Shown: positions 1-64,000 of the stretch, piece by piece
How positions within the stretch are numbered: the stretch's first letter is position 1
Layout of the letters: each line of letters begins with the position of its first letter
Assembly: GCA_964247055.1 (NCBI GenBank)
Contig: OZ176050.1
Location: 4,960,001-5,024,000, forward strand
DNA: 64,000 nucleotides
Direction: 5' to 3'
Origin: Paragordius varius
Taxonomy: Eukaryota; Animalia; Nematomorpha
Made by a program: the position numbers and the translations under genes
The notes under the pieces: model-generated
What the model was told of the DNA's origin: nothing
The model's database searches: none
Seen by the model: only the letters and a program-made list of their open reading frames with translations

Positions 1-1176
1 AACACTACCATCCCCATCACCATAAACCATAGCCGGTTGACTATCTGGCCACTTATGAGTTTTAGCGTCCCAAGCCAATTGTTCAGGGGTCATAACCTTG
101 GTTCCATACATGCAATACAATTTAACCCCAAGTGAAGGATTGTTTTTCAATGGCCCAATTTTGGACGATGGTAAATATATGAGATCACGATTATCAAGCC
201 ACATGGAGTAAACATCGGGTAAATCAAGTGCAAGAAACAGCTCTTTTAAAGTGCTGAGAGAATAATTTTTGTTTGGAGAATAGACTAGGAGTTCTTCATC
301 ATTCCACAATTCTTTTCGAGGAAGGAGCCAGGCTAAACTGGGATACGTACGTTGACCATCCCGTATTTTTAACGCATTCAATGGGTAAGCATCCAAATTG
401 TCACCTGAGATGTACATTTTTAGTGCTTTGACAGTCCCGGCCCAAGGTGCTGACAACGATATGAAAGAGTGAATATATTTATCTTTCCACGTTTGAGATT
501 GTAGTTGGAGAAAATATTTGGCATACAAACAACCCATACTGTGACACAATAAAATAACCGGCTTCAATAAATCACCATGCATATCTTCAACCAAAATCTT
601 CATGTCATTAAGCATTTTCATATTTTCAACTATAAAATACTAAATTTATATATACGCGGAGTTTTCCTGAAATCATAAGGGGCACCACGGATACTTTTGT
701 CACGGACAAGACCTATTTTTACCAAAGAATCTGCAATGTAAGCAAAATATTTGCCTATAAGTTAAACAACAAGTAAAACTTATAGATCGTTTATTAGGAT
801 CCAACCATTCAACAGATGATGTGTTGCCAAAACCAGGGACGCGAATATCCACCCCATCATTGTTTCGCGTTGTATGAGAAACATTATCATAGACCAATCT
901 AAAATTAAAAATTAAGATTACTCAACGTTTGATACCCAACAATCAATAAAGTATGGAATCAGTAATTCAAGATTCAACCATATATTGTACCAATCTGTCG
1001 TACGTTTATAGCAAAGGAGCCTGGGTGTATCATTTCTGTTTAATCGAGCTTCCATATGACTCCCTCCATCGCCCGGAACTATAATATTATAGTTATAAAA
1101 GAATTAAACTTAATAAAACCGGGTATTGACCATACACTAGTGATAGAAGACTAAAAAATAAAAGAGTCCTTTTCAT
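1..1176 (-). CDS. PLA2G15: Lysosomal phospholipase A2 / LCAT-family acyltransferase (3' end runs off window)
   Basis: Exons 1176-1110, 1078-922, 898-780, 754-656, 629-<1; introns 31, 23, 25, 26 nt. Translation shows a signal peptide MKRTLLFFSLLSLVYG, then IPGDGGS, DIRVPGFG, RGAPYDFR, lipase motif CHSMG, SLSAPWAG and YGDGDGSV. PLA2G15 versus LCAT assignment is not certain. Confidence 0.9.
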
Positions 1177-1243
1177 AATGATAAAACATAGAGCAGCTGA
1201 TGATCGGCTTAGAACATGAATGTTGGCGCATAACGAATGAATC
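1177..1243. promoter_or_regulatory. Putative bidirectional promoter, LPLA2/SLC35F6 (67 bp between ATGs)
   Basis: Divergent start codons at 1176(-) and 1244(+). Promoter function is inferred from position only. Confidence 0.55.
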
Positions 1244-3530
1244 ATGACGAATTGGACCAAATACGGGATATTATTGGCCATTGCGATGGTTATTACAGGG
1301 GCAATAAATACTTTATCAACAAAGTTTTTAATTACGTAATTTAAAGGTGGGCAGATATGATAGTGTCAAAAGGATACAATAATAATCCCCACACATTTAA
1401 CCATCCATTTATTCAAGTTATATCTCTTTAATATTTGCACGATTTTGTGTATGATATTTTCAAATGGTTTTATATTATATATTTTACTATTGATTTTAAA
1501 AACCAGTTCCTAAAGTTTCTGAACATACTTAATGTATATTTATTTTGTTCAAATTCAACAATTTTCATAAGTCATTCTCTTTCAACCTTCAATCTAATAA
1601 TCACACTCAACATTTTATTTATCAAAATACTAGCATTTTTAACGTTTTCAATCATATTTATTCCGTTAAAATTGAATTTTTAGTTTTCCTTATTTTTTGA
1701 ATTTTTAAGGGATATAGTTTTTAGTTAAAACTATTTTGGAACGCATGAGATTTTCAAAAAATAGGATTCAGCCATTATGGATGCTTATTAAACATTTGAA
1801 TAATTATTTTTTGTTAGTTTAAAAAATTTAATTTAAGGAAAGTGTAGAGAATTAAGACATATATTAGTGACAACTTTATAATATTTCTTTTATAATCTAG
1901 TCGTGTGGCATGTTTTTGGGCGAAATGCTATGCATAGTAACGTATAAAATTATGCGGTTATACCAAATACGACAAAACCGTAACCGAGAAATCAATCCAA
2001 TGAATAATATTAACCCTTTTTCACCCTTAATATTTTTACCACCTGCCATGTTTGACATGACTGCCACCAGTTTAATGTATATGGCACTAATTTTTACATA
2101 TGCGTCCAGTTTTCAAATGTTACGCGGTTCTGTTATCGTTTTTACCGGATTGATATCAGTCGCTTTTTTGGGTAATCACTTGGGTCTACGTAAATGGGCC
2201 GGAATCTTTGTTATAATATCTGGTCTTATGCTTGTTGGTTTATCTGATGTACTAACCTCAAATGCCAACATTTCAGATCGTAATGCAATTATTACGGGTA
2301 TTAATTAATAATATTTAAAGTGTTTTGATAAAATTTTGAAATTAGTGAAATAAAAGCGCAATTTTTTGCCAATTTCATTTTTAACCTAAGCAATAACAGG
2401 TGTTTTTACTGAAAAGTTCTGTGTTGAGATATTGTGCCAAATATTTAATTTTTCCTTCTACAATATTCCTTTTTTACAATTATGGTAAGGTGATATTGTT
2501 AAACATTCAAAAATCGTAATTATACACACCTTGACATATTTTTAAAATTTAAAACTTATAGTTTATATTAACACTTTTTTCCTTTTGCGTATGTAGGGGA
2601 TATGCTCATTATTTTAGCTCAAATAATAGTTGCATGCCAGGTGTGTTACGAGGAAAAATTCATAACGCGGTATGATGTACACCCACTTCAAGCTGTAGGT
2701 TGGGAAGGCATTTTCGGTTTTTTAATCCTAAGTTTCCTCATACTTTTGCTCAATTTTATTCCCCTGTCGGCGTCTACCCATTCACTTTTCCCTCACATTC
2801 CAGGAACCCGAATGGTGATTGAAGATGTAACTGATGCATTTTATCAAATCAAAAATTCACCTGCTCTCATGATAGCCTTGTTAGGTAAAGATCGTAACTA
2901 ATTAGTTAATGACTTTAACGCAGGAATTTTAGTGCGCTCCACATAATGTTCATATAATTTATATATCGCGTAAATATTTGGCCATATATTACTAGTTTTT
3001 TATACACACATCATTTTTGAATATCAATTATTTAGTACATCTACTCAACTAGGTTAGTAATAAATACTAAATTTCATAGTAAATATATAAAATTTATTAC
3101 TGAAACTAACTTAAAAGAATGAGGAAGATTATTTTTACAAAACACAAAAATAGGAGCAGAACAAAACAATATTAAAATATCATTCAATTAAACACATATT
3201 TAATATTTAGGAAATATCCTTAGCATAGCAGTCTTCAATTATGCCGGCATTGCTGTAACTAAAAGTATGAACGCTACAACCCGAATGGTGCTTGATAGTA
3301 TGCGAACCCTACTTATTTGGATCGTGAGTTTATCATTGCGATGGCAAGCCTTTCATTACTTGCAGTTGATTGGATTCACCTTCCTTATTCTGGGTATGGT
3401 TGTTTATGAACGCATTTATCATTTATTGCCGTCGTGTCAAAATATGCGGCGACAAAATTTATTCGGAAACAACAATACCACGATGGATGATGACTCCACC
3501 GATCCATTGTTTGTGGAATCTGAAGATTGA
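1244..3530 (+). CDS. SLC35F6: SLC35F6-like nucleotide-sugar/DMT transporter
   Basis: Exons 1244-1323, 1347-1416, 1901-2297, 2597-2884, 3211-3530; introns 23, 484, 299, 326 nt. Motifs: MTNWTKY..ITGAINTLSTKWAD, FNHPFIQ, MFLGE, SSFQMLRGS, YEEKF, GWEGIFG, NATTRMVLDSMRT. Confidence 0.93.
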
Positions 3531-4319
3531 TTTTTTTAACCTATGGGTTAATGATGACTCAGTCTCTTTTTACTTCCAAATAAATCTCACATGTATACTA
3601 CCCCTTTTTTTTCATTCAAAAACATAACTCATTTTCATTGAAACGCGTTTTTTGGAATGAAAAATTAGGTATGTAGCAAACTTACCTATGTGTATATTTT
3701 ATATTTATATCATATCATACCAAAAAAGATTTATGTAATACGAATAAATAATTTTTAATTGATGGATATATAAATACTATAATAAATTAACTTTTTAACA
3801 CATGCAATATACAATTAGTTATAAGGCAAAAAAATGACGGACGTACAAATTTATTTATATATATATGTTGATTTATGGAACACATTATATTTTAAACATT
3901 AATCTAAAATAAATATACTTATACGCACATAAATATGCATATATTAATTATGGCTATCATATAAAAATTAATTGGATAGAAAACCATTATAAATTATAAA
4001 ATTATGCATGATAATAATAATAATACAAAATAATTAATGTTGTACTGTTGCACATATGGTATGGTAGGTAGAAAGATAGATAATACGGTGAATATGTTTA
4101 AAGATAATTACGAATGAGGGCACTTATTAATACGTAATACATTTATTGATTATTTTAGTCTTCTTAATTGTTTATCATTTGTAAATCAAATGCAGGAACT
4201 TTTATTAACAATATATACCATATTATATCATGGTGGAACGTTGGGTGAGAAATATTTATTACAGATTATTTCTTGGTAAATACATAATTTTAACTTGGTA
4301 AAAGCGCCGTTGAGATTAA

Positions 4320-7300
4320 TTAATATCTTGGGAATAGTTTTGTTAAATCTTGCATGTTTCCTTTAACAACCACCTCTTTAAGTTCAATCTTGGGTCGTGT
4401 TTCAAACAGAAGGGCCCTGTTTTGGAGTGTCCCTTTCTTAATCCAATGTCCATAAATGTGGAAAGCCAGTGTGTCGATATACTTGTGAACGGGTTTAGCT
4501 CTGTAAGGATCCTCCCTCAGAATACTTTCAGTTACTACCAACTCTAGGCCGCGAAGTTTTGAGAGTCGAAGCCTTTGAAGCACAACAATGTGGAGTACAA
4601 CTATAATGGCTTTCTGTACGTGTGTGAAGCCATACAGATAAAAAAATATATATTATGAATCAACAGCGTAATAAAATATTTTTTAGGGAAATATATATGT
4701 ATGGAAACTTTTGATTAGTTACGACGAACTAAAAAATTTGCAATAAAATTTGTTAAGATTGAAATTGATGAATTTACAAAATTGCAATTATAATTAAGAT
4801 GATTAAAAGTAGTAATTAACAACAAAATGATAAAAATGGTCATAAAATACATTTAAAAATTATTGTAATCAAACCTTAAACAGGAGCCGGGGTTTAAATA
4901 TTCTTTTAATGCCAATTGCTTCAATTTCATGGGTAAAAAAGAAGGGATGTTTCAGTGCTTGTTCCGCTGTTAATCGTTCACTCGGTTTTTTCACCAACAA
5001 ATTTTTGATCTTAAAAAATAATTATTACATAAAAGATTGATTAAAAGGGCTTTATTATTTTAAAATTCGAACTAGGGTGTGTTATATTTGTTTCAGAATA
5101 CTATATATAATTGTACAATTTCAAACAAAACAAAAACACAATCAAATTTCAAAAAGATATTGCTATTAGACCATACCGTCAATAGAAGTAAACCCTAATA
5201 TTGCATAAATATTTACCAAATCTTTCGCAATGTCAGACATATCAATGGTTGGATCGGATAGATCTATTTCTTTGTCCATAATGTTTCGGAACATGTACAT
5301 TTGTTTTTTGTGCCAAAAAGGCGTTGTCCCAACCAACAAAGAATACATGAGAACGCCAGAAGACCAAACATCTACGGGTCTTCCGTAACCTTCTGCACTG
5401 GAAAACATGCGACAAGCCAATATTTCAGGGGCTAAGTAGGCTGGTGTCCCACACAAATCTAATTAATCCACGCATCCATAGTTAATAAATTTTATCTTAT
5501 TTTAACCAAAGTTATTATAATTTTTTTAAAAAGCTATTTATTTTAATGCAACATTTTTTTGTGCTACAAAAAAGATATTGGTTAAAAATTGAGAGAACTA
5601 GCTTCATGATGGCCTATTTTAAATTAAACATGACAGAATTAGTTATTTCATGCAACAAATTTGTGACATCAAAATCATATAAAAATAATGAAAATAACAA
5701 CTAAGGTATTATTATTATAATTTAGTTTTATAAGGTGCATAAGTTAATATCTAAATTTAAGATATAATAACCATTTATCTGTTTTTGCGAATAAAATTAT
5801 ATAAAGCTATATAGCCTTAAAAATAAATATAAAAAATGGCACAAAAGAGTTGGATTCCAGCGAGTCATAATAATATTTAATACAGAACCGAAAAAATACC
5901 AAATATATTTGCATGTTAAAAGTTAAATAAGAAGATAATTTACACTTCATTACCTTTTCACTTTTTTTGTCCTAGTTTACATTTTGGGATAATCCCAGAG
6001 CTTTTTGTAAATAAACTACATTTTTGAGATTTGGTTAAGTTCAAATTTAATTATCAAAATTTTTTTTCATGTATTAGATAAATAATGTTATATTTATTAC
6101 AGTAAAACTTCTAGAGCCTAAAATTAGGACAGCTCCAAAAACGATTGAAATGAACAGCTGATACAGAAATGAAAATATATCAAGATTTTGCTGGTTAAAT
6201 GTAGCCCGAAGATTTTTAAAGTTAATTATATACATTTTCCAACCAAAACATTTATTTGCGTGTTGCATTAGCGATTTAAAAAAATTTATAGAAAAAAATG
6301 GCAGCAAAAAAGCTTAAAATGAGGATTTTTTACAATTTTATAAAAAAAATATTCTTTTGTATAATGTGCCCTAAAGAAAGCAGATTTTTAAATTTGGATT
6401 AATACCTGACACACTTTTTAAGATACTGAAATTTTAAATGGTTCTGGGATATAAAACTTTCCCAAAGGTAATGGAGTGTTAACATGCAGTGTGGAATGTT
6501 ATTGTTCGGTAGTAATAACTACGATTGAGAAAGATTAATGTTCGGTTTTTAATAGATTGATTCATAATACCCGGTCTGACGGCTGATGAATGCAGTATTC
6601 ATGGTCATAACCAGTAAATTAATACCAGACATTAATATGTAAATAAAATAAACAAAGTAAATTGAGGAAACAAAAATTAAAATTTTACATTTAGTATAAA
6701 ATAAACTTTAACAGTTATCATTTCGAATTCAGTTAGTATAAAGTTATGATTATATTTTCAATATTTTTGAAAACGATCAGAGTAACGGGGAATTTTTAAC
6801 TGGTTAATAAAAAATTTTACCTTTCAGAGCGTGATCATCTTTTACGGTTATGGAAAAGCCTAAATCCGTCAATTTAATGGAAAAGTTGTCGTCTGATACA
6901 AGGATGTTTTCGGGTTTGATATCACGATGGACAACCATCAATTCATGCATATGAGCTAATGCAGAAAATACCTGTCTCATAATGTGTCTATTTTGTTAAA
7001 AACAATACTAACTTTGTCCTTTTCTCTGATAAAGTAACTTCCTGGGCTAGGTAATCATATAATTCTTTTTTACACCTAAACATATAGCAAAAACTTACAA
7101 TTGTAGAACTAGAAAAATAAAGGAATTCGTCACACAACTATCATATATTTCAACTGCAAATTATTTTTTTATTTATACTTATGTTTGGGTGTGGGGACAC
7201 CAATTTTATAATATTTATTTCTTGCATAGTGGATTCGTATAACAATGTTTTTTCATCTTCTGAACTATAAGTTCCGCTTATATCAACTATTTTAACAGCA

Positions 7301-7510
7301 AATTCTTTCCCAGTTTTCTTTTCAATACATCTTCTAACAAAACTACTCCCACCTCTGCACTATTATCGATATAATTTACTTTCCTAAAAGTTCTTTAGGC
7401 TCATATTTAAAATAAAATTCTTTTCCCAATAGTTCATCTGGCATTAGCGGCTCCTCTCTTTTCAGAGAAGGCCTACGTAACGTTTCGATAGGACTCTGGG
7501 TAATTGTCAT
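4320..7510 (-). CDS. PHKG: Phosphorylase b kinase gamma catalytic subunit
   Basis: Exons 7510-7380, 7354-7179, 7153-7099, 7075-7013, 6987-6821, 5458-5217, 5009-4875, 4613-4320. Motifs: [39 protein letters not shown], and the PHKG-specific tail [29 protein letters not shown]. Confidence 0.93.
5939..6482. mobile_element. TTAA-flanked MITE (piggyBac-like ends), copy 1, in PHKG intron 5
   Basis: Left end tttaCACTTCATTACCTTT is the near-perfect reverse complement of right end AAAGGTAATGGAGTGttaa. The interior (aaaattaggacagctcc..acgattgaaa..cattagcgatt) matches 41.36-41.59 kb. Confidence 0.65.
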
Positions 7511-7634
7511 ACAAATATAATTTATGTAATGAATAAAACTAAGGATGAAAACAAGGACATGGGTAAAATAACTCTCAGGTCAAAAACTTAACATATTGAT
7601 TCTGGAATGCATGCTTATATAGGCCATAACGAGC
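7511..7634. promoter_or_regulatory. Putative bidirectional promoter, PHKG/OSGEP (124 bp between ATGs)
   Basis: Divergent start codons at 7510(-) and 7635(+). Promoter function is inferred from position. Confidence 0.55.
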
Positions 7635-10600
7635 ATGGTTATCGCTTTAGGTCTGGAAGGAAGCGCAAATAAGCTTGGTATAGGCATAGTTCAAGATAAT
7701 ATTGTACTTTCTAACCCAAGAAAAACTTATATTACACCTCCTGGTGAAGGTTTTATTTTTTTTATGAATTTAAGGTTTTTTGCCCCGTGACACTGCTAAA
7801 CATCATCAAACGCATATAATTGATTTAATCGATACCGCATTGCAACAAGCCAATGTTAAACCCAAAGACATTGATATACTATGTTACACCAAAGGTATTA
7901 AGTAAAACAGTTTGAAAGCTATTATAATAATTTTTCAATTGTGTTTTTAATGATGTAATGCATCACCGTATATTTTTTCAAACCTTATTTTCAATAATAT
8001 TGTCTATAGATAATCTACATTTTTGGGCAGGCATATATTAATACCGGTCTTATTTTCAGATTTCTTTCAGTGAACATAGTTATTTTAAAATTAAATCAAA
8101 ACTTAAAACGTTATTTCGTTTTTCACCTTAGATATGGCAATTTTTGATATTTTTTTATAGTTTAAAATCATCTTCGAAAAAAATTATTAAAAAGATGATC
8201 ATTTTCGGTAGCTAAATTACTGAATCATTTTTATAATATAGTAGCTGGCCCTGTCACGCTTCGCTGTGACGTAGTCTCTCCGATAATTATCTTAATAATT
8301 TGCAATAGAGGTAATTGAGATTAAAAAATAATAAAAAACATATTTAATAAAAAGAATGTCTTTAATTATTCTTTTACAGGTTTTTTTATAGGCTTAAATA
8401 TTGTTTACTCGAAATTGACCATATTTAAACTGTCCCTTATTATAAGATTTTCGTTTTACCAAATCATGGTGAAATTGTGTTTATACACATGGGATCAAGG
8501 GATATAAAAAGAAAATCATTTATGTTTTTAAAGGAAAGTATGATATTATACAAATTCCTAAGAAATGTGTTTAACTAAACCCGTATGAATTCTTAAGTTT
8601 TTGGGAAAATTAGATCCAAAACCACGCCATTTTTGTACGGCCTCTCAGTTTTAAACAGGTAGACCCTTACCCATAGACCTATATGGAAAAAGCTTTGAGT
8701 TAAATTCTTTGCCTTTATAGGGCAAATATTTGGAATCATCTTTGATACCAACGTCTCATGGGTTATATGGGTCGTTCGAAAAAATACATCAATACTAAAT
8801 AATGGTTATATGATGGCGTATTTTTAGGACCTAAAGGCCCCAATTTAACGACGAATAAAACGTGTGACCGTATATGAGCTCATACGGCTTCATATATTTT
8901 CTGTAAATTAGCCCCAAAACAACGCAATTTCTATATAGTGGCTCAGTTTTTGGCGGGTAGCTCCCTACCCAGGGGCAGGTAAAAAAAGCGTCGGGCAAAA
9001 TTTTCGCCTTTTATGGGGAATATCTGGAATTATCATGGATTCCATATGTTCCTATTGGTCTCATGGATTTTCTTTAATTTGGCTCCAAAGGCATGTTGTA
9101 TCGATATGATGACGCAGTTTTACGCGTGCCCTAACCAAAAAAGCAAGAAAACGCTCAATATTTTTGCCATTCTGGTAATACCTGAAATCATGATTGATTC
9201 CATATGCTTTCTTAGAATTGCCTCAAAACCAATAAGTCATTCTATTGTGGCGCTTTTTCAGTGCAAGGGCCTAATTAAGGGGTATTTTGATAAACCGCTC
9301 TACCTAAATTTTTCCCTTTTTACGAGTAATATTTCAAGCCCTTATTGAGTTCATATGGCCTGATAAGTTTTTTAGAATTTGCCTCCAAAATCACGCTATA
9401 TCGATATGGTGGCGCAGTTGTAGGCTGTAGCCCCCTACCCATAGGCCAATATTAAAAGGACGTTTGATAAAAATTTTTGCTTTTATAGGGTAATACCTGG
9501 AATCATCATTCATTCCTTTTTCTTCATAATTTTTAGAAGAATGGCTTTAAATAATAGTTCAATGATAGCGCATTTTTTAGGGCGTAAAGGGCCTAATTAA
9601 CGGCCAATTTAAAAAAATCACGACTTATTTTACCTTTTTACCGGTAATATTTTAGGCCCTTATTATACTTATAAGGCCAGATAAGTTTTTCTGAATATTA
9701 AATTCTAAACAAGGCAATTCCGATATTGTGGCGCAGATAAAGAGGGGTAGCCCCCTACCCAGATGCCAATATAAAAAAGACGTTCGATGAAAATTTTGCC
9801 TTTATAGGGAAATACCTAAAATCATCACTCATTTTATATGTCCCTACCCAGAGGCTGATACAAAAAAAGCGCTTGATTAAAGTTTTTCCTGAATACCTGG
9901 AATCATGAATGCTCTCATTAGTTTTTGGAAAAATTGCCTCAAAAATAAAATATGATCCTATGGTGGCGCATTTTTCAGGGCGCGAAGGGCGTAATTAACG
10001 GCTAATTTAAAAAGCCGGACTACTTAAATTCTTGCCTTGTTAAGGGTAAATTTTAAGCACCTATCGAACTCATATGTGATTGGTTTTTTGAAATTTAACC
10101 CCAAAGGCACTCTATTTAGATATGACGGGGCAGTTTTTAGCGGGTATCACCTTACCCAGCGGCCAATATAAAAAAAACGCACGACTAAAATTTTGCCTTA
10201 TAACGCGGAATACCTGGAATCATTATTGAATTTTTACGGTCTCATACCTTGGGCGAATATAGATTCAAAAAATTATATTTGTGGATTTTATTTTCGAAAA
10301 AAATGGCATTTTGCGGGGGGAGCGGGTAAAAAGAGGGCCTAATTTAAAAAAGCGAGCCGACTATGTTCGGCTCAATCGAAAAAAAGTAAAAAAAAATAAT
10401 ATTTGAAATCGAATGGTCCAACATGTTTTCCGGAAAATTGTCTCAAAGACACGATTTTTGTGGACTTGTGTTTTAACACCCGTTTTTTCGCGGGGTGGGC
10501 CCTAAAAAAACAGACGAAGCTATTGTCGGGGCATTCATTAATGATTATATTTTTTCGATATTTGGATTTGAATGGGTTTACCGGTTTTCTGGAAACAGAT

Positions 10601-13431
10601 CACAAAGCCACTTCTTTTCATTGTTATAAATATATAGATTCATTCTATTTTTCTGGATTAATGATGGTAAATTGTTTGTAGCTGAAGAATCCTTAGTCTT
10701 CCAACCAATAACCGGCATTCATAGTTTGTAGCTTACAGATCTTGGGTTTGTCTTATGTTAATGCTAGGCGACTAACTTATTTTATTGCCTTAAATGCATT
10801 TTGTTTTATCGAATCATCATTATCTAAACTTTGAATATAACTGTAGCATTATTTTGGGGAAATGGTTTTCTTGAATGTATGGTACTTTAAATATTTCATA
10901 AATATAATTTTCATAAATTATTTATTTCTTAGGGCCAGGTATGGGTGCTGCATTACTCTCCGTTGCCATTGTGGCCCGAACACTTTCGCGACTTTGGAAG
11001 TGTCCCCTTATCGGTGTTAATCATTGCATAGCGCACATTGAAATGGGCCGTTTAATAACAGGAGCTAAAAATCCTGTCGTACTTTATGTTAGTGGTGGAA
11101 ATACTCAAGTAAACGATTTATCTTATTATAGCAAATATGCACATAAAGTTACGGATGTGAGTTTCTCCTTAAATGGTTATTAATTGCAATAATAACTCCC
11201 TTATGAAAATATTTTAAATAAAATTATATATTATTTTCTTTTACAAATAAAATATTTTGGTTCTTTGTATACAGGTAATACAATTTAATCATATATATTT
11301 AAAATTGAGTACAATTTACATTACATTATATGTTTATTTAAATTAGATTGTATTACAATAATTTAACAATTTTTAGCAGTTGTTGACAAATATGGTTAAA
11401 AAAATACATATTTTTACTTATTAGATTTTATTTTTATTTAATAAAAGGTTTAAGATAATTTGTCTTTACATAAAACCAGACTATGTTTATGTTGACTAAA
11501 AGCACTAATTAATCCCATTTTTTTGTAACCATTATCCATATCAGTTAACTTTATAAAGAAACATCCTTTTTAATAGTATTCCCTCTTTACTTTAATCCCC
11601 ACTCCCATAATTTTTATTTAGAGTGTTTGTGATATATATAGATTAAGATAGTCTTACACTTAACACAAATGCTTCCAGGTCAGCTTTAGTCTTTTAGTTT
11701 ATACTCTAATATTTAATAAAATATTTTCTGCAATACCGTAAAACCTTATTTAAATACACAATTGTTTATTATTTTAACAATCTTAAAAATCAGTTGCAGG
11801 CTCCGCAAAAAATTATTTAGGTATACATGATAAATACCTCTGATCTAAATCAATATACATTGAGAAAATCTTTATAGCATATCTTTTGATCATTATCATC
11901 AATTTTAGTTTGCATTTTTTCTAACCTACTTTTTTTTTAATTTTACAAAATCATATAATGATAGATTATTGCATATTCGGGTCAACGATATCGCATTCTG
12001 GGTGAAACGCTTGACATTGCCGTTGGGAATTGTTTGGATCGTTTTGCACGCATCCTTAAACTCCCGAATGAACCATCCCCCGGTTTTAATATAGAGAGAT
12101 TTGCTAGGGAAGCTAAATCACCACAAAATGATTCCTGCAAATATTTACCTCTGCCTTACGTAGTTAAGGGGATGGATGTTTCATTTTCCGGTCTTCTTAG
12201 CCATATTGAACAACTGATGGCGAAACATAGGATTACAACGACAACAAATGACATAGATAATTTTAATATGGGTAACTAGTTATTTTCAATAAGGTGTATT
12301 GCTTTTTTAAAATGGTGATGAGCTTTTGAAAATGCGAGTTAATAGGTACCAAAAACATGAAAATTTGATGTGTATTATAATTTATAATTATATACACAAA
12401 TTAAATTCGAAGGATAATTATATTATTGAAGTTTTGGAAAATGTTTTGGAATATATTTTTTAGCCATTTGGGGAAAAATGCGAATAGCTTTTTTCTGAAA
12501 ACAAAGATTTTCGTATTTTCACCCAAAGTCACCATTACCATACGTACATGACTTAAAAATATTTTAATTTAATTTAGACATGCACGATTTGGCACAGAGT
12601 ATAATGCCAACTAACCCCTATTATTAAATTAGACAATTATGTTGATCGAACCAATTTATGGTTTATCTACTTTTATAGGAGATGAAATAACCCCAAGTAC
12701 ACCCATTATGTGCATGAATGATAAGGTTTATACTGCAGGTGAATTGTGTTATTCGTTACAGGAAACGGCCTTTTCCATGTTGGTAGAAATAACTGAACGT
12801 GCTTTGGCTCATTGCTCAAAACAAGACTATTATAATCAGGTGTCAGAAAACGACAAAAATATTCTCAAAAAGATTAGCGAAACTTTAGAGGGAAATTTTA
12901 ATGGGGATGGTTTCCACAATGATAACATTCCAGAAGAAATTATGGTTGTTGGTGGGGTAGGATGTAATCTTCGACTTCAAGAAATGTTAAGTATGATGTA
13001 ATTACATTGGGGTCAGTTTTTGACCGGTTAAATAATTGGTTTAACTGCTTATGATTGTAGTCATTTACATTTATAACCAGACTATTACCACTACAAATTA
13101 AGATATACAATGAAAATTATTCAAAACAACTGATAAAATCATAGTATAAATCCAATTATAAGCGTTCTGTATAAATCTTTATAAAATATTATAATATTAT
13201 ATTTTTAATTTAATCTAATAAATAGGCTGTATGGCCCGAGATCGACCCAATGCAATTTCTTATGCGACAGATGAAAGGTTTTGTATTGACAACGGGGCGA
13301 TGATAGCATACACTGGTCTATTAATGTATAAACATAGCAAAAATCCTGAAACGGAATTTACACGTGAAGATTCTACAGTTACCCAAAGATATAGAACAGA
13401 TGAAGTGTTGGTTAATTGGAGAGATGATTGA
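7635..13431 (+). CDS. OSGEP: tRNA N6-threonylcarbamoyltransferase Kae1/OSGEP (411 aa)
   Basis: Exons 7635-7749, 7775-7894, 10933-11108, 11965-12271, 12679-12990, 13226-13431 give one open frame. Motifs: [75 protein letters not shown]. Confidence 0.96.
8241..10639 (+). mobile_element. Non-autonomous Helitron/Helentron-like element with internal tandem repeats, copy 1 (OSGEP intron 2)
   Basis: Starts GTAGC plus a GTCAC..GTGAC hairpin after tttataatata and ends ATAAATATATAGAT. A degenerate unit (CTACCC..TTTTGCCTTTATAGGG..TACCTGGAATCAT) recurs at about 8.66, 8.96, 9.13, 9.43, 9.75, 9.84 and 10.15 kb. Colinear with the reverse-strand copy at 60-62 kb. The repeat is certain; the superfamily is inferred from the termini. 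Confidence 0.7.
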
Positions 13432-13557
13432 TAAATATAAATGTATATATTACTTCTTTGTTGTATGTATACATTTGATTTTAGAATTTGCAAATGTTCT
13501 TAAATATACCATAGTGTTCTATGTTGTGTGATATATAACTTTTTATTGTGATTCATC

Positions 13558-16504
13558 ATGATCATTCGATTTATCTTGATTGCTGTTAATGGCTTACTCA
13601 TGATAGCTGGGTTAGCGCTTTTCGGGTTAGGCCTTTGGTCCATTCAGTATGAAAAGGTGATTGAACAAATACCCGATATACAGAGTCTGGCCACATCAAT
13701 TTACATGATTATAGTTGCCAGTGTCGTTATTGTTATAGTCACGTTTTTAGGGTGTTGTGGAGCCTTTTTTAAACGGAAATGGGCCCTTGGCCTTTACATT
13801 ATTTTTATGTTGTTACTTACCGTTTTCCTCATGATTGGGGATGGAATTCAATTTTTTGGTAAGATGAAGATTGCAACTAAAACACGCGATTTTATGACAT
13901 ATTCCTTGGTTAATGTTTATGGAACCTCGACACTCTCGGGTGGAAATTCAACGGGAAATCCGTCAGCCTCTGCTGCTCTACCATTCCGTAATCCCTTTGA
14001 GAATCCAACCGATGTTTTAGCGTATGGACAAACGTGGTTTTGGGACGAACTCCAATCCAAACTTGAATGTTGTGGCGTTGATGAAAAAACAATGCCTCAA
14101 ACGTATCATCTCTGGTCCACAAGCCGATGGTACAGACAAATACTCGGTAATCACACGCATGTCGGAAATTGGACTTTTTCCAAAGAAAAGGATAATGAAT
14201 CTCACAAAAATAAAACCGCTAAGCTTTCGGCTCTTGGCAAACACAGCCAAAATGTAACTGCATCACATAGTAAAAGTGGTGGTCAAAAGACAACTCCGCC
14301 CGAAATCATAGGTAACGTTGATGGAGGCGGCCGAGGAGCCTCTTTTGAACGATATATATCACCACAGAAAGTAATGGTTTATATCGAATGATAGATAAAT
14401 ATTGAATCTTGTAAAATATTAAATAAGTTTCTCTACATTTTTTCTACCAGTCGTCCAAGGTTTTTGATTTAATCCGTATTATTTTGATTTAGATCAAGAT
14501 ATACTATAAAACTTTTATTGTTATGAAGTATTAAATACACAAAATATAATAAGTAATCATCTTAATCTCTATTATTTGGCCTTTTTAAAATTAGCGCTTA
14601 TATAAATCCAGGGGCTGAAACGGAATTTTTAAATTTTTTAATCAAAAAATAAGTCTGGAAACGCCAATTTATACGGATCCTTTTATTCTTTTTTAATTTT
14701 TAATGTGAAAAGTGGAACAAAATTAATGTTTGTGGTTTTTGTGGCTATAATTTAAAGTGGCGCCAAAAATTAGAAGAGAATAAATAACAACAGGACCCGA
14801 ATTTAAATAAAATTTTATTAGCAATTTTTTAATTGGAATTATAGTCAAAAACAAATGAAACCGTTTTTGTTAGATTTTTATTGCTGGTAAATTTTTAGTT
14901 TTTAGTAATTTTATCCTGCGTGTAAAAAATTATGATAATTATGGTTCTCTTTATACATGACCCCTAATAAAAATTATTAATGTATTGTTTATCAAATATT
15001 ACTTGGTATTTGAGGAACCAAAAAATTAATTTATTTGACAGACCCATACAAAATATTTTTTTCAGTCTTTTTGATTTCTGACAAACCCTATCGAAAACGG
15101 GTTTACAAAAATATATTGTTTCCTTTAATTAAAAATTGTGATACTAATATAAGGTTATAGGGTTCAGTAAGTATGCTGCAAAACTGGTATCATTTTTTGG
15201 GAAGATGTTCGTTAGAGCGAAAAAATATTACCAAATAATGTGAATTTTCCACGTATTTGATCCCAAATAATTTAAAAAGAAAATGCCATTTCATGACTAA
15301 AACTGTTAATGGTTGAAATTTCACATGTGAATCAAATTCTATTAGCCTTAATATGCATTACTGTACTTAAGGTTGTTCCCTAAAATTATTTAGCGTTCGA
15401 AAGATTCAACACAAATAATTATTTATGATTAAAACGATTGTAATTCGATAGTCCACGCGACGTAAGTTGTTTTCTGGAAAGAATGGATATTTAACAGTAA
15501 CCCCCACCTTTCATAATGAGTCCTTATAAAATTAATTTTTTTAAAATAAACAGCCCAAATAAACTAATCATGTTCATCATAGAATATTTTGATAAATTAA
15601 TTACATTAACTATTTAAATTGACTAAAAGCGCGTGCTGTATATTTGAATTTGATTAAAAATATATGTAACTCTAAATAAGAATGGATATATATCCTAATT
15701 TTTTATGGTTAAAACTTTGATTATTCGGTATAGCATTATAAAAAAGTAAAAATCTAAATTTTTGCGTCAAAATTTTACTAACTGAAACACAAATATTATT
15801 TATTTCAACCTTATTTTTTGATTTCCACAGTTTTTGTTCTTTCGATACATAATCAAAAACACCTGACTACTTAATATCATTTATTTCGGTTTTTCCTTTT
15901 GCAACGTAATTTAAATGTCTATAGAAGCTGTTACATGTCGAGTGTGTCAAGATGGATAGACGCGCAGATTTTAAAGGGTTATACAATTTTATATGGATTT
16001 AAATTAGTGATTTTGCCAAAGAAAAATGCGTTGTTAATGTAAATCATTGAATAAAAGACCAGATTATTGTTTGTATTGAACCGTATATAGCCTGTTAAAC
16101 AAAATAATAAGGTTTTTATCGCTTTTTGCCCGCTCACACCATGTAAGCCTATTTTAAAAGAGCGCACCTAAAGCACAAAATAATAAATATGGCTAATATA
16201 GTATTCATTTACTGAAAAATCTTTATTTTTCAAAATTTAAAATTAAGATTCAAGTGACTAGCTCATTTTGTATTTATTTAAGGTGCCGAATTCGTGTTGC
16301 CCAACTACGCTCAATCAAACTTTTGTAGATCAATGTGTTAGATTGATGGAACCCGGCATGTCTTTTATATACTCTGATGGATGTTATGATAAAATAATCC
16401 GAATGATAAACAAAGGAAATTATTTCTCCAGCATAAGTCTAATTGTTTTATTGGTCATGGTTTTAAGTATTATCTTTGCGGTTATTATATTACTTAATAT
16501 GTGA
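13558..16504 (+). CDS. Tetraspanin with greatly enlarged large extracellular loop
   Basis: Exons 13558-14370 and 16283-16504 (phase-0 intron of 1912 nt). Three N-terminal TM helices with GCCGA; LEL with ECCG, VPNSCC, DQC and DGCY; C-terminal TM helix. Confidence 0.9.
14609..14640 (+). repeat. CAGGGGCTGAAA terminal fragment (hAT-like), also at 32614
   Basis: The same 12-mer follows a TATAAA-like flank at 14609 and at 32614, each with GGCGCCAAAA 110-150 bp downstream. I found no matching right end. Confidence 0.35.
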
Positions 16505-16814
16505 TACATTGTAATCATAATACATGTGTACCGTCCCAAAGATATTGATTGCTACATGGTATGATGATATACGTTTATTTATATGAAAATTTTAAATAAA
16601 TAAATGATTATTTTTATTTATATTTATTACATGCATACTTATTCAATATATTTTAAGCAAGTATAATTTTATCATATTTTTTTATAAAATATATTATCTA
16701 ACAATATATCAAAAATCAATAATTTAGGCAGGTGAGAGCTAAATGAAAGCCTATGATGTTGTTGATACAGATGGGAACGTATGAGTATACAAATTTGTAA
16801 CTTTTGAACGATTG

Positions 16815-19761
16815 TTAAATATTATTCGTTTCAATGAGATTGTTGTTGTTATCAATAACATGATTGGGCGAATTTGGGTTTCCTGATTGAAAATCAAAGA
16901 TAGTGATTTGTATGGTCCATGCTTTAAGGTGAGCGATAGGCATTATAGGTACTTTACTCAAGTCAATGTATGTCATATTATTGATTATATTCCATTCCAA
17001 GGGTATACTTTGATCTATGGATAAGAAGGAAATTTTTGTTTCCTTTTGTGTTGATTTTGCCGTTTGCAGTAACCCAGTTAAACTGGACAGTGTTAACAAA
17101 GTGCTTTGGTTGACATCATTAGATTCTGGCCAATTCATAAACATGACATTGATGGTCAACGTTGTTAAATTATTATTATTGTGGGATTTATGAAGAAACG
17201 GTATGTTAGTGGGGAGATGTTTTTTACATGTGTACCTTTTAACATAAATGTAAAAAATTATACATGAAATTGATATGAAAGTTTGAAAATGAGAAAATTT
17301 TATAAAACAATAATAGCATATACTTATTCTTGATTAAATAAATAAAATTAATTATTGTGTATTTAAATAATCATTAATTAGTAATAAAGGCTAATTCGCG
17401 ATAAAAAAAGACAAAATGATTAATAGGATAAGCTTGTCAACTAAATCAAAATTACTCCAAACCTAATACAAATAAGCATATAAATTTGCTTTACAGGGTA
17501 AATTATTAAAATAAAAGCTTAATAACTTCATTACAAAAGGGACATTTAAAGTTAAATCATCAAATAATGATTGATTGATAAGTAATATTATTATACCAAA
17601 TATTTTGAAAGGGTTCACTTTGGGCAAATGAGCAGGCATTAGTTGCGTATATTGCATCCCCATTCACTTCCAACCATTTTCCGAGTTGTAATAATCGTTC
17701 CTCAAAAATTGCGGGTATAACTCCGTCCGATGTTGGCCCAACATTTATTAAAATGTTTCCACCCAAACTAATGAAAAAATATTTTTTTTAATCTTTTATG
17801 ATTTTTTGAGAATATATAGAGCGCATATTAAAAAAATTACAATAAAAATTATATCCGTATAAAAAATTTAAAGCGGTGGCCAACTGAAAATTTGCCCATT
17901 ATTTTTTAATCGTAATTCTCTAATGCGTGGTATAGTTATTAAAAAACCAGTATTATAAATGTGTGGATTAAATATTTAACAAAAAAATAAAAACTCATAT
18001 TCAACAATACGAGATATGGTTCACAAAAAACGTTTTTATAATTAAAATGAACAGAAAAAAATAAAAAATTAGATGAAAAAAACCTTATAGTTTTGAGTAA
18101 AGTTAACAATAAATCTTCGAAACTCATAACATCAGACATGTCCATATTCCTGCGATAACCCCAAGATCTAACATCCAGTGTCATACAATTTTCCCATTTA
18201 TGTTTCATTGTGGTATCTAAATAATTGTGTTTATTTTTAATATATTTTGTCATGTGATTTAGCAAAAAATCATATATGACAAAAATTTATGGATTGAAAA
18301 AATTTATTTAAAAAAAATCAAAATACTTGGTATAAAACGATCATCGCAAGTATAATAACCGCCATGGTGACAAGCACAGCCAGTACCCCATCTATCATTC
18401 GTTACAATTGAATCTTTTACTGGACTAGGAATAGATTAGTAAATAAAAGTTTATTGTCCCAACTTAAATAAAACTAAGTCATTAATGGGAAATTTACAAT
18501 AATAAGTATTTTTAAAGAAATTACGTTAAATATTTGTAAATAAGATTAAAATGGTTTTTAAGTAAAATTCCGGTCAAAAAATCCCCAAAACCGAATGAAC
18601 AATAAAAAGTTACCAACTTTACACAAATAATAGTATGTTGTGTAAAAATAAATATTTAGGTAAATTAAGAAAGTTATGAAAATTAAACTCATTACGATGC
18701 CTTCATTGTAATAATCTGTTTTTAAAATATAAAAATATCTACCTTTCATTGTAGAGCCAAGCAAGTATATCCAAACTTTTCCAATATTCAGGCGGTCCTG
18801 CATCACCATCAAGCCATAAAATTTCGGGTTTATATTTGTTTACAAGTTCCATAATTTGTGGATGAGAAACTTTCTAAATTTTGTAAGAAATATTAATTAT
18901 TTGAATAATTTTTTTAAATTAACTTTTGGGAAATAAATTACTCAATCGAAAAATTTGTGCATTCCTAACTTTTACCGGAAAAAAAGTATATTATTTTTTA
19001 CTTCGACATATTCTTGAGTAGTGAAATTTGACCCCCGATCTTTGATATAAAGTGGATGATACCATTCATATAGTGAATAATATAACCCAAATTTTATGTG
19101 CTCATATTGTTTCATAGCGTTTGACAATTCATCTAAAAAAGATAAGTTATTGATATATATATATATATATATATATCAAAAAAAATATTAAAAAACAATT
19201 TTTAACCAAAATTGATTGACTACAATTAATAAACTGTAAGCAGCAGTTTAATTTACATATGTACCAACTATATCCCGTTTAGGACCAATATCAACCGAAT
19301 TCCAATTCCAGGAGTACGGAGATGGCCACATCGTAAAACCTTCGTGATGTTTACTTGTAAACACGACATATCTTATTTATAGAATAATAAATTTACTTTG
19401 CGCCGGATTTATTAAATATCTCGGCCCATTTGTATGGATCAAAGAAAAATGCTTTAAAATCATTAGCAAAATCAGCATATTTAAAATTTGGTGGATAATT
19501 TGATGCCGTATAATTGGTAACATCATTTGGTCGTCTTTCGGTTAATAAATTGTACCAAAACCATTCGCTATGAAATCCCGGGACTGAATATACACCCCAA
19601 TGTATAAAAATTCCAACTTTGGCTTCATCATACCATTGAGGTAAGGGTCTAGAATCAATAGAATCCCAAGAAGGAAGATATCTTAAATCATCGGTAACAA
19701 CGAATAACACAGTTTTAAAAAATATAAGAAAACTAAAGATGAGGGATTTTAGGGTTAACAT
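16815..19761 (-). CDS. FUCA: Alpha-L-fucosidase (GH29), 518 aa
   Basis: Exons 19761-19397, 19371-19265, 19132-19002, 18873-18743, 18424-18327, 18216-18084, 17767-17597, 17235-16815 give one open frame. Signal peptide, [33 protein letters not shown], nucleophile [25 protein letters not shown]. An in-frame upstream ATG lies at 19776. Confidence 0.95.
19153..19176. repeat. (AT)12 microsatellite in fucosidase intron 2
   Basis: Direct reading of the sequence. Confidence 0.9.
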
Positions 19762-19778
19762 ATGGTATTCATTCATAA

Positions 19779-21627
19779 ATGAATTTAAATTTAAGAATAA
19801 ACCAATTTTCACCTACAAACCTTATAAATGATATCGGTAATGATTTAAAAAATGAATCCTGTATATGCGGTATAGATGAGGCTGGAAGAGGGCCTGTTTT
19901 GGGCCCTTTAGTCTACACAATTTTAGGAGCAAATTATGAACAAATAAAAGATTTGGAAAAAATGGAAATCAAAGGTATTATATAACACTTATCAAAGATT
20001 CAAAACAGATTACTCCCGAAAAGAGAGAAGAAATATATCAAAAATTAAAAAACACATGTAATTGGATTTCCACAATTTTAAGCCCAAATTTTTTAAACAT
20101 CAATATGCTTAAACGGTATTGTATAATATCAATATTTTAGCGATAAATATAATTTAAATGAAATTTCGCATGACACCATAATAAATTTAGTGGAACAATG
20201 CACTCAAATCACTAATATCAATGAAGTTTACAAAAAAATAATTTTAAGTTGTATATCGATACAGTCGGTCCACCTGAAACATTGTCAAATAAACTAAAGG
20301 TGAAATTCCCAAATATAAAAACTATCAAAGTGGAAAAAAAGGCTGACGATAAATATTTAATTGTGGGAGCTGCCAGCATTTGTTCAAAGGTTTAATTTTA
20401 TCAGTATTTTTTAGGTAATTAGAGATTATTTAGTAACGAATTGGGAATTTGTTGAGGGATTAAACCATAAAAACTTTGGATCAGGCTATCCATCAGGTTT
20501 ATAATTTATTGTATATATATAAAACATTAGATCCTCTCACAAAACAATATATAAAGGATAATTTAGATTCATTTTTTGGATTTTCCACATTTGTTAGATT
20601 TGGATGGTCAACGGCAAAAGTTTTGATTGATGCAAATTGTATAAATATACAATGGTATGTCCTTATTTTATTAATTTAAGAAGAGATGTAAAAGGCCCCC
20701 CACACTTCAATAGTGTTACTATGCAATAATCTTTTTATTAAACCTTAATTTTCGGTATAATTTATTTGGTAAATATTCAATGTTATCCATATCTCTTCTC
20801 ATATTATCTATTTTGTTATAATATTTTTTTATTATTATTGTTGTCCAAAAATATATATTTGATTGCTGGGAAGAATAATCCATTTAAATTTAAGATTATT
20901 CACAGAATGAAAACGTATATGTTTAAACCGTCATGTTGAATTTTAAAGGATAAACGGAGTTTGTTCCCAATTAATTAGTATAATTAAGTAATTAGTATAA
21001 AATAATCAAGAAACCCTATAAAATTTCGGGGAAATAAACAATTATTTTTTCCATTATATGAATATTGGTTTTGGAATTTTTATGTAAAAAATGTTAGGAT
21101 TGAAAATTCGATCAAATATTATATATTTGCCATATTAAATTAATTGTATTTAATACAATAATTCAATTAAAAATATTTGCATCTGTAATATATAATCGCC
21201 ATGCTTTTTGTTGTTCGGATTTGACTTAATAAAATTAATGGACTATGAAATCCGGGAAAATATATTTTGTTTTAAAGACGATCAAATATTTTATCTGCAT
21301 GAAAATTAATTAATTAGATGTAACTTTCTGTTTTTTGTATTTTGCGAAATAGAATTCTAAATTAACATTTCTATTTAAATTTTTGACAGGGACGAACAAG
21401 ACGACAGCCAAAAATCAGACACCACGGCAAATAAAGAGAACTCAAGCTTAAACAACAAAAGAGTTAAGAGAGCGCTCAAAAAATCAAATAACGCATCAAA
21501 CAAAGATAATCATAGCATATTAAAATATTTTAGCTCCAAATCAAATATTAACACTGTCAAAGATATGAATGTATCATCATTAACGTATCAACATATATTT
21601 CCAAATATTTCCCACAATTTTGTATAA
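19779..21627 (+). CDS. RNASEH2A: Ribonuclease H2 catalytic subunit A (327 aa)
   Basis: Exons 19779-19974, 19998-20115, 20141-20225, 20249-20389, 20415-20496, 20531-20654, 21390-21627; introns 23, 25, 23, 25, 34, 735 nt. Motifs: GIDEAGRGPVLGP, DSK, LYIDTVG, KKADDKY, GSGYPSDP, FVRFGWST. Confidence 0.96.
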
Positions 21628-21729
21628 ATACATACTGTAAATAAAAATAATTATTTATTATTGAATAGTTATAATGTAAATAAAAATATCGCATGAATGA
21701 GATGGCGACAAATAAATGTTGATTGTTAA

Positions 21730-22200
21730 AAAGTTATCCAAAAAATTATATAAATAGATTAAACTTAAACACCGGCATGTTCATTCATTGACTAGACATA
21801 ATTCGATAGAGATATTTGCATAATATTTGGCTAAAATACAATTATTATATTGTTAAAAATGGTTAAATATTACGGTAATAAATGAAATTATACAGACGAG
21901 ACGCAAAAACAAAAAGTCAAATATTTTTTGAAAAAGACAACCATAATTTTTTAATGCTTAGAGGTAATTGAGTGTTTAACCAATTTACACCACTTATCTC
22001 CATTTACCAAAAGCAAAACGATGAGTAAACAAGATTAAAAATCATGATTATGTTTTTTAATGGAATTAGTTTTTACGTTTTGTCTAAAATTTATTTTTAC
22101 AGAAAGTTATCAAAATAGGTAAATAACTAAATTAAACAAAACACCGGCAGTTCAATCATTGACTATATTGGAGACATAATAAAGAGATTTGCATATAATA
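21730..22200 (+). repeat. Degenerate ~100-bp direct duplication (about 21730-21825 and 22103-22200)
   Basis: Both copies read AAAGTTATC..AAACACCGGCA.GTTCA.TCATTGACTA..GACATAAT..AGAGA.TTTGCATA. Confidence 0.7.
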
Positions 22201-22300
22201 TAATCTCAAATGAGAATTGACTATGAAAGAATGTTTAAAATTTGACCAAAATACATTATGATTGTACAAAATTATGAAGATATATTCAAAAAGTAAATTT

Positions 22301-25300
22301 CTATGGTGAAGGCATGCATTTGAGTCGATTAAAGGCCTCTTTTTCAAGCGCTTCCCGATGTTTTGGATGTGCGATACGGATGAGTTCGTAAGCTCTTTGT
22401 CGCAAAGATTTGCCAAACAAATAGGCATACCCAAACTCAGTCACTACGTAATGTACATGGGCACGGCTTGTAACGACACCCCCTCCTATTTTAATGAATG
22501 ATAAAAAAATGATTTATTTTAAAATTCTTATATGTATGTTCCTCAACATACATACTAAGATTTATGTATAGAATGAAAACTAATTTATGTAATTTTTTAA
22601 AAAATTTGCAATAATGCAAGACTTGTAAATCTTCAACATAACGCCCCAAAATGCAAAAGATATGTTATCATATAATCAAATGGGTCAAACAACAATCAAT
22701 AAAATTAACTGACAATTAAGGTTTGAAAAGAGCAATTGTACTGAAACTTAAATTATAATGATGTTAGGCGGACTAAAATCTTTATATACCATTTGCGCTT
22801 CAAGAGTGTCCTTGAACACTTCAAGTTGGTCCTTTGACTTTTTTGTTTGGTGTTTAATTTTTTTAATTTAATCGTATATTAATTTATTTTATTGTTTTTA
22901 GCCTATTTTCTATCATTTAACATAAATTTTAATTTAATATAATCTATTAATCATTAAGAAACCGTATATCGTTATTTTTCATTTAAAACATTTAAAAGTT
23001 AATAATTTTGCTAAATTGGAAAAAAAATAGTTTGAAACAAAAAAGTGGTTTAAATAAAATTTTTTATTTTTAATGAATAAATATATAATAAATAAAGAAA
23101 TAGGTTAAATAATAATAAAGTAAAAAAATAGATGCAAAAATTATGATTTAAAAATTTTAAGGATCAACTTGAAGTGTTCAAGGACCAACTGAAGTGTTCA
23201 AGGACCAACTTGAGTTCAAGGACCATGAATTGTTCAAGGACACTCTTGAAGTGCAAATGATATATAGCAATCTTGATCCTTTCTATAATTCCTATGCATA
23301 ACTAGTACAGGCCAAGTTAAAGAAAAATTAAGGCTTTTAAAATAAGGTTTTTTTATAATAAATTTGTCCTTTGGTTTTGTTGTTTAATTTTTATATAAAA
23401 AGCATTAATCAACTACAATACAATCTGATTCCAAAATAACTTAAAAATTAGCCAAATATGGTATAAATCAAAAATATATAGCGTCTAAAATTGAATAAAT
23501 TACCCTCCTTGAGGTAAGGGACAATCTTGGAAGCTCCACTCTTGGTTAATGAGGTTAGAGCAATGATAGGTTTACCACGTCCATCATGACCAAGTCCAGC
23601 ACCGCGGATAAAATCGACTTGACCCCCAAAACCTATAATCATTATTATTCACAATTTATTTTTTATTTTTTATAATTTCCCAATAAACAGTCAAACATAG
23701 GTTATACGAATATAATTTGTTATTAATAAATGTAAGTGAGTATGTTTCGTTTTTCTTGCTTAAATTGTAGACATTATATATAATTTAAGTTAAAACCATA
23801 TTATACTCCCACATATTTTTTTCTCTATTAACAAAAAAACCCATAAAACCAACCACCAATATTACAGCTGCTTACAGTATTTAAAAAAATGTCAAATCAA
23901 AAAAATTTTCCCAGGCTCAAAAGGGTAAGGTATAAATCAGGAGTATCCAACATCAACATTTGGAAATCCATAATTGGAAAAACCAACAAAATTAATATTT
24001 CTTAGACCATTTTATAAACATGTCTATCCAATTGGCAAAAATTGGTTTATTACGTTTGCATTTTGCAATGCCATATATTTCAAATGCGGCCCGCGAATAT
24101 AAATCATATGTTGTGTTACCAGAATAAATTTTTGAACCGATCGAATCGGACACCACTTGACCAGTTATATCAATCTCAATGCACGAATTTATTGCCGTCA
24201 TTTTTGGATTCATGGCTATGAGTCGAGGATCATTAACAAACGCTATGTCACACAACACGACAAAATGATTATCGTTGAGGAAATCAAATATTTTACGGGT
24301 CCCAATCACAAAACTACCCAATATTTTCCCGGTTCTAAATGTTTTATTGGCATTCGTTATCACGCCTTCTTGTATGAGTGGTAAGATACCATCACTAAAC
24401 ATTTCAGAGTGTATCCCTAAATCTTTATGGCCATGGAGTTGGTTTAGCACAGCATCAGGTATGGACCCAATCCCTATATATTATGTATACAATAAAATAA
24501 AAAAAAGGTTAAACTTTAATGAAGTAAGATGTAATATGGTATTAATAAAATATGCACCACTTAAGCAAATATGTGGAAACGGTTTCATATATTTGGACCA
24601 CATGAGTTAAATCTAAAACTTAAGTTCCTGTCCACTGGTTCTTATTGCATATAAATACACATCTATCCATATTTTAATACTAGTTTAAAAAATAGGTAAC
24701 AATATTAAAAAAAATTAATTTTGTATTTAAAATTAACAAGAAAATAAAAAATTATAATGTTTACAAGCGACCGTTTAAAAACTGCGAGAGATTTACGGTC
24801 CCACAACCCTTTATCATTGGTTATAGATAAAAAACTATTCTTTATATTACCCATTTGCATAGTTGCGCCATTTTCCACCAAATTTTGTGCAATTATCTTG
24901 CCAATAGAAGTCTCTTCTGGAGAAGGGGGTTTACTTTTCAGTTCAGGGAGTGGGAAGTCATCCTCCGTAACTGAATGGAAATGCGAAATGTGAATGACAC
25001 TGTCACCAAACGTCCTAGGCATTTGTGGATTAATTAAACCTAGTTTTTTTGTACATATTAATAATTAAATGTGTATACAAAATAATATTATTAAATTCAA
25101 AATCATTTATCTAACCTATTATACGATATTTGCGCAAATATTTAATCAATAATTATATCATATATTATTTAAAGCGTATTTTTAGAGTTCTTAAATATGA
25201 ATATTATTTTTTTATGGCGTATGATGGGTAAATATTGTTTAAAGTAAAAAGTCTAGATTTATCATATGTAATCATCATTACCATAAACGTAAAATATATG

Positions 25301-26878
25301 TCGTAACTTAAAACAAAATAAAATAAACTGTTAATTTGATTTAAATAGCGTAAAATATGTGTAACTAGAAATGAAAATTTGATAAATTCAACTTTTATGA
25401 TAAAAACATGTATTTGACGGTTTTAAACCTTAAACATTCCCAGTAATGACATAACCGGCTCATACGAGGATTCAAAAAACAAGGGAATGTAAAAATTATT
25501 ATAATCATTTTAAAGTTATAACAGACAAACATAAACAAAAAGACATATATTTTTAACAAAAGAACCATATTTTTTTTAAACTTGATTTTAAATAAAACTT
25601 ATCGTTTTGGTTTAAAAAATGAGGATTAGATAAATAAATCGGCAAGACTTAATTATATAAAGAAATTTATATAGTTTATGTAAAAAAAATTAAGGTTTTA
25701 TAAAGTATGGATTGTCTTTTAATTTTTACATTTTGTCCGTATATTTTCAGTTTTTATTGTATATTAGGAAATGTGTGTAACTAACCTACAATCTTTTTAG
25801 CATTTAACAGGGCTTCACGAGCAATATCAACACTCGGTCCAAGAGTACAGTAACCATTCTTATCAGGAGGGCTTACTTGTATAAGGGCCACATCAAGTGA
25901 CATAATTTTGCGTTTAAACAAAAGTGGAATTTCACTCAAAAAGATGGGAACGTAATCGGCTAAACCGTCTTGAACCGCTTTTCGTACATTGGCACCAACG
26001 AAAAGACTTGTATCTCGAAATATGCCTATTCGATATATATAAGATTTTTCAAAAATGAAAATTTGTTTAGTTATGCCATAACTTTACCTAAATTAAAGGT
26101 TTTTGACAATATATCCACAAATTCTTAAAAAAATATTTTTTTTACCATACTTTAGGAAATATGTCATTTATTATAGGGATACAACAACATTTTACAGCAT
26201 TTTATGTTTTATCATATATTAATAAATTTAAACAACAGAGACCAAAAATTTAAAAAATATGCATTAATTATCTTTATATTCGCCTTTGGCGTATAGTTGA
26301 AAAGTATGAATAAAAATCATAAATTGAATAAATTAATAACAAAATTTCCATAAAAATATTAAAAACTATTATAATTTTTCATAAATTGCCCATAAAACAC
26401 ATTAAGTTGAAAATAGGAAAAATAACACGCTTATAACCATAATTATTCATTTTGTCTGTTTTTAAAACTTAAAGCTATCAAGAGCTTTACAGAAATATAA
26501 AATCAACCTTGGTATTCTGGTTTAACGTGTTCAGCAGGACCCTCGGTATGAATATGAACCACCTCAATATTCTTTAAATTATTTTCTTTGGCATATTTAG
26601 CCATTTCAGAAACGAGAGGGTATGGCGTTGCTGCTCCGCCATGCAAAAATATTCTATCATCTTGACCATAAATATTTTTAAATACTTGATTTAATACAGG
26701 TTAGGGCCTCTCGGGCACTCTGAAACAATGGAAGCTTATTAGGAATCGGATATATGGGTTCAGGAGAAAATTCCTTTTCTTGATACTCCGGCGTAACATG
26801 TTTGGCTAAAGTCACTTGATTTCTACAAAAATATTTGTTGCCAAATCCAATTGATCCCCTTCCAAATATTATTCGCAT
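22301..26878 (-). CDS. Acetyl-CoA hydrolase / acetate:succinate CoA-transferase (family I, 4-hydroxybutyrate CoA-transferase-like), 480 aa
   Basis: Exons 26878-26686, 26660-26508, 26025-25786, 25039-24851, 24473-24120, 23632-23504, 22485-22301 give one open frame. Motifs: HGGAATP, YVPIFLSEIP, QMGIGSIPDAV, HSEMFSDG, SGFGGQVDFIRG, TSRAHVHYVVTEFG, IAHPKHRE. The N-terminus is basic and presequence-like. Confidence 0.95.
22783..23266. mobile_element. Small foldback/MITE with subterminal GTTCAAGGAC repeats in the last intron of the CoA-transferase gene
   Basis: 22783-22836 is the reverse complement of the 23161-23266 arm (TATATA.CATTTGC.CTTCAAGAGTGTCCTTGAAC). The right arm has four GTTCAAGGAC copies spaced 18-20 nt apart. 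Confidence 0.7.
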
Positions 26879-26942
26879 GGTCAAAAGTCAAGTAAATCTA
26901 TACATTCTGCAAATCATATGCGGGGCGTATTTTTTTAATAAG
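26879..26942. promoter_or_regulatory. Putative bidirectional promoter or 5' intron between the CoA-transferase gene and SOAT (64 bp)
   Basis: Divergent ATGs at 26878(-) and 26943(+). 26892-26942 also reads as a 51-nt GT-AG intron. Confidence 0.45.
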
Positions 26943-29900
26943 ATGATTTTGGACAAATTCGTGGAGGCGTCGATAGAATTGGAGAGAGATATCGTGGATG
27001 ATATACGAAAAAATGTTAATAAATTTATTGAGAAAACCAAAGTTTGTCAGAAAGATTCAACGATCGTTACATCGAAATCGACACCTCTTTTGATTTCATT
27101 AAAGTATATTATTGTTTTGCTATATTTGTATAGCGATGAATTAAAAGAGAAACATTTTTCGGAGAGACCCTCTATGTTAACGTATAATATATTATTTATT
27201 TTGCAAGCGAAATGTTAGAAGTTAATCATATCAAAACGATTTACAATATATTTGCTGCATTGTTGATTGTGTTTTGTCTAAATACTATCGTTTTTGACCT
27301 TATTGAAGGTGGAAAGTAATAATATTTTTACCGTTTTAGAGATATTTGGGATTTTCAATTAATAACGTATTCCCTTGGTCAGTTCCCTCATGTCATAGTT
27401 CTTTGGTGTTGTATGATGCTTTCCACAGTCTTAATTTTATTTCCCGCCTTTCGTTGTTGGGCCTTGCTTTATTTAAAATATTTAAACAGGGAAGAAGGTC
27501 TCTATTTGGATGGTCATAATATTATTGAAATGAAACATAATAATAGTAGTATTGGTGACAGAAAAGACGGCGGTATAAGGTTTCGACCATCACATAATAG
27601 AAAATCTCCGGATGATTCTTTTTCTCCCACCAGCGATCGTTCTTTTTTGGATTGGGAAGGCCGTTATCAGGATATCAAAGGTTTTAATTTTCATTTTTTC
27701 AGAGATTAAAGTACAAACCGTTTTTGAATTACGGTTTTAAAAAGTTTTTGCCGAAAATGGTCGGACCCATTGCTTTTTGGTCGTATGGAGAGTTAGCCTG
27801 ATTTTCACTTTGTTTTTGAATTAATATATATTTTATACAGTAAACATTTTTGAGAATATGGGTAAAATCGCATTATTAAAAGAATATAAAAATTAAATTA
27901 ATTATTTTTTGAAACTGCTTGCAACTGCTTGGATTCTGGGCCATACACTACTGTTTAATCACCTGGTACATAATAATTTAATTTACATAAAAATTAAATT
28001 TATTAAAGGACGATATAATTTATATTACTTTAAGGAAACACTATTTAATTAAAATTGATTAGCAATATTTAAGAATTTTAATAAAATTTTTGGATAATGT
28101 ATTAGACACATCAGAAGACACAAGTAGTTCAGCGTCTCACATCTCCAAAGATTATCAACATCTCGATTCTCCTGAATTACTCGATGTTTCAAAGGATGAA
28201 AAAACTTTTGTTGACAAAAGCAACAAAAATACCACCAAATTAATCCATAAAAGCCATAATAGTAATATTAAAAAAACTAATAATTCCCCCGAAAAGGAAA
28301 AACATGTGAAATCATCCAAAAAACGTTTCTATCTAATGATACCATCATTACCAACAACTTTTAATGCACAAACATTTGTGTGCATTCTATGTATCTTGCT
28401 ATACGCCCTATACCAAGCAGCTTTTTTAATCATCCCCATATATTGGATAATTAAAGTGTATGATTTGCCCCCTGCTTCATCTTTCCTTATTATGCTGGAA
28501 CAGGTTGCATTTTTTATTCCTATTTAACATTTCTCTACAAATTAACCTTCAAAAATTTACACTTTAAAGTTTAAAAATTATTTGGATCATTTTTTAATCA
28601 AATTTACACTATTTACCTTTTTAATTTACCATCGCATTTTATAAATTTATTCCTGAACTATCGCTTTAAATTCATTCACCATTCAATAACAAATACACCT
28701 TTTGTTTTATATCACTCCAACTAGAAATTAAATTTTTAGCTCTTTAAATCAGACCCTCAGCTTATCACCCTTTAACATTTTAGATTTACATATTAAAACA
28801 TTTAGGATTTAAATTTATTTTTTGAGATAATTTAATTTTTTTCCTGATTTATTACTTCTTTGTTTAGCAATGTTTATTTTATTTTTAAAGATATTAGAAA
28901 GTATAGGAGTAATTTATGTTACATAAAAATTGATTTATAAAACAGGAGAAAGGATAATTATACTAAAAAAACCTGTTTTTGATAACTGTAGTAATGTTAG
29001 ATAAAATTATTAAAGATAAAAATAAAGAAAGTTTTTACATTTTTACCATTTTTAAATATTTTTTGGAAATATTTATGGTGGTTATATGTATTTTCGTTAA
29101 GATAATATTGGTTATAATTTTTTGTAGGTGGATACATGTGCGTAATAATTAATACATTAAGTGAATAAACTTCGTTGGTAACCTTGGAATAAACGATAAA
29201 TAATAATAAATATTATATTAAAATTTTGTTTGTTTTAAGTCATTAATCTCATTTAATATATTTGTGTACTTCCTCCTTTTTTGTGTGCTAATTATTATTT
29301 TTTATTCTGTCGTTAAAAAATATTTTTAACCATAATTTTTTTAATTTTTTAAATAAAATATTTAAAATTTATTTGACATACCTATAATAATAATAGTTTA
29401 CTAATATGTATTTATTATTTTTAGATGCGAATTTTGATGAAAGTTCATTCATTTATACGGGAAAATGTGGCTAAAATTAAGCATGGAACAGTTGTTTCAA
29501 AGGGTATACTCCAAATTTATTAATTTACAAATCAGTTTTAGTGTTACAGAATCAGTATAAATACATATAATTTAAAATATTATAGAGATGTTATTTTGAA
29601 AATTTATTAGTTCTATATAAAAAAGATAAAACAAAGCATGAAAAGCTGTTTCAAATTGTATATTAATAAATTTATTTGTTTCATAAAAAGCATAACTATA
29701 ATTTTTGATCATCAAAATTATATTAAAAGAGACATTTGCTTTGTGTAAAAAAATATCTAAAGGATGTGATTTGACCAAATATATAATTATTTTTTGTTTT
29801 TAAATTATATATTTTAATTTTTTATAAATATGCATTATATATGTAATTTTTTACCATTTAGCAGAAGGCGAATTCGAAAAAATTGAACGAAAACCTCCAA

Positions 29901-32900
29901 CACCCGAAGATTTAATCCCAAATTTTTCGAAATATCTGTATTTCCTTTTTGCCCCTACCCTAGTTTACCGTGACTCTTATCCAAGGTTTAAATTGTTTCT
30001 TAAAAATAAGCCTCATATGTGATCTTTTTCGATGAACGAAACTAGGCACTATTATTTGAAATGTTTTTTATTTTGATTACTAATCAATTTTTTACCGCTG
30101 GTTTTCCATATTTTTACTAAAATGGTTTCGGATTTTAGTATTTTTGTTCTAAGATTGTTATTTTTTATCTTCCATTTTATGGAATTTATGAACAGTCAAA
30201 AAATTTCCCTAGTTGTAAGACGATGGATCAATACATAATTGATGTGTCATCAATGATAAGTTAAAAAGACAAGGTGTAAAAAGTATGGCTCTCTTTTTAC
30301 AATTATTGTTTTTTTGTTTCAACCTTTTTTTGTCCTTATATAACAGAGTCTACAAAATCGGGGGTTATAAAAAAAATATTGATGAATTAAATATATTCAG
30401 ATAGGAAAATGTATCATAATCTCATGATGCTTTTGGTTTTGGGCTTTTTCAAGTATTTTAAGAAAATTATTTACACTTTTATGGGAAATGCTCCATATCA
30501 GAAAGTGGCAAAATTTAAGCACATTTTTTATAATAAATATCTTTGGTGAAAGCTATATGCTTCATTCTAAAAAATATCACTAAAATTTATTATAAACTAT
30601 TTATAAAAAGCAAAAATATTTTAAAAATCATATTTTTAGATGTAGGCTCCGAAAGTCCCAGTTTTCGCTCTTTTATAATGGGCTATTTTTATTAAATAAA
30701 ACGCAAAAATGCAGAGGTTGCGCGATAAAAATTTTTAAATATATGCTAAATTTTGATATTAACTAAAAATATTTTTTTAAAAATGCATATTTTTTTAAAA
30801 AATTTTATTTTTGCAATATTTTGTTAAAGCCTACTTTAAACTATTTTGAGGCATTATGGAAACGGTATAAAAACACTTTAAGACATTATAAAAAACCTTT
30901 TTTTAATGATGCTAAATATTTCTATCATTTCAGAATTTCGATTAAAACATTTTCTCGTCTTCAAGATTATGTTAAATCAAATTTATGTTCTTTTACAAAA
31001 ATTCACCAAAATTTTAAAGCAATCGAAGCTTTAAAGCAAAATTTTAGGTGATACAGACGTTCAGCATCATATAATGGCTCAAAATAGTAAAAAGTACGCT
31101 TCAACAAAATACTGCAAAAATTAAATTTTTAAAAAGAGTATGCATTTTCAGAAACATATTTTTAGTTGATATCAAAATTTAGCATATATTTTAAAATTTT
31201 TATCGCGCAAGCTCGCATTTTTCCGTTTTATTAAAGAAAACTATCCCATTTTAGGAGAGCGAAAAAATTAGGACTTTCGGAGCCCACATCAAAAAATTTA
31301 ATTTATTAAATAATATTTGTTTTGCTTTTTATAGGTAAATTTTAGTGATATTTTTTATAAGGAAGAAGCATTTAGTTATCACCAAAAAAATTTATTACAA
31401 AAAATGAGCTTAAATTTTGCCATTTTCTGAAATGGAGCACTTACCACAAAAGTAAAAATAACTTTCTTTAAAAATTGTAAGCACCGATTTTTCATACATT
31501 TTTCTACCGGCATATATATTTCATCATGATATTTTTTATGTGTACTGTGTTAATTCATTTTTTACGATTTATATTTAGGACGACTACTGTACATTGGGAT
31601 TATGTCGTTTCCAATTTGGGTCAAGTTGTAACGTGCCTATTCTTTACATATTACATTTTTATACGTTTTTGTATCCCGGTGTTCCAACACTTTAATCAAG
31701 ACCATTTATCTCCAAAGGTTTGTTTAATACTCTTGATTAATTTTTTACTTTTTAAAGGTCCAATATCATTAAAATTAGGAGATTTTACTTTGAAGAAATT
31801 TGCCTTTTTTTATAATAAACCAATTTGTAACCCATATATATATATATATATATTTCTAGAAGATGAATTATTAATCATCAGCACTAAAGTATTTATTAAA
31901 AAAATCTTCTATATAAAACTTAAAGTATCCAAATATGTCGTTTACATTCGAAATAAAAAATTTACATAAATATATAATAAAATTATTGAATTTTAGACGA
32001 TTTTATTATCAGTGTTTGGTTCGATGTTACCCGGTACATTGGTCCTTTTAATTGCTTTCTTTGGAGTCCTGCATTCTTGGTTGAATGCTTTTGCCGAAAT
32101 GTTACGATTTGGTGATCGTATGTTTTATAAAGTAGCTTTTACAGATAATTTATATATAAAAATGATAATCTTCTGTTGTATAATTTACTATTTGAATATT
32201 TATATTTCTATCCAATATTACAAAAAATGTTAATTAAAACAATTAAATTTGCATGCTTGAAAATTTTAAATACTTGAATAACTTAAAATTTTTAGCATCA
32301 TGATATAATTTTGCTAGGATTGGTGGAATTCAACTTCCTTCAACCATTTTTATCGTACATGGAATATTGTAGTACATGATTGGTTATATCTCTACATCTA
32401 TAAAGATATTCGTATGGTATATTTTTCATATCCATAATTATTTTTAGTTAATTTGATAAATTATTACCTTTTCCCTATTTAATGGAGGGGGCCCGGGTAC
32501 ATATTGGTGTATTTTACCCACAATTCTCAATGTATAAAAACTAATATAATGAAAGTTATGATTATTATCAAACATTAAAGTTTTTATATTAGATGAAGCT
32601 TTTATATATAAACCAGGGGCTGAAATTTTTAAATAGCATACAAATCCAAGATGGATAAACAACTTTCAAATAAAGATTTTGAAGTTTTTATTAACCCTAG
32701 CGATTTAAGAAATAAAATATTTGGCGCCAAAAGGTTTGAAATGACCATTTTTTGCAATTCAACTTTTTGAAATTCTTTTAGTATGATGCGTTTAGGCCAT
32801 AGTTAATTAAACCCAATATGATTGATACTATTAACGCCCACTCTTGGATATACAAAACTATCCCCAAAATAATTGATTAAGTGTTTATATAAAAAAATTT

Positions 32901-33979
32901 TTTTACAAAAATTGGCTTCCCAAATATATTTTATTTCAAATGGATTTGTTTTTAGTTTTTTGGAAAGGTCATGAGTCGACCATTGGCCATGTTGATTGTG
33001 TTCCAAATTTCCGCGCTTGCTCACGAACTTGTGATTGCTGTTTCATTCCGATACTTTTATCCCGTTTTACTTGTCCTTTTTGGCATAATTGGGTGTAAGC
33101 AATGAATGATTATTATTTTGTATATTACTATTTATAAATTAAGATACCCTAATGGTATAATCTTACCTTTTTTCGTAGGGATTATTTTATATTTGTTTGG
33201 AATAATTTTGCATCTTCAAAAATACTATTATTTATTTAATATATATATATCATTAATATATAGTTCGAAATGCGTTCCTAAAAAAGAGTTAAGAAAAATA
33301 AATAAATTATTATTGTGTATAGTATATTGTTAAAAATTATTGAAAATGTTAACTTAAATGTGATAGAAAATAGATAACGCCATCTTAGTTTATATATAAT
33401 TACACGTTTATGATTTAGTTGGCGCCATGTTTTTAAACAATAAACGTCATCAAAATTTTCGGGCTCATAATATCCTTTTGTGGGTCATGATGTTCATTGG
33501 GAATGGTTTACTATGGACGCTCTATAGTGTTGAATGGTATGCTAGGAAGAATTGTAAAAAGCATATAGTAAGTGTTTTTGCATTTATTGTTATAACAAAT
33601 TTAATATAGATTGGACATCAATTATTATTTATTATCATATACTTGCCCAAAATCAAATTTACATTTCTTCTAATATTTGTAATCACAAAAAATATGTTAT
33701 ATCCCAAGATTATAAAGTGAAAGATCCGAAAATAAATTTTCGCAAAATTATACTTTTGTGGCATTTAAGTTAAATTCCGCTTTTTATAAGCTGCATACTT
33801 TATTCTTTTTATACAGAGTCAGGGTTAATTATCAAAATAAAATCACTATTCGCTTACCCTTCTATTTTAAATTATTTCTCTATTAATCATATTTTTGTCA
33901 AATAAAATTTACGCTAATTTTACAGGAATCCCCAATTGTAGATTTGTTTGTCCCGCGGTCCTGGTATTGTCGACATTAG
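26943..33979 (+). CDS. SOAT1: Sterol O-acyltransferase (ACAT/SOAT, MBOAT family), 657 aa
   Basis: 13 exons in one open frame: 26943-27103, 27134-27181, 27208-27315, 27340-27680, 28106-28503, 29425-29503, 29862-29985, 31579-31717, 31997-32131, 32318-32416, 32956-33094, 33419-33567, 33926-33979. Motifs: [60 protein letters not shown], catalytic His in SALAHE, PRSW. Confidence 0.95.
30380..31526. mobile_element. ~1.15-kb palindromic (long-TIR foldback) element, copy 1, in SOAT intron 7
   Basis: Arms of roughly 500 bp are reverse complements, e.g. GCTCCATATCAGAAAGTGGCAAAATTT / AAATTTTGCCATTTTCTGAAATGGAGC and GGCTCCGAAAGTCC / GGACTTTCGGAGCC. Ends are TGATGAA..TTCATCA. No transposase ORF. Confidence 0.85.
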
Positions 33980-34833
33980 TACAAAATTGGGAAAAGCATA
34001 TTATCCAATTTATATCATTCTTTTTCCATCTATATATATATATATATTTCAATGTTTGTGTGCAAATGCTTTTTTTACTTTTAATGCTTTACTTTATAAA
34101 TATATATATAACTATTAATTCTCACATAGAAGCACTTTATTTTAAAATATTTAAATTATTTATTTATATGAAATCAATTAATTTAATGTAGAAATGTCAC
34201 TCTACATAACACAATGCAATACATCATAGATCACGTTTATTTATTAAATTATAGCATTATAAAATGTCAATAATTTCTTATAATCATTTACTCATCACTT
34301 GTTCCCAAATACATATTTTCACCACATCACTCACTTCTTAATATTCACATTATCGAATTTTTCGAAAAAGATATTTTTAATTAGTGTGACAAATTATAAT
34401 TTTAAAATAAATTTATTTTTTGTGTATGACAATATTGGAGAATAGCTTTTTAACTAGATTTAATTCTATATTTACAATCAAATTTATGTCTGGTTAAGAT
34501 GATGGTTAATCTTTCGTATTAATAGTTCGTTTTGAGGCAAAAAATATTATGGTAAATTATTAAGCTTCCAGCCATGAAATGACATAATTTGTTATAACGT
34601 TATTGTCGCGTTTTTTAATGAAATATTAGATCCATTTTTATATAAAAAAACCTTAAACAACGTCGTAGTCAAATACATAAAACATGTAATTTATTTAATG
34701 GCTAAAAAAAGAAAATAAAGGTGAACGCATGTAATAATTGTGGTTTTTGCGAAAAAAATGTGAAACTCAATTTTATGTGATTAAGTGTAAATCATAAAAC
34801 ATTGTAATAGGAGGTACATATATAATTCTATGG

Positions 34834-37800
34834 ATGTTCTCCTACATTCTTGTTTTTTCTTCAAACCACATTTTGTTGTTACTCTTATTACAATTACTGC
34901 TTGTTAGCCTTCATGGTCAATACATAGGGGATGAAAATGATGACATATTTGAAACTAAAACATTTTTAACTTACACTCCAACAGTCGACAATACATATTA
35001 TGCTTATTCATCTGAATTAAGTAATGTCAAAACATCATCTGCAATTAATCGAATCCCAAACAATAGGTCTATACTTCATTTACAACATTTTACACCATCT
35101 CCCCTACCTCCAATTAATAGAGTTGAATACATTCAAGTGGATCCGAAAGATTTGGAACAATCCTTACAGATTCTAAAACTTGGGTGTTATTTGGATAATT
35201 ACCCCATTCTAAGGGACATTTGGCCAAAACGTGTGTTCGCCCCAAACCTAACTAATGCCATTTGTGCCAAAACATGTTCGAGATACCAATATCCTTACAG
35301 TGCTACGCAGTGGGGAACGGAGTGTTTTTGTGGTTATGCATACGGTATTTTTGGGACGCCGGAACATCCGCTTAAGTAATATTTTTGTAAACTACTTGAC
35401 TCATGTAGTCGGATGTATGCTTTTGTAACTCAGATTAACTAACGCGAGATAGGAATTTCCAAATAATATTCGCATAATGTTTTTTTGCGCATTTTTATAT
35501 CACTTGGTCCAATATACCAATTTAAAAATTAAATTTTTAGATATGTCAAGTATCAGGGGCCGGAACGACAAAAATACAGTTTAGTCCCCAAAATATCACA
35601 ATGCACGCTACCGTGCCCAGGTAATCAAAATGATATATGTGGTGGGAATAATGCCAACACCGTTTATTATACGGGCATTTCAATCCACGACGGCATATCG
35701 GACATGGAATGTTTCGAAGATTATGACCAAGCTATTCCAGCTATCGATGATCCTTTGTTCATTATGATAGGTTTGGTTCGTCCAATGACCATGAGTATTA
35801 CTATGTGTCATTTTCATTGCCGGAGACATGGATATCCGTTTCTTTATGCTTCACGAGGCGAATGTTTTTGTTCCTTTTTTAATACGACGCTCCTGAAAAA
35901 GTTGGCTCATCACGAAGATACGCACCATCACCATAGTATGATGGGTCATGATAAAAATTTGGTTTGTGACATGTCATGTCCAGGAAATAAAAGTCAAATA
36001 TGTGGTAATATGGTAACTGAAAAGGCATATTCAGTACATTCCAATGATCTTTTAGTCAGGGATTCAACAATAGTTATTACAAGTGTTGGTAAAACTTGGA
36101 TTTATTTACAGCTATATATGCCATCGGAGTTATCGAATACCACGACAACCTATGCAAATTTTAGAATCGATGTATTTTACTTTAAAGTTAAACATTTGTA
36201 TTTAACTATGCGAGATTTGAAAAAAGCCAATTCAAAATCATATCATTTTGCAATAAATAAAGACTCTCATAGCTATTTTATCCTTTTGGATGGTTTAACC
36301 TACAATACGCAATATCACATTTTAGCGACAGTCAATGATAATGTAAATGGACAACCAACATTTATAGGGTCTGGCTTGTTACAAAAAACTTGTAACATAA
36401 ATATGATAACACAATTGCAAGCCCTTAATCACACTGATATTGTCAATAGACCAAATAGATATTCTCTAAATGTATATTGGACTATCAATCCAAGACTGTA
36501 TTCCAGTTCCTCGGTCAGAAAAATCAAAATTTTCACCCTTAAATATGAAATTGTTAAGCCATCGTATTGTGTTGGCGACTCGAGTTCGGTGGATAACACT
36601 CATTTCCATTATCCCATGATTAAACGTTTTACTGATTATCAAAAGTTTTATATGCTGACTGATTTGAAACCGGCCACCACATATCTCCTGCAAATAAGTA
36701 ACCCTGATGACGTTTGTGGTATAAGTAAACTGGTTAACACAAATGACTCAATTCCTCAAACTTACCCTTCTAACATTACAATAGATATGCGTGATGGAAT
36801 GAGTACAATTTTGACGAGCAATGAAATTACCATTTCTTGGGATCGTCCAGGATGTCAAGATTATACAAGCGCTACACTCTCTATAAAAATAGTATTGCAA
36901 AGTAATGAACACAATCCATCATCACCCGACAAAAATGAAACTCGTTACATTTCACGCATTATTGATTTGAATGAATGCCAGAATTGTTTTAACCATACAT
37001 TTGGTCCATTAACGCCATTAAGTACATATGGTATCACACTCCAATACATAAATGAAATGGGTGAAGGGCCAAAAAGTCCTCTATTTTGGGTTACTATACC
37101 TGAACCTCATAAACGTCAACATTTTTTGTATGGATCCACCTCAAAACATAAATTTTGGTTGATTGCAGCCATATCATTGGGTCTTATAATGATTGTGGCT
37201 TTTATGTTTCTTTTTGGGAAAAGGCATGTCTCTTTCACCAACACTAAAACGTTATGTACCAGATTATATAACCATTACGAAGCAAATAAATTATTAACTA
37301 ACCGTGGTATACCCAATTATGCATCTCATGATTATTGTTGTACTGATAACCAATTTTCTCAGACGTGTGGACAGAAAGAGTCTAAAATCGCTTTTCCCTT
37401 AACAAATGTGCATAAATTGTTTTGTAGTATTCCATGGAAAGCTCTTGAAATATCCGATGATATAATAAAACAAAATTCATACGTACAGATTCGCAAAGCA
37501 CAAGTGATGATTGAGAACGATTGGATCTCGGTGGCCCTAAAAATAACTGATGGGAAATATGTGACAAAAGAAATTTTTTTAACCGAACTCGAAATTATGG
37601 GGAAATTAGGTTATCATCGAAACATTGTGAATCTGATTGGGGCTTGCATTCATAATAATGTTTATTTCGTGGCACTCGAATATTTGGAAGTTGGAAATCT
37701 CAGAGATTTCATGAGAAACAATCGCAAATTAAATGCTGACGGAAACTTAACTCTTCTATCCAATAGAGATCAAACCTTTTCCTCCGCACGCATTAAATTG

Positions 37801-38400
37801 GATGTGGCCGAAGGTATGAAATATCTGTCCAAATACAACATTATACATAGGAAATTATGCGCAAACAATATAATACTAGCTAATGATCTTACAGCCAAAG
37901 TTGGAAACTTTGGATTATCTTATACTCCGAGTAATTCGGAAACCCCATCTCCAAAATGTGATGAAATGCATGATTATTGGCGTTGGATGTCCATAGAATC
38001 ATTAGCTTTTAACATTTATTCCATGAAATCTGATGTATGGTCTTATGGGATTTTGATGTGGGAAATCGTTACGCTGGGTGGTACACCGTATTGGCCCATG
38101 GATATAAACAATGAACAAGCGTTACTTGTAACCTTACAAAATGGATACCGTATGCCAAAACCAAAAAATTGCCCTGATAAAATTTACGAATTAATGAATC
38201 AATGTTGGAATTTTCATCCGGATCGGCGACCGTCTTTTGAATCTTTGAGCGGAGAAATGGAAACATTTGTAAGAGAAGATTTGTACCAGGATGGGTACGA
38301 AGTTATATCGTCCATAAATAAAAATTTGGTATCCTATGAAGAGATTGGAACTAATGCAAATTCTGAAATTAATAATGAAAATGATTTTTCATACCATTAA
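34834..38400 (+). CDS. WSC-WSC-FN3 receptor tyrosine kinase-like protein (Wsck-type), predicted pseudokinase, 1133 aa
   Basis: Exons 34834-35375 and 35541-38400 in frame. Signal peptide; two WSC domains (LGCYLD..CAKTC..ECFCG..CPGN..ICGG; CFED..CHFHC..ECFCS..CPGNKSQICG); FN3-like repeats; TM FWLIAAISLGLIMIVAFMFLF; TK domain (RWMSIES, SDVWSYGILMWEI.TLGGTPY, RMPKP..CP, RPSF). Confidence 0.9.
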
Positions 38401-38799
38401 TGGCTGAAATATTTAACGGATATAATTGCAATATAATATTTATTATCATAAAATAAACCGCATTTATATTATAAATTATAAAATAAAGCACCTAATTGTG
38501 CCATTTATAAAACAATAAAATTAACGTGTTAAAACATTAAATTAAAGCGATAAAAATTTATTTCATAGTAAATTTCAGACTCATACGCAAAGTGTTAAAA
38601 CTTTCGATCCCATTAAAGATATAATAATTTAAATAATGACCCAAAGTCAAAATTGTCTGTTTTGTGGTTTATCCTTGTTGAGCCGAGCTTGCTTTATATC
38701 AACTCCATTTATTACATGCAGTCTTTTCTCCTCTATTCATTTAAGTTATGTAGCTAGGGTTAAATTTTCGCATATTTAAAAATAATCGGTCTCACCGCT

Positions 38800-39818
38800 T
38801 ATAATCCTGTAATACTGCGTCCGAAATATGGTGCTTTTGGTTTCGGCCCTTGATTGAAAGTATTTACAATTTTGTGATAACTGTCCCATATCAGAAAATG
38901 ATTAAATTTGCTTACATTAAGTAAAATAAAGTTTTTTTGGGTGAAAGCTAAATGTTTCATTACAAATAATATCACTAAAATATATCGTAAACTACATATA
39001 AAAAGAAGAACATTTATTTGAATTATAATTTTTACAAGTAGGCTCTGAAAGTCCCAAATTTTTTATTCTTCTTAAACGAGCTAGTTCTATGAAAATAGAC
39101 TCTAAAAGGCCGGAATTTCGCAATAAAATTTGAATGTATGCTAAATTTGACTTCAAAAAATTCATTTTAAAAACAGCATAATAAAAAATTTCAATTGTTT
39201 TGAAGCATCCTTTCTACTATTTATAGGCATGATAAAAACGATTTAAAAACGCTTTTAGATATGGTTTTGTCTTGATATTTATGTCAAATATAAATAGTGT
39301 ATTTATATAAAAATAAACTAAAATATTAAGCAGACCTGTAAATAATAATTCTGAAGCGATAGAGATGTTTAGCAACATGAAATTATAGGTAAAGTGTTAT
39401 ACAATATCTAAAAGCGTTTTTATACCGTGTTCATCATGCCTAAAAACACTAGGAAATACGCTTCAACAACTAAGAGTATGTATTTTTTTAGAAAATTTAA
39501 TATCAATTAGCATATATTTAAAAATTTTATTGCGAATTTCCGACATTTTTGCGTTTATTTTAAATGAATAGCCCATGAGAGAAACTTTCGGAGCTCACAT
39601 CCAAAAAATATTTTAAAAAAAATTCTTATATGTAGTTTATAATATATTTTAGTGATATTAGCTTTAGCTTTCATCAAAAAAAATTTATTACAAAAAATAT
39701 GGTCAAATTTTACCATTTTTCTGATATGGAGCACTTAGCACAAAAGTGTAAACAACTTTCTTATATCACAAAGCTGATTTTCCTAATACTTTTCTATTAG
39801 AAAATGTTAATTTCATCA
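38800..39818. mobile_element. Palindromic long-TIR element, copy 2 (intergenic)
   Basis: Both arms are homologous to 30380-31526 (CCATATCAGAAAATG, GGTGAAAGCTAAATG, GAAAGTCCC and their inverses). Right end is TTTCATCA. Left boundary is approximate. Confidence 0.8.
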
Positions 39819-40479
39819 AGCTACTTTTTCTCCGATTTTGTACTTTGTGATAAGCCGACATACTTAAATAAAATGTAGTTTTGTAAAAAAGGGTATATCA
39901 AACTACTTCGAGGAAATATTTATTTTGCAACATTTTGCAAAATATCGGGTTTAATTAATTTTAGAGTTAAGAAAAAGTTTTGATTTTATCACATCTATCA
40001 TTTATAGAAACAGAAAAAGTGGTTTATTTTGTATTATTTTTAAATTTAGCTAATGAACACATATCATGTTGACTAAATTTTTTTGGGGTTTACCTTAAAA
40101 TAAGTAATATCACGTATCTTAAAAGATTTTTATACATTTCCGCTCATTATTCAAATCCTTCCATATTTTTTGAAGTATTTAATTTGCAGGTCAGTGGTCT
40201 CCAACGACCCCAATTTGAACTGAAATTAATGTGTTATATCCAAGTGTTAAGACATGATAGAAACCGCATAAAAAAGCTTTAGGCTATTATAAAAACACAT
40301 TTTTCTAATTTGATGTGAACATTTATATCCCATCCGAATTTTAACAAAATAACTCTTCCTCCTAAAATTTATATTAAATATAAATTATATTTGAAATTCA
40401 CCCAAATTCAAAAGCAAACTAACCTTTAAATAAATTCTGAAATAGAAAAAATTATCATTGTAGAATTATATTGAAAAGG

Positions 40480-40950
40480 TGTTTTTATAATATTTTAAAG
40501 CGTTTACCGTTTCCATCTTAATTCAAAATACTATGAAGTATGCTTTATCTAATTTAAATTAAATTTTTGAGCAAAATATCCGTTTTTTGGAAAAACCCTT
40601 ATTGATATCAAAATTTAGCATATAATTAAAATTATTATTGCCCAATCTCGGCCCTTTCGCCTTTTTAAGAGATCTTTCGCATGGGCGATTCCGGACTTTC
40701 TGAGCGCACATCTAAAAATCATAATTATATAATATTATTGTCATGCTTTTTATATGTTTAGTATGATAGTTATATTGTTAATGAGCATTTAGCTTTCACC
40801 AAAATTTTATTTGACAGAATGGGCGCAAAATTTGCCATTTTCTGTGGAGCCATTACCAAAAGTAGTAACTTTCAATCACTCGTAAGATATAAAAACAGAA
40901 GCACCATAATAATCCTAATACATTTTCCCATCGAAACATACACATCATAC
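40480..40950. mobile_element. Single (right) arm of the palindromic element, copy 3
   Basis: GATATCAAAATTTAGCATAT, GGACTTTCTGAGCGCACATCT, GCATTTAGCTTTCACCAAA and TTTGCCATTTTCTGTGGAGC are colinear with the right arms of copies 1 and 2. Confidence 0.75.
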
Positions 40951-41207
40951 AAGGTTTATTCATATTCTCCTAATTTGGGACCCATGATAATATAAACATA
41001 TTGCCTTTTGTATTGGCGATTTAAAAAATAAAAAATGGACCCGAATGAGTTTAGGTGATGATTTTTTAAAATTCCCTTTTTAAAAATCTATTGAATCGTG
41101 GGCCTAAAGAGTAAACATGAATTTTAAATATAACTTTGTTTGATATTATAATAATCTTGATTCCAGAATATATAAAAATTGTTCTCGCAACCTCGCATTT
41201 AATAATT

Positions 41208-42195
41208 TTAACACTTTTTACCTTTTTATTTTTTTGTCCTACTTTACATATTAGGAGAGTTTTATATAAACTCAATTTTTAGAAAAAACAGCGGCTTTAA
41301 AAGTTATTTTAGTTAAAGTTTAATTATCAAACATTGTTCTTCATATATTAGATAAAAAAGCTTATTATATTGACAGTTTCGTGACTTCTGGAGTCTAAAA
41401 TTGGGACAGCTTCAGAACACGATTGAAACGAACAATATATTTTTAAATCAAAATATCAAGTTTTTACTGGTAAATTGTAGCCATTGTTAAAGATAATTAT
41501 TTACACCTTATAATTATAATATACATTTAGTTGCCTGTTACATTAGCGATTAAAAATAACTCATAGAAAAAGGCGGCAAAAATTTTGCAATTTGGCTAAA
41601 CACTTTGATACAACACATTCATTTTAGTCCTTCGTTTCAAATTGGGTTAGTTATATACCCCAGGCCTGTTTAAAATTAAATTCTTTAAAATATGGAAGGA
41701 ATCGAAACCATGGCAAAAATTTGCACTTATATAACAGTAATAAACCGAAATATATAAAAAAATCTATTCAAAAATACTTGATATTACTTATTTTAAGCTA
41801 AAACCGAAAGGTAAAAATTAAGTTAACGTGACATGTGAGCAATGGTAAAATTGAGAAACAATACATCATAAATCGCTTTTTCTATTTCTATCTATGTTAA
41901 ATGTAATTTAAATAAAAAATTAGAAATTTTTTTCAAAAATGTATGACATAGAACTTTTTTTCCAAAACAAAATTTTATTTAGATATTTTGGCATATTTTA
42001 TTTATTAAGATAGAACCATAAATTTAAATTGTGACCGTTTCCTTCAGTAGTTTTCTAAAAACCCTAAGTCAAATTTAGTCTGGGGTATTTAGATACCCCA
42101 TTTTAAATTGAAGTGTTAGTACCTTAAATACTTTTCAAGAGATTCAAAATTTAGTCTAGGATATAAAACTACCCCAAAAGGTTATGGAGTGTTAA
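41208..42195. mobile_element. TTAA-flanked MITE (piggyBac-like ends), copy 2
   Basis: TTAA-CACTTTTTACCT at the left and AGGTTATGGAGTG-TTAA at the right. The interior matches the 5939-6482 element. Confidence 0.65.
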
Positions 42196-42829
42196 ATAAA
42201 TCCTGAGTCATCAGATGCTAGACTTTCAATCGTATAATATCATTGCTTTTAATTTTTTACATTTTAATGACATTATGGAATGAAGCATCTAAATTTTGCA
42301 AAAAATATGGTCACAAAGTGCGCTATTTTGCGGTTTGGTAGGGATCAGGTATCATATAAGTTAAAAAAAAAATTTCATTAGTAAGGTTCAAAAATAAAAA
42401 CACTTATCTTGATACTATTTTTAAAATTTTATGATTTTATCAGGGTATATTTAACCCAGGTTTTGTCCATTATGTGTTTTTTATGTAATTTTGTATGTGT
42501 ACAAAATTATCTAATGAGGGGTCAAAACTTTAATTTTTGTGATATATAAAAAATATTATCATAAATAATGCTCCCAAATTCCTATTGCGATTAAATTCCC
42601 TACAAAAGTATCTGTGTTTCCACTGTATTATAAAAGGTAATGAAGTGCTTTGTATTTTATAGGTAGATAAAATGTGTTAATTAAACATGGAAATGCATAT
42701 TACTTTTTGAAAAAACATTTAATATAAATTAATGTTATTTACAAAATGATTTATCGGAAAATTTATTTAAATATTATTTATGCATATGAAAAAACCTCTT
42801 TGTAAAAGTTTCTAACCAATAATATCTAA

Positions 42830-46551
<3,722 letters not shown>

Positions 46552-47661
46552 TTCTATATCCATATAAAAAATGCTTCAGTTAAATTGAAATAACTGTCTC
46601 TCGATACCCGCGCATCATTCAATATATTAAAATTCAAACAAAATTGAGGAATTGTTTATATATTTATTTTGTTAAGAGTAACACTATCAGTTTTGTGTCA
46701 ATGTTTATAGGACTTGCTCAAAAGTTCTCCACCATATAGTATGTACGTACACATCATGCACATTCATAATTAATGGTTTATATGAACCAAGAAAGTTTTA
46801 ACCTATTATTTATATGTTTATATCTCTTAATATTATTATTTCCAAATGTAATATCAAAAGTAGTTCTAATTGACACAATTTATTGTCTATATATACATAT
46901 ATTGAATGATTTGTTAACATGCGATTATTAACTATATAATTATCAAGACCATTAAAAATGAGGCTGTTAGATTTAAGATATATATATACTTATTTATAAT
47001 TTGTAACATTATTTGCAAGAGATACTTTTTTGACACACAACGTAATACTGTTGTTAGTATAAAAATCTTATACGGCAAAAAATTAATAAACTGTAACTAA
47101 GCTTGGTGTTAAATATTTTTTTATGTAATTTTTATCAAAGCCACACACATATCTGTGAAACTTTTATACACATATTATAATTGCATTATTGTGTGGAATG
47201 TATCAAGAATGCTCTATATTTATATTATATATATATATATAAAACACAATATTAATAAATCTATATTCTTAACTAAGATTTAGTTGATATAATTGGTTCT
47301 ATATCGAACTTTTTAGTAAAGATTATCAAAAGGCATGTTTCTATTTTTACGTGAATGAAATTTCGTAAAACTGTTTTTAAATTTCTTACCTAAAATTTAC
47401 ACAAAAAGAAATATAGCTGTAAAGAAAATTAAGACATAAATGCCAAAAACCGATAAAATATAATTTATTTGGTATTATATATTCTGTTGGTAGATTGCTA
47501 CAAACGATTATATTATTTTTATATTAAAATAAAAACTTGAATACTGAGGCCTAAAATGCAAAAACAATAAAACAACAGTAGTACAAATATATAAAATATG
47601 TATTGATGACGCTTTTTTGTGGTTAAAATAAGTAAAATCTATTTAAAAATATTTTGCCATT

Positions 47662-50600
47662 TTAATTGCTGGTGATTTCTTTCAATATATTGAGTGCTTC
47701 AAACAAGGTTGTCATAAATAATAGAGCGCATTTTGATTTTTTGCAATTATTCATCGTATTAGAAGTTGTTATATCAACGGTATTGCCAGATAAAATTGAT
47801 ACGATATTTTCCGCAAACTCAGGCGACTTAAATTTGCTAACGTGGAAAAAGAGCTTATAATTGCAAGGAAACATGTAGGCTATACCATAACCCATGGGTG
47901 TTACAGGACCGAACCCCCCTCCAGGACTAAGCTAAAATGACAATACTTTTAATATATATAATTATGAAGATAAAGTAAAATAATTTTTGTTTGGAAAATA
48001 TATCACATATAGTTTGATCATTGATTAATCCTATATATACAAATACAGTCAAAAGTGTTAGCACCGAACCTAGAAAACTAAGATTTTAATTTTTATGAAG
48101 TAAACTATATTTATTAATCCTTAAATTTTCTATATCTCTATAATTACGATTGTGATGTATTAAATTGAGGTTACCAATTTATACATCTCTATTCCTTATT
48201 TGGCAACCCAAAACGATAGTTAATAAAATTAAGGATAAAAAATATAATATTTATATTTCTTACAAATGAAAGTCGTATTGTGTTAGTATTATTCTTAAAA
48301 ATTTAGTAAAATATCCATACAAGATTGCATTTCTACGAAAATTAAATTGAATACGTAAATTGTTAAAAACTCATGTCAAATAGTATCTCTATGTTAACAA
48401 GCACCCTAAACTAGTTTGAGATAGCGATTGCCTTATTTAAATATTATATTGAATTTAAAAATTAAAAAACATTTTAAATGTATCCAAGAATTATTAAAAA
48501 CCTTATCCGCAACTAGGGGCGAATCAAAATCCAATTTCATTGTAATTTGTTGTTGCGGACTTTGACTTGTTGATAAAATCCAAGGTATCATTAAAATATC
48601 CTTTAAAATTAAGCTTTCCTATAAAAATATTATATAGTTAAGAGGCTTATTTAATAAGGATTAAAACCGTTTTTGTGTCCGGTTTTAAGCAATTTGTTGT
48701 AGTGCCGCAAAGGTTTTTTGCAAAAATATTTTTATGTACGGTAATTTTAAGAGACCCCTTGATTTTAGATCCATTATTTAAAATTAATACAATATAGCCT
48801 TATTTTTTTATAGAATATGAATAAATAGCTGTAAACATAAACATATAAGCCACAGATATTTATTGTAAGCTATTTTTCCCTTAAATATTACAAAATTTAT
48901 AAACTACTATGCTGCAAATTATGGAAAACAATATTATGAAAAAACTAATTTTCAATTTATGTTTTTATTATCAAAATTGATAACAAAAAATCATAATTTT
49001 CTTATTTTTTGAAACTATATTACCATATTTAACATTCGGCTCATTACATAAAGGGCAAAGACATGACGATCAATACCATGGCCAGTTAGAGATTCTTTAT
49101 AAAGGCTTTGGTGTTTTTTGGCTGCGGCATTAAGAAGACTTAACAAATGAATTTTATTATCACGAATTTTCTGAGCGTATAACTCTTGAGTTTGACCGAA
49201 TTCCAATAATCCACAATCATAACACTCTCTATAGATCAATTTTAGATGATGTACATTAATAAAAGCTGGCTAGTTAAAAAATGGTACAATTATGGATAAA
49301 AACTAAATTGTACATTGAAAACAATATTTAATATCAATTACATTAATAGATTTAGTTATTGCATCGATTATCATTATTAATACATATCTAATTAGACATT
49401 TATAAGCTTTATATATGATAACAGCAGAACTGGTCGGTAGAAAATTGGCATCCATCCACCATTTGATTATAAAAAATATATAAAAACAATTTGCAACAAA
49501 TGTGAAACCTAATAAAATCTCCCATGGGCGCAGTTAAACTTCTAACTGTTTCAGTTCGACCCTGATAAAATAAGCGTGTACTGGAAGCTTCATACGTACA
49601 CGTTAATTCAAAAGGTAAAATTTTCGAATTTTCATCCGCATTTGATTCATCAAAATTCGTAAAACTTTTGGAAGACTGGGAATTAAAATTAGTTTTAGTA
49701 GGATCTAAAGTTGATAATTTGGCATAAGCCAATTGAATTGCTATTTGGACAAAAGCATCTGGGCTTATCTATTAATACATGATTTTTTCCATTTTTAGTG
49801 AAAAAAAATTATTAGAAGGGTTGAATATTTAATATACGCTTTAACCGGTCATTAATATTCAACATTATTAACCAATTAAATTGCGCTTTTATTAGTGTAA
49901 AAAAACAATAAAAAATATAAAATATTGTATATATATATTTTACAAATTTAGGTTTTACACCAACATAATATCCCGTGATAAATATATGTTCAATATTTTT
50001 TGACTGGTTACTTTTAGCGCTAATAATTACGGTCCAACATGTATTTATTAACCGATGAGACCCTTTTAATATTACATAATAAATATTATTTTTCAAATTT
50101 AATTAAAATATTTACTTTGTGATTTTTCATTAATCCTTTGCCAAAATCAGTGAACTCTTGGACCTCCAAATCCAAATTTTGAGAACGCTTTATAAATGGA
50201 AATAGAATAAATTTATGAAAGAGTATTTTTATTTCTAACAAAATTTATTATTAGGCACAAAATAAACCTTAATAGCTAACTCATAAGATTTAGAGAGTAT
50301 TGAGCGAAATTCCTTATCTTGAGCATACCAAATCAATGGTTTGATGAGCTTATGGAGAGGAAGTTGTTTTGAAACTATAAAAGTATTTTGAGATTCATCT
50401 ATATAGTTTTAAAAAGTAAAAATGGGCAATTTAATAGAAAAATTTTCCGTCATTATGGTGCAATTCTAACAAAAAATTACCGTTATCGGAAGACAGATCC
50501 AATAAATGTTTGTCATTTGGAAAGGTTAAGGTACAATTGCCATCGGAGTAAAAATTATGTTTAACCCTATTATTATAAAAAAATATAATAATGATAAACA

Positions 50601-53600
50601 TTCATATTTAAGATTAAGATTGAAACGTATTTTAAGTAAATCGTTTACGCTTCGGGTTTCAATTTCATATATTTAAAAACGGATCCAAAGATGATAATAC
50701 TGATTTCGGTTATTTTTTGGCCAAAAAGTTATGATTTCAGTTCAATATTTATAATTTATACATAACCTAATTAAAACCACAAATCTAAAAATTTTTTATG
50801 CTAAACAATAAATATACTTATTTTAGTTTTATTGCGAAAACTATTAAAAACACGAATAAAAGCTATAAGAAAAGATAATAATAAATCATCCATTTAAATT
50901 GCTATCCTAGTTCTAAAAAACGGTTCAGGGCTAATAGTTTTGGTTCTTATACCTGATTTTTCGCAACTTATCTAATTTATATTTTTAAATTGATATCTTG
51001 CAAAGACGATTGAAAAAAAAGAACTAATTGTTTGTTTGTTTTTGCTTTAATTTTTTAAATAAGATAAGATCTTAGAAATTTTTTTAAAAAATAATTCAAT
51101 TTTATGATAAAATTGAAAAAACTAATCGATTTAGTTTTGATCTCTGATTTTTTCTTTCTTTGCAAAATATTTGTTATACTCATTTGAGAGGACATATTCC
51201 AAGAGATGAGCAGTTACAGTGGCATCCCCATACGAATGTTCACAATTTAAGCCAATTTTCGCGTTTGGGAAAACGACCAAATTTATACTTTTATCGAACC
51301 AGATGGCAGAATATTTTGCAACTCTGTGATCTAAAATATGAATATATTTTTATAATATGAATGATAAATCAAAAAATATTATATGACATGGAAAAGGGAT
51401 GATATAAAAATGCCCTTAATAAATCTGTTATAAATGTACGCTTAAAATAAGTAGAGAAAAACATGATTATTAGTTACTATATTAATCAAAATTATCAAGG
51501 AAAATCAAATATTTGTGATAAAAAAATTATTAATCAAAACATCATATTAATATGTTATTTAATATCCATTTTTTGCACATACCGCTTTGTTGTGTTCCAT
51601 CAAATTTAGTAAACATCCCCGTTAACAAATGGTGACCTTGTTTGGTAAAGTTAAAATCTTTAGACGAAACACCGTTTGGCCAGTCAGGAATCAAAGTTAC
51701 CTATAGAAAAAACGCCATAAATTTTGTAGTATTAAAATATTGGTTAAACAAACTCATAAAATTTTTAAGTTATATTGATTATAATAGGAACAAACATGCA
51801 TTATGGCGCTTTCGATTTCGTAAAGAGTCTCCTGATTTAGGGAATATTCAGATGTTAAACTTTTATGCAAATTGGAGCCATTAAAGTATCGTTCTCTAAC
51901 GTTGTACCAATCATCACGATCAAGCGTTGTAAGGCAATTAATACTGGGACAATCTATATTTAGCATAAAATTTGATTTATAATATCATTTAAGCGAGGCG
52001 ATTAAAGACCATTAAAACAATTTAAAATAGTTTTATAATAAATACAAACTAATATAATTAAACAAAAAGTCTAAACCATTTATAAATAAAAGAACATAAA
52101 GTATATTAACAAAACTTGTGAATGCCTAATTGTTTTAAATTAAACGAATTTTGCCTGTAAATTTATTAAACATAAAACCAAATTACAAATATAAATGTTT
52201 GTATCCTAAATATATGACCTTCATCGTCCAAATCTTTTTGGGATATCGAATGCTCTAAAACATATTCAAAAGCTTTTTGCAAACACAGTGGAGATATGGG
52301 TTCATAAGGAAAACCCGTTAATTCATTTCTCTTTTCCGGCGTTATAACATTAATTTTATAGTATTTCCCATATATACATGCGACTATATGCTAATTAATA
52401 CATAAAAAAAAATTAAAATATTTTATTAAATAGATTAGTAAATATCAATTAAATGCTATAAATTCAAAAAATACCTGAGATTGTTGAGGTTCATAGTGTA
52501 CCAATTTATCAATTTCCTTTTGTGGTATCCTGCAAAAAATAAATATTAAAATTTAATTTTAAATGAAATGTCGATGGGCTATAATTATTTTGTATTATAA
52601 TATAGTAGCTTAACACCTGGTTGTACTAAAAAGGCGTCTATATTGATCCATACACACAGGTATGGTTTCTCGTATCTTTAGTGTGGACATAGTTTCAGTA
52701 ATTATAGATTGACGAAACTTTAGCATATAGTATACTATATTTGCTGCTCTAAACAATCAAATAAAAGTTTAATATACATATATATATCTAATAATAAATG
52801 AACCACCAAGAAAAAAATCCTTATATAAAATTTATTTTCGAGTTTCACATTTAGATAAAATTATTAAAAAAATGAAATAGCAAATTTTTCCAACATTAAC
52901 AAAGGATGATAGATTAACCTGGCACAAACATTGGTTGTTGGCGTAAAATAACTCATATCAAGTATGTAATAATTGCTATTAATGGCAAGTGATTTTCGAT
53001 TCATCAAATAAACGTAACGTTCCCTAAATGGAAAAATCAATAAAAATAAATCCGATCATTTAGATTTTAGTTAAAAACAATTATAAAACCATCGGGACTA
53101 TTAGCTTTCAAAAAATGGTTCCGAACCACGATTGCAAACGGTTACAATTTATTTCATATTTTTTCAATTAAATATTTTTTCTTAAATAACTTATTTTTTG
53201 GAGCAAACAACACACAATAAATTTTTTTCTTTTAAGCTATTTATACGAACAAAATATTTAAGCTAAAACTTAAAAAAATCCGAACCAGAATCAGAATAAA
53301 AACAAAAACCCCTAGCGGTAACTAAAACTTTTAAAATAATTTTTATAACTACGTTGATATATTTTTGCTTGGATTTTAAACTCATCACCCTTAATATATA
53401 TGTATTACTGATTATGTTTAATTTTTTTTTGTTTAAAACCCTTATTGAAAATCGGTAAAAAACTAATATAAATACATCTAGCATTTTGAAAATCAAATAA
53501 TTTTATGAAAAAAAAGTAATCATTTATTTATATTTTGGTATTAATGAAATTATTTCAAGTAGTATATTTTTTTAGTAATATCAATAGGTTTTGACACTAT

Positions 53601-56219
53601 TTTAATATGAATTAATAAGGTGCTCATAATGGTTCATAGATTAACTATGGTAAAACTATAAAATTTAATCTATTTTTCTGACAAAACTCAATGCATATAA
53701 ATATGATAAATATTGATTTTATAAAACTTAAAAACTTCCATTAGTCCTTGAATAAATGGGAGCTAAAATATTATATTAATGCATAGCATCAACATTAAAT
53801 AGTTATTAATCATTAAATAAGACAAGATAAGATTTATTAATTTGCATAGAAGGCTTAAAACTAAAGGATTTTTACACATTATATTGTTTAAAAAAAATAT
53901 TTTCCAATTTTAAGGAAAAACGTACTTTTGAAAATAATAATATTACCCCTTACAATTTTTAAAAAATAAAATAAATAATAACAGTATTAATGGATCATTT
54001 CGAAAATAAGCCAGACTTTTGAAGAAGCAATAATATTTAAGACAAAAACATTCCCTTACTTATTCATATGTTAATAATTCGTAATTCTTTACTTTTTAAA
54101 TAGAATAGGCATTACTCATGAGAAACTATAAATATATTATACTTACCACCAGTCTGACACATAATTCTCCGTAAGTATCATTGAGCGAAATGTCAAACAA
54201 CCTTGTAATAAAAATCCAATGCCTTTTTCAAATTCCTGTATAAATATTGTAGATTTATTCACATATAAAGTTTTATAAAAAAACTCAGAAAATTCTTTAG
54301 GCACATATCCTTGCAAAACAGAAAGATTCTGCCTTATTATCTTTCAAGCAAAAATAAAATGATAAATTAGCTAAAAAACAACATCATTTTGACATATGAA
54401 AAAAACGTAGGTATAAAAAATCAATACATTCAATCTTTGTTTGTAATTGACTGGTACCAAGTGTGGACTGTATTGCTGTAAAGTTTGTAAATTTTCACGT
54501 AATTTATCCATAGTGTCTTTAAAGAAGGGAACTGGTAATCTTGGTAATAATGTTTGATAAGCATATAAGCCAGGATATGTGTCGAGTCCCAATGCAGAAA
54601 TAATTGAATCTTCAATATTTAATAAAAAATTATTAATTTTGTTGATATTAACAGCGAAAAAAAAATTGATTTAAACAAAGAGTATTCCAAAAAAATTGAT
54701 GTAGATTAAATAAAGTGATGGGATATTGTCAAAAATCTAAATTTCAACCACTTTTGATCAATATATTAAGCAAAACTTAATTAATTAACTAACATTAAAA
54801 ATACTATTAATTATTGAAAACTTTATATTTATCTTAATTTTTATCCTGTCAAAAGGTTTATAACAGATTTGAATTGTTTTATATAACTTCCCTTGTTTAT
54901 GCGCTTAATTAAATTAACACACATCTATATAACCAATGATAAATGGTAAAATTATAAAAAAATATAAAACTGAAAATGGTAATGTTATTGTTTGGTTGAA
55001 CAGCGGAATTAACGTGATTGCTATCAGAATTTGATTTGTTATTCAAAGGTTCTGTGTTAATCCCGGCTTTTGTTATACCATTTTTTTCTATTATATCAGA
55101 TTGTTGTATTAATATTAAAACAATAAACACAAGATATTAAATGATGCCAGAATAAAATTAAATAATTATATATATAATTATATATTTTTAAATATAAAAA
55201 TTTATTTTTTGAAAAATATATACTTGTGTTACTGATTTGCGGTCCATTTCTTTGTTCAGCTTGCGTTAATTTTGCATATTTCACAATATCTTCATCATTG
55301 AGTTCTGTGGAAAATTTTCGTTGTCCAAAAATTTTAGGTCGCTCAAAAAAGGCCGTAAATATCCGGACCCAAAACATATACCACCAAACTTGTTTACTTT
55401 CCGATTTGATTCCGTCATCTTTTAACAATTTATTCATTTGAGATAATAAGATAATGTTTATATTTTTATTTTTGTGATAATCTTCCTCAGAAATACAGAT
55501 TTACAATAAAAGGGCCATTAAATCAATGTAAGTTTCTAATATTTTTTCAAAATTTTAGCCTAACATTTATCATTAACAGTTTTTAACTGAAACAATTAAA
55601 AGTCATTTTCTTACCAGCTTTATCAACATTCATTTTATAATTTTGACATAATTTAATCCATTTAAATAAAATTTAAAATGTTTTTTGTTGTATTATTAAA
55701 TATAATAGGATATAGTTACATATAAAAATTATGAGGAGTCATGAAAAAAAACATTTATTTTACAAGCAGTGTGGGTCAGTGTAACATTGCAACAAAAAAA
55801 AATTAAAGAGTATTTTAAACTTATAAATAATACCAAAAATTAATATTTTTTGTAATATATATTTTTTAAAATTAAAAAAATAGTACTGATCCACAGAGAT
55901 GGGGACAACAAAAAACGACAAAAGTAAATCCTTATTTGACTGAATACACAAAAGGTAAGAACAAATATTAAAAACGAGATCAATAGCTTCCAGTGAGTAT
56001 TGGTTAGTGCTAACATTAGACATAATATTTACTTGATAAGAAGGTAGTAAGGTAGAGTTCAGCAGAAAATCCAAAGAAGAAATTTATTATTTGAAAAAAA
56101 TAATTTCTAAATAGGCTTGTTGTTTCAGGAATACATTCAAATATACAATACGCTACACAAAAACATATTAATGAATTTATCAAAGCAAATGGCCATAAAA
56201 AATATAGTTTTGAAATCAT
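47662..56219 (-). CDS. CPT1: Carnitine O-palmitoyltransferase 1-like (5' structure provisional)
   Basis: TM exons 56219-56033 and 56009-55887. Catalytic-domain exons from 54609 to 47662 contain [34 protein letters not shown], catalytic [51 protein letters not shown]. The start codon and the exons between 55887 and 54865 are uncertain. Confidence 0.9.
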
Positions 56220-56744
56220 TGTTTTAATCAGGCATGATATAACGTCTGAATGTGGTAAAGGTGGTTCACAGGAACAGCCTTCATATTATTTAATTTATAC
56301 AAAAAAAAGCTGATCACTTATTTTTTAATTATTATGTATTTTATTGTATTTTATTTCCAATTTTTATATGTATATGCCAATATTGGTGTTGTAATCAGAA
56401 ATTCTAGTGGTTTTTCATCAATTTATATATTATCGGGTTTGCAATCGGATATTAAAATAAATAGAGGTATTCTTTGAATGCAAAAACTATTTTATTCAAA
56501 ATTTATTATATCAATTTGGTTTTAATTAATATTGACATTTATTGAGGGTGTTTAATCACCATAAACAGTGCATTCGGTGATTACCCTTACAAGTGATCAA
56601 ATGTGGTTTATTGTCGTAACTGCCCCTTATCATAAAATGGCGAAATTTAGGAACATTTTAATCCTTTGCGATTCAAATTGGTTTGCTAGTGACTCACCAT
56701 ATAATTGATATTATATAAAAACTACTCAAATTTATAACCTATTA

Positions 56745-57175
56745 TTTTTGGGGGTAGTTTTATAAACTCAATTCTTTTTAGGGAAGAATTATATTCCAGA
56801 GCCATTTAAAATTGGAATATGCTAATAATTTATGGATTCGATAATATGCTTTTTTAGTCTTTTACGGGCTTATAGAATTTTTTAAAAAATTTATTGTTGA
56901 AATCCTCATCTCAAACTTTGTCGCCATCCCATGAATTTTTTTAATCGTTAAGGAAGAATATATATTATGGTTAGAAAATGTAACTTTTTAAAGCCTTCAA
57001 GTTACATTTTACCAGCAAAAACTTGATTTTTGATTTAAATATCAGCTCTTCGTTACTTATGTTGCGGAGCTGTCTCAATTTGATCCAAAAGTCACAAAAC
57101 TGAAAATATGTTTTTACATGAGAACAATGTTTGATTATAGGTAAAATAACTTTTAAAAACTACCCCAAAAGATAA
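56745..57175. mobile_element. Degenerate third copy of the TTAA-MITE family
   Basis: 56990-57120 is the reverse complement of the family interior (GACAGCTCC, TCAAGTTTTTGCTGGTAAAATGTA). It is flanked by the inverted pair TTTTGGGGGTAGTTTT / AAAACTACCCCAAAA. Confidence 0.55.
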
Positions 57176-58339
57176 TCTAGGAGTTTTTTGCTTAATTCTC
57201 TTAAAAAATAGAATGCAAATTTTAATTAATTTTAATATATATAATTTCTATGGTAAAAAACTACCAAACGGTTTTGATTTAGCGATTTAACAAAAAGAAT
57301 ATAAAAGGTTTTATATGATAATTTTTTGCAATAACACTCAAATACTAATCATGTCCATAATCCTTTGATTCGAATTGGGGTGGTTAAGGACTCCTAAACT
57401 GTTTAAATCAAATTTATAAAATATAGAATTTTTTATTAATAATTCCCGGCGTTGTCAGCTAATCTAATTTATATATAAGTTAAAATGGATTTTACACATT
57501 ATCTTAGCATATGGTAAGGTGTTAGCTTTTATATATGTAAATTCTATTAAACTGGGAGTGTAAATATTTTTTATAAAGTACGCATATTATTCTGATATAA
57601 TAACATAAATGAAAAAAATTCCTTTAAAATAACCAGCTGTTGTTATATACAATTAATTTTTTAAAAAAATTGTATATAAGGGCTTAAAAATGGTTAAAGT
57701 TTCGATCCTTTTTTAGTTGTTAAAGTTATAAAATATGTAAAAGTATTTCCACAAAATATTTTTTGCCGATAATATTTAAATTCGCCTGAATGCTAAACTA
57801 TGAACTATATAATATTTTTAGGCATATATTATCATTTTTGTTTTATATAGTTTAATTAAATGATGATATGCTTGAAATTAGGAAGTGTCCAACATGCTTT
57901 TCTCCAAGATAGTGTGTTCGGCCGGAAAAATTTGAACATATATAAATTCCAAAATATGCAAAGCTATTTACCTAGTGAAATTGATATTTCAACAAGTTAA
58001 AATTTGGCAACAAACTAGAAAAAAATAATGATTGTCTTCATAATTTTACAACTCAAATCTAATAAAATATTTAATGTTTATATATTCGAATACGGCTAGT
58101 CATTTTTTAAGTCGAAAATGCGCGCGAAGCCCTTGTGTTTGTAAGCCTGATCTAAAGAATGTACACAAGATTACTCCGTGTGGGGACCAATTAATAATTG
58201 CGTTGTTTTTGTATTTGTTAACATTTTGCTAATTAGCTAATAGGTGAATTATGATTTTATAAAAAATTAAATTTCCCTGGGGCATAACACTACTCCTAAA
58301 GCCATGAACAAGTGTCAATTAAATAAATTTGATTTTTAG

Positions 58340-61300
58340 GATCAGCATGTATGTGTATTGAACAAAAAACACGGGCATGTATAGATGGAAAATGCCAATG
58401 CGTCCCAGGATATTATGGATACGAATGTCAATATCGTAAGTATTTTTTAAGTTTTAATTACCTTATTTAAACGCCTAAGTTTAAAGGAGACTTAATAAGT
58501 CCTATGGGCAAATTATTATCTGAAAAACGTATATGTTTGGGCATCTCAATAAAGGAAATAATGCGTTTGAGAGAAAAATGTATATTATCAAAATGCGTCT
58601 AACGATTGGCTAATTTTTTTAAAACCTAATATTACATGTAATTTTAAATATTTAAATATTTAAATCTTTTTCGAAAGGCGTTCAAGTTTTTTTTGGATTC
58701 TGACAATAAATACGTAGTTTATATTGTTGTTTACTATAAAATGTTAATCACACATGTTTATATGCTCGTTAAATATTTTTAGCCCTGGCTGTCTTAAAAA
58801 GGAATTATAATAAAATAGAAAATTTAAAAATATGCGCCACTTCAGGTTCCATGTCAATTTCACTAGAAAAAACGGTTATTATCTAGATTTCAGTTCGAAA
58901 GAATATTTTTGTAAAATATTTTTGGTTCTATTTTTTTCGAATAATTGTATACCATTTTTCAATAAAAATCATCATTTTTTTATGAAACAACTTCAAAAAT
59001 GTTGCGTTTGGATGAAAATGTCTTTGCTCAAAAAATATCGCGTTTGATTTTGCGTTTGGTTGAAAAATTGTTGTTTTTGACTGAAAAATGGTATTTAAAA
59101 AAATACTTTTCGGGAAATGTTTGCTCTAATTTTAAAAAAGATAATTTATTTCGCATATCAAGTGAAAACAAAAAACTAGGAGAATGAAAATGGGTATAAT
59201 CTGATTTAAACCATTATTTACAAGAGTTATATAATTTATACATGGATCCAATATTGATACCGATTTTTATATATTTTTTGAGCTGTGCTCGCCATAAATT
59301 AAATGTTGATTCTGGCAGATGAGCCAAATGGACTAGAAACTCCTTTTCCAATCATATAAAATATCCTTCCTATAATTTAGTGAGCTAATTTTATCTTGTG
59401 ACAAAACTGTTTTTCTTGTATTTTTGACAAGTAACAAAACATTTGAAGATAGAGTTTTTAAAAGGGAGCAAAACCTTTTTTCTTTTAAAGGGTTAAATAA
59501 AATTGAGTTAAATTGTCAAAAAAAACCCAATTTAAATTATATCAATATACATTTTGTAATATAATAAATTTTAGCTTGTGATTGCGTTCAACATATATAT
59601 GCTTACACTAATAGCTGTACTGCCAGAGGATATTGCCATTGTTATGCTGGTTACTATGGTAAAAAATGCTCAAACGGTATTAATTTATATAAAAATGTAG
59701 CATAATATAAATCGATTATTACAGAAAACTATAAAAACTATATCATTATCCATCGATTTTTTTTAATTAAGTGCTGTACACAATTGTAAAATTCTAAAAC
59801 ATAATTTGATATCCTTTTAATATAGTTGTGTCCGGCAAAGTGTCGTTAATACCATTAAATTAAAATGCTTCATAACTCCACCATTAAGATTTCACTACAT
59901 GGGTCAAAATCTATAACTTACAATACCAATTTTTTTATTGCAGATTAAAAGTTTGATTTCGGCTAACATATTAAGGTATCGGCAAATATATCTTGATTCC
60001 AATCAACTAAATAGCTGATTTTATATTAAATATGCATGGTAAAGATTCTCTATATTTATAGAAATGGAAAGTGGTGGCTTTATGATCTGTTTCCGGAAAA
60101 CCGGTAGACCCATTCAAATCCAAATATCGAAAATATATAGACATTAATGAATGCCCCGACAATAGCTTCGCCCTTTTTTTGAATTAGGCTCCCAGTTCGG
60201 CCTGCCCCGTGTAAAAAACTGTTTTTTTGAAAACAGAAGTCCAAAAAATCGTTTCTTTCCGAAGAACGTGTTGGACCATTCAATTTCAAATATGATTTTT
60301 GTCTATTTATTTTCTATTGCGCCGAACATAGACGGCTCACCTTTTTAATTTAGGCCCTCTTTTTACATGCTCTCCCCGTAAAATGCCATTTTTCAAAAAA
60401 ATTAAGCCCACAAAAATAATTTTTTAAATCTATTTTTCACCCAAAGTGTGAGACCGTAAAAATTCAATAAGGATTCCAGGTGTTTCCAATTAAAAGGCAA
60501 AAACTTTAGTCGTGCGTTTCTTTTATATTGGCTTTCGGGTAAGGAGCTACCCGCTAATAACTGATCCGTCATATCGAAATAGTGTGCCTTTGGGGCTTTT
60601 CAGAAAACCTATCAGGCCAATCAGTGCTTAAAATATTACCCGTAAAAAGTCAAAAATTTAAGTCGAGCGGATTTTTTAAATAGCGGTTAAATATTTACGC
60701 CCTAAATAATGCGCTATCATTGATCTATTATTTAGTTTTTAAGCCATTCTTCCATAAACTATTAAGAGCATATGGAATGAATGATGATTCCAGGTATTCC
60801 CGTATAAAGGCAAATTTTTTTATCTAACTACATTTTTATATTGACCTCTGGGTAGGGGGCTACCCGCCTTAAACTGCGATACCATATCAAAATTGCGTTG
60901 TTTAGGAGTTAACAGAAAACTTATCAGGCCATATAAGTCTTATAAGGGCCTGAAATATTACCCGTAAAAAGACAAAAATTTAAGTCCGGATTTTTTAAAT
61001 TAGCGGTTAAATAGGCTCTGGGTAGGGGGCTACCCGCGTAAAAATGCGTCACTACATCGATAAAGCAAGCCTTTGGAGCCAAATTTCAGAAAACCTATGA
61101 GACTATGTGAGTTCAATAAGGGCCCAAAATATTTATTACTCCTTAAAAAACATATATTTTAGTATAGGGGGTTATTTCAATGATTCACTAAGAGAAGTTT
61201 TACGCCCTGAAAAATTCGCCGCCATAGAGCAGTTTTTTGGTTTTGAAGCAATATTTCCAAGAACTTATAGGAACATATGGACATTAAAATTCCAGATATT

Positions 61301-62366
61301 CCCCATATAAAGACAAAAATTTTGCCCGACGTTTTTTAGACCTGCCTCTGGATAAGAAGCTACCCGCCAAAAACGTGCCATTATATAGAAATTGCGTTGT
61401 TTTGAAACTAATTAAAAATTTATGCCATATGAGCTTATTTAAAGCTTGAAGTATTACCCTTAACTAGGTAAAAATTAAGGTCAAGCTTTTTTTATTAGCC
61501 GTTAATTTGGAGCCTTTATGCCCTAAAAATACGCTATCATATAACATTAGTGTTGAGGTATTTTTTCGAATAACCAATGAGACGATGGTCTTAAAGATGA
61601 TTAAAATATTTTCCCTATAAAGGCAAAAAATTTAACTTAGCGCTTTTTCCATATAGGCCTATGAGTAGGGGTCTACCGGTTTAAAACTGAGACGCCATAC
61701 AAAAATGGCTTGGCTTTGCTAATTTTTAAAAAACTTAAGAAGCCATACGAATTCAATAAAGGCTTTAAATATTATCCATAAAAAGGTGAAAATTATAGTA
61801 TAGCGGTTTTTTCCGTTAGCCGTCAATTTGGGGCCTTTACACCAGTAAACAATATGTTAGTATGAATGCACCGTTTTAATAATCCTATGAGATCATAGTT
61901 ATTAAATAATGTTTCAAAATAATCCAGATATATGGATCATTTTATTGTCCTTTTTTTCAAATACCCCCCCTCCTCCGAAGGGCTTCCTCGCTCTGCGTAG
62001 CAGCACGAGATTTACGCTAGTATATTATAAAATATAATTTATTTAAAATAGTGTCCTATTTCGCAAAACCTAAAAAAAGTTTTCGTTCGAAACGGTATAA
62101 TAAAGAATTTTTAAATTTTAAATTTAAATGCATGCCCATCTATTAATAATACTTTTAAAAGGCCATAGTTATATCCTACAACCTTTAAAATATTTAAGCT
62201 TGTTGGCTTTGAAATAATCAACTATATTTATTATAGTGTTACATTATACATAAAACACTTGATATAGCCTGCTTATGTAGACAAAAACACAGTGTTTCCT
62301 TGTTCTGTGGAATATTCGGAGACTGTAATTGCAAGCCTGGATTTTATGGGAAGCGATGTGACGAAA
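58340..62366 (+). CDS. EGF-like repeat protein, partial (three symmetric phase-1 exons; start and end not resolved)
   Basis: Exons 58340-58435 (ACMC..C.DGKCQCVPGYYGYEC), 59575-59676 (PCDC..C..RGYCHCYAGYYGKKC) and 62268-62366 (ACLC..C..FGDCNCKPGFYGKRC). Each is bounded by AG/GT in phase 1 with length 3n. Confidence 0.8.
60046..62021 (-). mobile_element. Helitron/Helentron-like element with internal tandem repeats, copy 2 (EGF-gene intron)
   Basis: Colinear reverse complement of 8.4-10.64 kb (e.g. GAAAACCGGTAGACCCATTCAAATCCAAATATCG and AATGCCCCGACAATAGCTTCG). The minus-strand start is tttataatat-ACTAGC and the end is ATAAATATAGAGAAT. Confidence 0.7.
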
Positions 62367-62610
62367 GTTTTATATTGATAAATATCACTTTTTAAATAAT
62401 TTATATAATATAGTTTTATAGATCTAGAAGCTTGGATTTTTTATGATACTATGTTTAACTGAAAAACACAAAAACGGCAAAACTTCTCAATTTTTTAAAT
62501 TCAACAAAATAAATTTTTTTATTTTTAAAATTGTTATTGCAATTTTATTAACCGTATTTTTTCAATATTATTTCTATTACATATTCGATAAAATGTTGTA
62601 TTTATTAGAA

Positions 62611-62902
62611 CAGTTGAACACGCCGCCTGCGGGCTGCATGCGACCCACCAAAATATTTCTGCGGCCCACGAGAAATTTTAATCACAAAATTTCATGAATT
62701 CTAAGTAAAATTGATTTTGTTAAACAAAATTTCTGATTTATTCCAAATTTTGGCAATGAACTAACAAAAAATGTTAAAACAAATAGTAGTTTTTACAGTC
62801 TTATATTTAAAATCTAATGCCCATGTATTTTGCAAATGTGGCCTGTCGGATTTTTTGACCCGAAAATGCAGCCCTTGAAGCCAATTGTGTTGGACACCCC
62901 TG
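62611..62902. mobile_element. hAT-type MITE with 8-bp target-site duplication
   Basis: The right end GTTGGACACCCCTG and subterminal GCGGGCTGCATGCGACCC / GCGGCCC are typical of hAT MITEs. Flanks TATTAGAA and TATTGGAA match at 7 of 8 positions. The left TIR is degenerate. Confidence 0.7.
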
Positions 62903-64000
62903 TATTGGAACATAACTTTGCTGTTTATATTCTTTATTTTAGCATGTGAAAATTATTCTATCGCTAAAATATATTAACCAAACCGAAACAGATTCAAAAC
63001 AACGTTAATATAGATTATAATTTATTAACCAAGGAGGCTAAAAACGGTTCTAGCTTGAAAGACTATATTTATCTAAGACAAAATCTTGTTGTTTAATTAA
63101 TTGTTCATTTATATTTTTCTAACAATAGTAAATAAGAAAATTCACACATAGAAAAACTTTACCTTGATAATAATTTTAAATTTACGTTAAAAAATATTAA
63201 CAATTTAGATTTAGAGTTTCTTTTTTCCCCTGGCTCTTCATGATGATTTATATCAGTGATACTCAAACCGCGGCCCTAAGATCGCTTTAAAATTGCCCTA
63301 TGACCATATGGATACTTAAATTATTTTTTTATTGATAATTTTTAAAATACACATAAAAACGAATTTTCCCTTATTTTAATATTAATTTATTTTCATTAGA
63401 TTAAATTTTGGTATTTTTTATTTTTTATCCAATTTGAAATGTAGAATTTCCCTACATTAAAATTGTTTTAAAATTTTGGCACAAGTTGTTTGTGTTCTGT
63501 ATTCTATTTTCTTTTCTATTTTGGAATTTTTATTTTATTACATTTTTGTATTTAGGCAAACCTTTCCCAAACTTGCATATAAATATTCTTTTCATTGCTA
63601 GCATCATTTTTTCATTGCCATAAAATATTTTTCTAATCAAAATCAGTAAATTTCGTCCTGTTTTTATAGCATAATTTATATTCCTATTTTTTGAAAAAAA
63701 TTACATAATATTTAAACATAAATTTTAAGGATTAATGCAAAAAACCGTAAATTATCCAATGCAAATCGCTTTTTTAAATAAGAATCGGAAGAAATTTTTT
63801 TTGTCGTTTTATAAATGTTGTTACCTGCCTTATATGTTAAGACAACATAATTATAAAAAATACAATTTTGAAAGACATTTTACAATCCATCATTTTCATA
63901 AATTACCGGAAAATCATGAGGAAAGAAACGAAAATAATAAAAAGATTAAGAAATTATACCAAAAAAAATCTATTTTGTCCAGCCTCGTATGAAAATTTGC

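Follow-up and report, generated by a model that had tools for sequence, protein, structure and literature searches.

Probable spliceosomal introns of 23–34 nt near the 5′ ends of genes in a genome most likely belonging to a horsehair worm or a close relative

A survey of 51 animal genomes published in September 2026 encountered introns shorter than 30 bp in just two groups, the myxobolid myxozoans and Dicyema, while expecting that further lineages would follow (PMC13644364). The myxobolids (Henneguya, Thelohanellus and Myxobolus) are cnidarians whose median introns measure 22–27 bp, carry a weak A-rich candidate branch region and are found alongside canonical U2 snRNA and U2AF (PMC13644364), and the dicyemids are thus not the sole animals comparable in this respect, as a preliminary description of the DNA discussed here had supposed. 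In Dicyema japonicum, the splice signals of the GT-AG introns below 30 bp are reduced to about “GTa” and “AG”, and the shortness is a property of the genome-wide length distribution (PMC13644364). A somewhat different arrangement is known from the flatworms (Opisthorchis felineus, other trematodes, cestodes and monogeneans), whose microintrons adjoin one another, are 5′-biased and often do without a polypyrimidine tract (PMC6530080). Outside the animals, introns of about 25 nt in Paramecium, 15–16 nt in Stentor and 18–21 nt in chlorarachniophyte nucleomorphs (values in part from PMC13644364) indicate that a spliceosome can remove 15–30 nt by intron definition.

The stretch of DNA analyzed here (64,000 nt; “the window”) adds a further case to be set beside these. 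Going by its sequence, ten ordinary animal genes in an AT-rich genome need GT-AG segments of 23–34 nt to be removed if they are to be read correctly, and introns of this size are shorter than those of almost any other animal. Like the flatworm microintrons, they constitute a discrete very short class next to kilobase introns and cluster at 5′ ends (as is evident for PHKG, PP1, the LCAT-like gene and RNase H2A), and the two-class, 5′-clustered layout is thus already known from the flatworm class that peaks at 37 bp (PMC6530080). The flatworm peaks, however, lie at about 37 and 90 bp (PMC6530080), whereas 23–25 nt are the commonest sizes here, and the organisms concerned are Platyhelminthes in one case and a nematomorph-like ecdysozoan in the other. 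D. japonicum offers the likeness of animal GT-AG introns below 30 bp with minimal splice signals and the myxobolids that of a similar length and a retained canonical U2 snRNA; yet short length is, in the available description of Dicyema, genome-wide and, in the myxobolids, the genome-wide median, whereas here the tiny introns make up about one third of the introns of these genes, are 5′-clustered and share genes with kilobase, partly repeat-bearing introns. Ciliates and nucleomorphs differ both in not being animals and in having nearly all of their introns tiny.

The preliminary description had claimed 24 GT-AG introns of 23–34 nt, of which 23 could be located with sizes exactly as listed there (nine of 25 nt, six of 23 nt, two each of 26 and 24 nt, and one each of 29, 30, 31 and 34 nt), and the six coordinates it gave as examples are all correct. 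The claimed intron of 27 nt is the exception: the only candidate of that length, 34787–34813, lies directly ahead of the start codon of RTK and is without any support. “Dominant”, the word originally chosen for the class, is too strong as well, as it is the commonest size class, yet accounts for only about one third of the introns in the ten genes by a rough count. All 23 located segments begin with GT and end with AG, their A+T content is 72–88%, and their G+C content is about 17% vs. about 37% in exons. Strong support, i.e., adjoining exons gaplessly colinear with a profile, a solved structure or a Gordionus ortholog, or else paralog evidence, is available for 17 of the 23 junctions (three in the LCAT-like gene, four in the PHKG-like, one each in OSGEP, the fucosidase and SOAT, five in RNase H2A and two in PP1). 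As GT and AG each have an expected frequency of about 0.05 at the local base composition, the occurrence of both at 17 out of 17 homology-fixed junctions is far beyond chance.

In the LCAT/PLA2G15-like gene (− strand), introns 2 (899–921, 23 nt, phase 2), 3 (755–779, 25 nt, phase 1) and 4 (630–655, 26 nt, phase 1) separate exons that correspond to residues 18–68, 70–108, 110–141 and 143–352 of the Gordionus protein P0001, with one residue remaining for the split codon at intron 2, and to positions 5–24, 27–60, 66–97 and 102–250 of the Pfam LCAT profile. The PHKG-like kinase gene (− strand) is interrupted four times over: intron 1 (7355–7379, 25 nt, phase 2) falls within the glycine loop (...YEPKELLG + K | GGSSFVRRC), the first residue of the following exon being position 10 of the Pkinase profile, while the exon preceding intron 2 (7154–7178, 25 nt, phase 1; junction HPNI-I-EIYDS...) ends on Pkinase position 60 and the exon following intron 4 (6988–7012, 25 nt, phase 2) begins on position 102. 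Profile coverage in this gene thus comprises 10–60 and 102–153, and intron 3 (7076–7098, 23 nt, phase 2) is placed by a residue count, as the 17 and 20 codons of its flanking exons, once three split codons are added, give 40 residues for Pkinase 61–101. OSGEP/Kae1 intron 1 (7750–7774, + strand, 25 nt, phase 1) lies between exons matching TIGR03722 positions 2–34 and 38–76, and alpha-L-fucosidase intron 1 (19372–19396, − strand, 25 nt, phase 2) between Alpha_L_fucos (Pfam) positions 11–108 and 110–146, where the split codon K supplies position 109.

RNase H2A (+ strand) carries the largest series. Its intron 1 (19975–19997, 23 nt, phase 1) parts TIGR00729 positions 1–38 from 40–73, with the split codon D completing the DSK motif; intron 2 (20116–20140, 25 nt, phase 2), between exon 2 and the 28-codon exon 3, is indicated indirectly and consistently by the restored frame and by a residue number that fits TIGR00729 74–101. 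Exon 4 matches positions 102–150 of the same profile over its entire length (Pfam RNase_HII 103–146), which defines both intron 3 (20226–20248, 23 nt, phase 0) and, by the last residue being position 150, intron 4 (20390–20414, 25 nt, phase 0), and the first residue of exon 6 is position 175, as befits the end of intron 5 (20497–20530, 34 nt, phase 1), coverage further downstream being 175–205. For SOAT (+ strand), the exons around the intron at 27316–27339 (24 nt, phase 2) match residues 66–100 and 104–147 of the SOAT1 structure 6l47_A; since the second match begins at exon residue 3, the exon start corresponds to residue 102 and the split codon to residue 101.

The gene of the PP1 catalytic subunit (+ strand) allows the segments to be compared among paralogs. 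At intron 1 (42882–42910, 29 nt, phase 1), the split codon V leads into RGSKPG, and STPPase_N 13–48 begins at residue 2 of exon 2. Intron 2 (43043–43066, 24 nt, phase 1) has a length that is a multiple of three and contains no stop codon, and when read through it produces the sole gap in the alignment with human PP1-alpha, precisely 8 residues long and located within the metal-binding motif ICG|DIHGQ. In Paramecium, introns that combine such a length with the absence of a stop codon are in short supply. The site of intron 2 is occupied by 24, 23 and 21 nt in three paralogous genes, and that of intron 1 by 29 nt here and 23 nt in paralog L033, some of these length differences not being divisible by three, while exons 2 and 3 measure 132 and 231 nt in all three paralogs, with 56 of the 74 differences between the paralog exons at third codon positions. 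Because the segment lengths vary while the exon lengths are identical with mostly third-position changes, the comparison implies that the PP1 segments cannot be coding; for the two introns so examined, both of PP1, the segments evolve as non-coding and the flanking exons as coding sequence.

Four junctions are partially supported. Removal of LCAT-like intron 1 (1079–1109, − strand, 31 nt, phase 1) makes a signal peptide ending ...PVLL + I run into PGDGG, a junction at which the orthologs of insects and hemichordates have PV(V/I)LIPGDGG, and removal of intron 1 of the SLC35F-like transporter gene (1324–1346, + strand, 23 nt, phase 2), the N-terminus of which presumably resembles SLC35F6, makes MTNWTKYGILLAIAMVITGAINTLST + K run into WADMIVSKG...HPFIQ, no profile matching either flanking exon, both being too short. 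The exon after the intron of the acetyl-CoA hydrolase/transferase-like gene (26661–26685, − strand, 25 nt, phase 1) aligns from its residue 2 onward to residue 22 of the 4-hydroxybutyrate CoA-transferase 9vag_F, and the exon before it has no match; similarly, the exon after the SOAT intron at 27182–27207 (+ strand, 26 nt, phase 2) aligns over its full length to 6l47_A residues 66–100, and the one before it falls in the unconserved N-terminus. For the remaining two, the evidence consists of open frames. The weak SOAT candidate at 31452–31481 (+ strand, 30 nt, phase 1) follows a 25-codon frame that matches nothing and precedes an exon corresponding to 6l47_A residues 235–312, the match beginning only at exon residue 17, whereas the CPT1-like candidate in the N-terminal membrane region (56010–56032, − strand, 23 nt, phase 1) bridges frames of 84 and 55 codons, neither of which gives a profile match. 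Of the 24 introns initially claimed, 3–4 have no homology support and 5–6 are weakly or partly supported.

Look-alikes are not hard to come by. The 22-nt segment 5195–5216 is false, the real intron being 5010–5216 (207 nt), with which it shares its donor, and so is 43298–43319 (22 nt), the donor of which belongs to the real 79-nt PP1 intron; 17236–17263 has a junk upstream frame and a non-homologous continuation, 46120–46147 a continuation unlike PP1, and 54476–54498 is unconvincing in both phases. With the first four of these false or unproven, open frames alone are insufficient for calling such introns. In an extra 200 kb of contig C1, where frame-bridging GT-AG segments were counted by length (in variants with filters for tightness or G+C or with a score for codon usage), no size peak rose above five control dinucleotide pairs, a statistic of low power that speaks neither for nor against the class, as chance and repeat-borne open frames swamp the few true cases; the class is therefore demonstrated only where homology fixes the junction.

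Within the genes, the tiny introns lie side by side toward the 5′ end, and those that follow downstream range from 79 nt to about 3 kb. The coexistence with introns of up to 3 kb noted at the outset is borne out, and within the very same genes. The longer introns (79, 207, 371, 1,362 and 1,908 nt and about 3 kb) hold repeats in some cases. The PHKG-like gene has introns of 25, 25, 23 and 25 nt, followed by an ordinary intron 5 of 1,362 nt (5459–6820, − strand; upstream exon ending ...HALK-D) and one of 207 nt; in PP1, 29 and 24 nt are followed by 79 nt (intron 3, 43298–43376, + strand; junction ...YDE-C to KRRYSIKLW), 1,908 nt (intron 4, 43482–45389, + strand; junction after CCHG-G) and 371 nt; and OSGEP has 25 nt and then about 3 kb. 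All introns found in the LCAT-like and RNase H2A genes are tiny.

The genome encodes a canonical set of major-spliceosome components, the inventory comprising U1 snRNA with an intact ACUUACCUG, U2 snRNA (46 matches, GUAGUA intact), U6 snRNA, SF1 (SF1-HH) and SF3b1. Among the 23 tiny introns, none has a donor of the U12 type (ATATCC/GTATCC, associated with the branch site TCCTTAAC), and a genome search run without a positive control returned no match for U12 snRNA. Position −9 is A in 15 of the 23 and positions −6 to −3 are T-rich, and TnAy occurs in 16 of them vs. 15.3 expected from shuffled introns, i.e., no branch-point motif distinguishable from base composition is present in this set. We consider it very probable that the segments are true GT-AG introns of the U2 spliceosomal type, reduced to 21–34 nt, mostly 23–25 nt, in a nematomorph or a close relative, excision from RNA, branch sites and recognition mode being what we infer from DNA. 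The ordinary major spliceosome would remove them by intron definition, a whole tiny intron barely exceeding the distance that the spliceosome must span; the cues for recognition would be the GT(A/T) 5′ end, the (T/A)AG 3′ end, an A/T-rich interior able to offer a branch adenosine some 6–10 nt from the 3′ end, and a marked fall in G+C relative to the exons.

As to the organism, the source is most likely a horsehair worm (Nematomorpha) or an animal closely related to one. In a closest-protein test covering two genes, a single nematomorph, Gordionus sp., gives both top matches: the LCAT-like protein scores 285 bits vs. 202 for the next match, and the WSC-FN3 receptor kinase 332 vs. 225 bits with an identical domain set, at identities of 52% and 55% for the two proteins. 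The kinase query consisted of residues 560–898, the first 500 residues being unconserved and giving no match, and the alignment with the Gordionus ortholog sets in only at residue 82 of the latter; no product of the same species was among the matches for either protein. The mitochondrial contig (C44) contains palindromes with arms of 131 and 97 nt and zero spacer, the 97-nt one within an ATP6-like frame (genetic code 5), and long perfect palindromes within mitochondrial coding genes are described for Nematomorpha (PMC6649704, PMC10380579). The same contig carries cox1, and an 18S gene lies on contig C2 (1811658–1813466). The earlier view of an animal-type genome is borne out. Against a nematomorph source, the assembly, at 110.6 Mb, is below the 200–300 Mb of the published nematomorph genomes (bioRxiv 10.1101/2024.06.11.598342).

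Other explanations of the segments differ in how seriously they have to be taken. That the introns are real and a sizeable share of them wrongly delimited (because the acceptor is wrong, the feature belongs to an untranslated region or frames were joined by chance), leaving a smaller and less uniform class, is an unlikely reading and arguably the most deserving of the three considered, given that four look-alikes failed on homology and that 31452–31481, 56010–56032 and the 27-nt candidate have only open frames to speak for them; the 17 junctions fixed by homology or paralogs, however, stand against it. Elimination at the DNA level, as happens to short internal eliminated sequences in ciliates, with the assembly representing germline DNA and the segments not being RNA introns at all, would agree with the size range of such sequences in Paramecium, which overlaps 21–34 nt. 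It is nevertheless highly improbable, the boundaries being GT...AG rather than TA...TA in 23 of 23 cases and the segments sharing genes with ordinary GT-AG introns; precise intragenic DNA excision of this kind has, to our knowledge, not been reported in animals.

Hardly any credence, and even less than for DNA elimination, is due to assembly or sequencing artefacts or to decaying pseudogenes with small insertions, a generic alternative for any restored frame in favor of which nothing specific can be named: random insertions would not all be GT-AG, 72–88% A+T and 23–34 nt long, the paralog exons are conserved in a coding fashion while the segment lengths change, and identical positions are occupied in three PP1 paralogs.

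If the segments are indeed spliceosomal introns, what they would represent is, on balance and with some reservation, a third independent animal origin of introns below 30 nt, with no earlier case in Ecdysozoa or in a genome lacking uniform compaction, in the form of a discrete 21–34-nt class near 5′ ends sharing pre-mRNAs with repeat-bearing kilobase introns. A practical consequence is that annotation pipelines with a minimum intron of at least 30–40 nt will fragment many genes here or put them into a wrong frame, which could be one contribution to the low completeness that has been reported for assemblies of hairworms. The horsehair-worm lineage would join the two animal cases of introns below 30 bp as a third and more useful one, and, should the reading be true, one animal spliceosome would work at both size extremes, with closeness to the cap or promoter helping the recognition of near-minimal introns. 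With 23-nt and 2-kb introns in the same transcripts, the lower size limit of the spliceosome, the contrast between intron and exon definition, and the reason for the clustering at 5′ ends would all become accessible to study within single genes.

The 23 GT-AG segments of 23-34 nt located within genes of the window (nine of 25 nt, six of 23, two each of 26 and 24, and one each of 29, 30, 31 and 34 nt) all have GT as their first and AG as their last two bases, with an A+T content of 72-88%, the training exons being 37% G+C. This matches the size list of the preliminary description apart from a single 27-nt item, for which the sole near-gene candidate is an unsupported segment immediately 5' of the kinase start codon, 34787-34813. 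Twelve of the segments are in phase 1, nine in phase 2 and two in phase 0. Phase 0 is the usual majority phase in animals, and it is markedly short here, if this is not a small-sample effect.

The genes of the window, which is 28% G+C and returned no tRNA or Rfam match over its 64 kb, are ordinary animal genes: an LCAT/PLA2G15-like lipase (1-1200, minus strand), an SLC35F-like transporter (1244-3530, plus), a PHKG-like kinase (about 4870-7510, minus), OSGEP/Kae1 (7635-13428, plus), a tetraspanin, an alpha-L-fucosidase (16818-19776, minus), RNase H2A (from 19779, plus), an acetyl-CoA hydrolase/transferase (to about 26878, minus), a sterol O-acyltransferase, SOAT (about 26880 to beyond 31900, plus), a WSC-FN3 receptor tyrosine kinase (34834-38400), a PP1 catalytic subunit (42830-46120, plus) and a CPT1-like acyltransferase (minus). 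Four head-to-head pairs have start codons very close together (1174-1246, 7508-7637, 19761-19781 and 26876-26879), with about 67 bp between those of the LCAT-like and SLC35F-like genes, about 124 bp between PHKG and OSGEP, 2 or 17 bp between fucosidase and RNase H2A, and a CATG possibly shared by the overlapping start codons of the acetyl-CoA hydrolase and SOAT, an arrangement that points to frequent use of very short bidirectional promoters in this genome.

Exons were searched singly, and junctions were judged from exon-by-exon matches rather than from joined models. Aligned one by one to P0001, the Gordionus ortholog, the exons of the LCAT-like gene cover residues 18-68, 70-108, 110-141 and 143-352, leaving exactly one residue for the split codon at each junction; the Pfam LCAT profile gives the same exon order, and with the 31-nt first intron taken out ...PVLL-I runs into PGDGG, a reading shared with other animals. 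The fucosidase exons flanking the tiny intron occupy profile positions 11-108 and then 110-146; those of RNase H2A occupy positions 1-38 and 40-73 of the TIGR00729 profile, the split codon completing the motif DSK, with exon 4 matching positions 102-150 end to end and exon 6 beginning at position 175. OSGEP exons fall on positions 2-34 and then 38-76 of TIGR03722, and SOAT exon 2 corresponds to residues 66-100 of the SOAT1 structure chain 6l47_A, the following exon continuing from residue 102. The PHKG-like kinase contains four consecutive tiny introns, the first splitting the glycine loop; exon 2 matches Pkinase positions 10-60, exon 5 begins at 102, and micro-exons of 17 and 20 codons occupy the interval between them.

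The 24-nt PP1 segment at 43043-43066 is stop-free when read through, yet doing so inserts eight residues into ICG|DIHGQ, the sole gap in an alignment to human PP1-alpha with about 95% identity elsewhere. Two further PP1 genes in the genome carry tiny introns at the positions seen in the window gene: 23 and 23 nt at L033:1480-1970 (G000:C1:10018536-10018987), and 21 nt at L034:1360-1830 (G000:C6:5066751-5067066). Throughout the three-way alignment exon 2 is exactly 132 nt and exon 3 exactly 231 nt, and third codon positions hold 56 of the 74 differences between the window gene and its closer paralog, whereas the segments at the ICG|DIHGQ site measure 24, 23 and 21 nt, and the first segments 29 and 23 nt, with GT...AG kept in all and the sequence otherwise aligning poorly. 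A 23-nt segment must be removed, because its length would shift the frame, and the fixed exon lengths, third-position changes and varying segment lengths therefore indicate that within coding genes the segments are evolving in the manner of non-coding DNA.

Evidence is thinner elsewhere. The exons flanking 1324-1346, of 27 codons each, are too short to give profile hits; for 26661-26685 and 27182-27207 a relative is matched by the downstream exon only, from its first or second residue; the exon downstream of 31452-31481 is SOAT, its match beginning only at exon residue 17; and the candidate 56010-56032 joins two open frames (84 and 55 codons), neither of which has a profile match. Open frames by themselves are misleading in this genome, and four look-alikes are false or unproven: the donors of 5195-5216 and 43298-43319 belong to true introns of 207 and 79 nt, respectively, and the continuations created by removing 17236-17263 and 46120-46147 match no relative.

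The tiny introns adjoin one another at the 5' ends of genes: those of PHKG run 25, 25, 23 and 25 nt, then 1,362 and 207 nt; those of PP1 run 29 and 24 nt, then 79, 1,908 and 371 nt; and OSGEP has one of 25 nt and then a repeat-holding gap of about 3 kb. In the fucosidase and transporter the first intron alone is tiny, and in the LCAT-like gene and RNase H2A all introns found are. The "dominant" class of the preliminary description is the commonest size class, but not a majority, at about a third of introns by a rough exon-piece count over ten genes; its coexistence with far longer introns holds, the same genes carrying introns of 79 nt to about 3 kb. A dispersed repeat with short open frames (8600-10700) occupies intron 2 of OSGEP (roughly 3 kb) and recurs on both strands at 60000-61500, near the window end.

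Exon ends before GT favour AA(A/G), with A or T at intron position 3 (n=23), and the 3' end is T-rich and then (T/A)AG, with A at -9 in 15 of the 23; the TnAy branch motif does not exceed its frequency in shuffled introns. The spliceosome inventory proposed as a check recovered U1, with ACUUACCUG kept, many copies of U2 with GUAGUA intact, U6, SF1 and SF3b1, and a genome search for U12 snRNA, run without a positive control, gave no match. U2 matches number 46, many clustered and diverged within about 270 kb (G000:C3:257000-528000); U1 copies cluster at 565-633 kb of contig C6, and U6 has only two matches. Nothing points to a special splicing machine, and the most economical reading is that the tiny introns would be removed by ordinary U2-type splicing, through intron definition on near-minimal substrates.

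As to lineage, both proteins searched score far higher against Gordionus sp. than against anything else, the lipase (285 bits, 52% identity; next match 202 bits) and the kinase (332 bits, 55%; next match 225 bits); the kinase, with its two WSC domains and one FN3 domain, shares this unusual WSC-FN3-kinase domain set with the Gordionus protein. In the mitochondrial contig (L024, G000:C44:5980-10320) there are palindromes whose arms, 131 nt long in one and 97 nt in the other, abut with zero spacer, and one of them falls within an ATP6-like frame; such palindromes are a described trait of Nematomorpha (PMC6649704, PMC10380579). Upstream of cox1, hairpin units of 52 nt form a tandem array (L024:770-1472). 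The assembly comprises 110.6 Mb in 44 contigs, published hairworm genomes being larger, at 200-300 Mb (bioRxiv 10.1101/2024.06.11.598342).

Among 51 animal genomes, introns below 30 bp were reported only from myxobolid myxozoans and Dicyema, with reduced GTa/AG signals and canonical U2 (PMC13644364, September 2026), and the literature searched contained no report of intron sizes for Nematomorpha. Flatworm microintrons, clustered, 5'-biased and found alongside introns of about 3 kb, have the same architecture as those described here but are larger, with a 37-bp peak (PMC6530080). The comparative evidence supports well that the tiny introns of P. varius are real and are presumably spliced out, and, judged from sequence, they appear to be a known phenomenon in a new lineage, with a flatworm-like two-class layout.
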